Below are positions 1 to 64,000 of a stretch of 64,000 nucleotides of DNA, one piece after another. This DNA is from Pimelobacter simplex (GTDB lineage Bacteria; Cyanobacteriota; Cyanobacteriia; PCC-6307; Cyanobiaceae). The translations under genes and the position numbers were made by a program. Position 1 is the first letter of the stretch. Each line of letters begins with the position of its first letter. The notes under the pieces are model-generated. The model made no database searches. It had not been told where the DNA came from and was given only the letters and a program-made list of their open reading frames with translations. The stretch spans positions 21,077-85,076 of the forward strand of contig CALRIS020000012.1 of assembly GCA_943361795.1 (NCBI GenBank), given 5' to 3'.

Positions 1-686
1 GCAACCTGGCTGGCAGCCTGTTTGTGATCAGCCTTTTTTACGGACCCGGCCGCAGCCTCGGGGGCTGGAGCTGGGAGGCGGCCCTGGTGGTACTAGGGGT
101 TTATACGGTGCTTGATGGGGCCTGCACTTCGTTCCTACGGCCCAACTTGGCCATGATCGTCACCCATGTGCAGCAGGGCACCCTGGATTTCATCCTGCTG
201 AAACCGATCGATAGTCAGTTTTGGCTGTCCTTTCGAACCGTTTCGCCCGCCGGCCTACCGGAGATTGTTACCGGCCTGGGGCTGATCCTCTGGGCCGCTG
301 GCAAGGCCGGCGCCTCTCTCACGCCAACGGGCTGTCTAACGGCGGCGTTGATGCTGGCCTCGAGCCTGGTGATCCTCTACAGCCTCTGGTTTGGCCTGGC
401 CACCACATCTATTTGGTTCGTCAAAACCTGGAATGCCACCGAGGTGTTGCGCGCCGCCCTCACGGCAGGCCGCTATCCGATCAGCGCCTACCCCCTGGGC
501 CTGCGCAGCCTGCTCACGGTGGTGCTGCCGGTGGCCTTCCTCACCACGGTGCCTGCCGAGGCCATCCTGGGCCGGGTCAGTGGGGGCGCCGCTGCGGCGT
601 CCCTGCTGATGGCCACGGTCTGCCTGATCCTGTGCCGGGGGTTCTGGGGCTATGCCCTGCGGTTTTACACCTCGGCGTCGAGTTAA
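1..686 (+). CDS. ABC-2 family transporter permease (DUF990-like), N-terminus probably outside the window
   Basis: The frame is open from nt 3 with no stop before the listed GTG at 24. The product is multi-pass hydrophobic (LDFILLKPIDSQFWL, TSIWFVKTWNATEV). The family call is from memory of ABC-2/DUF990 permeases and was not searched. Confidence 0.55.
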   Translation, partial: NLAGSLFVISLFYGPGRSLGGWSWEAALVVLGVYTVLDGACTSFLRPNLAMIVTHVQQGTLDFILLKPIDSQFWLSFRTVSPAGLPEIVTGLGLILWAAGKAGASLTPTGCLTAALMLASSLVILYSLWFGLATTSIWFVKTWNATEVLRAALTAGRYPISAYPLGLRSLLTVVLPVAFLTTVPAEAILGRVSGGAAAASLLMATVCLILCRGFWGYALRFYTSASS

Positions 687-785
687 ACGGGCTGATGGCT
701 TAACAGGGATAGAACTCTCTGTCGGCACAATCACCGGCCCCCTTGCCGGTGATGCGGGAAACTGGACTAACGACAAGCGCTATCC

Positions 786-1217
786 ATGGCCCAGACCCTG
801 CGGGACCGCCGCTCACCGCTGGTGAGTCTGCGCCCAGCCACCAGCGATCAAAATGATGCGGCCCCCACCGATGCGAACTCCCAGGCCGGGGCCGCCAGTC
901 GGCGCAATGGCTTTGGAGGGGGCTCCCCCAAGGGCTCGGCGAAAGCGGCCAAGCCCGGTGCCAAAGGCCGCAAGAAAAAAGGCACCGGCCTCAGCGCCGC
1001 CGATCGGGGCCCCCTGGGCAAGGATCCAGACCTGGAAGCGATTGTGGCCAGACAACGGTTGCACCTGTCCCTCTCCGGTCGCCTCAGCGAAGCCGAAGTA
1101 ACGCGGGCCTGGAAGCTGGCCGCCGGTGAACACCATCCTGACCGGGGTGGCCTGCATGACACCATGCAACTCATTAATGGCGCCCGGGACCTCCTCCTGG
1201 GCAGGGGCCTGGTTTGA
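786..1217 (+). CDS. J-domain (DnaJ-like) protein with a K/G/A-rich low-complexity N-terminal half
   Basis: C-terminal J-domain signature WKLAAGEHHPDRGG (HPD motif) followed by INGARDLLLG. Confidence 0.65.
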   Translation: MAQTLRDRRSPLVSLRPATSDQNDAAPTDANSQAGAASRRNGFGGGSPKGSAKAAKPGAKGRKKKGTGLSAADRGPLGKDPDLEAIVARQRLHLSLSGRLSEAEVTRAWKLAAGEHHPDRGGLHDTMQLINGARDLLLGRGLV

Positions 1218-1428
1218 AGAGTTGGTTAACTAGCGCTTCTTTCTAAGGGCCCGTATATCCGAATTTGACTACAATTTTTCAACCGCAGGCTTGGCCTTGA
1301 AGAAGCCCATGCAGGCGCTTTAGTTGTTGTCTGGTGACTGCCAAGAGAAATGCAAACCCAGGGAATGGCCCAATGACAGAAACCTAGGTAGACGCCTGAT
1401 CCGTACGGGACCCTATGGCCAAGCCCCC

Positions 1429-2064
1429 CTATCCACCGCCACCGGCCTGGCCCGATTTTCCGCCACCGGCGCGGCCGCCCCGGCCTGGTGAAGCCAGCAG
1501 GGCAGCCAGTCGCAACGCTTCTGCCCCATCGGGCCGGCGCCATTGCCCTGGGGCCAGGCCCGCCAGGCTGAGGGGTTCGCCACCATCCATCAGATCGATC
1601 GAAACCCGGATCAACCGCAGGGTGGGCAGGCCCACCGCCGCAGTCATGCGCCGCACCTGGCGGTTGCGCCCTTCGCACAGATCCAGTTCCAGCCAGGCGG
1701 TGGGCACCTGCAGCCGGTGCCGGATCGGCGGCTGCCGCCCAGCGATCGCCGCCGCCTCCAGTTCGGCAGGTTCAAGCAGGCGGGCCCGGGCCTCCAGGGT
1801 TAGCCGACCCTGGATCAGGAGCCCCTGGCGCAGGGCCGCAAGGGCTGGCGGATCTGGGGTGCCTTCCACCTGCACCCAGTAACGGCGCCAGTGGCCCCAG
1901 GCCGGATCGGTGAGCCGATGCTGCAGCCGGCCGTTGTCCGTTAACACCAGCAAGCCTTCGCTATCGGCATCGAGGCGGCCGGCGGCATAAATCTCGGGAA
2001 CCTGGATGTGGTCCGCCAGGCAGCCCCAGCGACTCCCAGGCTCGGGGGTGAACTGGCTGAGCAC
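1429..2064 (-). CDS. rluE: 23S rRNA pseudouridine synthase, RluE/RsuA family
   Basis: AAGRLDADSEGLLVLTDNG (catalytic Asp motif) and EGRNRQVRRMTAAVGLPTLRLIR are present. The conserved first strand LLFHKPYGV is encoded upstream of the listed GTG, so the true start lies between 2065 and 2154 (see finding). Confidence 0.8.
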   Translation of the reverse strand: MLSQFTPEPGSRWGCLADHIQVPEIYAAGRLDADSEGLLVLTDNGRLQHRLTDPAWGHWRRYWVQVEGTPDPPALAALRQGLLIQGRLTLEARARLLEPAELEAAAIAGRQPPIRHRLQVPTAWLELDLCEGRNRQVRRMTAAVGLPTLRLIRVSIDLMDGGEPLSLAGLAPGQWRRPDGAEALRLAALLASPGRGGRAGGGKSGQAGGGG

Positions 2065-2119
2065 CCCGTAGGGCTTATGGAATAACAGGGTGGTCAGGGG
2101 CTCCAGGAGTTCTGGGATT

Positions 2120-2209
2120 TCAGGAAGCCTGGCGGGCCTTCCAAAGGTTGACAGCGCCGATGCAGATCAGTAACAGGCCCAGGTCCATCGCGAGCGGAGG
2201 CAGGATCAT
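2120..2209 (-). CDS. Candidate 29-aa single-helix peptide (MILPPLAMDLGLLLICIGAVNLWKARQAS)
   Basis: ATG at 2209 and TGA at 2122-2120. Hydrophobic core followed by a basic tail. It overlaps the only possible 5' extension of rluE in another frame. I recognised no homology. Confidence 0.25.
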   Translation of the reverse strand: MILPPLAMDLGLLLICIGAVNLWKARQAS

Positions 2210-2356
2210 TAAGGGCTAGGGCCGGGTTGGCGCCAGGGATGCTGGCGTGACCCTAGGTGCCAGAACCGGGCCGCGCGGATGGGTTTCTCCCCCCTTGGCG
2301 GCAATGGCGCCCCCTAGGGTGGGTGGTGAAGTTTGAAATGGTCCTGGCGGCAGCGC

Positions 2357-2626
2357 ATGATCGAGACATCCGGCGTGATCGAGAAGGAGCAGGGCAACGG
2401 GTTCTACCTGGTGACACTCGAGCAGCCGGCCGGTCACCAGTGCCTCTGCCGGGCGGCGGGCAAACTGACGAAATTCCGCATCAAGCTGCTGGCAGGCGAC
2501 AAGGTGTTGGTGGAAATCAGCCCCTACGACCTCACCCGTGGCCGCATCACCTACCGGGAACGCAATGCCGGCGCCACCGGTCCCCGTCCTGGCGGCAACA
2601 GGCCCGGTGGTCCTCGCCGGCGTTGA
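2357..2626 (+). CDS. infA: Translation initiation factor IF-1 with a G/P/R-rich C-terminal tail
   Basis: MIETSGVIEKEQGNGFYLVTLEQPAGHQCLCRAAGKLTKFRIKLLAGDKVLVEISPYDLTRGRITYRERN is an S1-like IF-1 fold sequence. The internal ATG at 2357 is preferred over the listed 2333. A roughly 20-aa tail AGATGPRPGGNRPGGPRRR follows. Confidence 0.9.
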   Translation: MIETSGVIEKEQGNGFYLVTLEQPAGHQCLCRAAGKLTKFRIKLLAGDKVLVEISPYDLTRGRITYRERNAGATGPRPGGNRPGGPRRR

Positions 2627-2630
2627 GCAA

Positions 2631-2676
2631 GCCCCAAAAAAAAGCCCCTGGCCGGCCCAGCCTTGGGGCATTTTTT
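2631..2676. terminator. Candidate bidirectional intrinsic terminator between convergent infA and the ntrC-type gene
   Basis: GCCCCAA (2631-2637) pairs with TTGGGGC (2663-2669). The stem is flanked by an A-run upstream and TTTTTT (2671-2676) downstream. Confidence 0.5.
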
Positions 2677-2744
2677 GTGGTCAAGCCTGGGGCCCAAGCA
2701 CCGCCCCAGGCCCCTGGTAGGACCATGGCCTGCGCCAGCCAGCT

Positions 2745-4139
2745 CTAGAGCAAAGCCGCAATCGCAGCCTTAAATTCGCTGCGCTGTTTGACGCCCTTGA
2801 ACTGCTGCTTCAGTTCCTTACGGAAGAACAGCTGCACCGTGGGGGTGCCGGTTACCCCGGCTTGCTCGGCAATCGCCTGATCGATCTCAATATCAATTTC
2901 CACCCCCTGGGCGGCGCCGGCGAAGTCCTGCAGCACCCGCTTGAGCTGGGGCTTGAGCACATGGCAAGGGCCACAACTGGGGGAGGAATAGACCACCAGC
3001 AGGGGGCCATCACAATCGTGATAAAGCTTGCGCAGGGCGTAGCTGCCCTTTTGCCATAGGGCTGAGGGGTCGTAGTTGGCCTCATCGCTGGTCGCCGTGC
3101 GCACGGGCTCTCCGGCCGGGGCTGGATCGACCGGGTTGTGACTAACGGTGACCGCCAGGTCATGGTGGGTGAGCCAGCGTTCGGCCGCCAGGGCGGCCTG
3201 GCAGCCACTGCCGGCGGCGGTGATGCCCTGGCGCCACTCGGTGTCGGCGACGTCACCGGCGGCAAACACCCCATCAACACTGGTTTCGGGGCGGCCGGAG
3301 CGCACCTGCAGATAGCCCTGGCTATCGAGCTCGATTTGACCGGCCACCAGGCCCGTATTGGGGGTGTGACCAATCGCGTAGAAGAGCCCCTTCACGGCCA
3401 GTGTTTGCTCCTGGCCACTGGTTGTATGACGCAACTGAATCGTTTCGAGCCAGTTGCCACCGGCCACATCGACCAGATCCTGGTTCCAGTGCACGCTGAT
3501 GGCGGGATTGGCCAGCACCCGATCGGCCATGGCCTTGCTGGCCCGCAATGCATCGCGGCGCACGATCAGATGGACCTTGCTGCCGTATTTCGTGAGATAG
3601 ACCGCCTCCTCGCAGGCCGAATCGCCGCCGCCCACCACGGCCAGTTCGGCGTTGCGGAACTGGGGCGTAGCCCCATCGCAAATGGCGCAGGCACTAATGC
3701 CCCGGCTCCAAAAATCCTGTTCATGGGGTAGGCCAAGGCGGTTAGCGCTGGCGCCAGTGGCCAGGATCAGGGCCTGGGTTTCGATCACCTGGCCCTCCAC
3801 CGTGACGCGATAGGGCCGCTCGAGCACGTCGATCGCATCGACGTCGGCCTCAACCAGGCGCGTGCCCCAACGCACGGCTTGGGCCCGCATCCGGTCCATC
3901 AGATCGGGGCCCAGGATCCCATCGGGGAAGCCGGGGAAATTCTCCACATCGGTGGTGGTCATCAGCTGACCACCGGCGATGCCGCCGGCCTGGAAGCCCG
4001 TGATCAGCAGGGGGCTGAGGTTGGCCCGGGCGGCATAGATGGCGGCGGTGTAGCCGGCGGGCCCGGAGCCAACGATGACCAGGTTTTCCGGGGCGACCTG
4101 GGGGGCAGCGGCAGAGACCATGGGCTTAGGCGGACTCAC
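2745..4139 (-). CDS. ntrC: NADPH-dependent thioredoxin reductase C (thioredoxin reductase fused to thioredoxin)
   Basis: N-terminal FAD motif [19 protein letters not shown], redox CAICDG, NADPH motif [12 protein letters not shown], and a C-terminal thioredoxin module with SPSCGPCH. Confidence 0.9.
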
Positions 4140-4269
4140 TTCGCTTTTAATCTAGGCCCCTTCCCCTGGCTGCAGGGGCCTGCTTCAGCCGGCAAAGGAC
4201 CGCAAGGAATGGCCGGTAGTCCAAAAACTTGCCGGTCTTAGGGGTCAGTTCCGGTAAAAATTTTAAATT

Positions 4270-4542
4270 TCAATCGGTCCGTCCGGGGCCTGGGCTGCTC
4301 CAATCGCGTAGGCCCTCTCCTCCAAGGCGATCGCCCAGCCTGCCGCCTGGGAAAACCTTCGGAACCATCAACACCGATTCGGCCAGCAGCTCCGGCTGGT
4401 CATCCAGGCAGAGGATCCACTCACGAAACTCCTGGGTAAGGGCGAAGCTGTCCTCGTAGCGCTCGCGGGCGTCGAGGTTGGTGATACGTGCTACAGACCA
4501 GTTCATCGCCACCGAGAGGCGCCGTTGGATCGAACCGTGCAT
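4270..4542 (-). CDS. Small hypothetical protein downstream of the helicase gene
   Basis: The ORF lies 97 nt downstream of the helicase on the same strand. An internal start at MNWSVARITNLDARERYEDSF is possible. No family recognised. Confidence 0.35.
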   Translation of the reverse strand: MHGSIQRRLSVAMNWSVARITNLDARERYEDSFALTQEFREWILCLDDQPELLAESVLMVPKVFPGGRLGDRLGGEGLRDWSSPGPGRTD

Positions 4543-4638
4543 GATTCAGCTCCTTTAGGAGCCACGCTGGTCGACACGGGGCCGGGCCAGGGCGGCGGGT
4601 ACGCAGAAGTTCGCATTGTTTCTGGATCCAGTGTGTAA

Positions 4639-6108
4639 TCACGGCTGCAGCAGAAAGTTCGGCAGTTGGGGGCCGCGCAGCCGAATCAGCTCGCCAGCCC
4701 CATCGGCCATGGCCTCCAGGGGCAATCCCGGCGCCCGGCCCCAGCCCTGGGGGTCTGCCGTTTCGGCCACCCCAGGCTTGCTGCGCAGGAGGTAGGGCTC
4801 ACTGATCGACCAACTGCGGGCGTACTGCATCAGCAGCGGATCGGCTGGAGCAAACACATAGGAGGGATGGCGGGGCACGGCTTCCAGCTGGCTGCGCTCC
4901 CCATCGATGCGCACCGCCCGGGTGATCGCCTGCACGAAGCGGCTGCGGGTCACCACCGTGGTCAGATAGGCCACAACCCTGAGCCGCGGGGCATCAAAGC
5001 CCTCCGAGGCCATATCGATACTCACCAGCCAGTCGGCACGGCCGTTCTGGAACTCGGCCAGCTGGCTAGCGGCCTCGGGGTCCTGGGAATGGACGAGCAC
5101 CACCTGGTCGCCCTCCTCGATCAGCAGCTGGCCCAGGCCGCGGGCGTGGGAGATGTCGCGGGCAATCACAATGCCGCCGGCGCCCGGATGGTGGCGCCGC
5201 ACCATCTCCAAGCGTTTGCGGGCATTCAGCAACACCCTTAGGGCAATGCTGCTGCCATCGCCTAGGCGGATCGCCCGGCGCAGGTTGCGGGCCCGCCAAC
5301 TTTCCCGCTCTTCGGCCGAAAGGGGGGAGCGTTCAAGGTCTGGATTGGTGCCCTCCTGGCGGCCGTGGTCGATCCAGCCATCTTGAAAGCGGAATTCCAG
5401 GGGCCGCACATCGCCGGCGGCAATCAGCTGGCGCGGTTCGACGCTCAGGTCCGGCGCGATCAACTCGACCATGGCGCCGGCCTCCTGAACCTGGACGCGA
5501 CGGGCGGAGCAGAACCCCAGGTTGTCGGCCCGAAAGGGGGTGCCGGTGAGCCCAAGCCGCAGGCTGGCGCCGGCGGTTAGGGCGCTGAAGGTCTGCCCCC
5601 AGGCGCTGGCCTCCGGCTCTTCCGGATCGAGGCCCAGGTGGTGCACCTCATCGGCAATCGCCAGCCAGGCGCCAAGCCCAGCGCCAGCGAGCTGCTCCTG
5701 CAGGGCCACCTGGTTGCGGCTGGCCGCCTGGTAGGTGAGCAGCAGGCCATGCCAGGGGCTCGGGCCCCCGGTTGGATCGGCCCCAGCAAAGGCCGGGTCC
5801 CAGTCGCGCAGGTCCAAACCGAGGCGGCTGGCGGCCAGGCGCCATTGGCTCGCAATCGAACTGCGATGGGTGAACACCACAAAGCGCTGCAGCCGCCCAT
5901 CGGCGGCAAGGGCTTGGTACCCCAGGAGGGCGCCGAGGGTTTTGCCGGCCCCGGGACCGGCGTGGATGAGCACGTCCTGGCCGCCAGGTTCTTGGCGCTC
6001 CAGGCGGCGGCGCAGCAACTGGATCAGCTGGCTTTGCCACTGGCGCGGCCGCGGCGCCTGGACACCTTTGGCGGGGCCGGAAACCAGGGTGAAGGACGGT
6101 GCTGCCAT
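4639..6108 (-). CDS. Superfamily-2 DEAD/DEAH-type helicase (type III restriction Res-subunit-like core)
   Basis: Walker A HAGPGAGKTLGA, motif II IADEVHHLG, motif III LTGTPFR, and motif VI-like FVQAITRAVR. Confidence 0.75.
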   Translation of the reverse strand: MAAPSFTLVSGPAKGVQAPRPRQWQSQLIQLLRRRLERQEPGGQDVLIHAGPGAGKTLGALLGYQALAADGRLQRFVVFTHRSSIASQWRLAASRLGLDLRDWDPAFAGADPTGGPSPWHGLLLTYQAASRNQVALQEQLAGAGLGAWLAIADEVHHLGLDPEEPEASAWGQTFSALTAGASLRLGLTGTPFRADNLGFCSARRVQVQEAGAMVELIAPDLSVEPRQLIAAGDVRPLEFRFQDGWIDHGRQEGTNPDLERSPLSAEERESWRARNLRRAIRLGDGSSIALRVLLNARKRLEMVRRHHPGAGGIVIARDISHARGLGQLLIEEGDQVVLVHSQDPEAASQLAEFQNGRADWLVSIDMASEGFDAPRLRVVAYLTTVVTRSRFVQAITRAVRIDGERSQLEAVPRHPSYVFAPADPLLMQYARSWSISEPYLLRSKPGVAETADPQGWGRAPGLPLEAMADGAGELIRLRGPQLPNFLLQP

Positions 6109-6182
6109 GGCGCCATTGTGTCGCCGCTCCAGGGATCGAGATCCGGGCCGCAGATTGGGACCCCGATCGCTGATGAGAATGG

Positions 6183-6440
6183 GTGTTTTGGCCCATTCCC
6201 AATGGAGCCAGGCTCTCTAGTTTCAAGCCATCAGCCAGCTTCAGGGTGTTCCCCTGCCAGCCCATGGATGCCTGTTTGCCCTTCTCTTTTACGGTGGACC
6301 ATTGGCGTGAGCGTTTCGAGCTCGCTTGGCAGCAGGATTGCGATATTGATCCGATCATCCTGCGGACCCGTTTCTTGCGCCTAAGGGGCTACTGGCAGCA
6401 AGCCCGCTGCCTCGACCAGGAATTACTTCCCTATTTCTGA
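6183..6440 (+). CDS. Hypothetical small protein (start uncertain; internal MDACLPFSF possible)
   Basis: ORF only. It is divergent from the helicase gene. No motif recognised. Confidence 0.3.
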   Translation: MFWPIPNGARLSSFKPSASFRVFPCQPMDACLPFSFTVDHWRERFELAWQQDCDIDPIILRTRFLRLRGYWQQARCLDQELLPYF

Positions 6441-6737
6441 GGTACTAGCCCGGCTCGAAAAAGGTTCGCTGGAGGTCTTAGGCAAAAGCCGAAACGAGAA
6501 AGGACGCCCATGGGTGCTGAACCAAGCGATTTTTCGATCTCAACAATCAGCTAGTTCTGCCCTAATAAGACGCGAACCTGATCCATGCTTGGCAAAGCTT
6601 TTGACTGGTGCTCAAAAGCCTATGAAGGCTGAAATGCCGTGCCTGCGAAACTGTTTCCTAAGGCGGTTTTTTGTCCCAGGCGGGTCGTGGCCGGTGCGGT
6701 GGCTGCCAAGCTGCTCCCCTAAAAGGTTGGTCCTGGC

Positions 6738-7841
6738 TTGGAGTGTCCACTAGCCACAGAGCTGGGTTTGCCCCCATTTCGGCCGCGCTGGCCCTGGTGG
6801 AGCTCCGACCTCCAGACCCTGCGGGACACCCTGCGGAACCCCTCCTTAGGGCCGGATCAGGGGCAGCCGATCCTGACGGATCTAGGCCAAGGCGACCGGT
6901 TGCTGTCGTCCCTCGATGGGCCCCTGGGGCAGGGGGATGCTGGGGGCCAAGCCCGGGGCCTGGTGCTCGTGCTCCATGGTTTGGGCGGCTCGAGCCAGGC
7001 AGCGGGCGTGCGGCGCCTGGGCCAGCTCCTGCAACGCAACGGCTTTGCCGTGCTGCGTCCCAACCTGCGCGGGGCCGGCCAGGGCCGCCCCCTGGCTAGG
7101 GGCTCCTACGCCGCCCAGTGCAATCGGGACCTCCTGCCCTTGCTCGCCCAGGCGCGGCAGCTGGCCCAGGGCCGTCCCCTGCTGGCGGTGGGCCTCTCCC
7201 TGGGCGGAACCGTGTTGCTGAATGGCTGCCTGGCCGAGGATTCCCTGGGCTCGCCATCCCCAAGCCCCGGCGCCTTGCCCCGCCTCGATGGCTTGGCCTG
7301 CGTCAGTAGCCCCTTGGATCTGGTGGCCTGTTCGGCCCAGATTGACCAGCCCCGCAACCGGCTCTACCAGCGCTGGTTGTTGCAGCGGCTGCATCGGCAG
7401 GTGCGGACAGACCCCCAGGCCGATCGACCAGGGGGCTTGCCCACGGATCGAGGGGGCCCGGCGCCATCGATCCGCAGCTTTGATACCCAGATCACAGCTC
7501 CGCTCTGGGGCTACCCCTCGGTGGAGGCCTACTACACCGGGGCCAGTCCCCTGGCGCGGCTGCTCCAGGGCGCCCAGGGCAGGGGCCTCGGCTTGCCGCC
7601 GGCCCTCTGGCTCCATGCCAGCGACGACCCCTGGGTGCCCGCCGATGGCACCATGGCCCTAGCGGCGGCCCTGGCCAAGTTCAGCAAGGGAACCGGGCCT
7701 GGCCGGGGCGATGCGGCGGTGTTGATCACCCCTGGCGGCGGACACAACGGCTTCCACGGCCAAGGGGATCCGATCACGGCCAGTTGGAGCGATCGGCTGG
7801 TGCTGGCCTGGCTACTTCGGCTTGTGGAATCAGCCAGTTGA
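6738..7841 (+). CDS. Alpha/beta-fold hydrolase, YheT-like
   Basis: N-terminal FRPRWPWWSSDLQTLRDT (YheT-type), oxyanion region VLVLHGLGGSS, and nucleophile elbow GLSLGG. TTG start. Confidence 0.75.
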   Translation: MECPLATELGLPPFRPRWPWWSSDLQTLRDTLRNPSLGPDQGQPILTDLGQGDRLLSSLDGPLGQGDAGGQARGLVLVLHGLGGSSQAAGVRRLGQLLQRNGFAVLRPNLRGAGQGRPLARGSYAAQCNRDLLPLLAQARQLAQGRPLLAVGLSLGGTVLLNGCLAEDSLGSPSPSPGALPRLDGLACVSSPLDLVACSAQIDQPRNRLYQRWLLQRLHRQVRTDPQADRPGGLPTDRGGPAPSIRSFDTQITAPLWGYPSVEAYYTGASPLARLLQGAQGRGLGLPPALWLHASDDPWVPADGTMALAAALAKFSKGTGPGRGDAAVLITPGGGHNGFHGQGDPITASWSDRLVLAWLLRLVESAS

Positions 7842-7851
7842 TCCAGAAGCC

Positions 7852-8223
7852 CTAGGCCAATCCCGGCTGGGCCTCCAGGGGCAAGGAGGGCTGCTGAAAC
7901 GGGCAGCGCTTCACGATCCAGGCCTCGATCGGCTGGCCGCCGACCACATGCTCGATCAGGATGCGCTCAATGCGCTCTGGCGTAACGCCGCCATAGACGA
8001 TTCCATCCGGCCAGATCAACAGGATCGGTCCTTCGCGGCAAATGCGCAGGCAGTCGGCCTTGGTGCGCAGCACGATGCCCCCGGGGCGGCCAGGGGTTTC
8101 GAGGCCCAGCTCACGCACCATGGCCTTAAGCCGTTGCCAACTAGCCAGGCCCAGCGCCGGATCCGCCGGACAGCAGAGGTTGTTTTGGGGGGTGGCGCAG
8201 AGCAGCAGGTGGTGGGCGATCAC
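7852..8223 (-). CDS. Thioredoxin-like (2Fe-2S) ferredoxin domain protein
   Basis: HHLLLCATPQNNLCC ... DCLRICREGPILLIWPDGIVYGGVTPERI gives a four-Cys pattern typical of COG3411-type ferredoxins. Confidence 0.65.
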   Translation of the reverse strand: MIAHHLLLCATPQNNLCCPADPALGLASWQRLKAMVRELGLETPGRPGGIVLRTKADCLRICREGPILLIWPDGIVYGGVTPERIERILIEHVVGGQPIEAWIVKRCPFQQPSLPLEAQPGLA

Positions 8224-8234
8224 GGTTGGACGAT

Positions 8235-9467
8235 TCAGGGGCGGGCGGGCGATCCGGCTGCAGCCTCCCGCACCGCCTGGCGGGCCCAGGCATCCGTGGC
8301 CAGCACATCAGCTAGGGCGGGATCGGCCTTGAGGTCAACCCGGTGGCGATCACACACCCGTTCAATCAACCTGGGAATGTCCACAAAGGCGATCTGTTCC
8401 TCGAGGAACAGGGCCACGGCCTGTTCATTGGCGGCATTCATGGCCGCCGGCATGGTGCCGCCGGCCCGGCCGGCCGCATAGGCCAGCTGCATGCAGGGGT
8501 ATTTGGCGGGATCCGGCTGGCGGAAGCTGAGCTGGCCCACCTCGGTGAGATCCAGGCGGCGCCAGGGGGTGTCCAGGCGCTCGGGCCAGCTGAGGCAGTA
8601 AAGGATCGGCAGTTTCATGTCGGGCCAGCCCAGCTGGGCCAACACCGAGGAATCGGCCAGTTCCACCATCGAATGGATGATCGATTGGGGGTGGATGATG
8701 ATATCGATCTGGTCGTAATCGATGCCGAACAGGTAGTGGGCTTCGATCACTTCGAGGCCCTTGTTCATCAAGCTGGCGCTATCGACCGTGATCTTGCGGC
8801 CCATGCTCCAGTTGGGATGGCTGGTGGCATCGGCCACGGTGGCCTTGACCAAATCGGCGGCGTCCCAATCGCGGAAGGCGCCACCGGACGCGGTGAGCTG
8901 GATGCGGCGCAGGCCGGGGGTGGGGATGCCCGTGGAGAGCCGGGCCGTATCGGCCCAGGGGGTGCCCTGCAGGCACTGGAAAATCGCCGAGTGCTCGGAA
9001 TCGGCCGGCAGCAGCCGCGAGCCGGAGCGGGCCAGCTCCGGCAGCACCACCGGGCCGGCAGCAATCAGGGTTTCCTTGTTGGCCAGGGCCAGGTCCTTGC
9101 CGGCCCGGATCGCCGCCAGGGTGGGCAGCAGGCCGGCGCAGCCGACGATGCCGGTGACAACCAGATCGGCGGTGGGCCAGGCGGCGGCGGCGCAGAGGCC
9201 TTCAGGGCCGCCCAGCAACTCAGGCAAGCGGGCGGGACGGTCCTGGGGATCGAGGGCCAGCAGGCGCTCCCGCAGGGTCGCCACCAGGTCGGCATCGGCG
9301 AGGGCCACCACCTCCGGGCGATGGCGCCGGATCTGGTCGATCAGCAGGGTGAGGTTGCGGCCGGCGGTGAGGGCCACCACCCGGAAGCGCTCGGGAAAGT
9401 CATCGACGATCTCCAGGGTCTGGGTGCCGATCGAGCCCGTGGATCCCAGCACGCTGAGGGCTTTCAC
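8235..9467 (-). CDS. dxr: 1-deoxy-D-xylulose 5-phosphate reductoisomerase
   Basis: [26 protein letters not shown] motif, LANKETLI, and [10 protein letters not shown], over the full length. Confidence 0.95.
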
Positions 9468-9591
9468 AGGCGGATCGGCAACGGTGGGGCCAGTCTCCCA
9501 TCGGGGCCGCAGCCCGGGCCCCGGGCCGGCCGGCAGCCCAGGAAAGGCTTAACTGGAAGCCCGTTTCCACCCACCGGTTGGGGCTGCCCCC

Positions 9592-9834
9592 ATGAGCACG
9601 TTCCTAACCAACCTGCAAGGGCTGCTGCAGCGCTGGAATTTCATCGAGCGGGCCAAGCTGGAGAGCCAGCTTTGGGAAGCTTTTGAGCGGGGCGAAGCGC
9701 TGGAAGCGATGGTGGAGCAGTGTCCGCCGGGGTTTCAGAAGGAGGTGTGGAGTACCACCTTGGTGCGCATCCGCAAAATCGAGAAGATGATGGAGGGCAA
9801 AACGGCCCCAGCGATCACACCGGATTCGGATTAG
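9592..9834 (+). CDS. Hypothetical 80-aa protein
   Basis: ATG-initiated ORF in an otherwise unassigned gap with GC-rich third codon positions. No motif recognised. Confidence 0.4.
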   Translation: MSTFLTNLQGLLQRWNFIERAKLESQLWEAFERGEALEAMVEQCPPGFQKEVWSTTLVRIRKIEKMMEGKTAPAITPDSD

Positions 9835-9914
9835 ATCGGCCCCTGCAAACAGGGTTGGGCGATCGAATCGTGGAGCTGCAGAATGTGCTCAAGTCCCGCC
9901 TACCTCCCACGCCA

Positions 9915-11372
9915 TCAACTCCTGAGCCACTCGGTTAGGCCGCCGGGTTGATCAATCAGTTCGATTCCCTGCTCGAGCAAGCTAACGCGAATGCGATCGG
10001 CTTCGCCATAGTTTTTTGCCCGCTTGGCTGCCTGGCGCTCTGCAATCTGCGCTGCAATCTCCCCATCGCTGGGCCCAGCACCGGCCGCCCCTGCAGGGTC
10101 TAATTCCACTTCCGGTTTGAGGCCGAGAACGCCAGCCAGTTCCAGCAACAGCCTGGCCTCGGCTTGCAGGGCCTGGGCCTCAATAGCGGCCTCGGCATCG
10201 CCCCGTTCGCTGCGGTTCGCTAGGGAGCGCAGGGGTTTGGCCAATTCGAACACCGCAGCCAGGGCCGCAGACGTGTTCAGGTCGTCGTCCATGGCCGCGC
10301 TGAACCGCAGACGCGTCTCCGCTAGGGCGGTCGCTAAATCCTGGGGCCGATCCCCTCCGGCTCCTGCTTGCAATTGACCCGCCAATTGCAAAGCCCCATT
10401 GAGGCCCTTCCAGCCGGTTGCCGCCGCAGCTAGGGCCTCGGGGGTGAAATCAAGCGGTTTGCGGTAGTGGGCCTGGAGCACAAACAGGCGCAGGGTCATC
10501 GCCGAGGTACCGCTCTCCAGCAGGGCGCGGATGGTGGTGAAGTTGCCCAGGGATTTGGACATCTTTTCGCCACCCACATTGACCATGCCGTTGTGCAGCC
10601 ACCAGCGGGCCAGGGGCTTGCCCGTGGCCGCCTCCGACTGGGCGATCTCGTTTTCGTGGTGGGGAAAGATCAGATCGGCGCCACCCAAATGGATATCGAT
10701 CGTGTCGCCCAATTCCTGGCGCACCATGGCCGAACATTCGATGTGCCATCCCGGTCGGCCGGGTCCCCAGGGGGAGGGAAAACTGGGCTCGCCCGGTTTG
10801 GCCCCTTTCCAGAGCGCGAAATCAAAGGGATGGTGCTTGCGGGCTTCCTCGCTGCCGGAGACCCGGCCGTCGGCATTCTGCTGTTGCTCCGAGAGATCCC
10901 GGCCCGAGAGTTTGCCATAGCCGGCGTGTTTCATCACGGCGAAATAGACATCGCCATCGGCGCCATAGGCCGCCCCCTTGGCTTGCAATTCGCCAATCAA
11001 GGCGCGGATCCCATCGAGGCTCTGGGTGGCCCGGGGCATGCGGTCGGCCGGCAGGATGTTGAGGGCAGCCATGTCGGCCACGAAGGCGTCGATGTTGCGC
11101 TCGCTCACGACCTCCATGGAGCTCCCTTCCTCGGCAGCCCGTTTGAGAATCTTGTCGTCGATGTCGGTGTAGTTCTGCACAAACATCACCTGGTAGCCGC
11201 TCCAGATCAGGTAGCGCCGCAACACATCCCAGGCGATGTAACTGCGGGCGTGGCCCAGGTGGCAGAGGTCATAAACCGTGACCCCGCAGCAATACATCGA
11301 CACCTGGCCGGGTTGCAGCGGCTCAAATGGTTCGCTGCGGCGGGTGAGGGAGTTGGTGAGCCGCAGGGTCAC
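9915..11372 (-). CDS. cysS: Cysteine--tRNA ligase
   Basis: HIGH-type [14 protein letters not shown] ([10 protein letters not shown]), and CCGVTVYD. The GTG at 11372 gives the canonical N-terminus (V)[14 protein letters not shown] 11423 and the listed 11597 would add unconserved extensions. Confidence 0.9.
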
Positions 11373-11421
11373 GGGCGTCAGGTCAAGGGCTAGGACGGCT
11401 GGACCGTAAGGCCCATCCCCC

Positions 11422-12870
11422 ATGGTCGCCCGCCGTGGCTCCCCACCCCTGCCTGGCGCGGCCAGCGGAGCCCCCGATGGGGATCGGCATGGGGATCGAA
11501 CCAGGGACCCGGAACAGCCCCCCCCTAGCCACGCCAAGCGGACGGACTCGGCGTTCTGGTGGCTGTGGGGCGGGCAGCTGGTTTCCAACCTCGGCACCCA
11601 GGTGAGCCTCTATGGCCTGGGGCTATGGCTCTTCCAGCTGCAGAACCACCTGCTGGATTTCGCCGCCGTGGCCATCGTTGTTCAGGTGGCCAAGATCCTG
11701 GCCCTGCCTGTGGTCGGACCCCGTTTACAGCAGTGGCGGCGGCGGCGCGTGATGGTGGTGGCCAATGGCCTGGGGGCCCTGGGCACCCTGGCGCTGGCGG
11801 CGCTGCTGCTGACGGCGGACCGGGGCCAGGGGGCCCCGGGACTGCTGGCCCTACTGCCCCTGCAGGGGCTGGCGGCCGCGGCCGAGGCCAGTTTGGTGCT
11901 TTGTTTTGCCAGCCTGATTCCCCTATTGGTGCCGGCGGGGGTGGCGCGCCACCGGGCCAATGGCCTGTTTGCCAGCAGCGATGGACTGGTATTGATTGCG
12001 GCGCCGTTTCTAGGGGCCTGGCTGGTGGGGATTGCCGGCCTGCGGGGCGTGCTGGTGCTCGATGGCCTGAGTTTTGGCCTGGCCATGGCCTGCGTGCTGC
12101 TGGCCCCCTGGCCCCAGGCAGCCCTGGGGCCGGCCTCGGCGCCAGGGCTGCAGGACAGGGGCCAGCCCGCAACGTCCTGGACCCAAGCGCCCAGCCGCTT
12201 TGGCCACGATTTGGCCGCCCTCTGGCGCGATGGGGCCCTACGGCGCCTGGCCCTGCTCGGCACGGCGATGGCCTTTGTCTACGGCGCCACCGAAGTGCTG
12301 TTCCCCGCCTGGGTGATCACGGCCCTTGGCCAGGAACGCCTCGGTGGCGCCCTGGTGGTGGGCGGCCTGGCCTACGGGTTGGGGCTGCGCGTTTGGCTGG
12401 CCCATTCCCCCAGGCTCTGGGGGCGGACCCTGGCCTGCTTGCTGGTGATCCAGAGCCTGGCCCTGATGGGGGCGGGGCTGGTGCTGTTTGAGGGCCTCAT
12501 CCCCTTCTGGTACGCAGGGCTGGGCTGCTTCACCCTGGCCTTGCCGATTTGTTTAGCGATCGTGCAAAGCCGTTGGCAACAGCTGGTGCCCGCGGCCGAA
12601 CTGCCGCGGCTCCTGGCGGTGCGTTACGCCCTGGAATGGCTGGCCCGGCTGGCGGCCTTCATTAGCAGCGCCCTGGTGGTCGATCAGCTGCTGGGGCCCG
12701 CCCTGGAATGGCCCCATTGGCCCGACTGGCTAGCCGCTGCCCTGGGAACGGGACCAGGGCGGCCCATGGCCGTGGCCCTCGGGGGCCTGGGCTGGGTGCT
12801 GCTGCTGGCCTTGGTCAGCCAATCGCTGCGGCCGCCGGGCCTGGGATCGCCAGGGCGGAACCAGGCTTAA
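11422..12870 (+). CDS. MFS transporter (EntS/MFS_3-like), about 12 TM; start uncertain
   Basis: Begins [27 protein letters not shown], followed by repeated hydrophobic helices. It lies divergent from cysS. The first roughly 45 codons are P/G/R-rich and may not be translated. Confidence 0.7.
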
Positions 12871-12938
12871 CGCGCCCATTGCACCCCAATTTTGAATTCG
12901 GGGGCCAGCCCTTGGCCCGCCAATGGGACCATGGCTCG

Positions 12939-14105
12939 ATGCGGGTCCTGATCTTCACCTCCAGTGGCGGCACCGCCCACGACGCCGCCGCCGGGGCCCT
13001 GGGGGACTGGCTGCGCCAGTGGGATCCGGGCGGGGAGGTGGGGATCGAGCAGGTGCTGGAGAACGGCAGTGGCGCCTACCGGGGCGGGGTGGCTCTCTAC
13101 AACTGGATCCAACAGCACGCCCCCTGGCTCCATCAGGCCTACTGGTGCCTAATGGAGTTTGAGGATCTGATTAAACCTGGCACCGTCCTATTCGGCCGCC
13201 GTTACCTGGCCCAGCTGCTGCGCCGGTTCAGACCAGACCTGATCATTTCCACCCACCCCCACACCAACCGGGGCCACTTTGCTTTTGCCAAGCGCCTGCT
13301 GGGTCCCCAGCTGCGTTGCCTCACCTGCTGCACCGAACTTGCCGGCGGCTTTGGCTTCAGCCGCAACTGGATCAGCTCCAGCGCCGATGCCATCTGGGTC
13401 CAAACCGCCGAAGTTGCCGCCGAACTCAGGCGTCGGCACTATCCAGCCGAGCGCATCGCCCTGCTGGGTCCCCTCCTCTATCCCGCCTACCACCTGCCGG
13501 TGCCCGCAGGCCAGCGCCTTGAACCGGGCCCCTTCGCCCCAACTGCGGCCAGCGAAGCGGTGGACGATCCCGATGCCAACGATTCCCTACCCCTGTTGGT
13601 CTTGGGGGCCGGCGCCAATGGGGCCAATAACCATTGCCGCCTGCTGGAGACCCTGCGGCCCTTCGCCGGTCGCTTGACGGTGGTGGCCCTGACGGGACGG
13701 CGCCAGGCAGCGTTCGAGCAGGTGCAGGGATGGGCGGCGGCTCACCCGGAGCTGGCAGTCCAGGCCCTCGGCTACCAGGGGCCCGAGCAGATGGTGGCCC
13801 TCTATCGCAGGGCCTGGGCCATGGTGGCCCGGCCAGGGGCCCGCACCGCCACCGAAGCCTTACTCCTGGGCTGTCCGCTGGTCTTCAACACCTTTGGCAC
13901 GACCATGCCCCAGGAATGGTTGGCACGCCGCTATTTTCATAGGCGCGGCTTGGAACGATCCATTGACCGCCCAGAGCAGCTGGCTGCCCTTGTAGCAGCT
14001 TGGCTGAACCGGCCCGAGCGCTATGCCAACTGGCGCAATCTTTACCAGCAGCATCTTTTAACTTCCGATCTCCCATCCTTGGGGCGTCTAATCCTGGGAA
14101 GCTGA
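12939..14105 (+). CDS. Glycosyltransferase, MGDG-synthase/UgtP-like (GT28-type)
   Basis: MRVLIFTSSGGTAHDAAAGAL ... PDLIISTHP ... is the layout seen in UgtP/MGDG-synthase N-domains, followed by a GT-B C-domain. ATG 12939 is preferred because the listed 12708 start overlaps the MFS gene. Confidence 0.7.
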   Translation: MRVLIFTSSGGTAHDAAAGALGDWLRQWDPGGEVGIEQVLENGSGAYRGGVALYNWIQQHAPWLHQAYWCLMEFEDLIKPGTVLFGRRYLAQLLRRFRPDLIISTHPHTNRGHFAFAKRLLGPQLRCLTCCTELAGGFGFSRNWISSSADAIWVQTAEVAAELRRRHYPAERIALLGPLLYPAYHLPVPAGQRLEPGPFAPTAASEAVDDPDANDSLPLLVLGAGANGANNHCRLLETLRPFAGRLTVVALTGRRQAAFEQVQGWAAAHPELAVQALGYQGPEQMVALYRRAWAMVARPGARTATEALLLGCPLVFNTFGTTMPQEWLARRYFHRRGLERSIDRPEQLAALVAAWLNRPERYANWRNLYQQHLLTSDLPSLGRLILGS

Positions 14106-14208
14106 TGGCTATTTGGTAAGCTCATTGCGCTCTGAATGGCTTAAAGCTAGGCCCAACAAGCTCTTGCAGGTTTTTCAATTTAGCTAGAGACAGCCCCAAC
14201 CCGCCACG

Positions 14209-17200
14209 TTGCCTCCGCCGATCACCCCTTCATTGACCCTCTCGCCGACAGTCCCTAGCCCCGAACCCATCGCGATTGTGGGGATTGGTTGTCGGCTTCC
14301 CGGTGGCATTGGCTCGCCCCAGGCCTTTTGGGACTTGCTACGCGAAGGCCGTGATGGGATTACGGACGTTCCCGCCAGGCGCTGGGACCTGGGCCAGCAT
14401 TTCGACGCCGATCCGCTCAAGCCCCTCAGCCAGCACGTGAGACGTGGCGGCTTCATTGAGGGCATCGACCAGTTTGATGCGGGCTTCTTCGGCATCTCGC
14501 CGCGGGAAGCCCTTTGCATGGATCCCCAACAGCGCCTGCTGCTGGAGGTGGCCTGGCGCGCCCTCGAGCATGGCGGCCAACCCCTCGATCGCCTGCGCGG
14601 CCAAGCGGTGGGGGTCTTCATTGGCATCTCCAGCCTCGATTACAGCTCCCTGCTCTGGGCCTCCAGCGAGCACTACGCCACCCCCGATAACGAGCCGTTC
14701 GTGCTGCCGGGCAACACGGGCTGCATCGCCGCCAACCGGATCTCCTACTTCCTGGATCTGAAGGGCCCCAGCTTCACGGTTGACACGGCCTGCTCCTCTT
14801 CGCTGGTGGCGGTGCATCTGGCCTGTGAAAGCCTCTGGCGCGGCGAATCGACGGCGGCCCTGGCCGGTGGCGTGCAGGCCCTGATCCATCCGGGCATCCA
14901 GATGAGCTTCTGCAAGGCCGGGCTGCTGGCGCCCGATGGACGTTGCAAGAGTTTTGACGCCAGCGCCGATGGCTACGTGCGCTCGGAAGGGGCGGGCGTG
15001 GTGCTACTTAAGAGACTCTCGGAGGCCCGCCGCTGCGGCGATCCAATCGTGGCCCTGATCCATGGCACGGCCGTCAATTCCGACGGCCGCAGCAATGGCA
15101 TGGCCGCTCCCAACCTCAAGGCCCAAATCGCCTGCGTGCGCCAGGCCTTTGCCCGCTCCGGCCTGGACCCGGCCGCCACTCAGTACGTCGAAGCCCACGG
15201 CACGGGCACCCGCCAGGGGGATCCGATCGAACTGCGGGCCCTGGGCACCGTCCTGGGCGAGGGTCGACCAGGCGACCAGCCCTGCCGGGTGGGCTCGGTC
15301 AAAACAAACCTCGGCCATGGCGAAACCGCTGCCGGGATCACCGGCTTGATCAAGGCGGCCCTGTGCATCCAACATCGCCAGATTCCGGCCAGCCTGCATT
15401 TCCGCACGCCCAATCCGGCGATTGATTTCGCCGGGCTGAAACTCCAGGTGCAAACGGCCCTAGAGCCGTTCCCAGCTGCAGACCAGCCGGCGGTGGTGGG
15501 GGTGAGTTCCTTTGGCTTTGGTGGCACCAATGCCCATGCCGTGCTGGCCGAGGCGCCAGCGGCGGAAGTCGGGTCCCCAGGCGCTGCTCCCCTTCCCCTC
15601 CAACTCCTAACCCTGTCGGCCCGCACTAGCGTCGCCCTAAGGGCCACGGCTAGCCGCTACTTGGAGCTGCTGCGCCAACGGCCGACCCTGGCCCTGGCCG
15701 ATCTCTGCGCCAACGCCAACCAACAGCGCACCGCCTTCCAGCAACGCCTGGTCTGCCTAGCCAGCGATCGGGCCGATCTAGAAGGCCAGCTGGAGGCCTT
15801 TGCCGGAGGCAAGGCCCCGGCAAAGGCGAGCACCGGGGCGCCCCAAGCCGCCCATTCCCCCCTGCAGGCCGTGGCCGGGCGCCGGCCGGGCAAGGTGGCC
15901 TTCCTCATCAGCGGCCAAGGCAGCCAGGAGCGGGCCATGGCCCGGGACCTCTATGGCCGCCATCCGGTGTTCCGGGAGGCCTTTGAGCGGGCCGCAGCCC
16001 TGGCGGACCCGAGCCTGGAGCTGCCCCTGAAGCGGGTGCTGCTTCCAGAACCTGGCCAGGAGCAGCAGGCGGCCCAGGCCCTGCAGCACACCGCCATCGC
16101 CCAACCGGCCCTGTTTGTGGTGGGCTACGCCCTCAGCCAGCTCTGGGCCAGCTGGGGGGTGCGGCCGGACCTGCTGCTGGGCCATAGCGCCGGCGAAGTC
16201 TTGGCAGCCCACCTGGCCGGGGTGTTTGACCTGGCCGATGGGATCCGGCTGATCACGGCCCGGGGCCAGCTGATGCAGGCCCTGCCTGCTGATGGGGGCA
16301 TGGTCGCCCTCCTGGCGCCCCTGGAGCAGGTGCAAGCCCTGATCGCCTCCGATTCCAGCCTGGGAGTCGCGGCCCTCAACGCTCCACGAAACACGGTGGT
16401 GTCGGGTCCCGCTGGCGCCATTGGGGCCCTGGTGGAACGGGCCCAGGACTCTGGCGTTGGCACGGCGCGCCTGCCCGTGGCCCATGGCTTCCACAGCCCG
16501 GCCATGGCCCCGATGCTGGAGGCCTTTGCCCAGCTCCTGGCCCAACTGCGCCTATCCCCGCCCGCCCGGGCCCTGGTCAGCAGCCTCAGCGGTGGGCTGG
16601 CCGGGGCCGAGGTCGCCGATCCGGCCTATTGGTGTGAGCAGGTGCTACGCCCGGTGCGGTTCGCCCAGGGGGTGGCCACCCTCCAGGCCCAGGGGGCCCG
16701 CCTGTTTGTCGACCTGGGCCCCAGGCCCAGCCTGATTACCCTGGCGAAGCAAACCCTCGCCCCAGGCCCCGGCCCCGGCCAGCCAGGCAAGGACCCGGGC
16801 CAGCCAGTCCCAGGTCAACAAGCCCCAGGCCAGGAGCCCTTGTTCCTGCCCTCCCTGGTGCCCGCGCAGGACGACTGGAGCGTGATCCTGGCCAGCCTGG
16901 CCCAGCTGCATCTGCGCGGCCTGGCCATCGATTGGCGCTCCTTCCATGCCCCCTTTGCCCAGCAACGTCTGACCTTGCCGGGCTACCCCTTCGAGCGCCA
17001 ACGCCATTGGTGGCCAGCCGGTAGGGGCCAGGTCCCCGGCGCCCACCGCTGGCTCGACCATCTGGGCCTGGCCCCGCTGGATCCGCTCCCAGGGGAGCCA
17101 GTCTTTCCTGGGCCCAGCTCGCTTGCACCTGCCCAACCGGGAGCCAGCGCACCGATCCAAGCAGGGGTCCCCCGGGCTGGCCTTCAGGCCAGCAACAACG

Positions 17201-20200
17201 GCTTTGACGGCGGTCTCCAGCAAGCAACCCCAAGCCCGGCCCAAGCCGCTGGCGTCCCAGGCCCTGGAGCCGTTCCGGGCCCATCGCTGGCCCAAGGATT
17301 CGCTGCCAAGGAAGGGGATGGGTGGGATCGGGTGGGTCTTGCTCCCCCGGCCCAGGACTCCCATGGATCGGACGTCATTGAGTCGGGCGTCAATGGCTCG
17401 GGCCTCAATGGATCGGGCCACAACGAACTGGGACCCCAGGCAAGCAACGAAGCAACCCGTGCCACGGCGCCAGCCCGGATTCTCCAAAAGCTGGACCTAC
17501 CCCCAGGGCGGGTCCACTACCAGGTCACCCTGGACCCCAGCCAGCAGGCCGACCTGGCCGACCATGCCATCCGCGACCAACCGGTCTTTGCCGCGGCCGG
17601 TTTCCTGGTGCTGGCGGCCCAAGTAGCAACCCAGGAAGGGCTGGCCCTGGGCTTTGGTCCCCTCAGCCTGGAGCGCCCCCTCCGCCTGGGCGCGGGCCCC
17701 CGGCAGTTGCAACTGGTGCTGGAGGAAGGAGCGCTGGCCTTCCACAGCCGCAATCCCGGCGAACCGGCCGGCGGCTGGACTAGCCATGGCCGCCTGGGCC
17801 TGGTCCAGGCCCCTGGGCCGATCCCCCCTGGTGGTGCCGGACTGGACCCGGGGAGCGCCCCCTTCGTCCCAGGCCTGCCCCCAGACGGCGCCGAAACCCT
17901 GGACCCCACAGGCTTCTACGCAGCCCTAGCCCGCTGTGGCCTGACCTATGGCCCCCGCTTTCGGGGCCTCCACCAGGTGCAACGCCAGCAGGGCCAGGCC
18001 TGGGCTGAACTCAGGCGCCCCGCCGCTGGCGGCGCCGAAGGCCTGCTGGATAGCTGCTTCCAACTGGTGGCCGCCAGCCTGGATCCGGAGGCTGCTGGCG
18101 GACAACTCTTTTTACCTGTGGGCCTGGAGGCCCTGGCCCTCGCACCGGGGGAGTGGCCGGAGCGATTCAGCTGCGAGGTGCGGCTGCAGGCCAACCTGGA
18201 GCCGGCCCAGGTCCAGGCCGACCTGGTCTGGCATGCAGGCGGCCACCTGCTGGGTTGGATTCGGGGCTTCCGCCTGCGGCGCCTGCCGCGCCAGGCGGTG
18301 GACTGGATGTTCCCAGCAGCCCAGCTGGCCCCCCCTGAGCCCGCGCCCGATCCGGCCAGCTGGCTGATCCAAAGCGACTGGGAACCGCTGGGCTTGGATT
18401 CGGCCCCCACCGTTGCAGCCCACGAGTCGGCTGCAGCCCTACCCCCAACCCTGCCGCCCCCAACCCTGCCCCTCGGCGATCGGCCCCTGCTGATTGGCGC
18501 GGGCCAGCACCAGGCCCGCGCCTTTGCCGCCTGGGCCAGCGACCAGGGCCAACCGGCCAGGCGCCTTGGCTTTGGCGACCCCCTGCCCGCCGGCAACGGG
18601 CCGGTGCTGGTCTGGCCGGATCCGGACGCGGCCGAACCCCTGGCCCTGGCCAACCACCTGCTGGCCCTGGTCCAGCAGCTCCAGGCCCCCCGGAACGCCA
18701 ACAACGCACTTCCCAACCAGGCCGCTGGTTCTGGGGCCCCAGGCCGAGCGCAACCCCGGCCCCTATGGCTCGTGCTCGAGGGCGACGCAGCCTGGAGCGG
18801 GGTGCTGGCGGGCTTTGCCCAAACGGCCGCCCTGGAAACCCCCCAGCTGGCCTGGACCCAACTGCACCTCCCCGCCGACCCCCAGCACCAGCCCCAGGCC
18901 AGGGACTGGGACCAGCTCTGGGCCCAGGCAAGCAGCGAAGCGAGCCTGCTCTGGCGTTCGGGCCAAGCCCATGGCCAACGGCTGCAACGGCTGGCGCCTG
19001 AACGCTTCCGCTTTATTAGTAACGACCCCGGCCGCCTCGAAGCCCTGGTGCGCCAACCCCTGGCGCCAACCACCCTGGTGAATGGCGAGCTGGAGCTGGC
19101 CGTGGAGGCCACGGGCCTGAATTTCCGCGACGTGCTCAATGCCCTGGGCCTGCTGGCGGCCTACGGGGAGGAGCTGGGCCTGGCCGAGGGGGCCCAGGTG
19201 CCCTTTGGCGGCGAGTGCGTCGGCCGGGTGGTGGCGGTGGGACCCGGCGTGGATCCGGCCCTGGTCGGCCAGCGGATGCTGGCGGCCCTGGCCGTGGGCA
19301 GCCTGGCCAGCCATGTCAGCTGCCGCGCCGAGCTCTGCGTCCCCCTACCAACCGGGCTCGATAGCGAAACCGGCGCCAGCCTCAGCACGGTCTTCCTCAC
19401 GGCCCTCTACGGATTGGTGCACCTGGCCCAGCTCCAACCGGGGGAAACGGTGTTGATCCATGCGGGCGCCGGCGGCGTCGGCCAGGCGGCCCTGCAGGTG
19501 GCCCGCCGCTGCGGTGCCCGCATCCTGGCCACGGCCAGTGGGCCCAAACAACAGGGCCTGCTCGACCAGGGGGTGGAGGCCGTGTTCGACTCCCGAAGCC
19601 TGGCCTTTGCCGAGCAGGTGCGCTCCCACACCGCGGGCAAGGGCGTCGACGTGGTGCTCAACAGCCTCAAGGGGGACTGGGTTGATGCCAGCTTCCAGGC
19701 CCTTGCTCCAGGCGGCCGCTTCATCGAACTGGGCAAGATTGAGATCTGGAGCCGGGCCCAGGCCCAGGAGCGCCGCCCCGATGCGGCCTACCTGCCCTTC
19801 GACCTGCTGGAGGTGGCCGCCGCCGAACCCCAACGGGTGCGCCAGCTGCTCATCGACTTTTTGGCAGACCTCGCGCAGGGCAGTTTCAAGCCCATTCCCA
19901 TTGAGGTGTATCCCATCTCGGCCGTGCCGGACGCCTTCCGGCTCCTGGCCCAGGCCCGGCACCGGGGCAAGGTTGTGGTGCGCCAGGCGGATCGGCCCAC
20001 ACCCCTGGCGATTCGTCCCCAGGCCACTTACCTAATCACAGGTGCCCTGGGGGGCATTGGCCTGCGCCTGATCGACTGGCTAGTCGAGCGGGGGGCCAGC
20101 TCCCTGCTGCTGGTCAGCCGCTCGGCCGGGTCCCCGTCGCCTGAGGTCAAGCACCGGCTGGAAGGGCTCGAGGCGCGGGGCATCCGTTGCCAGCGGGTGG

Positions 20201-22527
20201 CCCTCGATCTGGCGGCCGGTCCAGAAGCCTTAGCGACCACCGTCCTGGCGGACGCGATCCGGGCCCTGCCCCCCGACCAGCCCCTGCGGGGCCTGTTCCA
20301 TGCCGCTGGCGTGCTTGAAGACGGCCTGGTGAGCGGCCTCACGCCGGAGCGGCTGGCGGCCGCCCTGGGACCCAAGTTGGCCGGCTGGCAAGGGGTACAG
20401 GCTGCCATTGCCCAGGCCCAGGCTTCACGTGAGCAAGCTTCTCTAGAGAAAGGTTCTCAAGAGAAAGGATCTCAAGAGCATGCTTCTCAGGAGCAAGCCT
20501 TACAAGGGGAAGCGACCCAAGGGCACGCTGATCAAACGGCGCCCTCGGCAGTCAAGGCTTGCAATCCATGCGATGGCCTGGACTTTTCGATCGCCTTTTC
20601 ATCGTTGGCTTCCCTGCTGGGATCGCCCGGCCAGGCCGCCTACGGGGCCGCCAATGGCGGCCTCGATGCCCTCTGCCGCCAGGGGTGCGCCGATGGACAC
20701 GCCCGTGATGGCAAGCCCCTGCGGCTGGCGATCCAATGGGGTCCCTGGGAGGGGGCGGGCATGGCTGAGGGCAAAACCAGGCGCCTAGAGGGACTGGGCG
20801 TAGGACTGCTGCCGGCAGCGGGGGCATTTCAAGCCCTGGACCTGCTTTTGGAACGGGGCCAAGGCGGTGTGGTCGCCGTACTCAACAACGATTGGCCGCG
20901 CCTGTGGGACCAGGCCAACCCCCGCCAGCGACCCGTGCTGGCCCCCCTGATTCAGGACGGCAGCGGCGGGACCAGGGCGGGGGAGCAAGCAGCGGCAGCG
21001 ACCCAAGCCGCGGCGGCCCGGGATGACCTGCTTGTCCGCCTGGCGGCGGCGGCCCCGGGCGAGGCGCTGGCCCTGGTCACCCGGCTGCTGCAGGGGCGCC
21101 TCGGCCAGGTGATGGGCCTGGCCGAGGCTGAGGCAATCGATGCGGGTGAATCCCTGTTCCAGCTCGGCCTCGATTCCCTGATGGCGGTGGAATTTGCCGC
21201 CGGGCTCCAGGCCGACCTGGGCCTCAAGGTGGACTTCGAAGCCCTCGGCGGCGACCCCAGCCTCGAGAACCTGGCCGAGCTGCTGCTGGCCGAGCTGCAA
21301 CCGGAGGGCCCAACCCCCTCCAAAACGGGCCTGGACCTGGGCGAGCAGGCCCGGCTCGATCCCGATTGGCGCAGGCCCGATCGCCAGCCCCTCCCGGGCG
21401 GATCCCTGGGGACCCCGGGTGAGGCGATCCTGCTCACCGGCAGCACCGGTTTTCTGGGGGCCTACCTGCTGGCCGGCCAGCTACAGCGCTGGCCCGAGCT
21501 GCGGGTGCGGGCCCTGGTGCGTTGCCCATCGGCGCTGGCGGGGCTGGATCGGATCCGCACCAACCTGGAGCGCTACGGGCTTTGGCAGCCCGATTGGGAG
21601 CAGCGCATAGAGGTGGTGCCAGGCGACCTGGCCCAGCCCCAGTTCGGCCTGGAGCCCCAGGCCTTTGCGGCCCTGGCCAAGGGCCTGGGCGGGATTCTCC
21701 ATAACGGCGCCCAACTGAGCCAAATGGCGAGCTACGGCCAACTGGCTCCCGCCAATGTGGGCGGCACCCGCGCCGTGTTGCGGCTCGCCAGCCTGGATAG
21801 GCCCCTGGCGGTGCAATTCATTTCGAGCGTGGCGGTGTTTGAGGCCCGGGCCTATCGCAACCGCCTGCTCCTGGAAAGCGATGACCTGGCGGACTGGCGG
21901 GGCATCCACCTGGGCTACTCCCAGACCAAGTGGGTGAGTGAGCGGTTGCTGCTGGCCGCCGGGGCGGCGGGCCTACCGGTGAGCATCTACCGGCCGCCCC
22001 TGATCGGCGGCCATTCCCGCAGCGGCGCCTGGCACCAGGACGACCTGCTGCAGCGGCTGCTGAAGGGATGCCTGGAGCTGGGCCTGGCCCCAGACCTGGC
22101 CTGGGAACTCGATCTGGTGCCCGTCGATTACGTGGCCGATGCGGTGACCGCCCTGGCCTGGCGTCCGGACGCCGTGGGCCTGGCCTATCACCTGCACCAC
22201 CCCGAACCCGTGATGCTGAAGGACCTGCTGGCCCAACTGGTCGAGGGCGGTGCGGCCCTTGAGCTGGTGCCGATGGAGCGTTGGCTGGCGGCGATCGAGG
22301 CCGATGCCAGCAACCCCCTGTACCCGCTGCGGGCCTTTTTCCACCAGCGCTGGGGCGATGACCAGCTCACCTATCCCGAGCTCAACCAACTGGGGCTGCG
22401 GGCCCGCCCCAGCGCCGCAGCCACCGTGGCGAGCCTGGCGGCCCTGGGGGTGCGCTGCCCAAGCTTCAAGGAGCTGATCGCCCCCTATGGGATGGCCCTA
22501 CTGGGCGCCGGCGCCGGCAGCCGATGA
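14209..22527 (+). CDS. Type I polyketide synthase, single fully reducing module with terminal thioester reductase (KS-AT-DH-ER-KR-ACP-R)
   Basis: All domain signatures are present (see domain features). TTG start 18 codons before the KS core. 2772 aa. Confidence 0.95.
14263..15552 (+). other. PKS ketosynthase domain (approximate bounds)
   Basis: [15 protein letters not shown], active-site DTACSSS (Cys codon 14791-14793), [30 protein letters not shown]. Confidence 0.9.
15895..16740 (+). other. PKS acyltransferase domain, malonyl-type by motif (approximate bounds)
   Basis: [15 protein letters not shown] (Ser codon 16186-16188), and VAHGFHS (HAFH-like, not YASH). Confidence 0.85.
17500..18310 (+). 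other. PKS dehydratase domain (approximate bounds)
   Basis: [17 protein letters not shown] (His codon 17563-17565; HxxxGxxxxP variant with D for G) and LLDSCFQL (DxxxQ). Confidence 0.7.
19020..19990 (+). other. PKS enoylreductase domain (approximate bounds)
   Basis: [35 protein letters not shown] motif, HRGKVVV. Confidence 0.8.
20027..20900 (+). other. PKS ketoreductase domain, interrupted by a repeat insertion (approximate bounds)
   Basis: [15 protein letters not shown] Rossmann motif, [24 protein letters not shown] (catalytic Tyr), and a repeat insertion at 20422-20526. Confidence 0.8.
20422..20526 (+). repeat. Seven in-frame 15-nt (pentapeptide) tandem repeats inside the KR domain
   Basis: [35 protein letters not shown]. 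Hand-counted G+C is 27/60 for 20437-20496, versus roughly two-thirds in the flanks. Confidence 0.85.
21040..21300 (+). other. PKS acyl carrier protein domain (approximate bounds)
   Basis: [14 protein letters not shown] (phosphopantetheinyl Ser codon 21175-21177). Confidence 0.85.
21420..22524 (+). other. PKS terminal thioester reductase (R, SDR-e1) domain (approximate bounds)
   Basis: [18 protein letters not shown](P)-binding motif and YSQTKWVSE (YxxxK). Confidence 0.85.
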
Positions 22528-23873
22528 CCCTGACGCCGCTAGCGGCGCCCCCATGGGGGCTAGTGATCACGGCCGGAGTGCCGATCCGCTTGCCCGCAGA
22601 TGGCGACCTGGCCTCCCCATGGGCGTTGGTCCTGGCCTTGGCCCTACTGCTCAGCTTAGCCGGGCAGGCCCTCCTCACCGGCTGGTTTGCACTTCGGGTC
22701 CGCCGGTTGGGGCAGCAGCGCAGCCGCTGGCCCGAGGAACCAGCCGGGGGCTGGCCGGTGGCGGAGGTGGTGCTCTGCCTGCGGGGCGCCGATCCCAGCC
22801 TGGCAGGGGCTTTGGCAGCCCTCGCCCACCAGCGCTACCCGGGCCCCTGGCGCCTGCAGCTGGTGGTGGATTCCCAGGCCGATCCGGCCTGGGCCGTGGC
22901 GGAAGCGAGCCTGGCAGCCCTGGAGGCCAGCGGCCAGGCCAGCTGGCAGGCGGCCCAGCAGGGGCCCCTGCTGGGCCGGCCCCAACGGGGCTCCCTCAAG
23001 GGCGCTTCCCTGCGCCAGGCCTTTGCCCACCTGCATCCCGCCACGACCCTGGTGGCCCTGATCGATGCCGATGCGATCGTCTCGCCCGATTGGCTGGCGG
23101 ACCTGGCCCGGGCCTGCAGCCAGCCCGGGGTCGGTGCCGTGTCGGGCAATCGCTGGTACCAGCCCCAGGCAGGCAGCCTGGCCGCTCAGGTCAGGGCCGG
23201 CTGGAATGGGGGCGCCCTGGTGCTGATGACCCTGCTCGGGATCCCTTGGGGGGGCTCCCTGGCGGTGCGGCGCCAGGTGATCGATGCCGGTGTCTGGAGT
23301 GAACGGCTGATCAGCAGCCTCTGTGAAGACACCTCCCTGGTCCAGCCCCTGCGCCAGCTGGGCTGGCGCTACGCCTTCCGGCCCGAACTGATCGCCCTTG
23401 ACCAGGACGACAGCATGGCCTTGTCCGATCTGGCCCCCTGGATCGGCCGGCAACTACTCACCGCCCGGCTGCACCATCCGGCCTGGCCCCTGGTTGCCCT
23501 CCATGGCGGCGGCAGCGCCCTCCTGCTCCTGGCTGCCGCCGCCTGGCTGTTGCTGGGCCATTCCGGCCTTCTTGCCGCAGCCCTCGCTCTCTACGAACTG
23601 GGCTGCATGGGGCTCTTGCTAGGGATCGAAGCCACGGCCCTCAGGGCCCTGGCCAAACCTGGGGACGAAGCCATACCCCGGCCGCTAGCGCCCCTGGGGC
23701 GCCGGGCTTGGCAGTGGCTGAAGCACCTGCCCGTGACCCAACTCATCTATGCGCTCGCCTTCTGGCATGCCTGCTGGGATCGCCGGGTGGAATGGCGTGG
23801 CGTCACCTACCGGGTGCTGGGCCACCGCGAGCCTGGGGGACCGGGGGTGGAAGCCCTGGGCTGGGAGGAATGA
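22524..23873 (+). CDS. Membrane glycosyltransferase family 2 (GT21/ceramide-glucosyltransferase-like layout)
   Basis: N-terminal TM segment, then VEVVLCLRGADPSL, LIDADAIVSPDW (DxD), GNRWY and CEDTSL. The ATG overlaps the PKS stop (ATGA at 22524-22527). Confidence 0.75.
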   Translation: MTLTPLAAPPWGLVITAGVPIRLPADGDLASPWALVLALALLLSLAGQALLTGWFALRVRRLGQQRSRWPEEPAGGWPVAEVVLCLRGADPSLAGALAALAHQRYPGPWRLQLVVDSQADPAWAVAEASLAALEASGQASWQAAQQGPLLGRPQRGSLKGASLRQAFAHLHPATTLVALIDADAIVSPDWLADLARACSQPGVGAVSGNRWYQPQAGSLAAQVRAGWNGGALVLMTLLGIPWGGSLAVRRQVIDAGVWSERLISSLCEDTSLVQPLRQLGWRYAFRPELIALDQDDSMALSDLAPWIGRQLLTARLHHPAWPLVALHGGGSALLLLAAAAWLLLGHSGLLAAALALYELGCMGLLLGIEATALRALAKPGDEAIPRPLAPLGRRAWQWLKHLPVTQLIYALAFWHACWDRRVEWRGVTYRVLGHREPGGPGVEALGWEE

Positions 23874-23882
23874 CTGAACTGC

Positions 23883-24569
23883 TCACCGGGCCAGCATCAG
23901 CCGCCTTAGCACCACCATGGACTGGCGCAGGTTGGCCTCATTGAGGTCGTCGTAGGTCGGGCGCAAAAAAGCGGGCAGGTCGGGCTCTAGGGCGATCTGA
24001 TGGTCGACAAGCACCCCGCCGCGCACCCGGGTCAAGCTCCATTGCCCCTGGAGGCTGAGGATGCGCTCGCCGCGGAGCAGGCGATAGCGCATCCAGCGGG
24101 GCGCCCTTTCCTCCACAGCCAGCACAACCTTGATCGGCAGACCGAAGGTGGACGGGGCTTGGTAGGTCTGGGCTAGCTCCAGCTGGCTGCCCTGGCGGTT
24201 GAGCACCTTCGCCTGCCTGATGTCGGGCATCAGGCCTGCCATCGCCTCGTAATTGGTCAGCACGGCCCAGGCCCGGGCCTGGGTCACGGGCACCAGCATC
24301 CTTGCCCTGTAGTGGCCCTTGCTGCCCGTCAGCACCGGATCGGCCAGCGCCGGTTGGACCGGCCGATCCGGGCCGCTGTCCTGGGCGAGGAGCTGGGCTG
24401 GGGTCGCCAGAGTTAGGCCCACCGCAGCGCCTAAGGTGAGAACCTGATTGAGCAACCCATGGCAGGGCCTAGCTGGCTGGCTGCCTAACGCCGATGAGCC
24501 CCCCATGACCTGGCATTTGCGGCGCATCAGGCCATTGTGATGGATTGGGAACCGGGACAAGATCCCCAA
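23883..24569 (-). CDS. Secreted or membrane-anchored SRPBCC (START / polyketide_cyc2-like) lipid-binding protein
   Basis: N-terminal hydrophobic signal-like segment LLNQVLTLGAAVGLTLATPAQLLAQ, then an SRPBCC-like core ARMLVPVTQARAWAVLTNYEAMAGLMPDI ... LQGQWSL. More likely starts are ATG 24527 or 24506. Confidence 0.6.
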   Translation of the reverse strand: MGILSRFPIHHNGLMRRKCQVMGGSSALGSQPARPCHGLLNQVLTLGAAVGLTLATPAQLLAQDSGPDRPVQPALADPVLTGSKGHYRARMLVPVTQARAWAVLTNYEAMAGLMPDIRQAKVLNRQGSQLELAQTYQAPSTFGLPIKVVLAVEERAPRWMRYRLLRGERILSLQGQWSLTRVRGGVLVDHQIALEPDLPAFLRPTYDDLNEANLRQSMVVLRRLMLAR

Positions 24570-25853
24570 AGCAAGGCACCTTTAAAAGCATCAACGGCAG
24601 CCGTTTCCCCTGCAGCCGTTTCAAGCCCCCATTCCACCCCTGTCGATCCTGCCACCGCCGTTGACTGGAGTGCTGGGGCCGCAGCGGGAGAGCCCCAATT
24701 TGATCTGAAGCGACGGCTCTACTTTTTAAGTGGTTTTGATCCCCGCGGCGCCTCTTTCTATTTCCGGCTCATGGGCCAGGAAGTGGAGCGCCAAAATGCC
24801 AAGTCACCCATGGGCGAAGGGACGCCCATCCAGCTGGTCAGACGCAGGCAGGAAGGGGATCGACTGGTGAGCCGGTGGCGGATTCAGCGATCCCAACCCA
24901 ATAGCTCTGGCCGTTCCAGCAGCCACGAAATTGGCTTTTTGCACTGGGATGACATTGCCCGCAGCCACTGGCCCAGGCGCTCCTTGGCCATGGTCGGTGA
25001 GATCGCCGAGGTCTACCGCTGGTACCTGCTGCAAGGGGGCTTGCTACGGATTGCCCGTCTCTGCCCCGGGGTGGCCCTCTGCGGCGCCTACCCAGCGCTT
25101 TTCACCGCCCTGGCGGTGGGAGTTGCCTTGCTGGCTGGCGCTGGCCTGGGAGCGCTGACCTACGGGGCCCTGCCAGGGCCCCTAGCCCTGGGAGCCGCAG
25201 TCTTGGTAGCCGCGAGCAGCACCTGGCTGCTGCTGCTCGCGGCGTGGGCCCTGGCCGATCGGCTCGGGGTGGTGTGGCTCTGGCGCTCGATCCGCTTTAC
25301 CCACCGGCTCGGTCAAGCCCGCGATGGCGACCTGCGCGCCCGGGTCCGGGAGTTGGCCCGGCGGATCCTGGACCTAGAAGCCGAAGCCCCGGCCGAGTCG
25401 GTGCTGCTAGTGGGCCACAGCTCAGGCTCCTTTGTGATGGCCATGCTGGCGGCCGAGCTGCGCCGCCAGGACCCTGCCGCTGCCATGACAAACCGCTTAA
25501 GCCTGCTCAGCTTGGGCCAGAACCTGGCCAACCTGGCCGTCTATCCCGGGGCCCAGGCATTCCACGCCGATTTGCAGGAGTTGGCCCGGGAGCCGCGCCT
25601 GCCCTGGCTCGATGTCACCAGCCACGATGACCTCCTCTGTTTCGCTGGCGTCGATCCCTACCGCAGCTGCGACGTTCCCGCCCCAGCGGGCCCGGCCTAC
25701 CCAGCCCTGCAGCTGGTGGCCCTGGCCGAGCCGAGGGGCTGGCTTGATCGACTGGCCCTGGCGTTTCAGCAGTTTGATCTCCACTTCCATTACCTGCGCC
25801 AGGCTCCTGCCAGCCACGGCTTTGATCCCCTCAGCCAGCTGCTGAAACCATGA
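24540..25853 (+). CDS. Unclassified membrane-anchored alpha/beta-hydrolase-like protein (GHSSG nucleophile elbow)
   Basis: RRLYFLSGFDPRG N-terminal strand, a hydrophobic hairpin of 2-3 helices (LCPGVALCGAYPALFTALAVGVALLAGAGLGAL ... STWLLLLAAWALA), then VLLVGHSSGSF, later SHDDLL and HFHY (Ser-Asp-His order). Start uncertain. Confidence 0.5.
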   Translation: MDWEPGQDPQSKAPLKASTAAVSPAAVSSPHSTPVDPATAVDWSAGAAAGEPQFDLKRRLYFLSGFDPRGASFYFRLMGQEVERQNAKSPMGEGTPIQLVRRRQEGDRLVSRWRIQRSQPNSSGRSSSHEIGFLHWDDIARSHWPRRSLAMVGEIAEVYRWYLLQGGLLRIARLCPGVALCGAYPALFTALAVGVALLAGAGLGALTYGALPGPLALGAAVLVAASSTWLLLLAAWALADRLGVVWLWRSIRFTHRLGQARDGDLRARVRELARRILDLEAEAPAESVLLVGHSSGSFVMAMLAAELRRQDPAAAMTNRLSLLSLGQNLANLAVYPGAQAFHADLQELAREPRLPWLDVTSHDDLLCFAGVDPYRSCDVPAPAGPAYPALQLVALAEPRGWLDRLALAFQQFDLHFHYLRQAPASHGFDPLSQLLKP

Positions 25854-27529
25854 CCTCCCGTCCACCAGCAGGCCCCATCCCACCCGAGGAAGGCACGGCC
25901 AGCTCGGCCAGCCCAGACGCCCAGCTGGACGCAAGGGAACCGATCTGGCCCCAACCCCAACCCTTCACCGCCAACCTGCTCAAGCGCTTCAGCCGGGGTT
26001 TGGGCTCCTGGTTTGGCCTGCTCAACGAGTGGGATTTCCGGATCGGCATTGGCAGCACCAACGTCTTGGGCCTGGAGATGGTGCTGGTCAACCGGCCGGA
26101 CCTGGTGCGTCAGGTGCTGGTGGAGGAACCCGAGGCCTTCCCAAAACACCCCTACACCCAGTGGATCCTGGAGCCCCTGATTGGCCAGGGCCTCTTTGCG
26201 GTGAATGGGGCCGAGTGGCAGCGCCAGCGGCGCCTGGTTGATCAGGCCCTCCAGGTGACCCAATTGCGACGGGTCTTTCCCCTAATGCAAGGGGCGGTGC
26301 AGACCATGCTGGAACGGCTTGAGAACCAAGGGTCCGCCGCAAGCCCTAGGCCAGCACCAGGCCTTGGCGCAGGCCAGGCAGACCTGACAGACCAGGCAGG
26401 CCAAGCAGGCCAGGGCAAGGAAGCGGACCTCTGCTTCGATGCCCAGGAGGCGATGAGCCTGGTGACGGCCGATGTAATCGTGCGCACGATCCTCTCGAGG
26501 CCCCTCGCCCCCTGCGAAGCCCGGACCATCTTTGCCGCCTTTGCCCGCTACCAACGCCGGGCCAGCCTGGTGATGGTGTTGCGCTTTCTGCGCCTGCCTA
26601 AACCCTGGCTGCAGCGGCTGCTGGGCGCCGATGCCGGACTGATCCGCAGGTGGATCGCCGCAGCCATCAACGAACGCTCCCGCTCCCAACCAGGCCTTGC
26701 CACTGGTACCAACCCCGTTGCCGGGCACCAGGACCTGCTTTCGGCCCTAGAGCGGGCCCAAGATCGACCAGCCACCCCACCCAGTAGGGGCCCAGCCCAG
26801 GCGGCTGAAGGCCCAGCAGAACCGCCTGATGACCCACAAGCAGGGATGGCTGAAAGCAGCGGGGGCTTTAGCCAGGACGAACTGGTCGACCAGGTGTGCG
26901 TACTGTTTCTTGCTGGCCATGAAACCTCCGCAAGCGCCCTAGCGATGGCCTGCTATCTGCTGGCCCGCTACCCAGAAGCCCAGGCCCGCTTTGCCAGGGA
27001 AATTAAGCAGGTCCGTGGGGGAAGTCCATCCCCGGAATTCGCCCCAAGCCCGCACCGCCCCCTGGATTACGAGGACCTGCGCGGCCTGCCCTATGGCGCC
27101 GCACTGCTTCAGGAGACCCTGCGCCTCTACCCTCCCCTGAGCTTTTTCATCCGCGAAAGCCAGGCTGCCAGCCAGCTGGGCGAAAGCCGCTGCCCGATGG
27201 GGGCGCTGCTGGCGATTTCCCCCTGGGTGATCCAGCGCCACGAGCAGCACTGGAGCGAGCCCAATCACTTCCGGCCAGAACGGTTCCTGGCCGATCAGGC
27301 CAGCGATGGGGACAAACAATGGGCACGGGACGCCTTCCTGCCCTTTGGCCTAGGGCCACGCAAGTGCCCTGGGGCCGCCTTTGCCCTGCAGGAAGCCCTG
27401 CTGGTGCTCGCGGAGCTGGTTAGCCGCTATGAACTCCTGAGCGAGCCCGGCCAGGAGCCAGAGCTAGTGGGCAACCTCACCCTGCGCTCGCGCAATGGCG
27501 TGCCGTTAAGACTGCGGCGCCGTCCCTAA
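25850..27529 (+). CDS. Cytochrome P450 (559 aa, with low-complexity insertions)
   Basis: I-helix LFLAGHETSASAL, ExxR ETLRLYPP, and heme loop FLPFGLGPRKCPGAAFA. The ATG overlaps the upstream stop (ATGA at 25850-25853). Confidence 0.9.
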   Translation: MTSRPPAGPIPPEEGTASSASPDAQLDAREPIWPQPQPFTANLLKRFSRGLGSWFGLLNEWDFRIGIGSTNVLGLEMVLVNRPDLVRQVLVEEPEAFPKHPYTQWILEPLIGQGLFAVNGAEWQRQRRLVDQALQVTQLRRVFPLMQGAVQTMLERLENQGSAASPRPAPGLGAGQADLTDQAGQAGQGKEADLCFDAQEAMSLVTADVIVRTILSRPLAPCEARTIFAAFARYQRRASLVMVLRFLRLPKPWLQRLLGADAGLIRRWIAAAINERSRSQPGLATGTNPVAGHQDLLSALERAQDRPATPPSRGPAQAAEGPAEPPDDPQAGMAESSGGFSQDELVDQVCVLFLAGHETSASALAMACYLLARYPEAQARFAREIKQVRGGSPSPEFAPSPHRPLDYEDLRGLPYGAALLQETLRLYPPLSFFIRESQAASQLGESRCPMGALLAISPWVIQRHEQHWSEPNHFRPERFLADQASDGDKQWARDAFLPFGLGPRKCPGAAFALQEALLVLAELVSRYELLSEPGQEPELVGNLTLRSRNGVPLRLRRRP

Positions 27530-27575
27530 CTAATCACCTAGCAGAAGATATTAATGTCAAATTCGCATAAGCGAG

Positions 27576-28868
27576 TTGAACCTTAAGGTCAAAGTGCTAA
27601 TATCAATTAAGATTTGCCTAGCTCCACGAGTGGTTCATCCAGCCAAAGGGCCCTCCCCAGCCTTCAGGCCCGTTGCGGAGCGTTTTGGGATCGGCTGGCT
27701 CACGGCAGCCCTGCTGGTGGCCCCCCAGCTGGCACCGCTGGCAGCCCTGGCCGCTCCCCCTCCAGCTGCCGCCAAGCGTTCAACACTGGTGCCGCCGGCC
27801 CAGCGGGCAAGGGTGACCTACGACACCTACCTGCTGGGGCCCGGGGACAGCCTGCAAATTGAACTGGAGAACATCCCCGAGCTCTCTGGCACCTTCACAA
27901 TTGGGCCCGATGGCACCCTATACCTACCTCGCCTGCGAGCTCTCTTCGTCGATGGGCTAACCATTGAGGAGTTGCGCTATTTTCTTACGCAACAGTTCAA
28001 GCCATATATCAAGAATCCAGAAATCTACATTAGGCCACTTGCCTACCGTCCAGTAAGGGTTTACGTTGGCGGGGAGGTCAATCGTCCAGGCTATTACACT
28101 CTCTCACAAGACCAAGCAATTCAAGCACTCAGCGAATCAAATAACAAGCAATATCTATCAAGCTCAGTAAATATGAACAGTACAAGCATTGAGGCAAGTA
28201 GGTCAACATCCTACAGCCCTAGCGCCAACAATGCGGGAGCAACATTTAATCCCTATGTCGTTCCGACAGTCTACGATGCAATCCGCGCCTCCGAAGGGGT
28301 AACACCCTATTCCAATCTTTCGGACGTCTTCATTACCCGCAAACAACCCTTGAGTAGCGGCGGCGGCAAGGCCAGGGCAAGCGTGAATCTTTTGAGCATG
28401 ATCACCCATGGAGACGAGTCACAGAACGCAAGACTTTTCGACGGAGATATTCTTTATGTTAACAAAAGTCCAATTGTCCTACTAGATCAATTACTTGCAT
28501 CTGCACGTACGAACCTAAACCCTCAATACCTCAATGTGTTCATCACCGGCAGGGTTAAACTACCTGGCAACACCGTCCTCCCTCAGGGCTCATCGCTGAA
28601 CCAAGCTCTTACTAGCACCGGGGTTCAACTGCTCCGTGGCAAAGTAGAATTTGTACGCATTAATCGCGATGGCAAGCTAGATCGACGACTGTTTAACTTT
28701 AATCCAAGCCTACCAATCGATTCAGCCTCCAATCCAGTATTGATGAGCGGAGACATTATAAGGGTTCAAGATTCCGGCGTTTCCGCAGCAACCAGCCTAC
28801 TCAGTGAGCTAACCGGCCCATTTGTAGGTATTTACTCCGTCTACAGTCTCTTTGGAGGTATTAAATAA
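27576..28868 (+). CDS. Polysaccharide export protein, Wza/OPX-like (Poly_export + SLBB)
   Basis: YLLGPGDSLQIELENIPELSGTFTIGPDGTLYLPRLRALFVDGLTIEELR, later GRVKLPGNTVLPQGSSLNQAL (SLBB-like). TTG start is uncertain. Confidence 0.75.
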   Translation: MNLKVKVLISIKICLAPRVVHPAKGPSPAFRPVAERFGIGWLTAALLVAPQLAPLAALAAPPPAAAKRSTLVPPAQRARVTYDTYLLGPGDSLQIELENIPELSGTFTIGPDGTLYLPRLRALFVDGLTIEELRYFLTQQFKPYIKNPEIYIRPLAYRPVRVYVGGEVNRPGYYTLSQDQAIQALSESNNKQYLSSSVNMNSTSIEASRSTSYSPSANNAGATFNPYVVPTVYDAIRASEGVTPYSNLSDVFITRKQPLSSGGGKARASVNLLSMITHGDESQNARLFDGDILYVNKSPIVLLDQLLASARTNLNPQYLNVFITGRVKLPGNTVLPQGSSLNQALTSTGVQLLRGKVEFVRINRDGKLDRRLFNFNPSLPIDSASNPVLMSGDIIRVQDSGVSAATSLLSELTGPFVGIYSVYSLFGGIK

Positions 28869-30590
28869 GTGATGAACCCATCCCTACAACCTCCCAGCCA
28901 GCCCATGCCAGCTGATGACGAAATTGACCTTGGCCAACTAGCGGCAAGCCTGGGGCGTCGCCGCCGGCTGATTGCTGCTGTCACCGGTGGAACGGTTGTC
29001 CTCACAGGCTTATTCACGCTCCTGCAGAAGCCTGTTTGGGAAGGGGAATTCCAAATTGTGTTGGCTCGTCAGGATAGTGGTGGTGGCAGTCGTTTAGCCC
29101 AACTCGCCGCTGCCAATCCCATGTTGGCCGGGTTAGCCGGCATCGGCTCCGGTGGCGGCAAAGACAGCCTGGAAACCGAGGTCAAGGTTCTTGGTAGTCC
29201 ATCCGTACTCAAACCAATCTTTGAATTTGTCCGTGCTTCCAAGCGTGAAGCAGGTGTTGACGTTGATCAGCTCCGTTACGACGGGTGGGCAAAATCCAAT
29301 CTTGATATCAAGCTAGAGAAAGGAACATCCGTTTTAAATATCTCCTACCGGGACAACGATAAGCGTTTGATCCTGCCAGTGATTGGAAAAATCTCCAAGG
29401 CTTATCAAGATTATTCAGGCAGGGATCGCCGCCGGGATATCTCTCAGGCCGTAATCTATTTAAATGGCCGCATTGCTCAAATCGGTCCCCAAGCTGAAGT
29501 TTCGATGCGAAGTGCCCAGGCCTTTGCCCTTTCAAATGGCCTGGGAATTCAAGATGGAATGCCACCTGCGACCGCCAGCTCTACCGGTGATGGGGGTGGG
29601 TCATCAGAAGCGAGTTCTGGATCTGTTGAGAGCAATCGACTGACGTCCCAGGCCCAGGTCATTACCTTGCGGCAACAAATACGCAATGCGCAAGCCGCTG
29701 GCGCCGAAGTGCTCTTCCAGGCTCCCCTGCTAGAGGCCAACAAGGATCTCTACAAGCAGTATCAAAGCCTGGAAGCAACCCTGGCTGAACAACGCAGCCG
29801 CCTTAGGGAAAAAGATCCAATCATCGTGGGGCTGCTGCGTCAAAGAAGTGCGTTGATCAATACCCTAAATCGGGAAACAATCTCCCTGCTACAGGGTCAA
29901 CTAGCATCCGCAAATGCCCGGCTTCAAGCCGCATCTCGCCCCAAAGAAGTAGTGCTGCAGCATCGCCAGTTAGTACGTCAAGCCCTGCGAGACGAAAAAA
30001 CCCTGATTGAACTTGAAAACCAATTACAATTGGCTCAATTAGAGCAAGCTAAGCAGTCAGATCCCTGGGAACTCATTTCAAACCCCACCCTGCTGGATCG
30101 CCCGGTAGCCCCCAAGAAAGGTCGCAATCTGGCCTTGGGGTTGTTGGCCGGTTTGGTGCTGGGAAGCGGGGCTGCCCTGGTGGCGGAACGGCGTACCGGT
30201 CGGATCCATGGCTCCGATGAACTGGCGTCGCTCTTGCCTGGTTCCCTTCTGGCCGTCCTCGAAGTGGATCAGCCAGCCACTTGGAGCCAGCCGCTGCAGC
30301 TTCTCAGTAGTGGACCCCTAGCTGGCGCCAGCACCCTTGCCCTAGTGACGATTGGCTTGGCCACGGACGTGGCCGAGCCGATTGCCCAGGCCCTCCAGGT
30401 CGCTTCCGGTCGGCCCGTGCTCTGCAGCAGTGATCTGGTGGCAACCCGGAGTTGTGATGCCCAGGTACTTCTGACCAGCCCCGGAGCCGCTGAACGGGAC
30501 CAGTTGCAACGGCTGCGGCGGGATCTGGAGCTGCAAGGAAGCCCCGTGGTCGGCTGGCTGCTGCTGAACGACCGCCGGCCCCATGGCTGA
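28869..30590 (+). CDS. Polysaccharide co-polymerase (Wzz/PCP-2-like) with a degenerate kinase-like C-terminal domain
   Basis: Wzz N-domain DEIDLGQLAASLGRRRRLIAAVTGGTVVLTGLF, a long coiled-coil region, a second TM LALGLLAGLVLGSGAALVA, and a C-terminal domain lacking a Walker A motif. GTG/ATG at 28869/28872 directly abuts the wza-like stop. Confidence 0.7.
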   Translation: MMNPSLQPPSQPMPADDEIDLGQLAASLGRRRRLIAAVTGGTVVLTGLFTLLQKPVWEGEFQIVLARQDSGGGSRLAQLAAANPMLAGLAGIGSGGGKDSLETEVKVLGSPSVLKPIFEFVRASKREAGVDVDQLRYDGWAKSNLDIKLEKGTSVLNISYRDNDKRLILPVIGKISKAYQDYSGRDRRRDISQAVIYLNGRIAQIGPQAEVSMRSAQAFALSNGLGIQDGMPPATASSTGDGGGSSEASSGSVESNRLTSQAQVITLRQQIRNAQAAGAEVLFQAPLLEANKDLYKQYQSLEATLAEQRSRLREKDPIIVGLLRQRSALINTLNRETISLLQGQLASANARLQAASRPKEVVLQHRQLVRQALRDEKTLIELENQLQLAQLEQAKQSDPWELISNPTLLDRPVAPKKGRNLALGLLAGLVLGSGAALVAERRTGRIHGSDELASLLPGSLLAVLEVDQPATWSQPLQLLSSGPLAGASTLALVTIGLATDVAEPIAQALQVASGRPVLCSSDLVATRSCDAQVLLTSPGAAERDQLQRLRRDLELQGSPVVGWLLLNDRRPHG

Positions 30591-32652
30591 ACCGTTGCCC
30601 TTGCGATCCCGGCGCTGGGCCTCGGCCCTTGTCGTGGCCACGGTGGCCCTTCAACCGGTGCAGGCCCAGCCCAGCTGGCAGCCCGTTCCGCCGCAGCAGC
30701 GCCCTGGCGGTGAGCCCACCGCAGGCCTGCCCCAGTGGCAACGGATCACCCCTGTTGATTCGATCCCTGGAGGCAGGCAAGGGACGCCAATCTGGCAGCC
30801 CCTGCCTGGGGCACCAGGCCTTTCACGGCAGCTGGTCTGGGAGCCCGTAGCCCCAGTAGCCGCAGTAGCCGCAGAGACCAAACTAGGACTCCCTAGCCCT
30901 GGAGCCAAGCCTGGAAGTGCCCTGCCCCAGACCTGGACCCAAACAACCGCAGCAGATCCCCGTCTGGGCGGGTCGGAGAGTCAGGTCAAACCCATGGCCA
31001 GGCCCCCCACAAGCCCGGCGGAAGCCCAGGCGCTCCTGGATGGCCTAAAACCCACAGCCGCCGATTTCAGCCCCCAGCTCCGCCTGGGAGAGGCCGTGCC
31101 CACGGCCCAGCAACTGTCCGAGCAACAAAGTCAGCTGTCCTTCTTCCAGCTGGCACCCTTGGGTGGTGCCAAACAGGGAGGTGGCGGTGGTACGGGCAAC
31201 CAGAATTACGCAGCAAGGCTGGATGCGGGCTTAACCGATCACATTCAAATATCGGCATTTTATAGCGTTGCTGATGATCCCCTCTATGCACCGATCACGG
31301 GCAAGACCATTCAGCCCGCCAATTTCTGGCAAAGTTATGGAGGAGCCTTGCAATGGCGCCTACTCGGTTCAAACACCACCGCCTGGACGTTAGCCCTAGC
31401 GGGATCGTTGGAGGCTTGGACAGTGGGCAGCGGAGGCTGCGACTCTTTCTCCTGCAAGGGTCAAAACAATGCCAGTCAAAATATATTCAACAACTCTGGC
31501 AGTCGGGTACAAACCACCAATGTTGTGGGGTCCCTGTCCCTGCCGATTAGCTGGCAAGCGTTGCCAACTTTGGCCCTAACCTTCACCCCTGGAGTGAGCT
31601 TTTTGCCGAGCAGCCAGGGGGGAGGGCAAGGTGGCAGTGGGCCCTTCTATGGCACAAACGCAAGTGTGGCAGCTGGAGCAAGCTGGCGGCCGATCCCAAG
31701 CCTCACCCTGTTTGGCTCCGGCCTGATTCCCCTGGGCCCTGGTAATAATAGTTTCAATGGTAATTTGGTCTTCGCCCGAGTTCCAATCCTCACAACTGGA
31801 ATCAATTGGTCCCTCAATCCCCGCATTGCCCTAGAAGGCCAGCTCACCAATGGTTGGGGGGCCACGCCGGCAACGGCCATGCTGGCCCTTCCCTCCGAGA
31901 ATCAACTGGGCTATTCCGGCCGCTTTATTTTTACTCCCGGCGCCCTTGACACACCGCAACCAGCCCTGACTCCGCGCCAGCAGTCCCTTGCCTTGGGGGG
32001 GCTTACTGTTAATACGGCCCTAGTGCCCCCAAGCGGCACCACAGAGCTCTGGGTGAATGGCGATAACCAGGGAAATGGCTTCGGCTATATCGGCTATTCG
32101 CTCTCCAATAGTTTCCAGCTGGATGTCTATAAAGGAGGGGTCTTCAACAACGTAGAACCCACAAATACCCTCGCTACAACCTATGCCAGTGATGGCGGCT
32201 GGAATTACCGCTTTGGGGGCAAGGCGATCGTCATGAGCCAACTGCGGGGGGCGCCATTTTCCCTCGGCGGTCGCATCAGCCTGGGCCGAAATACGGACCC
32301 ATCGAGTTACCAGGGCTATGTGTTCGCCGAGTCGATCTCCACCTGGGAGGCCAATTCCTGGCTGGCCTTTAACCTCAACCCCAAGCTGGCCTGGAGCGGT
32401 ATTAGCACCCCCTGGGCGGTGGGAGTGAGTGCCAACATTCAATTGGGTCGCCACTTCCAGCTGATCCCGGAGGTGAATGTGGTGGGTTCTGAGATCAATG
32501 CCACCAATGGAACCCTGGCCCTGCGATGGCTAACCACAAGCAGCACCAATCTGGAAATTTATGTCAGCAATGCCGCGGGCTTATTTGACATCGGTCAGCT
32601 ACTAGACAACAGCAACATGCGGGTAGGTGGCCGCCTTTTATTCAGCTTCTAG
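30583..32652 (+). CDS. Putative outer-membrane beta-barrel protein with a Pro/Trp-rich N-terminal region
   Basis: Signal peptide RSRRWASALVVATVALQPVQAQ, alternating beta-strand-like sequence, and terminal ...GGRLLFSF (C-terminal Phe typical of OM barrels). It overlaps the upstream gene by 8 nt. Confidence 0.55.
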   Translation: MAEPLPLRSRRWASALVVATVALQPVQAQPSWQPVPPQQRPGGEPTAGLPQWQRITPVDSIPGGRQGTPIWQPLPGAPGLSRQLVWEPVAPVAAVAAETKLGLPSPGAKPGSALPQTWTQTTAADPRLGGSESQVKPMARPPTSPAEAQALLDGLKPTAADFSPQLRLGEAVPTAQQLSEQQSQLSFFQLAPLGGAKQGGGGGTGNQNYAARLDAGLTDHIQISAFYSVADDPLYAPITGKTIQPANFWQSYGGALQWRLLGSNTTAWTLALAGSLEAWTVGSGGCDSFSCKGQNNASQNIFNNSGSRVQTTNVVGSLSLPISWQALPTLALTFTPGVSFLPSSQGGGQGGSGPFYGTNASVAAGASWRPIPSLTLFGSGLIPLGPGNNSFNGNLVFARVPILTTGINWSLNPRIALEGQLTNGWGATPATAMLALPSENQLGYSGRFIFTPGALDTPQPALTPRQQSLALGGLTVNTALVPPSGTTELWVNGDNQGNGFGYIGYSLSNSFQLDVYKGGVFNNVEPTNTLATTYASDGGWNYRFGGKAIVMSQLRGAPFSLGGRISLGRNTDPSSYQGYVFAESISTWEANSWLAFNLNPKLAWSGISTPWAVGVSANIQLGRHFQLIPEVNVVGSEINATNGTLALRWLTTSSTNLEIYVSNAAGLFDIGQLLDNSNMRVGGRLLFSF

Positions 32653-32802
32653 AGGGCTCCTGGCATGAGCCAGTCGAAAGCCCGCCCATGCAGGCAGAGC
32701 GATCATTCCTGGAGAGCACATAACATTGGTGAACAGACCGAAAAGATGGCGCTTGCCTCAAAGCAAATCCCCGCCAAGCCAGCAAGCCGGCGGTTAATGC
32801 GC

Positions 32803-33705
32803 TCAGGTCCTGAGGCTGCGATCAGCACGGCGCAGCCGCTCCTGGTGAATCCATTGCTTCGGCGTGCAGCCAAAATAACTCAGAAACAACTGCCGCAGCA
32901 CCAGCCTGGAATAACCGCTACGGCGTTCCAATTCACTGAGCCCCAAGGGCCCATGCAGGTTGGCGCGCATGTAGTCGATCAGGGCATCTAATCGGCTGTT
33001 ATGGGCGCCCTCTCGATGCCGGTACAGCTCGCCAGCGGAGTTTTCAATCAGGGCCGGCAGCAACAGGGCGACTAAGCGCCTATAAAGTTTGTCATCCAAA
33101 TCAGCCCAGCTTTTCAGCTTGCCATCGTGCCCCAGCAGGGGATCAACCAAAGCGATCAAGTGGCGGATCTGGTTGAGGAGAATCGCCTCGGCTGGAGTCT
33201 CAAGGGAAAAGACCCGGCTGCCGTTGATGGCGGCTAGAAAATCCCGCTCCTGAAAATGATGGGGGGCCATGGCGCGGGCAACCCGCTCAAGGGCGGCGTG
33301 GCTAAGGCGAAGGGCTACACCGCTATAGGGACTTGTCTCGGTGCGGGACACGCCGGCCCGAGAGACCATCACGGCCTGTCCCGGCATGTAGGTTATCGGC
33401 TGGCGATGGCCATGGCTCACGGCCATTCCGGCATAGGGCAATATAAACGTGGCGGTGGCAGTGGTTACAACTGGTGCACTGAAGCTGACGCTGGTATGGG
33501 ATACGGCGGCCAAGGTCAATTCGCCGACTTGAAGCGCCGCTGAGCGGTAGCAAAACTGGTCGGCCTCCCCCAGGGGCAGGTAGTCGTGGATTGTCAATAC
33601 TTTGGCGATCTGCCCGGCGCAAATCTGGGGATCACACTCGATTGCCGCCTTACCATTTAAAAAGGGCAACTGTAAACCTTTAACCCATTGGGAATCACTC
33701 ATCAC
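32803..33705 (-). CDS. AraC-family transcriptional regulator
   Basis: C-terminal dual HTH: LGLSELERRSGYSRLVLRQLFLSYFGCTPKQWIHQERLRRA. Confidence 0.8.
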   Translation of the reverse strand: MMSDSQWVKGLQLPFLNGKAAIECDPQICAGQIAKVLTIHDYLPLGEADQFCYRSAALQVGELTLAAVSHTSVSFSAPVVTTATATFILPYAGMAVSHGHRQPITYMPGQAVMVSRAGVSRTETSPYSGVALRLSHAALERVARAMAPHHFQERDFLAAINGSRVFSLETPAEAILLNQIRHLIALVDPLLGHDGKLKSWADLDDKLYRRLVALLLPALIENSAGELYRHREGAHNSRLDALIDYMRANLHGPLGLSELERRSGYSRLVLRQLFLSYFGCTPKQWIHQERLRRADRSLRT

Positions 33706-33805
33706 CGCTCATGGAATGCCGTGGAAAGAAAAAACTTAAACATCAAACTCATTTTTTACCTAAGCGGAAAATCAACAACGGGCCATAGCAGCTAAACGGT
33801 TCATT

Positions 33806-34708
33806 TCAAGCCATGAACTTATCAATCACCACCTGGGGATGATCTTTTAGGTGGTCAAGGTAGGACGAGGACAGGATCTCCAGCAAAGCAAGAACACCCG
33901 GGCTCTCCTCCAAGCCACGCAACACAACAAGCGACTCCTTAGCCCTGAAGTTACAGCGACTGTCAACTCGCCTGTAGTGGCGAAAATCCCCAAAAGCCTT
34001 GGGGTGATGCGCCATAAGAAAAGTGACTGGAGCCCTCACCTCGCGCGGCTGACCAGAACCGCAATCAGCTACGGGGGCATCGCCATAGAGATGGTTAAAC
34101 AATTGGATGGCACACCCTTTAGTTTCCGGCGAAAGGAAGCCCTGGGGCTTAACAAGCGACAAGACCCTCACATCATCGGCGCTAAGGCCTTTCTCAAAAG
34201 ACAGGGACTTACTTGCTTGGTTGTCAGCCAAAATATCGGCGCAAAGATTCAAGGGCACTTCGTAGAGATCAAAGCAAACAAATTTAGGATTGTCATCAGC
34301 AGGGCGCTGACTAGTTTCCGCAATCATGGCATCAATCACGCGATCTTCCAGTAAGCCCAGTGCTGCCCCTACGGGTTCCTTCTCTGTGGCCGGATTCACC
34401 ATCCAGCCTGGGGCCAACTGGTTGCCGAGCAAGCGACTCGCCCAATAGGGCGCCTGCAATCTCAGCCTGCTCCTGCCGGAGAGGCGATAGAGCTGGTGCA
34501 CCTGCCGTTCCATCTGCAGCAGGCTCGTTGGCCCAGCCTGCGGATTGGGGACCAAGCCATGGCTGGGCGATAGATTGAATACCTTGAGAGCCTGCTGTCT
34601 GCGACGGCTGATCGTGCTTTGGTTGCAGAAGGCCAATCGGGCCGCATCATCGCCATTGCGAAGCCAACAGATCAGGTCGAGTGCTTCCAGCTCCTCAGGC
34701 GAAACCAT
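33806..34708 (-). CDS. Divergent LysR-like transcriptional regulator (tentative)
   Basis: N-terminal HTH-like LEALDLICWLRNGDDAARLAFCNQSTISRRRQQALKVFNL, then LRLQAPYWASRLL, resembling an LTTR substrate-domain start. A T-N11-A dyad lies upstream. Confidence 0.4.
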   Translation of the reverse strand: MVSPEELEALDLICWLRNGDDAARLAFCNQSTISRRRQQALKVFNLSPSHGLVPNPQAGPTSLLQMERQVHQLYRLSGRSRLRLQAPYWASRLLGNQLAPGWMVNPATEKEPVGAALGLLEDRVIDAMIAETSQRPADDNPKFVCFDLYEVPLNLCADILADNQASKSLSFEKGLSADDVRVLSLVKPQGFLSPETKGCAIQLFNHLYGDAPVADCGSGQPREVRAPVTFLMAHHPKAFGDFRHYRRVDSRCNFRAKESLVVLRGLEESPGVLALLEILSSSYLDHLKDHPQVVIDKFMA

Positions 34709-34786
34709 CCAGCAAAATAATTAATGTTCACAATTTAAATACATGGAGACGTGACTGCCCGGTTAAACAGTGGCATTTATTCAAAG

Positions 34787-34803
34787 TATGCAGGTATTGC
34801 ATA
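34787..34803 (-). promoter_or_regulatory. T-N11-A dyad (TATGCA-N5-TGCATA), candidate LTTR box
   Basis: tatgcaggtattgcata lies about 80-95 nt upstream of the LysR-like start at 34708. Confidence 0.35.
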
Positions 34804-34848
34804 GGTACCCCTAGGACCGATCAGTCGGGGCTACAGCCGCTGGACCGA

Positions 34849-35151
34849 TCACCCATTCCCCTCCAGCCGCGCGCGACGCGCGGCCTGGCCCGCTTCCGCC
34901 GCCGTGATCCCGGCCAGCAACAACAGGCCGGCCAGGCCTATCAGCTGGTGGCGTTGATTCAAGGATCCATCGTCCTGGCCGCCCAGCAGGGCACCAGCGA
35001 CAAACCAACTGGTGGCCAGGGCTGAGGTGAGCCAGTAGGCGCGCCAACGCCGTTGGTAGAGGTAGCCCGTGCCCAAGCCCGGCACCACGTTGAGCACCAC
35101 CGCCACCCAGCCACTGGAGGCGGCCAGGATCTCCTGTTTGCTGGGGGTCAT
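34849..35151 (-). CDS. Small membrane protein (2 TM)
   Basis: MTPSKQEILAASSGWVAVVLNVVPGLGTGYLYQRRW ... LIGLAGLLLLAGITAAEA. ATG 35151 is preferred over the listed GTG 35223. Confidence 0.45.
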   Translation of the reverse strand: MTPSKQEILAASSGWVAVVLNVVPGLGTGYLYQRRWRAYWLTSALATSWFVAGALLGGQDDGSLNQRHQLIGLAGLLLLAGITAAEAGQAARRARLEGNG

Positions 35152-35485
35152 GGCCAAGGCCGCTGGGGGAGCCCCCAATCTGGCGGAACCATCCGGCCTC
35201 CCGCGGCTGGAGGGGGAGAGCACTAGGGCTCGGGCGGCCTAGGCGCGGTCCCCCACCCCTGCCTGTGCCCTAGGCCCAATCCCTCACCTTGATCCTTAAG
35301 GAGGCCGAGGAATCGCGAACAAGGCCACTACAAGCAATCATCACAACAATTGATCGCAGCAATCACAGATGGTGATCACAGGCCTGGAAATCGACCTTGA
35401 TTCCTGCGCTGCAGGCCATCCCCCGGGTCTGCATTTTGGTTTGTTGTGTCGATTCACATCAACGGCAAAGGAGACCCTTATCCCC

Positions 35486-35513
35486 AGGCACTCTGCTGCC
35501 TAGCAGAGTGCCT
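35486..35513 (+). promoter_or_regulatory. Perfect 12-bp inverted repeat or hairpin 15 nt upstream of the P-type ATPase start
   Basis: AGGCACTCTGCT-gcct-AGCAGAGTGCCT. Confidence 0.5.
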
Positions 35514-35527
35514 AAGTTAACTGCTAA

Positions 35528-38305
35528 GTGCATAGTCCCTGCTTGTTCCCCCTAGATCAGTCCCCCTGGCACAGCCTGAGTGCCGAGGATTGCCTGGCCA
35601 ACCTCCAGGTCAGCAACGATGGCTTAACCACGGCCCAGGCCTCAGAACGAAGGGAGCAGAGCGGCCCCAACCGCCTGGAGCTGGCGGCCGGGCGCAGCAG
35701 CCTGGCCATCCTCTGGGACCAATTCAGCAACGTGATGTTGTTGATGTTGCTGGCGGTGGCGGCGATCTCGGCGGCGATTGCCTTCAGCGCCCAGAAATTT
35801 CCTAAGGACGCGATCGCGATTGTGCTGATCGTGGGCCTCAACGCCCTGCTCGGTTACCTGCAGGAAAGCCAGGCCCAGAAAGCCCTGCTGGCCCTGCGCC
35901 AGATGGCCCAACCCCTGGTAACCCTGCGCCGGGATGGCCAGTGGCAGCGCCTAACCAGTGAGCAGCTGGTGCCCGGCGACCTGATCCGGCTCGAGGCCGG
36001 CGATCGGGTGCCCGCCGATGGCCGGCTGCTGGAGGGGGCCGACCTGGGCCTGCGGGAGGCGGCCCTCACGGGCGAAGCCGAGGCCGTGTTCAAGCGGGCC
36101 GAGCTGCTGCTCGATCCCGCCACCCCCGTGCTGGAGCGCCAAAACTGCCTGTTTCAAGGCACAGAAGTGGTGCGCGGTCGGGGCCTGGCGGTGGTCACCG
36201 CCACCGGCATGGCCACGGAGCTGGGTCAGATCGCCCAACTCATCAATACGGCCGGCGGCGAGGCCACCCCCCTGCAGAAACGGCTGGACGGCCTGGCCTC
36301 GGTGCTGGTGGGCTCGGCCCTGGGCCTGGTGGCCATCGTCATTGGGATTGGCTGGTTAATGGGCCAGCCCCTGCTCAACCTGCTGGAGGTGTCCCTGTCG
36401 ATGGCGGTGGCGATCGTGCCCGAAGGCCTGCCGGCAGTGATCACCGTGACCCTGGCAATCGGCACCCAGCGCATGGTGAAGCGCGCTGCCCTGATCCGGC
36501 GTCTGCCGGCAGTGGAGGCCCTGGGCTCGGTCACCGTGATCTGCTCCGACAAAACCGGCACCCTCACCCTGAACCGCCAGGTGGTTGAAGAGCTGCGCTG
36601 CGGCAGCCAGGCGATTGCCGTCAGCGGCCAGGGCTACGAACCCCATGGCGAATTCAGCGCCCGGGAGCTGGCGGCCCCGGCCGCCATCCCCGGCGGCATC
36701 GCCCCAGGAGCCCAGACCCTCTTGCTTCAAGCGGGAGTGCTCTGCAGCGACGCCGAACTCAAGCGGGAGGCCGATGGCAGCTACGGGATCCTCGGCGATC
36801 CCACCGAGGGGGCCCTGGTGGTGGCTGCCGCCAAGGCGGAGATCGACGACTTCAGCCTGCGGGCCGCCTACCCGCGCCAGGGGGAGATTCCCTTCAGCTC
36901 CGAACGACAATGGATGGCGGTGTGGGTGCAGGATTCCACCGGCCAGCTCCAGGCCCCCCTCGGCCCCCTGGCCGCCGGGTCACGCGTGTTGATGCTGAGC
37001 AAGGGCGCCCCTGAGGTGGTGCTCTCAAGCTGTGACCGTTGGCTGGCGGCCCCAGGTGTCAGCGCCCTGGGCGAGGAGCAGCGCAACTGGTGGCTGGAGC
37101 AGGCCCGTCAGCTGGCGGCCAGCGGCCTGCGAGTGCTGGCCTTTGCCTGCGCCCCCCACCATCTCGGCCCCGAACAGGAGGCGGACAAACTGGTGTTCCT
37201 GGGCTTGATGGCCCAGCTCGATCCAGCCCGGCCCGAGGTGGGTGCCTCGGTGGCCACCTGCCGCGGCGCCGGCATCCGCCCGGTGATGATCACGGGCGAC
37301 CATCCGCTCACGGCCCGGGCGATTGGGGCCAGCATTGGCCTCACCAATGAGGATGCCGAAGTGGTGCTCGGCCGCGAGCTGCAGGCTTACAACGACTCGG
37401 AACTGCAGGCGGTGGTAGCCCGCTGCAGCCTTTACGCCCGGGTCCCGCCCGACCAGAAACTACGCATCGTCAAAGCCCTGCAGGCCAATGGCGAGGTGGT
37501 GGCCATGACCGGCGATGGCGTCAATGACGCCCCCGCCCTCAAGCAGGCCCACATCGGCGTGGCCATGGGCATCACCGGCACGGAGGTGAGCAAGGAAGCG
37601 GCCGACATGGTGTTGCTAGATGATAATTTCGCCACGATTGTGAGCGCGGTCGAAGAAGGGCGATTGGTGTATGCCAACATCCGTCGCTTCGTGAAATACA
37701 TCCTCGGCAGCAATGTTGGTGAATTAATCACGATCGCGGCAGCGCCCCTGCTCGGCCTCACCGGAGTTCCCCTCACCCCCCTGCAGATTCTCTGGATGAA
37801 CCTGGTGACCGATGGGGTGCCGGCCCTGGCCCTAGCCCTGGAGCCCGGCGAAGACGGCCTGATGCAGAAGCCTCCGGCCCAACCGGGGGAATCGATTTTC
37901 GCCCGGGGCATCGGCCGCTACATCCTGCGCATTGGCCTGGTTTTTGGGGCGATCACGATTGCCCTGATGGCCTATTCCGCCCGCAGCGGCGGCCCCTGGC
38001 AGACGATGGTGTTCACCACCCTCTGCCTGGCCCAGATGGGCCATGCCCTGGCCGCCCGCAGCGACCGCCCCCTGGTGCAGGTGGCGCCCTTCTCCAACCC
38101 GGCCCTGCTGGCGGCTGTGGTGTTGACCTCAGCCCTGCAACTGGCCCTGCTCTACGTACCGGCGCTCTCGGGCTTCTTTGGCACCACCCCCTTAAGTCTG
38201 CAGGAGCTGGGAATTTGTGTGGGCGTCAGTGCCCTGTTCTTTGTCTACCTGGAGGCGGAAAAGGTGGTGCGGATCTGGCGCCGGCGGGGGGCTGCCCACG
38301 TCTGA
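35528..38305 (+). CDS. P2-type cation-transporting ATPase (PacL/SERCA-like, Ca2+ or Mn2+)
   Basis: ICSDKTGTLT phosphorylation motif, IVPEGLPAVITVTLA (TM4 PEGLP), MITGDHPLTA, and GDGVNDAPALKQA. GTG start. Confidence 0.9.
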   Translation: MHSPCLFPLDQSPWHSLSAEDCLANLQVSNDGLTTAQASERREQSGPNRLELAAGRSSLAILWDQFSNVMLLMLLAVAAISAAIAFSAQKFPKDAIAIVLIVGLNALLGYLQESQAQKALLALRQMAQPLVTLRRDGQWQRLTSEQLVPGDLIRLEAGDRVPADGRLLEGADLGLREAALTGEAEAVFKRAELLLDPATPVLERQNCLFQGTEVVRGRGLAVVTATGMATELGQIAQLINTAGGEATPLQKRLDGLASVLVGSALGLVAIVIGIGWLMGQPLLNLLEVSLSMAVAIVPEGLPAVITVTLAIGTQRMVKRAALIRRLPAVEALGSVTVICSDKTGTLTLNRQVVEELRCGSQAIAVSGQGYEPHGEFSARELAAPAAIPGGIAPGAQTLLLQAGVLCSDAELKREADGSYGILGDPTEGALVVAAAKAEIDDFSLRAAYPRQGEIPFSSERQWMAVWVQDSTGQLQAPLGPLAAGSRVLMLSKGAPEVVLSSCDRWLAAPGVSALGEEQRNWWLEQARQLAASGLRVLAFACAPHHLGPEQEADKLVFLGLMAQLDPARPEVGASVATCRGAGIRPVMITGDHPLTARAIGASIGLTNEDAEVVLGRELQAYNDSELQAVVARCSLYARVPPDQKLRIVKALQANGEVVAMTGDGVNDAPALKQAHIGVAMGITGTEVSKEAADMVLLDDNFATIVSAVEEGRLVYANIRRFVKYILGSNVGELITIAAAPLLGLTGVPLTPLQILWMNLVTDGVPALALALEPGEDGLMQKPPAQPGESIFARGIGRYILRIGLVFGAITIALMAYSARSGGPWQTMVFTTLCLAQMGHALAARSDRPLVQVAPFSNPALLAAVVLTSALQLALLYVPALSGFFGTTPLSLQELGICVGVSALFFVYLEAEKVVRIWRRRGAAHV

Positions 38306-38317
38306 TCTGGCCTGGGT

Positions 38318-39511
38318 TTGCTCGTCCCAGGGTGTGGGATCGGGCCCTGGGTACCCCCAGGCGATCCAGCGGCCGATCGCGAATCTGGGGTAGGCCTATG
38401 GCTGGCTTTGCTGACGATCCCTTTGTGGATACCGTTGCTGAACCTGGTCCCATTGCAAACTCGCCGGGTACTCACGGTGGTTGCGGGCGCGGTGATCACA
38501 ACCCTGCTGGCAGCCCTTGTGACCCGCCTAGGCGCCATGGCCCAGCCCAATGATCCCAGCCCTACTCCCCACCAAAGCCATTCCGATCACCACAGGCATG
38601 GCAACGGATCCAGCCATCCAGCGGTAGCGATCCAGCGGCAGCCCCATCCCCGCCAGCACCAGCACCGCAGCGGTTCGGCAACGGCCTTTCGCTGGAGTGT
38701 GATCCTCAACAGCGGCCTCTCGGCCCTCCAGCTGGTGATCGGCTTTGGCTTCGGCTCCCTGGCCCTCATCGGTGATGCGGTTCACAACCTGGGCGATGTG
38801 GCCGGATTGTTGCTCGGTTGGGGGGCGGAACGGTTAAGCAGGCGCGCCCCGAACGAACGGTTTACCTACGGATTCGGCCGCAGCACCCAGCTGGCCTCCC
38901 TGGCCAATGCGGTGTTGATCCTGATGGCCTCAGCCGTGGTGCTGATCGAAGGGATCAAGCGCCTTGGCGCCTCCAGCGAGGTGGTCAGCACACCGGTGGC
39001 CTGGGCCGCAGCCATCGGCATCGCCGTGAACCTGTTTTCGGCCCGCCTGTTTGGCCAGAACAACAGCCACGACCTCAACCGTCGGGCGGCGGTGATCCAC
39101 CTGCTCGGCGATGCGGCCGTATCTGGGGCGGTGTTGATCAGCGCCATTGTCGTGGGGCTGACCCACTGGTACTGGCTCGATGCCGCCACCGGCATCGCCG
39201 TGGGCCTGGCCGTGGCCTGGACCGGCTGGGGCCTGTTGCGCGATGCCATGCAGGTGGCCCTCGATGCCGTGCCGCCTGGCATTGAGATGACAACAGTGGA
39301 CCAGGCCCTACGGGACCTGCCCGGGGTGCTCGATGTCCACCACCTGCATGTTTGGGGCATGAGCACCTCCCAAATCGCCCTCACCGCCCACGTGGTGCGA
39401 CGGCCCCTAGGGGGTGGCGGCGATGACATGGACCTGCTGCACCAGGCCAAGCAGCGCCTAGCCGAACTGGGCATTGCCCACAGCACAATCCAACTGGAAC
39501 CACCCTCCTAA
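38318..39511 (+). CDS. Cation diffusion facilitator (CzcD/ZitB-like) with a His-rich N-terminal segment
   Basis: NSGLSALQLVIGFGFGSLALIGDAVHNLGD, HLLGDAAVS, and His-rich PHQSHSDHHRHGNGSSHP. An alternative start is ATG 38537. Confidence 0.85.
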   Translation: MLVPGCGIGPWVPPGDPAADRESGVGLWLALLTIPLWIPLLNLVPLQTRRVLTVVAGAVITTLLAALVTRLGAMAQPNDPSPTPHQSHSDHHRHGNGSSHPAVAIQRQPHPRQHQHRSGSATAFRWSVILNSGLSALQLVIGFGFGSLALIGDAVHNLGDVAGLLLGWGAERLSRRAPNERFTYGFGRSTQLASLANAVLILMASAVVLIEGIKRLGASSEVVSTPVAWAAAIGIAVNLFSARLFGQNNSHDLNRRAAVIHLLGDAAVSGAVLISAIVVGLTHWYWLDAATGIAVGLAVAWTGWGLLRDAMQVALDAVPPGIEMTTVDQALRDLPGVLDVHHLHVWGMSTSQIALTAHVVRRPLGGGGDDMDLLHQAKQRLAELGIAHSTIQLEPPS

Positions 39512-39569
39512 GGCTTGGAATCGGCAGGCCACGGTTTTGGGGCCCAGGATGGGGCCAGCTCTGGAGTGA

Positions 39570-39995
39570 GTGATGGCCAACCTGGATCCACGCCCCATCG
39601 ACACGTCCAGCCGGCGGCGACTAGGCCTGGGCTCCCTCTCCAGCCCAGGCGGAACCGGACGGGGCGCCACGCCCCTGGCTCTGTGGGGGCTGGCGCTGGT
39701 GGTGGGGCTAGCCGGCTGCGCCGATCCCAATGCCTGGAAGCGCACCGCCTGCGAACAGGCCCAAGCCCAGCTGGGCCAGGCAACCGTGCAACAGATCGAG
39801 CTGTTGCGCAAAGCCCTGGGGCTGGCCCCCGAGGTGGATCCGGTGGCCTATTGCCGCTCGATTGGCGCCGCCATGGGCAGCCCAGCCCCTACCCCGGCTG
39901 AGGCGCAAAACCCCAGCCCAGCCCCGAACGCCAGGCCGACCACCTCGCCCACGGGCCGGCCCCTCTCCGCCGCCGAGCAGGCCCCGGGCCGCTGA
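39570..39995 (+). CDS. Putative lipoprotein (possible Tat signal + lipobox)
   Basis: TSSRRRLGLGSL ... LALVVGLAGC (lipobox LAGC), with a Pro/Ala-rich C-terminus. Confidence 0.45.
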   Translation: MMANLDPRPIDTSSRRRLGLGSLSSPGGTGRGATPLALWGLALVVGLAGCADPNAWKRTACEQAQAQLGQATVQQIELLRKALGLAPEVDPVAYCRSIGAAMGSPAPTPAEAQNPSPAPNARPTTSPTGRPLSAAEQAPGR

Positions 39996-40170
39996 ACCTG
40001 GCTCAACTTGTCCTGGGGCGATTGAGGCCCAAGGCGGCCCGAGACCTAGTCTTAAAATCCATTATTGAAGGCGGATCTGCCTGATAGGGATGGTCCGGGC
40101 TATGGATCCACTGGGGTCTCTGAAGCAACCGTGACGACAAGTCGACCGCTTTCAGGCCAGGGATGCAGCC

Positions 40171-40827
40171 ATGACCTTTGCCCTAATCACTAGTGATCCA
40201 GGCCTGGCGGCCTTTGGATCGAGTCTCACGGCCATCTCCCTGGCCGAACTGGGCGACAAGACCTTCTTTATGGCCCTGATCCTGGCGGCCCGCCACCGGC
40301 CCCGCTGGGTGTTCATCGGCGCCTTTGCCGCCCTGGCCGTGGTCACCCTGATCTCCCTGGGCCTGGGCTACGGCCTAAGGGAGCTGGTACCGGCTGGCCT
40401 GGTGACCTGGCTGGCCGCCGCCCTGTTCCTGGGCTTCGGCCTCAAGCTGCTGATCGACGCCCAGGCGATGGGGGCCCATGCAGCCCAAGAGGAAGCCGAT
40501 GACGCCGAAGCCGCAGTGAACGCGGCTGAAGTCGGCCATCCGATTGCCACAGCCTGGGACGTGATCTGGGAGGCCTTCGCCCTGGTCTTTATCGCCGAAC
40601 TGGGCGATCGCACCCAGTTCGCCACAATTTTTTTAGCCACCGCCCCCGCCTTCAGCTTTGCTGGACTCCTGGCCGGCAGCCTGGTGGGCCACGGCCTGGT
40701 CACCTGGCTGGCCGTGGGGGCCGGCCAATGGATCGGCGGCCGCATCAGTGAACGGATGCTCTATCGCCTCAGCGCCGGCCTGTTCCTGCTGTTTGGCCTG
40801 GCCTCCCTGCGGCAGGCCCTGGGCTGA
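40171..40827 (+). CDS. GDT1/UPF0016 (TMEM165, Mnx/PAM71-like) cation transporter
   Basis: Two signature motifs, ELGDKTFF and ELGDRTQF, in a six-helix duplicated architecture. Confidence 0.85.
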   Translation: MTFALITSDPGLAAFGSSLTAISLAELGDKTFFMALILAARHRPRWVFIGAFAALAVVTLISLGLGYGLRELVPAGLVTWLAAALFLGFGLKLLIDAQAMGAHAAQEEADDAEAAVNAAEVGHPIATAWDVIWEAFALVFIAELGDRTQFATIFLATAPAFSFAGLLAGSLVGHGLVTWLAVGAGQWIGGRISERMLYRLSAGLFLLFGLASLRQALG

Positions 40828-40904
40828 GGGGATTCTCTCTCGGAACCAGCGCTTCCGCCGTCCTGCTTGCGAGGATCAACGCCCCCCTTGCCCCAGCCCC
40901 GCCG

Positions 40905-43900
40905 ATGCCGCTCACCGCCCTGGTTCGCCAGCTCCAGCAGGTGACCCTCACCGGTGAAGTGCTGGAGCGCAGCAAGCGGACCGAGCGGCTGCGGCTCAGT
41001 GGGGCCGGCCGGGCGGCCCGGGCCCTAGTGAGCAGTGCCCTGGCCTCGGCCGCAGGAGCCCCCCTGCTGGTGGTGGTACCAACCCTGGAGGAGGCGGGCC
41101 GCTGGGCCTCGTTGCTGGAGCTCATGGGCTGGAGCAGCAGCCTGCTGTACCCCACAAGCGAAGGCTCTCCCTACGAACCCTTCGATCCCACCAGCGAAAT
41201 CACCTGGGGCCAATTACAGGTGCTCAGCGAGCTGCTGGATGGCGGCTCCAGCCGCCTGGCGATCGTGGCCACCGAGCGGGCCCTGCAACCCCACCTGCCG
41301 CCGCCAGCGGCCCTCAAGGCCCATTGCCACAGCCTGCGCAAGGGCGACAGTGTCAACCTGGAGGCCCTCGGCCAGACCCTCAGCCGCCTGGGCTATGAGC
41401 GGGTCGCCTCGATCGAGCAGGAGGGCAGCTGGAGCCGCCGCGGCGACATCGTTGATGTCTTTCCGGTGAGCGCTGAGCTGCCGGTGCGGCTGGAATTTTT
41501 TGGTGAGGAGCTCGAAAAGCTGCGGGAATTTGACCCCGCCAGCCAGCGCTCCCTCGATGTGATCGAGGTGGTGCGGCTTACCCCCACCGGCCATGGCCCG
41601 TTGATTGCCGATGCCCTGCGCGAGTCGATGCCGGCCGGGCTGGAGCAGCTGCTTAGCCCCGAGGCCCTCGATCAGTTGCTGGAGGGGGGCACCCCGGAGG
41701 GAATGCGGCGCCTGCTGGGCCTGGCCTACGGCCAGCCGGCCTCCCTGCTCGATTACCTGCCCGCCAGCACCCTGGTCGCCATCGATGAACGGCGCCATTG
41801 CCTGGCCCATGGCCAGCAGTGGTTTGACCATGCCAGCGCCCACTACAACGATGTGATCGCAGAGCTAGGGATCCCAGAGCTAGGGATCGCAGACCAAGAC
41901 GCCGATCCCCCTGGGAGCGTGCCAAAGGCCAACCTCCTGCCGGCGGGCCTGCACCTGCCCGCGCGCGAGGCCCTGGAGCAGGTCGAAAGCTTTGCCGGCT
42001 TCGACCTGGCCGAACTGAACGAAACCGACAACAACCCCAACAGCTTTGACCTGGCCAGTCGCTCGGTGCCGGCCTATCCCAATGCCTTTGGCAAGTTGGC
42101 AGCCCTGGTGCGCGGCTTCCAAGCGGAGAAGGCACGGGTGTGGCTGCTCTCGGCCCAACCGTCCCGGGCGGTAGCCCTCCTGGAGGAACACGACTGCATC
42201 AGCCGGTTTGTGCCCAATCCTGGCGATTTCGCCACGATCAACCGGCTGATCGAGCAAAACACCCCCGTGGCCCTCAAGACCCGGGGCACGGCCGAACTCG
42301 AAGGCCTGCAACTGCCCGCCTGGAAGCTGGTTTTAATTACCGACCGGGAATTCTTTGGCCAGCAGTCCTTAACGGCCACGGGCTATGTGCGCCGGCGCCG
42401 CAAGGCGGCCAGCCGCACGGTGGATCCCGGCAAGATGCAGCCCGGCGATTTTGTCGTGCACCGCAACCACGGCATCGGCCGCTTCCTCAAGCTGGAAAAA
42501 CTGGCGATCAGCGGCGAATCCCGCGATTACCTCGTAGTGCAGTACGCCGATGGCCTGCTGAGGGTGGCCGCCGACCAGCTCGGCAGCCTCGGCCGCTACC
42601 GGGCCAGCAGCGATGCGCCCCCCGAACTCAACCGCATGGGCGGCACGGCTTGGGGCAAGGCGAAGGAGCGGGCCCAGAAGGCGGTGCGCAAGGTCGCCCT
42701 CGACCTGGTCAAGCTCTACGCCGAGCGGCACCAGGCCCCGGGCTTTGCCTTCCCCGCCGATGGCCCCTGGCAAAACGAACTCGAAGACTCCTTTCCCTAC
42801 GAACCCACCCCCGACCAGCTCAAGGCGATCACCGATGTCAAGCGGGACATGGAGCGCTGCCAGCCGATGGACCGCCTGGTGTGCGGCGATGTGGGCTTTG
42901 GCAAAACAGAAGTGGCGATCCGGGCCATCTTCAAGGCGGTAACCGCCGGCAAGCAGGTGGCCCTGCTCGCCCCCACCACGGTGCTCGCCCAGCAACATTG
43001 GCGCACCCTTAGCGAACGCTTCGCCCCCTATCCGCTCAAGGTGGCCCTGCTCAACCGCTTCCGCACCACGCTGGAACGCAAAACGATCCTGGCGGGCCTG
43101 GAAGAAGGCAACGTCGATGTGGTCGTGGGCACCCACCAGCTGCTCAGCAAGGGCACCAACTTCAAGCAACTTGGATTGCTAGTGGTGGATGAAGAACAGC
43201 GCTTTGGCGTTAATCAGAAGGAAAAGATCAAGGCCTTGCGTAAGGACGTGGACGTGCTGACCCTTTCGGCCACACCAATCCCTCGCACCCTCTACATGAG
43301 CCTCTCTGGGGTGCGCGAAATGAGCCTGATCACCACGCCGCCGCCCCTGCGGCGGCCGATCAAAACCCACCTGGCCGCCCTCGATGAGGAGGCGGTGCGC
43401 AGCGCCATCCGCCAGGAACTCGATCGCGGCGGCCAGATTTTCTATGTGGTGCCGCGGGTGGAGGGCATCGAGGATGTGGCCGCCCAACTGCGCCAGATGT
43501 TGCCCGGCCTGCGCCTGCTGGTGGCCCACGGCCAGATGGCCGAAGGGGAACTGGAAAGCGCCATGGTGGCCTTCAATGCCGGCGAAGCCGACCTGATGCT
43601 CTGCACCACGATCGTGGAGAGCGGCCTCGATATTCCTCGGGTGAACACCATCTTGATCGAGGACGCCCACAAATTTGGCCTAGCCCAGCTCTATCAATTG
43701 CGCGGCCGGGTGGGCCGCAGCGGCATCCAGGCCCACGCCTGGCTCTTCTATCCGGGTAATGCCTCCCTCTCGGAAGCGGCCCGCCAGCGGCTCCGCGCCA
43801 TCCAGGAATTTGCCCAGCTGGGGTCCGGCTACCAGCTGGCCATGCGCGACATGGAAATCCGCGGCGTGGGCAACTTACTTGGGGTGGAGCAGAGCGGCCA

Positions 43901-44519
43901 AACGGAAACAATCGGCTTCGATCTCTACATGGAGATGCTGCAGGAATCCCTCGCCGAAATCCAGGGACAGGACATCCCCGCCGTTGAGGACACCCAGATC
44001 GACCTACCAATCACCGCCTTCATCCCAGGCGATTGGATCACCGAAAATGACGAGAAGATCGCCGCCTACCGGGCCGCAGCCGGGTGCGACAGCATGGACA
44101 ATCTGGTGGAACTCGCCGCCGGCTGGGTGGATCGCTACGGCGCCATCCCCGCCCCGGTGCAAAGCCTGCTGCAATTGATGCAGCTGAAGTTGTTGGCCAA
44201 GCGCTGCGGCTTCTCCCGGATCAAACCAGATAAACCGAATATTGCCCTGGAAACGCCGATGGAGGAGCCGGCCTTCCGCCTGCTGCGCCAAGCCCTGCCC
44301 CAGCACCTGCACGGACGCCTCGTTTATCAAGGCGGCCCGGGCAGCACGGCCAAGGTGTTGGCCCGGGGCCTCGGGGTGTTGCCCATCGAGAAGCAACTGG
44401 AACAACTGATGGAGTGGCTCAAGCTGATGGCCGACCAGCTGCCCGGCAGCGATGGCCTCAGCGACCAGCAACGGCGCCACCAACTCGAAGCCCGCAATGA
44501 CGAGGTTTTGCGTGTTTGA
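40905..44519 (+). CDS. mfd: Transcription-repair coupling factor
   Basis: GDVGFGKTEVAIRA, VVDEEQRFG, CarD-like FVVHRNHGIGRF, and 1204 aa. Confidence 0.95.
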   Translation: MPLTALVRQLQQVTLTGEVLERSKRTERLRLSGAGRAARALVSSALASAAGAPLLVVVPTLEEAGRWASLLELMGWSSSLLYPTSEGSPYEPFDPTSEITWGQLQVLSELLDGGSSRLAIVATERALQPHLPPPAALKAHCHSLRKGDSVNLEALGQTLSRLGYERVASIEQEGSWSRRGDIVDVFPVSAELPVRLEFFGEELEKLREFDPASQRSLDVIEVVRLTPTGHGPLIADALRESMPAGLEQLLSPEALDQLLEGGTPEGMRRLLGLAYGQPASLLDYLPASTLVAIDERRHCLAHGQQWFDHASAHYNDVIAELGIPELGIADQDADPPGSVPKANLLPAGLHLPAREALEQVESFAGFDLAELNETDNNPNSFDLASRSVPAYPNAFGKLAALVRGFQAEKARVWLLSAQPSRAVALLEEHDCISRFVPNPGDFATINRLIEQNTPVALKTRGTAELEGLQLPAWKLVLITDREFFGQQSLTATGYVRRRRKAASRTVDPGKMQPGDFVVHRNHGIGRFLKLEKLAISGESRDYLVVQYADGLLRVAADQLGSLGRYRASSDAPPELNRMGGTAWGKAKERAQKAVRKVALDLVKLYAERHQAPGFAFPADGPWQNELEDSFPYEPTPDQLKAITDVKRDMERCQPMDRLVCGDVGFGKTEVAIRAIFKAVTAGKQVALLAPTTVLAQQHWRTLSERFAPYPLKVALLNRFRTTLERKTILAGLEEGNVDVVVGTHQLLSKGTNFKQLGLLVVDEEQRFGVNQKEKIKALRKDVDVLTLSATPIPRTLYMSLSGVREMSLITTPPPLRRPIKTHLAALDEEAVRSAIRQELDRGGQIFYVVPRVEGIEDVAAQLRQMLPGLRLLVAHGQMAEGELESAMVAFNAGEADLMLCTTIVESGLDIPRVNTILIEDAHKFGLAQLYQLRGRVGRSGIQAHAWLFYPGNASLSEAARQRLRAIQEFAQLGSGYQLAMRDMEIRGVGNLLGVEQSGQTETIGFDLYMEMLQESLAEIQGQDIPAVEDTQIDLPITAFIPGDWITENDEKIAAYRAAAGCDSMDNLVELAAGWVDRYGAIPAPVQSLLQLMQLKLLAKRCGFSRIKPDKPNIALETPMEEPAFRLLRQALPQHLHGRLVYQGGPGSTAKVLARGLGVLPIEKQLEQLMEWLKLMADQLPGSDGLSDQQRRHQLEARNDEVLRV

Positions 44520-44645
44520 AAGCCAGCCCAACGGCCGACCCAGCGCAGGGGGCGCCCTCCAGCCCGGCCGGAAGCGGGGGCCTAGGCCCTCTCAGGGCGC
44601 GCAATTCTTCGTTACAATCTGGACATCTTTCGTTACCGCAGCGCC

Positions 44646-44813
44646 GTGGGTGAGCTGATCGAGCAAGGGGCCGCAAGCGGTGGCTTCAGCCTTCTCTCTG
44701 GCCTGGTGTGCCTGGTCGCCCTCGGCCTCTACGGCCTGATGGGACGCGACCAGGAAAACAACGACGACGACGACTCCAGTCCCGGCGGTGGGCTGATGCA
44801 GCCAGTGGCCTAA
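44646..44813 (+). CDS. Candidate 55-aa single-TM protein with an acidic tail
   Basis: GTG-initiated VGELIEQGAASGGFSLLSGLVCLVALGLYGLMGRDQENNDDDDSSPGGGLMQPVA. Third codon positions are predominantly G/C. TACAAT lies at 44613-44618 upstream. It competes with the listed antisense ORF 44592..44843. Confidence 0.35.
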   Translation: MGELIEQGAASGGFSLLSGLVCLVALGLYGLMGRDQENNDDDDSSPGGGLMQPVA

Positions 44814-44956
44814 ACCGGCCAAACGAACCGGCCACTCCGTCAAGCTTCAACCATCAAACACCTGTCTTCGACGAAAGATCGAGGATCGATTTACCCGTAG
44901 TTCCGACTCGTGCGCACCACGAAGGCAGCAGCTTGCCTATCGCCAGCGCCCAAGGC

Positions 44957-46303
44957 TTAGTTGGCAGCCTTACTGGCGCCTAGGGCCGCCGGCACATTGC
45001 TGCTGTCGGGCTGGAAAGGGCGCTGGACTAACCCGCCGCCGCGGAGCAATTTGAGCAGGCTGGTTTCAGCCGCCACAAATTGGCTGTCCTTTTGGGTGGC
45101 GATGTCTTCGAGCTTGAGTTTCTGGGCGTCGGCGTCGGAGAGTTTCGCTATCACATCGGGCTCAATGCCACGGTGGTGGATATCGCGGCCGCTGGGGGTG
45201 AGGTATTTGGCGATCGTCACGGTCATGCCAGAACCATCAGAGAGCCCCCGCACCGATTGCACCAGGCCCTTACCGAAGGTTTTTTGGCCCACCAACAGGG
45301 CCCGGTGGTTGTCCTGAAGGGCACCGGAGAGAATTTCGCTAGCGCTGGCAGACCCCTCATTGACCAGGATCACCAGGGGGCGCTTGGTGAGGGCATGGCC
45401 ATTGGCCCGCTTGATGTCTTGGATGCCATCACGGGTTTTAGTGGACACGATCACGCCCTCATCGAGCCACTGGCGGGCGATTGCCACACTCGCCATCAGC
45501 AGGCCGCCGGGGTTGCTGCGCAGGTCGAGCACGTAGCCCTGCACCCCCTTGGCTTCGAGGTCCTTCACGGACGCAGCCATGTCCCGGGCCGCATTGGCGT
45601 TGAATTGCTTCAAGCGGATATAGCCCAGGCGTTCGCCATCGGGCGCGGTTTTCACCTGGTGCTCCACCGTGTGGAGCTCAATCCGTTCGCGCACCAGGGG
45701 CGCGGTAATCAGGGCAGCTTTACGGCGCAGCTGAATGGTCACCTTGGTGCCGGCTTCGCCGCGGATCAACTTGACCGCCTCTTCAGTGGACATGCCCTTG
45801 GTGGGTTTGCCATCAATCGAGACAATGACATCCTTCGGCAAAACGCCAGCCCTGGAAGCAGGCGATCCGTCGATCGGTGCAATCACCACCAGCTCCTTGC
45901 TGTCCTTATCAATGCTCAGCTGGATGCCAACCCCGGACAATTGGCCCGAGGTATCGATCTGCATCTCCTTGAACTCACGGGGGTCAAGAAAACGGGTATA
46001 AGGGTCACTAAGGGTCGACAACATGCTGCGGATAGCCGCATAACCATCCTTCGTCGTGTCGTAATTTTTAGCAAGAAGTTGACGTCTTAATTCGCGCCAA
46101 CGCTCCGGTGAATACTTGCCGGTGGTATCAAGATAATCGCGAAAAACAATCTGCCAGGTTTGATCAATCACCTCCTTGGGGCTGTCGCTGATCAGGGAGG
46201 CCAAGCTAGGGGCGTTCAGCAACTGACTACCCACCAGCACGGTGGCGGCCAGAGCCCCTGTCCCCATCAACACCACGACGCCGGTGCGAGCCCTACCCAT
46301 CAA
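44957..46303 (-). CDS. Carboxyl-terminal processing protease (S41, Ctp family)
   Basis: PDZ region SGVGIQLS...VIAPIDGSPASRAGV, catalytic region NEGSASASEILSGAL and FGKGLVQS. Confidence 0.9.
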   Translation of the reverse strand: MMGRARTGVVVLMGTGALAATVLVGSQLLNAPSLASLISDSPKEVIDQTWQIVFRDYLDTTGKYSPERWRELRRQLLAKNYDTTKDGYAAIRSMLSTLSDPYTRFLDPREFKEMQIDTSGQLSGVGIQLSIDKDSKELVVIAPIDGSPASRAGVLPKDVIVSIDGKPTKGMSTEEAVKLIRGEAGTKVTIQLRRKAALITAPLVRERIELHTVEHQVKTAPDGERLGYIRLKQFNANAARDMAASVKDLEAKGVQGYVLDLRSNPGGLLMASVAIARQWLDEGVIVSTKTRDGIQDIKRANGHALTKRPLVILVNEGSASASEILSGALQDNHRALLVGQKTFGKGLVQSVRGLSDGSGMTVTIAKYLTPSGRDIHHRGIEPDVIAKLSDADAQKLKLEDIATQKDSQFVAAETSLLKLLRGGGLVQRPFQPDSSNVPAALGASKAAN

Positions 46304-46410
46304 TAACTCCCGTAAACCTGGAGATTGAACTCAAGGTAGCCCGCCAAGGCGAATCCGTGGCAGCGGGGAAAACCGAATTGGGGCCAGCCTGGCGACCGAA
46401 CCCTGACCCC

Positions 46411-47682
46411 TTAGGGATCAACCCAACGCCCGTCCTCCTTGATCAGGGCAATCAGGGCGGCCACTCCCTCGGCCTCCGGCACCCGGCGGATTTCATCGCG
46501 GCCCCGGTAGAGGGAAATGGTGCCTGGGATCTTGCCGACATAGCCGTAATCGGCATCGGCCATTTCGCCCGGGCCGTTGACGATGCAGCCCATGACGGCG
46601 ATATCAAGGCCGGTGAGGTGGACCGTGGCATCGCGCACCCGATGCAGCACCTCCTCGAGGTTAAACAGGGTGCGGCCGCAACTGGGGCAAGCGACGTATT
46701 CGACCATCGTCTTGCGGAGGCCAAGGGCCTGCAGGATCGAGTAACAGACTGGGATCTCCTTCTCCGGCGCCTCGGTGAGGGACACCCGGATCGTGTCGCC
46801 CAGGCCATCGGCCAGCAGGGTGGCGATGCCCGCAGTGCTCTTAATGCGGCCGTAATCGCCATCGCCAGCTTCGGTCACACCCAGGTGCAGGGGATAATGG
46901 AAGCCCTCGAGGTCCATGCGATGGGCCATCAGCCGGTAGGCCGCCAGCATCACGGGCGCCCGTGACGCCTTCATCGACACGACGATGTTGTGGAAATCGA
47001 GCCGATCGCAAATGCGGATGAATTCGAGCGCCGACTCGACCATCCCCAAGGGGGTATCGCCGTAGGTGAAGAGCATGCGCTCCGCCAAGGAGCCGTGGTT
47101 GACGCCAATGCGCAACGCCTTGTCCTGGCTCTTGAGCAAGCTCACCAGCGGTTCAAAGGTGCGGGCGATGCGATCGCCGATTTGGGCCAGCTCGGCCTCG
47201 GAAAAAGTGGTGCGGTTGGGATCGGGTTTGTCAAACACAAACAGGCCCGGATTGATGCGCACCTTGTCAACGTGGTGGGCCACCTCCAGGGCGATCTTCA
47301 TGCCGTTGTGGTGCACATCGGCCACCAGGGGCACCGGCTGGTAGGTGTCTTCCAGGCGTTTGCGGATCTCCGCCACGGCCTTGGCATGGGCCAGGCTTGG
47401 CACGGTGAGGCGCACGATTTCACAGCCCGCCTCATGCAGGCGGCGAATGCCAGCGGTGGCCCCTTCGATATCGAGGGTGTCCTCATTGATCATCGACTGC
47501 ACCACCACCGGGTGCTCGCTGCCGATCTGGATGGGCCCAACCCGCACGCTGCGAGTTCGGCGGCGGTGGATGCGCGAATCAAACCGGGGATCGTTGGCCC
47601 AATCGGCGCTACTGCCGCCTGGGGCAGGATCAGGATCCTTCCCCGGAGTGACGGCATCGGGGCGGGCCAGGGTGCCGGTCAT
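46411..47682 (-). CDS. ispG: 4-hydroxy-3-methylbut-2-en-1-yl diphosphate synthase
   Basis: [32 protein letters not shown], and [11 protein letters not shown] Fe-S motifs. Confidence 0.95.
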
Positions 47683-47744
47683 GGGGCGGGGCCGGAAGGT
47701 GGCCCAAGCCTGTCACAGACCGGCACAGCTCGGGCGGCGATCGC

Positions 47745-48440
47745 CTATCGGAGGGCCAGTAGGTGCTCCCGCACGGCCACCAGGTCCAGGTGGGTCAGGT
47801 CCCTGGGCCGGCCTGGCTGGGTGGAGCCGTTGCGCAGCAGGTAGGCGGGATGGAAGATCGGCATGCAGGCACGCCCTTCAAAGGACTGCCACTGGCCACG
47901 CAGCTGGCTGATCGGGCCCTTAAGCCCAAGGACCGCCTGCAGGGCCGTGGCACCGACCAGCACCAGCACCTGGGGCTGGACCAGGGCGATCTGCTGCTGG
48001 AGCCAGGGCCGGCAGGCGGCCAGTTCCAGGGTTGTCGGTTTGCGGTTGCCGGGGGGGCGGCACTTCACCGCGTTGCCGATGTAGACGTCCCGGTGGCTGT
48101 CGAGGCCGGCCGTTGCCAGCAGCTGATCGAGCAGCAGGCCCGAACGCCCGACAAAGGGTTGGCCCCGCCCATCCTCCTGGGCCCCCGGGGCCTCGCCGAT
48201 CAGCATCAGCCGCGCCAGGGGGGTGCCGCGGCTGAACACCACCTGCTGGCGGCCTAGGGCCAAGGAGCAGCTGCGGCAGGCGTGGCACTGCTGGGCCAAG
48301 GCGTCCAGAGCGGCCTCAAGGGCCTGGCCTGGGGGGCGGGATTCGGTGGGATGCCCCCCAGCCCCAGGGGCCGTTTGGGCTGGCGGGGCTGGGGGGCTGT
48401 CGATCGCTCTGGCCTGGTGTGCACCAGGCCAGGGTCCCAT
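47745..48440 (-). CDS. Uracil-DNA glycosylase, family 4
   Basis: CHACRSCSL, LMLIGEAPGAQEDGRGQPFVGRSG, NAVKCRPPGNR, and FHPAYLLR. Only the last 231 codons of the 577-aa listed ORF are used (ATG 48440). Confidence 0.8.
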   Translation of the reverse strand: MGPWPGAHQARAIDSPPAPPAQTAPGAGGHPTESRPPGQALEAALDALAQQCHACRSCSLALGRQQVVFSRGTPLARLMLIGEAPGAQEDGRGQPFVGRSGLLLDQLLATAGLDSHRDVYIGNAVKCRPPGNRKPTTLELAACRPWLQQQIALVQPQVLVLVGATALQAVLGLKGPISQLRGQWQSFEGRACMPIFHPAYLLRNGSTQPGRPRDLTHLDLVAVREHLLALR

Positions 48441-48593
48441 GGCCCCCAGGGCCAGCTGCAGCCAAACCAGAGCCTGCCCATGGGCGCAGGATTGTCCCAA
48501 AAGGTCTGCGCGGAACCTTTGGCTTGGCCGGCGTAGGGCAGGATGCAAGATTGTCCAGGCATTCCTCGGAATGCCGCCCCCGACGCTGCACCG

Positions 48594-49772
48594 ATGCTGC
48601 GCCCGATTGAGCTCTCTGCCCGGGCAGAAGCGTTGCAGCCCTCCTTGACCCTGGCCATCGCCGCCCGGGCCAAATCCCTGCGCGCCGATGGCCATGACAT
48701 CTGCAGCCTGAGTGCGGGGGAGCCGGATTTCGACACGCCGGCCTTCATCCGCCAGGCCGCCACGGCGGCCCTTGAGGCCGGCCACACCCGCTACGGACCG
48801 GCCGCCGGTGAACCGGCCCTGCGCCAGGCGATCGCCGCAAAACTCAGCACTGAAAATCAGGTTCCGACCAGCGCCGACCAGGTGCTGGTCACCAACGGCG
48901 GCAAGCAGGCCCTCTACAACCTCTTCCAGGTGCTCCTTGGGCCCGGCGATGAACTGTTGCTGCCCTCGCCCTACTGGCTGAGCTACCCGGAGATGGCCCA
49001 GCTGGCCGGCGCCAGCGTGGTCCTGATCCCTAGTACCGCCGCCGACGGTTTCCGGCTCGATCCCCAGCAGCTGGAGGCGGCGATCACGCCTGCCAGCAAG
49101 CTCCTGGTGCTCAATAGTCCCTCTAATCCCACCGGCATGGTTCTGGGGCTGGAGGATCTGGAGGCGATCGCCGCGGTGTTGCGGCGCCATCCCCACGTGG
49201 CGGTGGTCTGCGATGAGATCTACGAATTTTTGTTGGCCCCAGGGCTGATCCACCACAGCTTTGCGGCCGTGGCCCCCGATCTTGCCGGCCGAATTTTCAC
49301 CGTGAATGGCTTTGCCAAGGGCTGGGCCATGACCGGCTGGCGGGTCGGCTGGCTGGCGGGTTCCCAGCCCGTGATCGCCGCCGCCAGTGCCCTCCAGAGC
49401 CAGAGCACTAGCAACGTCTGCAGCTTCGCCCAATACGGCGCCCTGGCGGCGATCAGCGGCCCCCGGGACTGCGTCCACGCGATGGCGGCCGAATTCAGCC
49501 GGCGCCGCCGCCTGCTCAGCGATGGCCTGATGCAGCTTGGCGGGTTGGCCCTGGTCCCGCCCCAGGGGGCCTTCTATGCCTTCGCCGACATCTCCAGCAA
49601 GGGCCTCGATTCGATGACCTTCTGCAACCGCCTTCTGGAGGAGCAGGGCCTGGCGGCCGTGCCCGGAGTCGCCTTTGGCGATGACCGCTGCATACGCCTC
49701 TCCTGCGCCGCCTCGCCTGCGACGATCGAGGATGGCCTGGCCCGGCTTGGGCGGTTCCTCGCCATACCCTGA
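48594..49772 (+). CDS. Class I pyridoxal-phosphate aminotransferase (aspartate aminotransferase-like)
   Basis: LSAGEPDFDTP, NSPSNPTGMV, and NGFAKGWAMTGWRVGW (PLP Lys). ATG 48594 (MLRPIELS) is preferred. Confidence 0.9.
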   Translation: MLRPIELSARAEALQPSLTLAIAARAKSLRADGHDICSLSAGEPDFDTPAFIRQAATAALEAGHTRYGPAAGEPALRQAIAAKLSTENQVPTSADQVLVTNGGKQALYNLFQVLLGPGDELLLPSPYWLSYPEMAQLAGASVVLIPSTAADGFRLDPQQLEAAITPASKLLVLNSPSNPTGMVLGLEDLEAIAAVLRRHPHVAVVCDEIYEFLLAPGLIHHSFAAVAPDLAGRIFTVNGFAKGWAMTGWRVGWLAGSQPVIAAASALQSQSTSNVCSFAQYGALAAISGPRDCVHAMAAEFSRRRRLLSDGLMQLGGLALVPPQGAFYAFADISSKGLDSMTFCNRLLEEQGLAAVPGVAFGDDRCIRLSCAASPATIEDGLARLGRFLAIP

Positions 49773-49812
49773 CGGCCTGCAAGCCCCTTCAACCCCTCCC
49801 TTCTCTCAACTG

Positions 49813-50769
49813 ATGGCCATCCGAAAACATTGGGCCGCTGTCCTGACAGGCCTGTCCCTGGTCCTGCTGCCGGCGGCCCTGCCTGGGGGGAACCTCGGCG
49901 GCCCCAGCCTGCTCCCCCCGGCCCAGGCCGAACAGGCCCGGGGCCAGGCAAAACCGGTGTTGCGCATCGGCGCCATCCCCGACCAGAAACCAGAAAAACT
50001 GAACCGCCTCTATCCCCTGGTGGCAGCGGAACTGGAGCGCCAGTTGGGCGTACCGGTGACCTACGTGCCGGTGGTCGACTACACCGCCGCCGTGACCGCC
50101 TTCCGCACCGGCGACCTGGATCTGGTTTGGTTCGGGGGCCTCACAGGCGTGCAGGCGCGCCTGCAGAAACCCGGTGCCCAGGTGCTCGCCCAACGGGACA
50201 TTGATGTGGCCTTCCACAGCGTCTTCATCGCCAACACAACCAGCGGCCTCAAGCCGATCCGGGACGTCAAGGGGCTGACGGAGCTGAAGGGCAAGCGCTT
50301 CACCTTCGGCTCGGAAAGTTCGACCTCGGGCCGGCTGATGCCCCAGTACTTCCTGGCCAAGGGCGGCGTGAAGCTCAGCGATTTTGCCGGCGGCCTCCCC
50401 GGCTTTAGCGGCAGCCACGACACCACCATCGCCCTGGTGCAAAGCGGCGCCTACGACGCCGGCGTGGTTAACGAGCAGGTGTGGCGCACCAGCCTCCATG
50501 ACGGCCGGGCCAACCGGGCCAAGGTGGTGGCCATCTGGCGCACGCCGGGCTATCCCGATTACCACTGGATCGGCCAACCCAACCTCGATCAACGCTTCGG
50601 CAAGGGCTTCAGCCGCAAGCTGCAGGCGGCGATCATCAGCTGGCGCACCACCAATCCCCAGCAAAAGCAAATCCTCGGCCTGTTCAGCGCCCAGCAGTTC
50701 AGCAAATCAACGGCGGCCAATTACAAGCAGATCGAACAGGTGGGTCGCCAGATCGGCAAGATCCGCTGA
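49813..50769 (+). CDS. phnD: Phosphonate ABC transporter substrate-binding protein
   Basis: Signal peptide MAIRKHWAAVLTGLSLVLLPAAL, then LRIGAIPDQKPEKL ... GDLDLVWFGGLTGVQA. Confidence 0.9.
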   Translation: MAIRKHWAAVLTGLSLVLLPAALPGGNLGGPSLLPPAQAEQARGQAKPVLRIGAIPDQKPEKLNRLYPLVAAELERQLGVPVTYVPVVDYTAAVTAFRTGDLDLVWFGGLTGVQARLQKPGAQVLAQRDIDVAFHSVFIANTTSGLKPIRDVKGLTELKGKRFTFGSESSTSGRLMPQYFLAKGGVKLSDFAGGLPGFSGSHDTTIALVQSGAYDAGVVNEQVWRTSLHDGRANRAKVVAIWRTPGYPDYHWIGQPNLDQRFGKGFSRKLQAAIISWRTTNPQQKQILGLFSAQQFSKSTAANYKQIEQVGRQIGKIR

Positions 50770-51587
50770 TGCCAGCCGCCCCGGCCCGGGAGCCTGGGCA
50801 GCCAAGCCCTGGTTCTGGAGCGTCCCCCCAGGCCCTGCCCTGGTTGGAGCTCAGCGAGATCACGGTGCCCGGCCGCGGCCAGCCGCGGCTGGATCGGGTG
50901 TCGCTGGCCATCGCCAGCGGCGAACGGGTGGCCCTGCTGGGGCCCAGTGGGGCCGGCAAAAGCAGCCTGCTGGCCGTTGCCAATGGGCAGCTCCAGCCCA
51001 GCGCCGGGTCCCTGCGTTGGCTGGGGGCCCCACCGGCCCGCTCGGAGCGGGCCCGGCGACGCCAGCAGGCCCGCATCGGCACCCTGTGGCAGGACCTGCG
51101 GCTGATCGAAGAGCTGAGCGTGCAACAGAACCTCAATAGCGCCCGACTGGCGGCCTGGGGCTGGCCCCGGGCCCTGCTCAACCTGCTCTGGCCCCTGGAC
51201 ACGGCCGCCAACCGGGAGTCCCTCGCCCAGGTGGACCTGGGCGCCGAGCTGCTCGGCCAGCCGGTCAGCGCCCTCTCCGGTGGCCAACGCCAGCGGGTGG
51301 CGATCGCCCGTCTGCTGCGCCAAGACCCGGAATTGCTCCTGGCCGATGAACCCCTGGCCAGCCTCGATCCCCGCCTGGCGGCGGAGCTCCTGCACCTGCT
51401 GCTCAACCAGGTGACCCCCCGGCGGGCCCTGCTGCTCAGCCTGCACCGCCCCGACCTCCTGGCCGGCTTTGATCGGGCCATCGGCCTGCGCCAGGGGCAG
51501 GTGCTCTTCGACCAACCGGCTCGGAGCCTCGCAGCCGCCGACCTGGCGGCCCTCTACGACGGCGAACTGCCGGGCAGCGGGCCGTGA
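50769..51587 (+). CDS. phnC: Phosphonate ABC transporter ATP-binding protein
   Basis: GPSGAGKSSLL, LSGGQRQRVAIARLL, LLLADEP. 1-nt TGATG overlap with phnD. Confidence 0.9.
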   Translation: MPAAPAREPGQPSPGSGASPQALPWLELSEITVPGRGQPRLDRVSLAIASGERVALLGPSGAGKSSLLAVANGQLQPSAGSLRWLGAPPARSERARRRQQARIGTLWQDLRLIEELSVQQNLNSARLAAWGWPRALLNLLWPLDTAANRESLAQVDLGAELLGQPVSALSGGQRQRVAIARLLRQDPELLLADEPLASLDPRLAAELLHLLLNQVTPRRALLLSLHRPDLLAGFDRAIGLRQGQVLFDQPARSLAAADLAALYDGELPGSGP

Positions 51588-53311
51588 TGGCGGCGTGGAT
51601 TCCAGCCATTGGCAGCCGGATTCGCAGGGCCTTAGCGGGCCGGGCCGGGGGCAAGCGAGGGAGCCCCGATCGGGCAAAAATTGCCCAAAACGGTCCGACC
51701 GGCGTCGCCGCACCCCTGGCGATGGTGGCCCCGGCGTTGGTGTTGATCCCGGTGCTGCTGCTGCTGCCGGGCCTGGTCCATGGCGGCGGTATCGACCTGC
51801 TCAAGGCGTTCCTCCAGGCGGCCTTCACTCCGTCCCTCGATCCGCTGGTGCTGGGCTCGGCCATCTCGGGCCTGGGCGTCACCGTGGGGATCGCCCTGCT
51901 GGGCTGGGCGGCCAGTGGCCTCCTGGGGTTAGCCCTGGCCCTAGCCAGTTCGCGCCAGGTCTGGAGCAGCTGCTGCGGCCAGGTCTGGCCGGCCAACCTC
52001 CTGCGGCGTTTGTTGGCCGTGCCGCGCTCGATCCATGAGCTGCTCTGGGGCTTGCTGCTGCTCCAGCTCATCGGCCTGCAACCGGCCGTGGCGATCGCCG
52101 CCATTGCCATCCCCTACGCCGCCCTAGTGGCCCGGGTGCTCAGCGACCAGATCGATGCCCTACCCAGCGGGGCCCTGGTGGCCCTGCGCTGCGGTGGCGT
52201 GGCGGCCCCCCAGGCCCTGCTCACCGCCCTGGGGCCGCCCCTGCTGCCCGGCCTACTGAGCTATGGCGGCTACCGGCTCGAATGTGCCCTGCGCAGCGCC
52301 ACCCTGCTGGGGGTGTTTGGCCTGGGGGGCCTGGGCACCGAGCTCAAGCTCTGCCTGCAATCCCTGGAATTCCATCAACTCTGGACCGGCCTCTGGCTGC
52401 TCCTGGCGGTGATGCTGCTGCTGGAAACCGGCCTGGCCGGCCTGCGGCGTCGCTGGTTAATGCCCCGCCGCCTGGGCCTGGGGGGGCTGACCACCACCCC
52501 CCTGGGCCCCGAATCCGGCGCCGGGACCAGGGGGATGGGGCCGACCCCCCGGCGGGACGACCTGGGCCGCCGCGGCCGCGAGATGGTGCTGGCCCTGGTG
52601 GTGCTTGGGCCGCTGCTGGTCTGGCTGGCCCGGGCCATGGACGTGCATCCCCTGGCCCTGCTGCACTGGCAACCCTTGCCAAACCTGGGCGCGGCCTCCT
52701 GGGCCAGCGTCCTGGCCCTGCCCTGGCCCCAGCTGGTGGGCAGCACCCTGCTGCTGACCCTGGTGGCTGCGGGCCTGGCGGTGGGGCTAGCGCCCCTGCT
52801 GCTGCTGTTAATTGCCCCCTGGCCCTGGGCCCGGCCCCTGCTGCAACTGGCCTGGGCCCTGGCCCGCCTCTGGCCGCCTCCCCTCAGTGCCCTGCTGCTG
52901 CTGTTGCTGCTCAAACCGGGCCTGGTCACGGCCGCCCTGGCCCTGGGCTTCCACAACCTGGGCATCCTCGGCCGCCTGCTGCTGGAGGCCAGCGACGATC
53001 GCCAGGCCCCGGCCGAGATCGCCCTGCTGGGAGCTGGCGTCGGCCCGCGGCTGGCCCTGCTCTATGGCCGGTTCAGCGGCCTGGCCCGCAGCTACCTGGC
53101 CTACGGGGCCTACCGGGCCGATGTGATCTTGCGCGAAAGTGTGGTGGTGGGTTTGGTGGGGGCGGCGGGGCTGGGCACCCAACTCCTGGAAAGCCTCAGC
53201 AGTTTTGCCTGGGACCAACTGCTAGCCCTGCTGGTGGTGTACGCCCTGCTCACCCTGGTGGGGGAAGATCTCAGCGACCGGGCCCGGCTCCAGCTTCTGG
53301 CCCCCGCCTGA
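51584..53311 (+). CDS. phnE: Phosphonate ABC transporter permease (duplicated or fused PhnE)
   Basis: Two tandem permease halves of multi-TM sequence. GTGATG overlaps the phnC stop. Confidence 0.8.
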   Translation: MMAAWIPAIGSRIRRALAGRAGGKRGSPDRAKIAQNGPTGVAAPLAMVAPALVLIPVLLLLPGLVHGGGIDLLKAFLQAAFTPSLDPLVLGSAISGLGVTVGIALLGWAASGLLGLALALASSRQVWSSCCGQVWPANLLRRLLAVPRSIHELLWGLLLLQLIGLQPAVAIAAIAIPYAALVARVLSDQIDALPSGALVALRCGGVAAPQALLTALGPPLLPGLLSYGGYRLECALRSATLLGVFGLGGLGTELKLCLQSLEFHQLWTGLWLLLAVMLLLETGLAGLRRRWLMPRRLGLGGLTTTPLGPESGAGTRGMGPTPRRDDLGRRGREMVLALVVLGPLLVWLARAMDVHPLALLHWQPLPNLGAASWASVLALPWPQLVGSTLLLTLVAAGLAVGLAPLLLLLIAPWPWARPLLQLAWALARLWPPPLSALLLLLLLKPGLVTAALALGFHNLGILGRLLLEASDDRQAPAEIALLGAGVGPRLALLYGRFSGLARSYLAYGAYRADVILRESVVVGLVGAAGLGTQLLESLSSFAWDQLLALLVVYALLTLVGEDLSDRARLQLLAPA

Positions 53312-53334
53312 CCAGCCTGCCCCGCCCTGCCCCC

Positions 53335-54012
53335 ATGGCCCAACCCATCCCCCGCAAACTGATCGTGATTGGGGATAGCGGCGTCCTGGGCTGGGGCGAT
53401 CCCGAGGAGGGCGGCTGGTGTGAACGCCTGCGCCGCCATTGGATGGGGCTTCCGGGCGGTCCCGTGGTCTATCCGCTGGGGGTGCGCGGCGATGGTCTGG
53501 AGCGGGTCGCTGCCCGGTTGGAACGGGAGGTGAGCTGCCGCGGTGAGCTGCGGCGCCAGCTTCCCCACGGCATCCTGCTGGCGGTGGGCCTCAACGACAG
53601 CGCCAGGGTTGGCCGGCCCGATGGCCGGTCCCAGCTCGATGGCGATGGCTTCCTGTTTGGCCTTCAGCAGCTGATTCGCCAGGCCCAGGCCCTGGCGCCG
53701 GTGTTCGTGCTGGGCCTAACCCCGGTCGATGAAGCGGTGATGCCCTACGCCGGGGTGCTCTGGTATTCCCTGGCGGCCATTCAGCACTACGAGAGCCTGC
53801 TGGAGGAGGCCTGCCTGGAGGCCAATGTGCCCTTTCTGTCGCTACTGCCCTCCCTACGGGCAGACCCCCACTGGCTGCACTGGCTCGATGGCGACGGCCT
53901 CCATCTCAACAGCGAAGGCCATCGCCAGGTCTATGGGCGCCTACGCCAGTGGCCGGCCCTGTTGCAATGGGCTGGCCTGGAGCCGGTATCGGTGGCCACG
54001 CCGGTGGCTTGA
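53335..54012 (+). CDS. SGNH/GDSL-family hydrolase
   Basis: LIVIGDSGVLGWG (block I GDS), GLNDSARV (block III), DGLHLNSEGH (block V DxxH). ATG 53335 is used because the upstream part of the listed ORF overlaps phnE. Confidence 0.75.
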   Translation: MAQPIPRKLIVIGDSGVLGWGDPEEGGWCERLRRHWMGLPGGPVVYPLGVRGDGLERVAARLEREVSCRGELRRQLPHGILLAVGLNDSARVGRPDGRSQLDGDGFLFGLQQLIRQAQALAPVFVLGLTPVDEAVMPYAGVLWYSLAAIQHYESLLEEACLEANVPFLSLLPSLRADPHWLHWLDGDGLHLNSEGHRQVYGRLRQWPALLQWAGLEPVSVATPVA

Positions 54013-54164
54013 CCGCCGGGCTGGTGGAACGATTCAGCGATGGGGCGCCTATCGGGGGAGTTGGGGTGCTTGGCCGGCCTCCCCCAGGTGGGGGAAGGGC
54101 AATCCCCCAGGGGTAGGAAGCAGCTCGGTGGAGGGATGGCAGATCCTTTGGAGCCCGATCCCAG

Positions 54165-54998
54165 GTGCCCATGGCAACCCCCCGGCAGGTTTCTGGCCCA
54201 CTCAGCCCCATGGGCAGCCAGAACCAGGCTCCCCTGGCGGCCTATGCCCTCAAACGCAGCCACAAGCAACGCAACCAGCTCGCCTTGAGCAACCTGCCGT
54301 TGGTGAAGAAACTGGCCCGGCGCGAAAGCCAGCGCACCCCCGTGCCCATGGAGGACCTGGAGCAATCGGGCTGCCTCGGCCTGATCAAGGCCCTGGAGGC
54401 CTTTGATCCAGCCCGCAGCACGGCCCTCAGCAGCTTCGCCGTTCCCTACATCCGCGGCGCCATCCGCCAACACCTGCGGGACCGCTGCCAGCCCCTGCGC
54501 ACCAGCCGCGGCCTACGGGAGCTCCATGGCCGGGGCCAGCGGCTCCAGCTTGAACGGCAGCACCGCGGTGAGCCAGTTCTGGCCGAGGACGACCTGGCCA
54601 GGAGCATGGGCGTAACGCTGGCGCGCTGGCGGGAGGCCTGCGGCGCAGCCCGGGCCCTGAAGGTCGCCAGCCTGGACCAACCCAGGCCGGGAATCGATGG
54701 GGAGAGCGATGGCCCAGGTCAGGCACGCAACCAGGGTCTGGTCGAGCTGCTGGCCGATCCAGGCGGCCTCGATCCGCTCGAATGGTCCTGCGCCCTGGAA
54801 CGGCGGCAACGGCTCGAGCAGCTTGTTGGCCTGCTTGAGCCCCAGGAGCGGACGCTGCTCCTGGGGCGGGTACTGGGCAACCGATCGTTTAACGACCTGG
54901 GGCTTGCCATCGGGATGAGCGGCAAGGTGGCGCGAAAGCGCTACGGAGCCTTGCTGAGCTGGCTGCGGCCCCAGCTCGATCCGGCCTTGCTGCCGTGA
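54165..54998 (+). CDS. RNA polymerase sigma-70 family factor (group 3-like)
   Basis: Region 2 NLPLVKKLARR ... LEQSGCLGLIKALEAFDPARSTALSSFAVPYIRGAIRQHLRD and region 4 FNDLGLAIGMSGKVARKRYGALL. Confidence 0.85.
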   Translation: MPMATPRQVSGPLSPMGSQNQAPLAAYALKRSHKQRNQLALSNLPLVKKLARRESQRTPVPMEDLEQSGCLGLIKALEAFDPARSTALSSFAVPYIRGAIRQHLRDRCQPLRTSRGLRELHGRGQRLQLERQHRGEPVLAEDDLARSMGVTLARWREACGAARALKVASLDQPRPGIDGESDGPGQARNQGLVELLADPGGLDPLEWSCALERRQRLEQLVGLLEPQERTLLLGRVLGNRSFNDLGLAIGMSGKVARKRYGALLSWLRPQLDPALLP

Positions 54999-55020
54999 CC
55001 GCTAGGCCATGGGCAACCGC

Positions 55021-55785
55021 CTAGGCGATTTGCAGCTGAGCTGCCAGGCCCATGGCCAGGAGGGCGGCAATCAGGGTCTGGAGGCCATTGACCAGCTCAT
55101 TGCTGAGCCAGCTGATGCGGCCCTGAAGGGTGGCGCCAATCAGGCTTTCGATCAACGTTGCCACCAGGCCCACCAGGGTCACCAGGAGCCAGGGGGTGGC
55201 GCCCTGCAACACGCCCAGTTGCAGGCACACCAGGGCCATCAGGGCACTGCCGACCAAGCTGGCGAGGCTGCCCTCCAAACTGATCGCCCCCTCGGTGCCG
55301 GGGGGCACGGGCCGCAGGCTGGTGACCAGCACCGTGTGGCGCCCCCAGCGCTTGCCGATCTCACTGCCGCAGGTGTCGGCGAGCTTGGCGCTGAAACTGG
55401 CGGCGAATCCGATCAGCAAAAGGGGCACGGGCGCCCAGGGCAAGGTGCAGAGCAGGGCCAGGCCAGCGCCGATGGCGGCTGACCCCCAGACGTTCTCGGG
55501 CCCGCGCCGGCCACCGCGGGCCTCGGCCAGGCCCAGCTCCTGCTTGCGGCGCAGGCCCAGGCGGGTGACAAGCGAGCCAAGCAGCAAATAGAGAACCACC
55601 GCCAGCCAGCCGGCCCAACCCAGGCTGCCCCAGAGCAGGGTGCCGAGGATGCCGGCATGGACCCAGCCGGCCCGGGTCAGCAGGGGTGCCCGCTGGGCCA
55701 GGGCAATCAAGAGGCCATTGAGCAACAGGGCATCGCGCCACTGCAGCAGCCGCTCCGGCGACTCCAAAAGCAAATACGCCAGCAC
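55021..55785 (-). CDS. DUF92 (TMEM19/VTE6-like) integral membrane protein
   Basis: KLADTCGSEIGKRWG and PPGTEGAISLEGSLASLVGS motifs in a multi-TM protein. Confidence 0.7.
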   Translation of the reverse strand: MLAYLLLESPERLLQWRDALLLNGLLIALAQRAPLLTRAGWVHAGILGTLLWGSLGWAGWLAVVLYLLLGSLVTRLGLRRKQELGLAEARGGRRGPENVWGSAAIGAGLALLCTLPWAPVPLLLIGFAASFSAKLADTCGSEIGKRWGRHTVLVTSLRPVPPGTEGAISLEGSLASLVGSALMALVCLQLGVLQGATPWLLVTLVGLVATLIESLIGATLQGRISWLSNELVNGLQTLIAALLAMGLAAQLQIA

Positions 55786-56054
55786 GACCGCGCCCCGACT
55801 GCGCCTCTAGCTCAACACAGGCCCCACCCTGGGGGCGAGGCGACCCCAGGGCCGGCGCGGGGTACCGCCCTGGAACCCACCCAAAACCTGGTGCTGGTCA
55901 ACACCGCTGGGGCCTGGCCTGGCAACCGTTCCGAGGGGAGGCTGCGGGAGGACTGGCAAGCCCCAGGCGAGCTTGTGTTGCACTGCCCTAAGCCCCAAGC
56001 CGCCAGGGCCGCCGCCAACGGATAATCGAAGGCATTGCCTGGTCTGCCGCCGTC

Positions 56055-56492
56055 ATGGTCTTCAACCGCAAGGGGTCGTTCTTCCTGAACCTCGACGACC
56101 AGGCCCCCGCCAAGGCCGCCGAGGTGGCTCCGGTGCGGGCCCCTGAGACCAAAGCCAAGGCCGACACGACTTCAACCCCCGTGGCTATCGCCGTCCCCAC
56201 CGCGGCAGCCACCGCAGCCGCCCCAAGCCCCTCAACCAATGCGCCGGCCGCCAGTACCGACCTAACCAGTACCGGAGTAACCAGTACCGGCGTGACCAGC
56301 ACCGGCGTGACCACGGCCGAAGAGATTGCCGCCGAGCTGCGCGCCGCCCAGGAGGCCCGTCCGGCCCAAACCTTCATCACCTTTGCCCCCGAACGGGTTA
56401 GCGCCGGGGGCGCCCTGCCCATGGCCCGGCGCAAGGGCGGCGCCAACCTGGCCGGCTTCAAGGCCATGGCTGGCAGCCTGTTCGGCAAGTAA
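56055..56492 (+). CDS. Hypothetical Ala/Thr/Pro-rich protein with TSTGV repeats
   Basis: ATG ORF with a low-complexity centre and a basic C-terminus ARRKGGANLAGFKAMAGSLFGK. Confidence 0.4.
   Translation: MVFNRKGSFFLNLDDQAPAKAAEVAPVRAPETKAKADTTSTPVAIAVPTAAATAAAPSPSTNAPAASTDLTSTGVTSTGVTSTGVTTAEEIAAELRAAQEARPAQTFITFAPERVSAGGALPMARRKGGANLAGFKAMAGSLFGK
56265..56309 (+). repeat. Three in-frame 15-nt repeats (TSTGV x3)
   Basis: accagtaccggagta / accagtaccggcgtg / accagcaccggcgtg. Confidence 0.85.
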
Positions 56493-56537
56493 GCCTGTCC
56501 TGGCCCCCAGGCGAAGCAGCAGCCCATCCCCAAGGGC

Positions 56538-56578
56538 TAGGCAAGCCCTGCTAGGCAAGCCCTGGTAGGCAAGCCCTG
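56538..56578. repeat. Three tandem copies of TAGGCAAGCCCTG (14-nt period) between convergent genes
   Basis: Copies at 56538-56550, 56552-56564 and 56566-56578. The upstream AGGGCT (56533-56538) can pair with each AGCCCT. Confidence 0.85.
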
Positions 56579-56601
56579 GCCGCATCAGCCGCCTAGGCCG
56601 T

Positions 56602-57411
56602 TCAGCAACCCCAGCGGCGGTAGCGCCAATCGCTGAGCAAGCCCAAGCCAGCCACCGCAGCGGTGGAACTGCGCAGGATGCGGGGCCCCAGGTCCACGCC
56701 AATCCAGCCCTGGTCCCGGGCCAGGCTTTCCTCGGCTCCACTCCAGCCGCCCTCCGGTCCGCAGGCCAGCCATAGCCTGCCTGGGGGCTCAGTTGCGGTC
56801 CAACAGTCCAGGGCCTCCAGCAGGGGCAATCCGCCGCTCTGGCGCGGGATTGCAATCAGTTTGAGGCCGGCCGGGGAGCCTGGAGCCCTCTCGGTGGGGT
56901 TGGCACCAAGGGGTGGCAAGGGGACCGTTCCCCCCAGCCAATCGCGGGCAGGCCGGGGATCCTGCAGCTGGGGCAGCCAGGGACGCTCACACTGCTCGGC
57001 CGCCTCCCGGGCAATCGTGCGCCAGCGCTGCAGGTTTGGCTGGCCGACCACGGCGTCGTAGTCCCCCCGGCAGGGCAGCAGCCAGTCGGCCCCCAGTTCC
57101 ACCGCCATGCGCAGCAGCAGCTCGTAATCCCGCTTGACCAAAGCGGCCAGCAAGACCAACTGGGGCTGCGGCGGGGGCTGCCAGGCCAGGGGTGCCTCCA
57201 GGGGCTGCCGCAGCTGGGCCCGATGGGCCTCCGTCAGCTCGGCCTCCCAGAGCCCACCGGCCCCATCGCCGATGGCAAAGACCGCCCCGGGGCCGTAGCG
57301 CAACACCTTCACCAGATAGCGGCTTTCCGCCGGGCTGAGGTCCACCAGCCCCGCTGGGGCTCGCTGTAGGCGGCCCGGATCGATCAGCAACCGCCGTTGT
57401 TCCCGCCCCAT
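56602..57411 (-). CDS. rsmE: 16S rRNA (uracil1498-N3)-methyltransferase
   Basis: RYLVKVLRY N-domain and GPEGGWSGAEE ... LGPRILRSSTAAVAGL C-terminal SPOUT motifs. Confidence 0.85.
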   Translation of the reverse strand: MGREQRRLLIDPGRLQRAPAGLVDLSPAESRYLVKVLRYGPGAVFAIGDGAGGLWEAELTEAHRAQLRQPLEAPLAWQPPPQPQLVLLAALVKRDYELLLRMAVELGADWLLPCRGDYDAVVGQPNLQRWRTIAREAAEQCERPWLPQLQDPRPARDWLGGTVPLPPLGANPTERAPGSPAGLKLIAIPRQSGGLPLLEALDCWTATEPPGRLWLACGPEGGWSGAEESLARDQGWIGVDLGPRILRSSTAAVAGLGLLSDWRYRRWGC

Positions 57412-57414
57412 GGG

Positions 57415-58035
57415 TTAGGGCACCCGGCCGTCATAGCTACTGATTTCAGGATCACTGATTACAGAATCACTGATTTCGCGGCCGCTGATTTCAGAATCAC
57501 TAATTTCGGGGTCACTGATTTCGGGGTCATCGAAGCCATCCTCATCCTCCTCGGGATCCCCCTCAAGCTCCTGGTCCCCGTCGGGGTCGTCGTCCAGGGG
57601 AAAGAGGCTGTCAGGGTGCTGCTCCACCGGCCAGTCGTCGTTTTCGCCGCCAATCAGCAGCTCCTCAATCTCGACCACATCACGGTTGAGCTGGCCCATG
57701 GAATTAATCAGCACATCGAGGCTGAAGGCATCACTGGTGCCCAGATCCAGCCAGCAGCGGGCCCAGTCGGCCCGATATTCCATCACGCCCATGTTGTGCA
57801 TCAGGGCCGGCAGGGCCCGCTCGGACGCCTCCAGGTCGTAGCCCATCCAGCCCAGCTCAACGCCCTCCTCATGGCACTGCAGGTTCTCAGCATTGAAGCC
57901 TCCCAATTTGCCGAGGAAAAACCAACTGTCGAAAAGGGTTTCGACGTAGCTGCGCTCGGCCGGGCCCAGGGGGGCACCAAACCGCATCCAGATCCAACAA
58001 TTGAAGGGATTGAGCTCGCGAAAACGGATTTCCAT
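57415..58035 (-). CDS. Conserved cyanobacterial/plastid-type protein (DUF3531-like) with an acidic EISDx repeat tail
   Basis: MEIRFRELNPFNCWIWMRF...LFDSWFFLGKLGGFNAENLQ. The family call is from memory. Its stop lies 3 nt before rsmE. Confidence 0.55.
   Translation of the reverse strand: MEIRFRELNPFNCWIWMRFGAPLGPAERSYVETLFDSWFFLGKLGGFNAENLQCHEEGVELGWMGYDLEASERALPALMHNMGVMEYRADWARCWLDLGTSDAFSLDVLINSMGQLNRDVVEIEELLIGGENDDWPVEQHPDSLFPLDDDPDGDQELEGDPEEDEDGFDDPEISDPEISDSEISGREISDSVISDPEISSYDGRVP
57436..57522 (-). repeat. Six in-frame 15-nt repeats encoding (E/V)IS(D/G/S)x
   Basis: EISDP EISDS EISGR EISDS VISDP EISSY, seen in DNA as reiterated atcactgatttc units. Confidence 0.8.
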
Positions 58036-58136
58036 GGGCGAACCAGCCGGCTCAGGTCAGGGCGACGTCCCTATCCAACAACCCCAGGGACTCCCTGCCA
58101 GCGATCCACCATGCTGGAGGGGCCGCCCGGTCGACC

Positions 58137-58766
58137 GTGCTCGAACTTCGCGACCTGACCTACCAGGCGGCCACGGCCCCCGAAGCGATCCTGGCCGGTC
58201 TCCACCTGCGCCTAGAACCGGGCCGGCCCAACCTGGTGGCAGGCCAAAGCGGCTGCGGCAAAACCACCCTGCTGGAGCTGATCTCTGGCCTGGCCGAACC
58301 GGGCCGGGGCTCCATCCATTGGCAGGGGCAGCGGCTGACTGGCCACCAAAGACGCTGGCTCTGTGGCCTGGTGTTCCAGTTTCCCGAACGCCATTTCCTC
58401 GGCCTGAGCGTGGGCCAGGAGCTGAAGCTGGGCCAGCGGCGCTTCAGCAGTGAGCAGGCCGAAGCCGCCCTGGCCCAGGTGGGCCTGGCGGGCCTGTCGT
58501 TGCAACAACCGCCCGAACGGCTTAGTGGCGGCCAACAGCGGCGCCTAGCCCTGGCGGTGCAGCTGCTGCGCAATCCCCAGGTGTTGCTGCTCGATGAACC
58601 CACCGCCGGCCTGGATTGGTCCGTGCGCGCCGAGGTGCTGGACCTCCTAGCCCAGCTGGCCCGCGAGCGGGTGCTGCTGGTGGTCACCCACGAACCCGAG
58701 CTGTTCAGCGATCTGGTGGAGCACTCCTGGCGGTTGGAGCGGGGCCAGCTACGGCCCATGGGCTGA
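58137..58766 (+). CDS. ABC transporter ATP-binding protein (EcfA/CbiO-like)
   Basis: GQSGCGKTTLL, LSGGQQRRLALAVQL, LLLDEPTAGLD. Confidence 0.85.
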   Translation: MLELRDLTYQAATAPEAILAGLHLRLEPGRPNLVAGQSGCGKTTLLELISGLAEPGRGSIHWQGQRLTGHQRRWLCGLVFQFPERHFLGLSVGQELKLGQRRFSSEQAEAALAQVGLAGLSLQQPPERLSGGQQRRLALAVQLLRNPQVLLLDEPTAGLDWSVRAEVLDLLAQLARERVLLVVTHEPELFSDLVEHSWRLERGQLRPMG

Positions 58767-58883
58767 GTCGATCGAGGTCAGGCAGCCCGCCCAAGCCCTG
58801 CCGAACCGGGGCCAGGGGCGGCCTCGGCCGAACCCTGATCGCCAGGTGAAAACCGGCCAACGGGCGCCGGCGCCCTGCATACG

Positions 58884-59840
58884 ATGGCTCCAGTTGGGCC
58901 CCGCAGCGGGGCTGTTGCGATGCCCGATCAGCTGGTTCGAGCCACCGCCGCCGGAGGTGGCATTCGCCTGGTGGCGGTGAACAGCACGGTGGCCTCCCGC
59001 TACGCCAGGCGGCGCCATGGCCTGTCCTTCCTCACCACCGCCCTGCTGGGGCGGGCGATGACGGCGGGGCTGCTGCTGGCCAGTTCGATGAAAGTGCGCC
59101 ACGGGCGGGTCAACCTGCGCATCCAATCCGATGGACCGCTGAAGGGCCTCATGGTGGATGCCGGCCGCGACGGCACGGTGCGCGGCTATGTGGGGAACCC
59201 CGGCCTGGAGCTCGACCTGCTGGAAGCGGCCGATGGCGCCCACCAATTCGATTTCCGCCAGGCCTGCGGCACCGGCTACCTGCACATCGTGCGGGACCTG
59301 GGCCAGGGTGAACCCTTCAGCAGCACGGTGGAACTGGTCAGCGGCGGCATCGGCGACGACGTGGCCTCCTACCTGCTCCATTCCGAGCAGACCCCCTCAG
59401 CGCTGTTCGTGGGCGAGCAACTCGACAGCCATGGGGTGCGCTGCGCCGGCGGGGTGCTGGTCCAGGTCCTGCCCAAGGCAGCCCAGGAGCCGGCCCTGGT
59501 GGCCCTGCTTGAAGAGCGCTGCCGGGAGGTCACCGGCTTCAGCCAACGGCTGGGCGAAGCGGCGGGCAACCTCAAGGCCCTGCTGGAAGCCATCTTTCCG
59601 GATCTCGATCCCCAGCTGCTCGAGGACGCCGAAGCCGACCAGGAACTCACCTTTCACTGCCCCTGCAGTCGCCGCCGCAGCGTCAATGCCCTGAAACTGC
59701 TGGGCCGCGATGAACTAGGCGCCATCCTCAATGAGGACGGCAAAGCCGAACTCAACTGCCATTTCTGTAACGAGACCTACCGGGTCGAAGCCCCAGAACT
59801 GGAAGAACTGATCGCCGAACTGTCCAGCCCCGCGGGCTAA
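58884..59840 (+). CDS. hslO: Hsp33 redox-regulated chaperone
   Basis: [18 protein letters not shown], and C-terminal zinc centre FHCPCSRRR ... CHFCNETY. An alternative start is ATG 58920. Confidence 0.9.
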
Positions 59841-59850
59841 GAACCGGGCC

Positions 59851-60546
59851 CTAACCGATCAACAGGGCACCGAGGAGCAGCAAGACCAGGGCGGGCAGGG
59901 CCTGGAGCTGTTGCACCGAAAGCGGCAACCCCAGGGGCAGGCTGGGATCGAGCAGCCCCTGCAGCAGGCCCCCGAGCAGCAAGCCCACGGTCAGCAGGCC
60001 AAAACTCCAGGCCACGGCGGGCAGGAAGCGGCGGTGGCGCCACTGCAGGGTCACCACGGTCACGCCCGTGGCCAGGGCCAGGAGCAGTTCTGCCGAAGGG
60101 CCAGGCAGCACCAGCAGCAACACCAGGACCAGCCCGTCGGCCGCCAGGGGGAACCAGCGCTCACGACCCTGAGCTAGGGCCAACACCGGCAGGCTGAACT
60201 GCGGCATCGAGAGGGATGGCCTGGGCAGGGACGGCAGCGAGGGCAGGCTGGGCCGGGCCAGGGGCGGGGGCGGCGGACTGGCGACGGGCCGCACCGCTTC
60301 CCGCTGGGAGGCATTGAGGGCCGCACTGCTGACCTTGCCCTGCTGGCGCTCCTTCAGCCGGTCCATCAGCACGGCGTCATAGGCCGCCTCGATCTGGGCC
60401 CGGGCCTGGGGATCGTCACCCAGTTCGGCCAGGCGTGCTGATTTAGCAGCCTGCACCTCATCAAAACTGGAGTCCGGGCTGACGCCCAGACGCTCGTAGG
60501 CCGAAGGCCGCTCGCCGGCTGTGGCTGAATCCGTACCCTGGGTCAT
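59851..60546 (-). CDS. J-like domain membrane protein (CPP1/CDF1-like)
   Basis: YERLGVSPDSSFDEVQAAKSARLAELGDDPQARAQIEAAYDAVL (J-like, no HPD), followed by three hydrophobic helices. Confidence 0.6.
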   Translation of the reverse strand: MTQGTDSATAGERPSAYERLGVSPDSSFDEVQAAKSARLAELGDDPQARAQIEAAYDAVLMDRLKERQQGKVSSAALNASQREAVRPVASPPPPPLARPSLPSLPSLPRPSLSMPQFSLPVLALAQGRERWFPLAADGLVLVLLLVLPGPSAELLLALATGVTVVTLQWRHRRFLPAVAWSFGLLTVGLLLGGLLQGLLDPSLPLGLPLSVQQLQALPALVLLLLGALLIG

Positions 60547-60651
60547 CGCCTCGTGCCGACACTGCGCTGTCGAGTCTTGAGCGTATCGAGCCAGGGCCCC
60601 GCCTGGGGTGGAATGAATCAGGAGTTATGCCCAGCAGGCCCGCTGGCCGGT

Positions 60652-60921
60652 TCAGAACAGGGGCTCACTGCGGCGGTATCCGCCCTCTTCCTGCAATCGC
60701 AACCGCTGGGCCTCGGCTTCGGCAAGGGGCAGCCAGAGCCGGCGCTTGAGAAGGGGCATTTGGGGCGGCAGGTGGCAGCCTTCACGCATCTCTACCGTTG
60801 CGTCGCAAGGGCTGGCGGCGCTGGGGCTGGTGGCGCTGGGGGTGCCTGGCCCAGGCAGGAAGCTCACGTAGTCGCAGCCACCGTCGGCGCGGGGGCGGAC
60901 CAGCCAGAAGGGTCTTGGCAT
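60652..60921 (-). CDS. Hypothetical 89-aa protein
   Basis: ATG 60921 (MPRPFWLVRPRADGGCDYVSF). No motif recognised. Confidence 0.35.
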   Translation of the reverse strand: MPRPFWLVRPRADGGCDYVSFLPGPGTPSATSPSAASPCDATVEMREGCHLPPQMPLLKRRLWLPLAEAEAQRLRLQEEGGYRRSEPLF

Positions 60922-61026
60922 GGCTGTGACCTTTCGTTGTAAACCAGTCTGGCGCCCGGGGGCCAAAGCCGTGGACACCGATCCGCAAACCCGTCGGGGC
61001 CCTGCGAATGCACCAGCCAGCGGTGA

Positions 61027-62757
<1,731 letters not shown>

Positions 62758-62791
62758 GGGTCCAGCCTGCCAGGCAACGGCGGCGCAGGCC

Positions 62792-63490
62792 TCAGCTCAG
62801 CCAACCAGCCACCTCCAAGTAACGATCGTCGAGTTCTTTCACCTCTAATTGGGGGAGGCTGGCCTGGCGCAACTGGGCCTGGACCTCCGCCAGGGTGAAG
62901 GCCGCCTGCAGGGAGAGGCTGAAATCGCGTTGCAGCAGCTCCGAAGCCCCGCTGGCATGGCGCTGCACCAGCTGGCGAACCGCCCCGCGGTTGGCCGGCC
63001 GGCGCAGATCCCGCATCAACACCAGGGCGCCAGGCAACGCCAGCTGGCGCACGGTGCGCCACAGCACCTGGGGCTCATGGAGATGGTGCAACAGGCTGTT
63101 ACTCACCACCACGCCAAAGCCGGCGCCAACGCCCCCAGCCAAGGACTCCACCAGGCCTGGGGCAAGGGGCAGGACGGCCGAGCGAAACGTCAACCGATGT
63201 CGCCCATGGGGATAGCGCTCCAGGCCCTGGACGGCGAGATCGAGCATGGCCGCCGCACCATCGAGGCCCAGCACCTGGGCCTGGGGGAAGCGATCCACCA
63301 GCCGAAAGCTGATGTTGCCGGGTCCACAACCCAGGTCGACAATCCGCAGCGGCTGGTCCTGACAAGCGGGCCCCAGCAGCTCCGCCAGCCGCTCCACCAG
63401 GGCCTGGTCCGTCGCCCTGAAATCGGCCGCCCCATAGGCCTGGGCCTGGGCGAGGCCCTCCATTAATTCCGGCTCACAGACCCGTTCCAT
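62792..63490 (-). CDS. Class I SAM-dependent methyltransferase
   Basis: Motif [13 protein letters not shown], with [10 protein letters not shown] post-I and motif II region. Confidence 0.8.
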
Positions 63491-63617
63491 GGCTCAAGCC
63501 TGGCAGCGGTGGGGCGCCGGCGGCGGCCAGGGGCCAGCCACCGCCGCTAGTGCCCCCGGTCCCTTGCCGGCCCCACCGGTGGCGTTAACCTAGCCCTCAT
63601 CTGCACCCAACGCCCCA

Positions 63618-64000
63618 GTGACCCTGTCAGCTCCGTTGACGGCAACAAGCTCCACGGCCGCTGCCGAAGCTGCCAGCAGTGGCCCCACCGGGGGCGCTCC
63701 GGGGGCCGGCCAGGCCACCTTTGCCGCCACTGCCCCGGCGGCCAACCCAGTTTTTTATCGCACCTATTCCCGTAAAACCGCCGCTGGCCGTGAGAGCTGG
63801 AACGAGGTGGCTGAACGCAACCTGGGCGGCCTGCGCAAGCTCGGCAGCCTCGATGGGGCCGAGGTGGCGCTGCTGCGCCGCATGCAGGAGCAACAAATGG
63901 CCCTGCCCTCGGGCCGCTGGCTCTGGATCGGCGGCACCCCTTGGATTGAGCAGGAGCAAAACTTTTCCGGCGCCTACAACTGCACCTCCACCAACCTGGT
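63618..64000 (+). CDS. nrdJ: Ribonucleotide reductase, class II (adenosylcobalamin-dependent), 5' part only
   Basis: GTG 63618, with the frame open to the window end. NPVFYRTYSRKTAAGRESWNEV...LPSGRWLWIGGTPWIEQEQNFSGAYNCTST matches the picocyanobacterial NrdJ N-terminus as I remember it. Confidence 0.7.
   Translation, partial: MTLSAPLTATSSTAAAEAASSGPTGGAPGAGQATFAATAPAANPVFYRTYSRKTAAGRESWNEVAERNLGGLRKLGSLDGAEVALLRRMQEQQMALPSGRWLWIGGTPWIEQEQNFSGAYNCTSTNL

Follow-up and report, generated by a model that had tools for sequence, protein, structure and literature searches.

What does a tightly packed cluster centered on a single large type I polyketide synthase (PKS) produce in a picocyanobacterium, and does the capsule-type export machine encoded beside it handle that product? 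We addressed these questions for a locus lying within a 64-kb stretch of DNA (hereinafter, the window), in which an open reading frame (ORF) map combined with Pfam and NCBIfam scans delineated ten genes, nine on the forward strand and one on the reverse strand (Table 1). An earlier note on this DNA had counted eleven, ten of them on the forward strand; its own list names ten, and we recovered every one of these in place and with the domains attributed to it. The junctions it had singled out are likewise present, namely ATGA overlaps at 22524 and 25850, a GTG at 28869 immediately after a TAA, and two genes sharing 8 nt at 30583. Housekeeping genes flank the cluster, with cysS and dxr upstream and mfd downstream beyond an AraC-like gene and a P-type ATPase gene. 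The picocyanobacterial origin previously proposed for this DNA is supported by the closest relatives, namely freshwater MAGs assigned to ‘Synechococcus sp. UW140’ as well as Cyanobium. Our literature searches found no publication on the cluster or its product, in agreement with the earlier view that this combination is not a characterized system. Thus, it is a real orphan cluster, so far uncharacterized, that is conserved in picocyanobacteria.

Table 1. Genes of the cluster and the adjacent AraC-type gene, in window coordinates.
Feature	Coordinates	Strand	Domains and family matches
MFS transporter	11422..12870	+	Pfam MFS_1
GT-B glycosyltransferase, MGDG synthase/UgtP(YpfP)-like	12939..14105	+	MGDG_synth, GT4, GT28_C matches
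Type I PKS, 2772 aa	14209..22527	+	KS, AT, DH, ER, KR, ACP, NAD_binding_4/TIGR01746 thioester reductase
Membrane GT2, GT21/HpnI-like	22524..23873	+	best Pfam Glyco_transf_21
SRPBCC/START-like lipid-binding protein, signal-peptide-like N-terminus	23883..24569	-	Pfam Polyketide_cyc2
GHSSG alpha/beta-hydrolase-fold membrane Ser enzyme, X438	24537..25853	+	no Pfam family
Cytochrome P450	25850..27529	+	Pfam p450
OPX (Wza-family) export protein	27576..28868	+	Pfam Poly_export, SLBB_2, SLBB
Polysaccharide co-polymerase (PCP)	28869..30590	+	Pfam Wzz and GNVR
Predicted large outer-membrane beta-barrel, 689 aa, Y689	30583..32652	+	no Pfam family
AraC-type HTH protein	32803..33705	-	weak Pfam HTH_18 and HTH_AraC matches

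The reading that we put forward, with about even confidence, is that the cluster makes a PKS-derived long-chain alkyl glycolipid of the cell envelope and that the adjacent PCP–OPX–barrel module exports either this lipid or a glycan carried on it. Its biosynthetic part, a glycolipid made by the PKS and the glycosyltransferases (GTs), is well supported, and a route for the glycolipid through the Wza/PCP/barrel module is plausible.

The PKS is a single-module, fully reducing type I enzyme with the architecture KS-AT-DH-(psiKR)-ER-KR-ACP-R in Pfam and NCBIfam scans, the latter scoring 1202 bits for type I PKS, 887 bits for Pks2 and 384 bits for PfaA. Motif inspection recovered DTACSS, HGTGT and NLGH in the KS, GHSAG and a malonyl-like HGFH in the AT, His1119 and Asp1281 in the DH, Tyr2145, LGLDS in the ACP, and TGSTGFLG and YSQTK in the reductase (R) domain. 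All catalytic motifs are intact and conserved across 25 orthologues; thus, the architecture originally reported holds, and the inactive residues that the earlier note had named as grounds for doubt were not seen on alignment. The top PDB matches are CurL and mycocerosic acid synthase (MAS), with the latter being the best match over the full architecture. As in the mycobacterial MAS, Pks2 and Pks5, whose products feed surface glycolipids, a single module runs KS-AT-DH-ER-KR-ACP with intact catalytic residues. However, MAS-like enzymes draw on methylmalonyl-CoA, depend on FadD ligases for priming and release their chains via acyltransferases, whereas the present family has a malonyl-type AT or none and a fused terminal reductase. 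In place of the methylmalonyl-specific YASH, the AT displays HGFH in the window versus SHAFH in Cyanobium, both malonyl-type, and a Pfam scan detected neither a loading module in the PKS nor a FadD, FAAL or other AMP-ligase in the cluster. Further, the AT domain is decaying in close relatives of the window PKS and is deleted altogether in the marine and Prochlorococcus orthologues. HGFH instead of HAFH in the AT, the decay of this domain and the absence of a FAAL or loading module weigh against the glycolipid reading. The MAS-like PKS would use malonyl units to build or elongate a long, saturated acyl chain, presumably working iteratively on a putative starter unit; where the cis-AT has been lost, malonate might be loaded in trans by FabD.

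Reductive release of this chain, as proposed in the earlier note, is favored by the R domain, which matches TIGR01746 (2.8e-80) and NAD_binding_4 (6.7e-56) and whose nearest relative among solved structures is the alcohol-forming MxaA reductase (7e-68). On the strength of this homology, the chain would come off as an aldehyde and then be converted to a primary alcohol. R domains of this family can carry out either two- or four-electron reductions, and the CAR-type, aldehyde-forming reductases also match this domain, though more weakly (2e-20). Hence, the reaction might stop at the aldehyde, to be followed by P450 oxidation or amination, with the GTs using some other acceptor and no alkyl glycoside being made; the P450–hydrolase pair occurs without any PKS in most of the bacteria that carry it. 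We consider such an outcome very unlikely, as MxaA is by far the closest solved relative, a Pfam scan detected no aminotransferase in the cluster, and two lipid-type GTs require a hydroxyl acceptor.

The GTs are themselves the second pillar of the biosynthetic reading. The GT-B enzyme, whose ORF opens at 12708 with ATG 12939 as the likely start, exceeds the cutoff for Pfam MGDG_synth (28.9 bits against 25), weakly matches GT4 and GT28_C, and hits the NCBIfam diglucosyl-DAG synthase at 5.8e-15; its best PDB matches are a processive DAG beta-glucosyltransferase (9wde, 3e-8) and MGD1. Its position directly upstream of the PKS is conserved among the loci, as is that of the GT2 after the PKS. The latter has 3–4 TM segments and a DAD motif, matches NCBIfam HpnI (3e-18), and has ceramide glucosyltransferase as its sole, weak PDB relative (1e-3). 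Its above-threshold Glyco_transf_21 profile (43 bits; cutoff 21.7) and the combination of a membrane-bound GT-A domain with a DxD motif suggest a GT21-like enzyme. Because the solved relatives of the two GTs are ceramide glucosyltransferase and the DAG beta-glucosyltransferase/MGD1, both resemble enzymes that act on lipid acceptors, in keeping with the lipid glycosylation proposed earlier. The GT21-like enzyme might glycosylate the lipid alcohol in the manner of ceramide glucosyltransferase, and the UgtP/MGD1-like enzyme might add one or more further sugars.

The MFS protein (Pfam MFS_1, 2.6e-15) has about 10–12 hydrophobic segments and a weak NCBIfam similarity to drug/H+ antiporters, and is a candidate inner-membrane flippase or exporter for the glycolipid. 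In Staphylococcus, YpfP (UgtP) synthesizes a glycolipid anchor, which is flipped by LtaA. Here, too, the gene of an MFS transporter adjoins that of a UgtP-like glycolipid synthase of the GT-B type, and by this analogy the MFS protein could move the glycolipid across the inner membrane. Unlike Staphylococcus, the present host is a diderm; the acceptor is presumably a molecule other than DAG, and a PDB search detected no MFS protein, LtaA included, that matches the window protein in sequence. Its gene lies directly upstream of that of the GT-B enzyme in the Prochlorococcus loci L024, L026, L028, L036 and L046; it is upstream in L031 and L041 too, where a GT-B match is absent, and is relocated yet retained in FACHB-13342. 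The SRPBCC protein (Polyketide_cyc2, 30.6 bits; cutoff 27.4) has a hydrophobic stretch at its N-terminus that resembles a signal peptide and ends in LLAQD, and it might carry the lipid through the periplasm; its gene runs opposite to its neighbors in almost every locus.

A type I PKS with a P450, GTs and an MFS transporter is also the typical layout of a natural-product gene cluster. Given the antiporter-like MFS protein and the patchy picocyanobacterial distribution (43 species hits), the product might instead be a reduced polyketide bearing sugars, for instance an allelochemical or surfactant, which the MFS protein secretes and which is no part of the envelope. This is unlikely: a plain alkyl chain, and no decorated polyketide, is expected from a fully reducing single module, the two GTs are similar to membrane-lipid enzymes, a secreted lipid-binding SRPBCC protein and a membrane-embedded hydrolase are encoded, and the neighbors are consistently envelope export genes.

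Between the glycolipid enzymes and the exporter lie X438 and the P450, which is translationally coupled to it via the ATGA overlap. X438 has an invariant S295 (in GHSSG), D359/D365 and H416, a triad also kept in distant relatives. Its AF2 model (pLDDT 78) has an alpha/beta core with a long TM helical hairpin (177–283), and sequence-based prediction places TM segments at 176–249; Foldseek matches are weak and limited to lipases, esterases and type II thioesterases. The P450 (Pfam p450, 3.4e-60) displays the motifs AGHETS, ETLR and FGLGPRKCPG and has CYP97A3, CYP46A1 and CYP4B1 as PDB relatives. Of 82 distant metagenomic loci, 65 pair an X438 homologue with a P450. The two genes form a module that is widespread among bacteria and sometimes sits beside KpsC/KpsS capsule-lipid genes. 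These KpsC/S-like (Capsule_synth) lipid-linker genes adjoin it in 9 of 32 distant loci, and a GT28-like GT gene and an OPX gene are also among its neighbors. In the glycolipid pathway, the CYP4/46/97-like P450 and its obligate partner hydrolase might hydroxylate the chain and possibly catalyze acyl transfer or hydrolysis.

A close parallel to such a pathway is offered by the heterocyst glycolipid (HG) islands, or hgl islands, among which we count the HG-analogue islands of non-heterocytous cyanobacteria (PMC11804610). Both are cyanobacterial systems with a PKS-made long alkyl chain, thioester-reductase release, glycosylation to an envelope glycolipid and dedicated export genes clustered with the rest. 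However, the hgl synthases are multi-protein enzymes of the PUFA-synthase type (HglE/C/D, with a chain-length factor, tandem ACPs and a separate HglB/HetM ACP-TER), whereas here one MAS/CurL-like polypeptide without that multi-subunit organization has the reductase fused to it. Further, no ABC transporter or MFP comparable to the DevBCA/HgdBC-type exporter with TolC was found in the 11.4–32.7 kb region; the contrast that the earlier note had drawn with multi-protein Hgl synthases and DevBCA/TolC export is thus correct. The GT21-like and UgtP-like GTs, the P450–hydrolase pair, the SRPBCC and MFS proteins and the OPX–PCP–barrel module also set the present cluster apart from the hgl islands.

The last three genes form the export module. 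The OPX protein aligns with Wza over D1–D3 (4e-16 against the PDB), is about 385–430 aa long, contains three SLBB-like repeats, and has at its C-terminus a hydrophobic tail of 30 aa that is conserved. The PCP matches Wzz (5.4e-10), GNVR and TIGR01005 (eps_transp_fam), has TM segments at 34–53 and 420–440, and showed no recognizable kinase in its C-terminal domain in Pfam/NCBIfam scans. Y689 has a signal peptide, a disordered Pro-rich N-terminus of 140 aa and an end in LLFSF with a C-terminal Phe; its AF2 model (pLDDT 73) is all-beta over residues 183–689 with about 24–25 strand segments. Foldseek matched it to generic large barrels only: the top 50 are TonB-dependent receptors with 22 strands and an usher with 24, at TM scores of about 0.2, and no AlgE, PgaA or BcsC is among them. 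Composite OPX/beta-barrel translocons are exemplified by EpsY/EpsX, ExoA/ExoB, WzaB/WzpB and VpsN/VpsM (PMC9601211, PMC9603273, PMC12819527). As in these, a PES-motif OPX, a PCP and a signal-peptide-bearing predicted outer-membrane barrel of unknown family are syntenic. In contrast, Y689 is modeled as a barrel of about 24 strands rather than the 18 of the AlgE-like porins that partner known OPX proteins; the OPX proteins of those systems are short (<=280 aa) and lack an outer-membrane-spanning domain, compared to the approximately 400 aa here; and the adjacent biosynthetic genes are a PKS/GT set rather than a Wzx/Wzy or ABC pathway. In the window we found no initiating phosphoglycosyltransferase, Wzx or Wzy, no KpsMT-type or other ABC transporter, and no further polysaccharide genes for the exporter to serve; some relatives have Bac_transf, EpsG and ABC genes beside it.

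Whether the exporter belongs with the core can be gauged from its conservation. First, the core order MFS, GT-B, PKS, GT2, SRPBCC (reverse strand), X438 and P450 is shared by 43 species-level genomes of freshwater Synechococcus/Cyanobium, marine Synechococcus and low-light Prochlorococcus, with X438 identity dropping to 41%; that the gene set travels together, for which a synteny check had been suggested, is thus borne out in all three genera. Second, among 31 informative loci ranging from Cyanobium to Prochlorococcus, 26 have the export module next to the core, an adjacency that has withstood an inversion; Y689 lies directly beside the P450 gene in 21 loci and is co-directional in five. Third, the reduced locus L050, in which the P450, X438 and SRPBCC genes are missing, retains the PKS, GT21 and MFS genes together with Y689, PCP and OPX. 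The second and third observations, and the lack of polysaccharide genes flanking the exporter in the window, L031/L041 and L010, argue against mere co-location, whereby the core would make a glycolipid that leaves through the MFS and SRPBCC proteins or remains in the membranes, and the exporter would serve a separate capsule/EPS pathway in a shared hypervariable surface island beside cysS. This possibility, which we regard as less likely, is favored by the core-only genomes FACHB-13342 and T1B-Tous, which lack the export module, and by L048, which has no PKS and where Y689 and Wza occupy the same cysS–dxr site as part of a classical polysaccharide cluster with rmlABCD, ABC, GT2 and GLF genes. 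Polysaccharide genes also lie on the far side of the exporter in about 7 of 13 relatives examined, in addition to L048; the loci named in this regard are L014, L024, L028, L029, L033, L046, L047, L049 and L050. Moreover, the GC fraction is 0.47–0.55 across Wza–PCP versus 0.64–0.71 in the core, and the PCPs of close relatives are either 89–93% or about 60% identical while the flanking genes stay at 75–87%. The exporter alleles are thus swapped among close relatives, and the module is separable from the core both ways. Accordingly, the route through Wza/PCP/barrel advanced in the earlier note stands only in part, with the adjacency and the dearth of other genes to serve in the window on one side, and the separable genomes, far-side polysaccharide genes and distinct GC content on the other.

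Under the glycolipid reading, the PCP–OPX–barrel module would move across the outer membrane either the glycolipid or a glycan primed on or anchored by it. To our knowledge, OPX/PCP systems are documented only for polymers, i.e., polysaccharides, and a glycan cargo would fit this function better than a bare glycolipid. A comparable arrangement is seen in group 2 capsules, where an inner-membrane glycolipid, the KpsS/KpsC poly-Kdo linker on lyso-phosphatidylglycerol, anchors or primes a polymer exported through a PCP and an OPX. The X438–P450 homologues adjoining Capsule_synth and OPX genes elsewhere provide a link to these capsules that is one of neighborhood, confined to the minority of distant loci counted above. 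Genes for KpsC, KpsS, KpsMT or Kdo, as found in group 2 capsule loci, are absent from the window, and the lipid would come from a PKS instead of being a phospholipid. If the glycolipid reading is true, planktonic picocyanobacteria possess an envelope lipid pathway beside a capsule-type export machine. The AT loss in marine and Prochlorococcus orthologues, the widespread X438–P450 module and the prediction of a barrel with about 24 strands are new findings of this analysis.

At the margins of the cluster, the true start of the OPX gene is probably at 27594–27717, and the AraC-type HTH protein is a possible regulator whose membership in the cluster is uncertain, its gene being kept beside the cluster only in L002 and L007, inside the UW140-like group.

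The ORF map and profile scans confirmed the compact gene block at 11422-32652, which the earlier note had proposed as a locus for PKS glycolipid biosynthesis and export. Its tally of eleven genes, ten of them on the plus strand, has to be lowered to ten, with nine on the plus strand and one on the minus strand, while the tight junctions it described are as reported: ATGA at 22524 and 25850, a TAA abutting the GTG at 28869, and an 8-nt overlap at 30583. We refer to the seven genes from the MFS transporter to the P450 as the core and to the OPX, PCP and Y689 genes as the exporter; X438 is a membrane protein resembling serine hydrolases and Y689 a predicted outer-membrane β-barrel. The block lies between housekeeping genes, namely dxr and cysS upstream and an AraC-like gene, a P-type ATPase, CDF, GDT1 and mfd downstream, and the remainder of the window is likewise housekeeping. 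At its longest, the cysS ORF shares about 175 nt with the start of the MFS gene; since its tRNA-synthetase domain begins only at residue 91, the true cysS start is probably further downstream, making the two genes divergent neighbours. No tRNA genes marking an island boundary were found in the window, and promoter and terminator scans of it gave counts at chance level, which are thus uninformative on co-transcription. Two 300-aa proteins encoded downstream of the cluster are mutually unrelated.

Genes of the cluster, with selected subfeatures and the neighbouring cysS ORF, in window coordinates
Feature	Position	Strand	Remark
cysS, longest ORF	9915-11597	-	
MFS	11422-12870	+	ORF map, profile scans
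GT-B glycosyltransferase	ORF opens at 12708	+	conserved protein starts at ATG 12939
Type I PKS	14209-22527	+	2772 aa
PKS, AT domain	15900-16920		
PKS, insertion in AT-DH linker	16750-17480		about residues 850-1090
PKS, insertion in KR	20400-20530		about residues 2070-2110
GT2	22524-23873	+	membrane protein
SRPBCC	23883-24569	-	N-terminus signal-peptide-like
X438	24537-25853	+	GHSSG membrane protein
P450	25850-27529	+	
P450, insertions	26330-26850		about residues 160-200 and 280-335
OPX	27576-28868	+	Wza family
OPX, C-terminal tail	28780-28868		last ~30 residues
PCP	28869-30590	+	Wzz/GNVR
Y689	30583-32652	+	689 aa, no family

At the center of the core is a PKS with the domain order KS-AT-DH-ER-KR-ACP-R, in which profile scans place the KS from residue 19 and detect no loading module. 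The complete set of catalytic motifs is present: DTACSS, HGTGT and NLGH in the KS; GHSAG in the AT, with a malonyl-like HGFH at the specificity position; His1119 and Asp1281xxxGln in the DH; HAGAGGVG in the ER; TGALGGIG, the LED (B-type) motif and Tyr2145 in the KR; LGLDS in the ACP; and TGSTGFLG and YSQTK in the R domain. The PKS motifs are kept in 25 orthologues. Among solved structures, CurL is the top match for the KS-AT region and mycocerosic acid synthase (MAS) for the whole architecture, while the R domain matches MxaA at 7e-68 versus 2e-20 for carboxylic acid reductases. MxaA carries out a four-electron reduction to a primary alcohol. Together, the domains, the motifs and the likeness to MAS and MxaA identify the predicted product of this gene as a MAS/FAS-like synthase that has one module, is fully reducing and releases its chain reductively. 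It nevertheless departs from MAS in that the AT is malonyl-type or absent, there is no FAAL, and the reductase is fused.

The AT domain has an unexpected history among the orthologues. It is deleted entirely from the marine Synechococcus and Prochlorococcus versions (2175-2207 aa) and is decaying in several close relatives of the window, with GHGAG in the relatives' loci L004 and L011, ALGFH in L009 and GEGAG in L035; the Cyanobium versions keep the canonical GHSxG and SHAFH. This loss and decay indicate that the cis-AT is dispensable, implying that malonyl units are loaded in trans, presumably via FabD. Members of the series from cis-AT to AT-less orthologues were noted in L004, L009, L011, L024, L026, L028, L031, L035, L036, L041 and L046.

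Both glycosyltransferases are similar to enzymes whose sugar acceptor is a lipid hydroxyl. The top Pfam family of GT2 is GT21 (43 bits; cutoff 21.7), with a weak match to HpnI, and its sole solved relative is ceramide glucosyltransferase; GT-B matches the models for MGDG synthase and diglucosyl-DAG synthase and, among structures, the processive DAG β-glucosyltransferase and MGD1. The reading of GT2 as merely a housekeeping MGlcDG synthase seems unlikely: it occupies the same position in most cluster-bearing loci and matches no equivalog model. The P450 has intact AGHETS, ETLR and FGLGPRKCPG motifs, and its nearest solved relatives, CYP97, CYP46A1 and CYP4B1, are lipid or isoprenoid hydroxylases. 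X438 belongs to no Pfam family, but alignments of its homologues contain an invariant Ser295 (GHSSG), Asp359/365 and His416. Its AF2 model (pLDDT 78) predicts an α/β-hydrolase core into which a long transmembrane helical hairpin is inserted, and for this model Foldseek returned only weak matches, at the level of the generic fold, to lipases, esterases and type II thioesterases. Sequence searches against solved structures returned nothing for the MFS and SRPBCC proteins.

Close homologues of X438 are confined to picocyanobacteria and are all annotated as hypothetical. Scanning its alignment against one genome per GTDB species yielded 43 loci, with identities to the window protein of 70-89% in freshwater 'Synechococcus sp. 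UW140' MAGs, about 53% in Cyanobium, about 49% in marine Synechococcus SAGs and 41-47% in Prochlorococcus SAGs. A synteny check, as suggested in the earlier note, finds the core genes together: by tblastn across these loci, the order MFS, GT-B, PKS, GT2, SRPBCC (minus strand), X438, P450 is kept wherever the contig permits. A closed genome, that of the cultured Prochlorococcus MIT1341 (an LLVII-grade strain), contains the cluster as well. Homologues of Y689 are present in Synechococcus MIT S9504, S9508, S9509 and UW179A and in Prochlorococcus MIT 1307.

A wider search of 1.84 billion representative proteins with the X438 profile recovered 1027 clusters at E ≤1e-3, 300 of them at ≤1e-30. We retrieved 80 metagenomic loci with GC of 0.38-0.75, and the pairing count covers 82 loci (L051-L132): a P450 with 31-40% full-length identity to that of the window adjoins the X438 homologue in 65 of the 82, and in 30 of the 32 loci flanked by 6 kb or more. 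These distant loci contain no homologues of the window PKS, Wza, PCP or Y689, and one weak GT2 match. Genes of the KpsC/KpsS-like Capsule_synth type are found in 9 of the 32 well-flanked loci and a GT28/EryCIII-like glycosyltransferase in 5; an OPX gene is present as well in one such example. The pairing and the Capsule_synth neighbours, without a PKS, make the X438-P450 pair look like a portable lipid-tailoring unit recurrently tied to capsule glycolipid machinery, which the picocyanobacteria have combined with a PKS. In some of the distant loci, a second X438 paralogue follows the P450.

The three exporter genes resemble a known arrangement, the composite OPX/β-barrel translocon, in which OPX and PCP genes are accompanied by a syntenic barrel (PMC9601211). 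The OPX protein is a genuine Wza-family member whose D1-D3 align to solved Wza structures. Its hydrophobic tail (…LNELTGPFVG[VI]YS[VL]YSLF…) is highly conserved from Cyanobium to Prochlorococcus and could form a Wza-D4-like membrane helix or a barrel-docking element. The PCP combines Wzz and GNVR domains with two TM segments, and profile scans detected no recognizable kinase in it. Y689 carries a signal peptide and, over its N-terminal ~140 aa, a Pro-rich disordered stretch, and it ends in ...LLFSF. In its AF2 model (pLDDT 73), residues 183-689 form an all-β barrel with about 24 strands; the only Foldseek matches, at TM about 0.2, are large barrels of a generic kind, namely TonB-dependent receptors and an usher. 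As judged from genes and a model, the module would work like the composite translocon but departs from it in the barrel, since the known ones are 18-stranded and AlgE-like, whereas that of Y689 is predicted to have ~24 strands. It may depart in a second defining feature, the pairing of the known barrels with short OPX proteins.

Whether this exporter serves the core, or is merely co-located with it in a cell-surface island, is a question on which the relatives bear directly. Sequence extends 1 kb or more past the P450 gene in 31 loci; Y689 is directly adjacent but convergent in 21 of these, usually with PCP and OPX next; the co-directional OPX-PCP-Y689 order of the window is seen in 5, all from the UW140 group, and the exporter is missing from this position in the remaining 5, comprising 2 core-only genomes and 3 rearranged loci. 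In the core-only Cyanobium FACHB-13342 and T1B-Tous, the exporter is absent and unrelated genes follow the P450, beginning with an MFS gene in FACHB-13342; the 575-aa protein encoded after this MFS gene was considered as a Y689 homologue and proved not to be homologous. Conversely, the export-only Cyanobium sp. Morenito 9A2 (L048) lacks the PKS, and its cysS-dxr site is occupied by Y689 and OPX, among other genes. On the far side of the exporter, several relatives encode UDP-glucose dehydrogenase, epimerases, GDP-mannose dehydratase, Bac_transf, EpsG or an ABC transporter. In the window, GC falls to 0.47-0.55 across Wza-PCP (27500-30000, and also 31000-35000) versus 0.64-0.71 in the core. The PCP alleles of close relatives form two classes, with about 90% versus about 60% identity, amid flanking genes at a steady 75-87%, a signature suggestive of an exporter that recombines cassette-like, as a surface-polysaccharide cassette. 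The site downstream of cysS-dxr (the two genes lie at 8235-11400) likewise appears to be a variable cell-surface island. The core-only and export-only genomes, the far-side genes, the GC drop and the allele classes favor mere co-location; against it, the reduced variant in Synechococcus sp. AH-736-G20 (L050) keeps GT21, the MFS and a PKS that is split in the assembly beside Y689, a DSPc phosphatase, PCP and OPX, with P450, X438 and SRPBCC absent, and no other polysaccharide genes neighbor the exporter in the window, L010 or L031/L041. On balance, we consider mere co-location unlikely, though a serious contender. The L050 PCP is an 807-aa protein with an AAA_31 kinase-like domain. L048 has rmlABCD between dxr and cysS, with Y689, OPX, a phosphatase, an ABC transporter, a GT2 and UDP-galactopyranose mutase (GLF) downstream of cysS.

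Heterocyst glycolipids and the analogous lipids of non-heterocytous cyanobacteria are made by a PKS chain, reductive release, glycosylation and dedicated export (PMC11804610). The window cluster shares this concept with the hgl systems, but the type of PKS, the glycosyltransferases and the export system all differ, and two of the three defining hgl features tested are lacking. The widespread picocyanobacterial PKS family CF-20 (Calteau et al. 2014) is not this cluster, because CF-20 clusters are single genes of about 3 kb. Full-text literature searches on picocyanobacteria, Cyanobium, Prochlorococcus and PKS/glycolipid found no paper on the window cluster. We rate the cluster as an orphan, candidate PKS-glycolipid system whose list of parts is new.

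The scheme that follows builds on domain identities, intact motifs and synteny, all observed; its substrates, chain length, site of hydroxylation and exporter cargo are inferred. The PKS would build a saturated long chain from malonyl units, which the R domain would free as an aldehyde and then as a fatty alcohol; the P450-hydrolase pair would modify the chain; the GT21-like GT2 would glycosylate the alcohol at the membrane, and the UgtP-like GT-B would extend it by at least one more sugar. Transport by the MFS and the secreted SRPBCC protein would then carry the lipid over the inner membrane and periplasm, and the PCP-OPX-barrel would bring the glycolipid to the surface; alternatively, and closer to known OPX biology, the cargo of this last step might be a glycan primed on the glycolipid. 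We regard this overall picture of a PKS-derived alkyl glycolipid as an even call, and give smaller weight to a diffusible metabolite or to an aldehyde as the fate of the chain. Quite improbable in its entirety is a bolder joint reading: an unrecognized class of envelope lipid in picocyanobacteria, including low-light Prochlorococcus and marine Synechococcus, that is a PKS-derived, P450-hydroxylated long-chain alkyl (diol) glycoside, anchors a surface glycan in the membrane or primes it, and is exported via a new PCP-OPX translocon with a large, ~24-stranded barrel. If true, these abundant phototrophs could be a neglected origin of the long-chain alcohols and diols that occur in glycosidic linkage in lakes and the ocean, and the widespread Ser-hydrolase-P450 pair would be a general module for tailoring capsule lipids.

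Picocyanobacteria are the numerically dominant phytoplankton of the oceans and many lakes, are thought poor in PKS chemistry, and have a cell surface on which their grazing, phage adsorption, aggregation and sinking depend. A dedicated, vertically retained PKS-glycolipid cluster would add a lipid class to these ecologically dominant hosts, and its product could be an unrecognized envelope lipid or biomarker. The cluster also offers a natural transition series from cis-AT to AT-less forms within orthologous PKSs and points to a cyanobacterial OPX system using an unusually large predicted barrel; the AT-loss series and the Ser-hydrolase-P450 pair, conserved across bacteria, are of independent interest. 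These proposals are directly testable, with natural core-only and export-only comparators and cultured carriers, namely Prochlorococcus MIT1341xe and MIT1307xe, Synechococcus MIT S9504/S9508/S9509 and 8F6, and Cyanobium usitatum Tous.

A few loci depart from the common organization. The rearranged type (3 of the 31) has the order MFS-SRPBCC-X438-P450-GT-B-PKS, and no GT2 was seen within the fetched stretch (L022 and L023 among the loci noted). Two diverged copies of the cluster each occur in the MAGs LE-02apr19-114 (L008 and L009) and ELA057 (L019 and L032). Such double or rearranged clusters could be true paralogous clusters or a mixture of strains in the bin. Finally, the low-complexity Pro/Gly/Gln-rich insertions listed in the table lengthen the window PKS and P450 by 100-600 aa relative to their orthologues.

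Follow-up and report, generated by a model that had tools for sequence, protein, structure and literature searches.

A stand-alone reducing polyketide synthase with a fused terminal reductase in a conserved picocyanobacterial gene cluster of predicted glycolipid function

A polyketide synthase (PKS) that combines a complete reducing loop with a release domain on one polypeptide, and has no loading module, raises the question of what primes it, how often it extends the chain and what becomes of the product. Such an enzyme is encoded in the 64-kb window considered here (the whole stretch of 64,000 nucleotides that was analysed), where an 8.3-kb open reading frame specifies a type I PKS of 2772 aa with the order KS-AT-DH-psiKR-ER-KR-ACP-R (Table 1). 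The answer we favour, with moderate confidence and on the strength of sequence comparison, is that this is a functional single-module PKS, primed by acyl-ACP and probably iterative, whose fatty alcohol would then be glycosylated within a conserved picocyanobacterial glycolipid cluster.

Table 1. Genes and PKS domains in the 64-kb window (aa, residues of the PKS).
Feature	Position	Strand	Remarks
MFS transporter (DHA3/Mef-like)	11422..12870	+	first cluster gene; Pfam MFS_1, NCBIfam 2A0121 H+ antiporter
GT28-like lipid GT (MGDG-synthase / diglucosyl-DAG-synthase type)	12939..14105	+	Pfam MGDG_synth, Glyco_trans_4_4
PKS	14209..22527	+	TTG start; TGA stop overlapping ATG of downstream gene
KS domain	14263..15558	+	aa 19-450; Cys192/His330/His370 triad; Pfam 3e-93
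AT domain	15901..16920	+	aa 565-904; GHSAGE + HGFH, malonyl-type; Pfam and motifs
Low-complexity G/A/P-rich linker	17014..17490	+	aa 936-1094; between the 10-residue post-AT motif and DH
DH domain	17491..18300	+	aa 1095-1364; His1119, YGPRF, DSCFQ; Pfam PKS_DH_N + PS-DH
ER domain	19084..19980	+	aa 1626-1924; 16-residue site; Pfam ADH_N, ADH_zinc_N, ADH_zinc_N_2
KR catalytic domain	20023..20808	+	aa 1939-2200; Pfam KR in two stretches
ACP	21088..21285	+	aa 2294-2359; GLDSL phosphopantetheine site; Pfam PP-binding
Terminal thioester reductase (R)	21427..22524	+	aa 2407-2772; TGSTGFLG + YSQTK; TIGR01746
GT2/GT21 lipid GT (ceramide-glucosyltransferase / HpnI-like)	22524..23873	+	Pfam Glyco_transf_21; ATGA overlap with PKS
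SRPBCC / polyketide_cyc2 lipid-binding protein	23883..24569	-	Pfam; position and strand kept in all cluster loci
Membrane protein (UNK)	24537..25853	+	divergent alpha/beta-hydrolase (GHSSG) split by long transmembrane helical hairpin
Cytochrome P450 (559 aa)	25850..27529	+	ATGA-coupled to UNK; Pfam p450 3e-60
Wza-like exporter	27576-28868	+	Pfam Poly_export/SLBB
Wzz-like protein	28869-30590	+	Pfam Wzz/GNVR; low GC
Predicted outer-membrane protein, 689 aa	30583-32652	+	synteny

An earlier note on this DNA had described a single KS-AT-DH-ER-KR-ACP-R polypeptide with all catalytic signatures intact, and both parts of that description hold. Pfam places the KS at residues 19-398, a KS-AT linker matching CurL-like_PKS_C at 401-534, the KR from 1939 and an NAD_binding_4 domain at 2409-2646, with the AT, DH, ER and ACP at the residues given in Table 1. 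Every quoted motif lies at its expected place: DTACSSS (192), EAHGTGT (328), NLGHGE (367) and GHSAGE (658) in the KS and AT, the DH histidine (1119) and DSCFQ (1281), an 11-residue ER motif (1751), TGALGGIG (1944) and a 12-residue motif (2138) in the KR, GLDSL (2320) in the ACP, and TGSTGFLG (2410) and YSQTK (2570) in the reductase. The two deviations are minor, the DH motif reading HxxxDxxxxA instead of HxxxGxxxxP and the AT specificity motif, HGFH in this protein and HAFH in its orthologues, being malonyl-like. Purifying selection acts on every catalytic domain, with dN/dS of 0.05-0.29 overall (KS 0.05-0.07, AT 0.22-0.25, DH 0.21-0.27, ER 0.13-0.20, R 0.18-0.29). With domain E-values as low as 3e-93 and such selection on the catalytic domains, a chance pattern can be dismissed and the gene is real and intact; the integrity of the motifs and the dN/dS values likewise rule out a pseudogene or an inactive enzyme. 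With an intact, selected AT in cis, the window PKS does not belong to the trans-AT (AT-less) class.

The start proposed in the earlier note, TTG at 14209 or 14233, also stands up to inspection: an in-frame TAG lies at 14185-14187, these two TTGs are the sole in-frame ATG, GTG or TTG codons ahead of the first KS strand, and the TTG start is invariant across seven related genomes. GTG 14278, although in frame, falls inside the conserved first KS strand IAIVG and was rejected. Upstream of the PKS, a conserved stretch of 100 bp shows no significant fold (z = +1.1) and no sigma-70-like promoter; terminator-like sites occur at chance level, and an Rfam scan of the 64-kb window gave no matches.

The setting of the gene is informative. 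About 30 picocyanobacterial genomes (Cyanobium, Synechococcus, Prochlorococcus) carry a cluster in which genes for an MFS transporter, a GT28-like glycosyltransferase (GT), the PKS, a GT2, an SRPBCC protein, a lipase-like membrane protein and a P450 follow one another, and this seven-gene order is kept from Cyanobium to Prochlorococcus. The MFS gene is syntenic in four of the loci examined (L001, L003, L004 and L005), and the GT28-like gene is always directly upstream of the PKS in the compared cluster loci. Both glycosyltransferases fall below the cutoffs of their nearest NCBIfam models (56 bits for the GT28-like enzyme against PRK13609, diglucosyl diacylglycerol synthase, and 66 bits for the GT2/GT21 enzyme against HpnI). 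The GT28-like protein probably begins at M78 (12939) and not at the mechanical open reading frame start (12708), since its homologues measure 372-388 aa. The PKS and GT2 genes are translationally coupled by an ATGA overlap, which recurs in Prochlorococcus.

The membrane protein UNK matches nothing in Pfam or NCBIfam and no PDB sequence significantly (best PDB E 0.12), and its first ~50 aa are probably not real; an AF2 model (pLDDT 75.6, pTM 0.77) gives weak Foldseek matches to class-3 lipases and PLA1 (E about 4e-3, TM 0.15-0.2), and the motifs SGFDPRGA, FLHWDD and GHSSGSF are invariant. The P450 has 7wzl, CYP97A3, CYP46A1 and CYP4B1 as its nearest solved relatives. Roles for these two proteins in lipid tailoring are guesses. 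The pair is kept in 41 non-cyanobacterial loci, and in Proteobacteria UNK homologues lie near KpsS/KpsC genes, in one instance (L073) inside a capsule-lipid PKS locus. Beyond the P450, the Wza, Wzz and 689-aa outer-membrane genes (27576..32652, + strand, GC 0.51) adjoin the cluster in nearly all loci, in either orientation. The earlier note had overlooked this glycolipid and export context. We found no paper on the cluster or its product, and no report of a lipid of alkyl-glycoside type from picocyanobacteria in the literature searched. Identity with the orphan cluster family CF-20 was considered and rejected, as the CF-20 clusters are only about 3 kb (Calteau et al., 2014, supplementary table).

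What, then, primes the synthase? The lack of a loading module or neighbouring loader, pointed out in the earlier note, is borne out across the window: tblastn with the fatty acyl-AMP ligase (FAAL), ACP, CylC-like halogenase, PPTase and Rieske protein of a sister cluster found none of them in the 64 kb (all E > 0.01), Pfam detected no AMP-binding domain or carrier protein in the 30 open reading frames neighbouring the PKS, and the window has one KS only. There is no docking or loading element N-terminal to the KS, all PKS orthologues starting 4-20 residues ahead of the strand IAIVG. The sister two-PKS cluster keeps the MFS-GT28...SRPBCC-UNK-P450 frame, and its fully reducing PKS (P0085), with a KS 82% identical to that of the window, passes to a second module (KS-KR-ACP-R) via docking-like tails. 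In one sister locus, L033, the FAAL, the ACP, the CylC-like gene and the PPTase are all intact; in L005/L031 and L032 the FAAL-ACP-CylC cassette is truncated while the PKSs stay intact. Because sister clusters with so similar a KS carry this cassette, acyl-ACP primers are indicated for the KS lineage, and the fatty-acyl priming suggested in the earlier note gains support; for the window PKS the primer would most likely be acyl-ACP from the housekeeping FAS. Among cyanobacterial metabolites, starters loaded by a FAAL and starters derived from FAS are both on record (review, PMC10114076).

Orthologues differ in the AT. A clean deletion has removed its core, but neither flanking linker, from 8 Prochlorococcus loci (10 protein clusters), and in one lineage (P0013) point changes inactivate it (GHGAGE, GEASQ, HGSP); AT-less orthologues are confined to Prochlorococcus, and the remainder of the PKS stays conserved in the deleted and the inactivated forms alike. 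Given this loss, FabD probably serves the AT-less and AT-dead orthologues with malonyl in trans. The orphan 6.5-kb PKS of Synechococcus CC9311, listed in a table by Calteau et al. (2014), may be an AT-less relative.

Whether the enzyme resembles mycocerosic acid synthase (MAS), to whose domain order the earlier note had likened it, can be answered only in part affirmatively. The domain order KS-AT-DH-(psiKR)-ER-KR-ACP on one polypeptide is shared with MAS and MAS-like enzymes (Pks2, Pks5, PpsC type), MAS is the second-best full-length solved match (753 bits), and the long fatty-acyl primers on which MAS acts iteratively are a shared predicted feature. The NCBIfam Pks2 model scores 887 bits, below its cutoff. 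On KS clustering, which the earlier note had set as a refuting test, MAS membership fails, modular KSs outranking MAS in a KS-only phmmer search of the PDB (CurL 476, PikAI 451, DEBS module 1 444, Pks13 437 and MAS 389 bits, with FAS the most distant of the solved matches at 280 bits), although this is a bit-score ranking against solved structures, not a phylogeny, and cannot separate iterative from modular enzymes. The AT specificity motif distinguishes malonyl from methylmalonyl (YASH-type) ATs, and here it is of the malonyl type; no FadD28-like ligase is encoded alongside, neither in the window nor in any of about 30 window-type loci. Compared with MAS, the fused R replaces release by a separate acyltransferase, and the product is predicted to be unbranched. 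Among solved KS-AT didomains that of CurL comes nearest (787 bits full length), but CurL works with docking partners as a single module in a long assembly line, whereas the window PKS stands alone and unites a full reducing loop with a release domain. The greater resemblance of the KS to modular single-use KSs than to MAS or FAS counts against iteration, but such a ranking would not by itself refute it.

That same ranking speaks for the most serious competitor, which we nonetheless consider unlikely, namely that the module acts in a single pass, adding exactly one malonyl unit to a C16/C18 acyl-ACP with full reduction to yield a C18/C20 alcohol. The single-extension olefin synthase follows a comparable elongate-and-release logic, the KS is most like those of the non-iterative modular enzymes CurL, PikAI and DEBS module 1, and the sister fully reducing PKS shows assembly-line behaviour in handing on its chain through docking-like tails. 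Yet one reducing extension would duplicate FAS, and an 8-kb gene held under strong selection for this in a 2-Mb Prochlorococcus genome is hard to rationalise; other mono-modular KS-AT-DH-ER-KR-ACP enzymes (MAS; SwfA, WcbR and RkpA, PMC3908369) are, moreover, regarded as iterative. At the other extreme, the enzyme could prime itself and build the whole chain independently of FAS, either by decarboxylating malonyl-ACP on the KS or from AT-loaded acetyl, as might be imagined from a domain order equal to that of animal FAS, from the missing loader and from AT-less orthologues that can get only malonyl from FabD. We regard this as distinctly unlikely: the KS keeps its Cys and is not a KSQ-type decarboxylase, FAS is the most remote of its solved matches, and the FAAL-ACP cassette beside the 82% identical sister KS points to acyl-ACP primers.

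The absence of a loader might, of course, be only apparent, with a dedicated FAAL/ACP pair, possibly accompanied by a halogenase, encoded elsewhere in the genome. An intact cassette does exist in L033 and the inspection of the source genome covers 64 kb; against this, no FAAL, ACP or PPTase is present in the 10 kb to either side across about 30 window-type loci, the cassette is decaying in L005/L031 and L032 beside intact PKSs, and FAAL orthologues (at least 55% identity) are about 5-fold rarer than the PKS (~11 protein clusters versus ~60 of R-terminated PKS), and none of them bears the name of a strain recorded with the window-type cluster, all of which makes a remote pair rather improbable. 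Very improbable, in our estimation, is that R performs a two-electron reduction only and that the aldehyde goes on to an alkane through an aldehyde-deformylating oxygenase (Ado), to transamination or to oxidation and not to glycosylation. Many R domains do stop at the aldehyde. The Aar/Ado alkane pathway is present in picocyanobacteria (PMC10114076), but the conserved cluster has no aminotransferase, Ado or aldehyde dehydrogenase, and directly after the PKS comes an ATGA-coupled GT of lipid type, which requires an acceptor with a hydroxyl group. The nearest solved R domain, moreover, is that of MxaA (PDB 4u7w, 233 bits), a four-electron, alcohol-forming reductase.

We therefore return to reductive release as an alcohol. 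The R domain exceeds the TIGR01746 thioester-reductase cutoff (270 bits versus 213) and has the TGxxGxxG Rossmann and YxxxK motifs; with MxaA of the myxalamid PKS/NRPS it shares the NADPH and YxxxK motifs and reductive chain release, the difference being that the MxaA R ends a multimodular hybrid line and here R is fused to a stand-alone fully reducing module. A saturated chain released by reduction thus appears the most economical reading, and the fully reducing module and intact terminal reductase back what the earlier note had said on this point. Of the aldehyde or alcohol it had left as alternatives, a glycosylated alcohol is far likelier than the free aldehyde because the PKS sits in a conserved glycolipid and export cluster. 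Several orthologues are annotated by JGI as 'myxalamid-type polyketide synthase MxaB'.

The pathway that we propose would begin with the KS primed directly by a fatty acyl thioester, most likely acyl-ACP of the housekeeping FAS, with malonyl extender, for the loading of which the cis AT and FabD acting in trans would be interchangeable. KR, DH and ER would reduce the chain fully in each of what are probably several rounds, and the MxaA-type R would use NADPH to reduce the ACP-bound saturated acyl chain via the aldehyde to a primary fatty alcohol, as its nearest relatives and its context suggest. The coupled GT21/HpnI-like transferase would glycosylate the alcohol, and the GT28-like, diglucosyl-DAG-synthase-like transferase would probably add a second sugar to give an alkyl (di)glycoside; we propose this role because the PKS and GT2 genes overlap, both transferases resemble those with lipid acceptors and the gene order is conserved. 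The P450 and the lipase-like membrane protein would tailor the lipid, and the MFS transporter with the adjacent Wza, Wzz and outer-membrane proteins would take either the lipid itself or a polysaccharide assembled on it to the surface of the cell, a destination suggested by the adjacency of the export genes and by the UNK homologues near KpsS/KpsC.

The closest parallel in predicted logic is the heterocyst glycolipid (Hgl) pathway of Nostocales (HglE/G/D/C/A, the thioester reductase HglB and the glycosyltransferase HglT), in which a PKS-made very-long-chain acyl group is reduced by a thioester reductase to a fatty alcohol, which receives its sugar at C1 before export to a layer of the envelope (PMC11804610, PMC7360850). 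Here two lipid-type GTs with matches below curated cutoffs flank the PKS, one of them ATGA-coupled, and may act on the released alcohol. The machinery differs, however: Hgl is PUFA-synthase-like and spread over several subunits, with a KS/chain-length-factor pair and an ACP-TR of its own (HglB), whereas the window PKS is a single cis-AT module to which R is fused, scores only 384 bits with the PfaA model (cutoff 1010) and has no second KS beside it in the window. Hgl hydroxyls come from skipped dehydration and would have to be supplied here by the P450, and the hosts of the window cluster are unicellular non-diazotrophs. A second parallel is with WcbR (Burkholderia), RkpA (Sinorhizobium) and SwfA (sponge symbionts), likewise stand-alone single modules (KS-AT-DH-ER-KR-ACP) without a loader that are thought to be iterative (PMC3908369). 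SwfB provides an R domain, plus a sulfotransferase, in trans, whereas R is fused in cis in the window PKS; in the distant orthologue P0058 a sulfotransferase gene follows the PKS. The wcb/rkp likeness may extend to the UNK homologue in a wcb/rkp-like locus with KpsS (L073) and to the Wza and Wzz genes adjoining the window cluster, but the AONS-like partner (WcbT/RkpG), present in L073, is absent from the window cluster, which has no aminotransferase-fold or sulfotransferase gene but two lipid GTs; the KS of the L073 PKS is only 50% identical to the window KS, so that there is no specific orthology.

Few phototrophs of lakes and oceans are as abundant as Cyanobium, Synechococcus and Prochlorococcus, whose small genomes contain very few PKS genes. 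In such organisms a selected 8-kb synthase with two lipid GTs, a P450 and export genes implies an undescribed cell-surface lipid, which could matter for resistance to grazing and phages, for the properties of the cell surface and for lipid biomarkers such as the long-chain alcohols, diols and glycolipids of sediments. It is tempting to speculate further, although we regard the full combination as possible rather than expected, that this is a new picocyanobacterial envelope lipid, a P450-hydroxylated, PKS-made very-long-chain alkyl (di)glycoside convergent with heterocyst glycolipids and maybe the anchor or primer of a Wza/Wzz-exported polysaccharide, a counterpart of the wcb/rkp capsule lipid; that its FAS acyl-ACP-primed PKS family, with intact, point-dead and deleted ATs, would be caught in the transition from cis-AT to AT-less; and that UNK and the P450 would form a new, widespread tailoring module shared with proteobacterial capsule loci. 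The natural series of AT states, together with the loss of the FAAL-ACP loader, would help to explain how a type I PKS comes to be fed directly by primary fatty-acid metabolism, and the compact KS-to-R enzyme is of interest for fatty-alcohol production.

The long low-complexity segments of the PKS, to which the earlier note had drawn attention, are present as described: 159 aa rich in G (17%), A (16%), P (14%), S (8%) and Q (7%), with a 13-residue run among them, separate the post-AT motif (aa 924, nt 16978) from the DH, and a further stretch, recognisable by a 14-residue sequence, follows the AT core. These segments fall on tandem repeats that are in frame and have periods of 21 and 15 (TRF), one of period 21 at 16762-16811 in the AT region, which encodes a 10-residue insertion, and others of period 15 at 17363-17418 inside the AT-DH linker and at 20431-20497 in the KR, which carries a Q/E/S-rich insertion of ~50 aa. 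Compact orthologues have the DH His 74-86 aa after the post-AT motif (195 aa here) and, in the KR, GSPGQ 57-58 aa after FHAAG (108 aa here). A functional role for the linkers was considered and rejected, given their variation in length among close relatives, their derivation from repeats and their near neutrality; judged from these comparisons they are ordinary hypervariable slippage expansions, with dN/dS of 0.55-0.77 versus 0.05-0.29 in the catalytic domains, the AT-DH linker alone giving 0.55-0.59 with 43-73 gapped positions.

The model best supported by our analysis is one in which a fatty acyl-ACP would prime a fully reducing, malonyl-extending and probably iterative PKS, and the resulting fatty alcohol would become an alkyl glycoside lipid bound for the envelope. 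Of the earlier note this retains that a saturated chain is released reductively and, probably, that the primer is a fatty acyl group, but the note's description of a MAS-like enzyme yielding an aldehyde or alcohol was too narrow as to both family and product.

The PKS ORF encodes 2772 aa in which Pfam domains follow in the order KS, KS-AT linker, AT, DH, ER, KR, ACP and a C-terminal NAD_binding_4, and the TIGR01746 thioester-reductase model scores 270 bits against a curated cutoff of 213, bearing out the proposed single KS-AT-DH-ER-KR-ACP-R polypeptide. The catalytic signatures had also been read correctly as intact: every motif quoted was found where expected and is kept in seven orthologues, with two small deviations, HxxxDxxxxA as opposed to HxxxGxxxxP in the DH and HGFH as the AT specificity motif where the orthologues have HAFH, either of which we take, from general PKS knowledge, to denote malonyl extender units. 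Computed against two orthologues, dN/dS is 0.05-0.07 for KS, 0.13-0.20 for ER, 0.18-0.29 for R and 0.21-0.27 for AT and DH, and 0.55-0.77 in the low-complexity stretches, which also carry dozens of indels. By its motifs and the low dN/dS of its domains, the enzyme is intact and in use. The very long low-complexity linkers remarked upon earlier are indeed present, with 195 aa from the post-AT motif to the DH histidine (74-86 aa in compact orthologues) and an insertion of about 50 aa in the KR. The post-AT/DH linker, the KR insertion and the post-AT PGQPGK stretch all coincide with in-frame tandem repeats (period 21 or 15), and the expansions differ even among close relatives; they are products of slippage, ordinary for the lineage, not a functional feature.

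That TTG 14209 and TTG 14233 are the only canonical in-frame starts ahead of the first KS strand was confirmed, the frame being closed upstream by an in-frame TAG. Both are invariant in 7/7 genomes of the window's clade, where the surrounding codons vary and the frame is kept. Sister Cyanobium clades start at an ATG (MPEP...) four codons ahead of IAIVG, and Prochlorococcus MIT1307 at an ATG six codons ahead, at which position the window has AGC. The TTG start is thus a conserved clade trait that arose after loss of an ancestral ATG, with TTG 14209 the better candidate. The 100-bp spacer that separates the PKS from the GT28 gene is similar in three genomes, with well-conserved stretches (e.g. 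CTTGCAG...TCAAT). It has no Rfam match, significant fold or sigma-70 consensus, and may contain a promoter internal to the cluster or a signal that helps translation begin at the TTG.

What had been overlooked in the PKS context is a conserved cluster with two lipid-type glycosyltransferases. The PKS stop overlaps (ATGA) the start of a GT2/GT21 glycosyltransferase gene whose best family matches are the ceramide glucosyltransferase-type Pfam GT21 and HpnI, and genes for an MFS transporter and a GT28-like enzyme (MGDG-synthase / diglucosyl-DAG-synthase type) are found immediately 5' of the PKS. On the 3' side follow an SRPBCC lipid-binding protein, encoded on the opposite strand, and a 438-aa membrane protein (UNK) ATGA-coupled to a P450, and beyond these Wza, Wzz and a predicted outer-membrane protein of 689 aa. 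Protein look-up showed that the order MFS, GT28, PKS, GT2, SRPBCC(-), UNK, P450 recurs in relatives, and with UNK as a probe it was found in about 30 species-level genomes, among them 'Synechococcus sp. UW140' freshwater MAGs (the closest), Cyanobium usitatum, Cyanobium T1B-Tous and FACHB-13342, Synechococcus 8F6, and, in Prochlorococcus, MIT1307 plus several single-cell genomes. With few exceptions the Wza/Wzz/outer-membrane genes adjoin the cluster, in either orientation.

UNK falls into no Pfam or NCBIfam family, and searching PDB sequences gave no significant match. Its invariant motifs include GHSSGSF, in its AlphaFold model (pLDDT 75.6, pTM 0.77) a long helical membrane hairpin interrupts an alpha/beta-hydrolase core, and Foldseek gave weak matches to class-3 lipases and phospholipase A1. 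The coupled UNK-P450 pair also occurs in about 46 non-cyanobacterial species genomes (loci L038-L086) of Beta- and Gammaproteobacteria, Verrucomicrobiota and Aquificaceae, with hosts such as Cupriavidus, Pandoraea, Sphaerotilus, Vogesella, Leucothrix, Cocleimonas, Akkermansiaceae and Aquificaceae; nearly all of these genomes are without a PKS. Sixteen of these loci have KpsS/KpsC-type capsule genes nearby, and in L073 UNK is part of a wcb/rkp-like capsule-lipid locus that also encodes KpsS, an SDR, a sulfatase-like protein, an AONS-like enzyme and a KS-AT-DH-ER-KR-ACP PKS. Taken with the Wza/Wzz genes that adjoin the cluster, such surroundings suggest that it may be linked to surface polysaccharide.

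Among solved structures, the whole PKS scores highest against CurL KS-AT (787 bits) and M. tuberculosis MAS (753 bits). Scored on its own, the KS ranks CurL (476) first, then PikAI (451), DEBS module 1 (444), Pks13 (437) and MAS (389 bits), followed by trans-AT KSs (about 360), LovB (307) and FAS (280 bits); the domain is thus of generic cis-AT type and not specially MAS-like. Taken literally, the KS check proposed in the earlier note argues against placing the PKS with MAS, but such a ranking, used here for that check, cannot tell whether the module is iterative. The stated lack of a loading module stood up within the window: it has a single KS, searches for a FAAL, a stand-alone ACP, a CylC-type halogenase, an Sfp-type PPTase and a Rieske oxygenase all gave E > 0.01, and Pfam scans of 30 ORFs showed no loader; nor does any orthologue examined have a docking or loading element N-terminal to the KS.

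A two-PKS sister cluster occupies the same Dxr-MFS-GT28 position (L005/L031, L027, L032, L033, L076) and encodes a docking-KS-KR-ACP-R protein, a Rieske protein and an R-less KS-AT-DH-ER-KR-ACP protein whose KS is 82% identical to that of the window. In L033 an intact FAAL, an ACP, a CylC-like gene and an Sfp-type PPTase follow the P450; in L005/L031 the FAAL breaks off at 428 aa and runs into the C-terminal 113 aa of CylC, and L032 retains no more than 227 aa of it. From this series it would seem that fatty acyl-ACP primes the shared KS lineage; the PKSs are outlasting a dedicated loader that is in the course of disappearing. In a collection of 5.8 billion proteins, FAAL orthologues (at least 55% identity) form about 11 clusters against about 60 for the R-terminated PKS, and none of the former bears the name of any strain on the list of window-type cluster carriers. 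Fatty acyl starters of cyanobacterial metabolites are known to arrive via FAAL/ACP or straight from primary metabolism (PMC10114076). Picocyanobacterial genomes were reported to have no CylC homologues in a 2021 survey (PMC8406957), so the two-PKS MAGs with a CylC-like dimetal halogenase appear to be exceptions.

The AT core is cleanly deleted in eight Prochlorococcus loci (10 protein clusters), in which the KS-AT and post-AT linkers stay. In P0013, the orthologue at L013, it is point-inactivated (GHGAGE, GEASQ and HGSP, with the GQGSQ and HAFH motifs lost), and KS, ER and R are 84-94% identical to those of the window PKS. With the rest of the enzyme conserved, the cis AT is dispensable, and FabD, the FAS malonyl transacylase, would be the obvious supplier of malonyl in trans. 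One orthologous family in three AT states (intact, point-inactivated, deleted) amounts to a natural transition from cis-AT to AT-less.

Features of the PKS locus and its relatives
Feature	Locus	Coordinates	Strand
NTRC-type thioredoxin reductase-thioredoxin fusion	window	2745-4139	-
cysS mechanical ORF	window	9915-11597	
GT28 mechanical ORF, extra part	window	12708-12938	
GT28-PKS spacer	window	14106-14208	
In-frame TAG	window	14185-14187	
PKS ORF	window	14209-22527	+
UNK	window	24537-25853	+
P450	window	25850-27529	+
UNK-P450 pair	window	24537-27529	
Wzz-like gene	window	28869-30590	
Two 300-aa ORFs	window	32803-34708	
Intact loader cassette	L033	12391-19283	
Truncated loader cassette	L005	19560-21120	
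Truncated loader cassette	L032	12390-15780	
P0058 PKS	L006	10001-18806	
AT-deleted PKS	L003, L021, L022, L024, L025, L028, L030, L078		

The best match of the R domain is MxaA-R (233 bits), which carries out a four-electron reduction of a thioester to a primary alcohol. Alike in logic is the heterocyst glycolipid pathway, with its PKS, thioester reductase, fatty alcohol and glycosyltransferase (PMC11804610, PMC7360850), and also closest are the mono-modular PKS/FAS enzymes WcbR, RkpA and SwfA, the last with an R-sulfotransferase partner, SwfB (PMC3908369). No description of the cluster or its product was found in the searchable literature; we consider it worthwhile and readily testable, not categorically new. 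An initial idea, that it equals the family CF-20 that Calteau et al. defined, proved wrong. In Synechococcus sp. BSF8S (CP154799), P0058, a distant orthologue (42% identity) of the same KS-AT-DH-ER-KR-ACP-R order, stands alone amid IS elements and toxin-antitoxin genes with a sulfotransferase right after it, an arrangement like that of SwfA/SwfB in sponge symbionts; it would yield an alkyl sulfate instead of a glycolipid.

The Wzz-like gene of the window has a GC of 0.51 (about 0.66 in its flanks) and is 89-93% identical to Wzz of L012/L034, yet only ~60% to its counterpart in L008/L001, although the PKSs there are no more distant and may be closer. This pattern suggests that, in the export part, recombination has replaced one allele by another. 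Just past this region two further ORFs lie in another low-GC stretch, one matching AraC-type HTH domains and the other without a Pfam match. GC around the PKS locus is 0.64-0.71, and the window carries cyanobacterial housekeeping genes (the NTRC-type fusion, Dxr, CysRS, IspG); the fusion is typical of cyanobacteria and plastids and so fits a cyanobacterial origin. The mechanical ORFs of the GT28 gene (465 aa, 372-388 aa in orthologues) and of cysS (560 aa, 484-485 aa in orthologues) probably have their true starts further downstream, such over-extension being typical of high-GC DNA.
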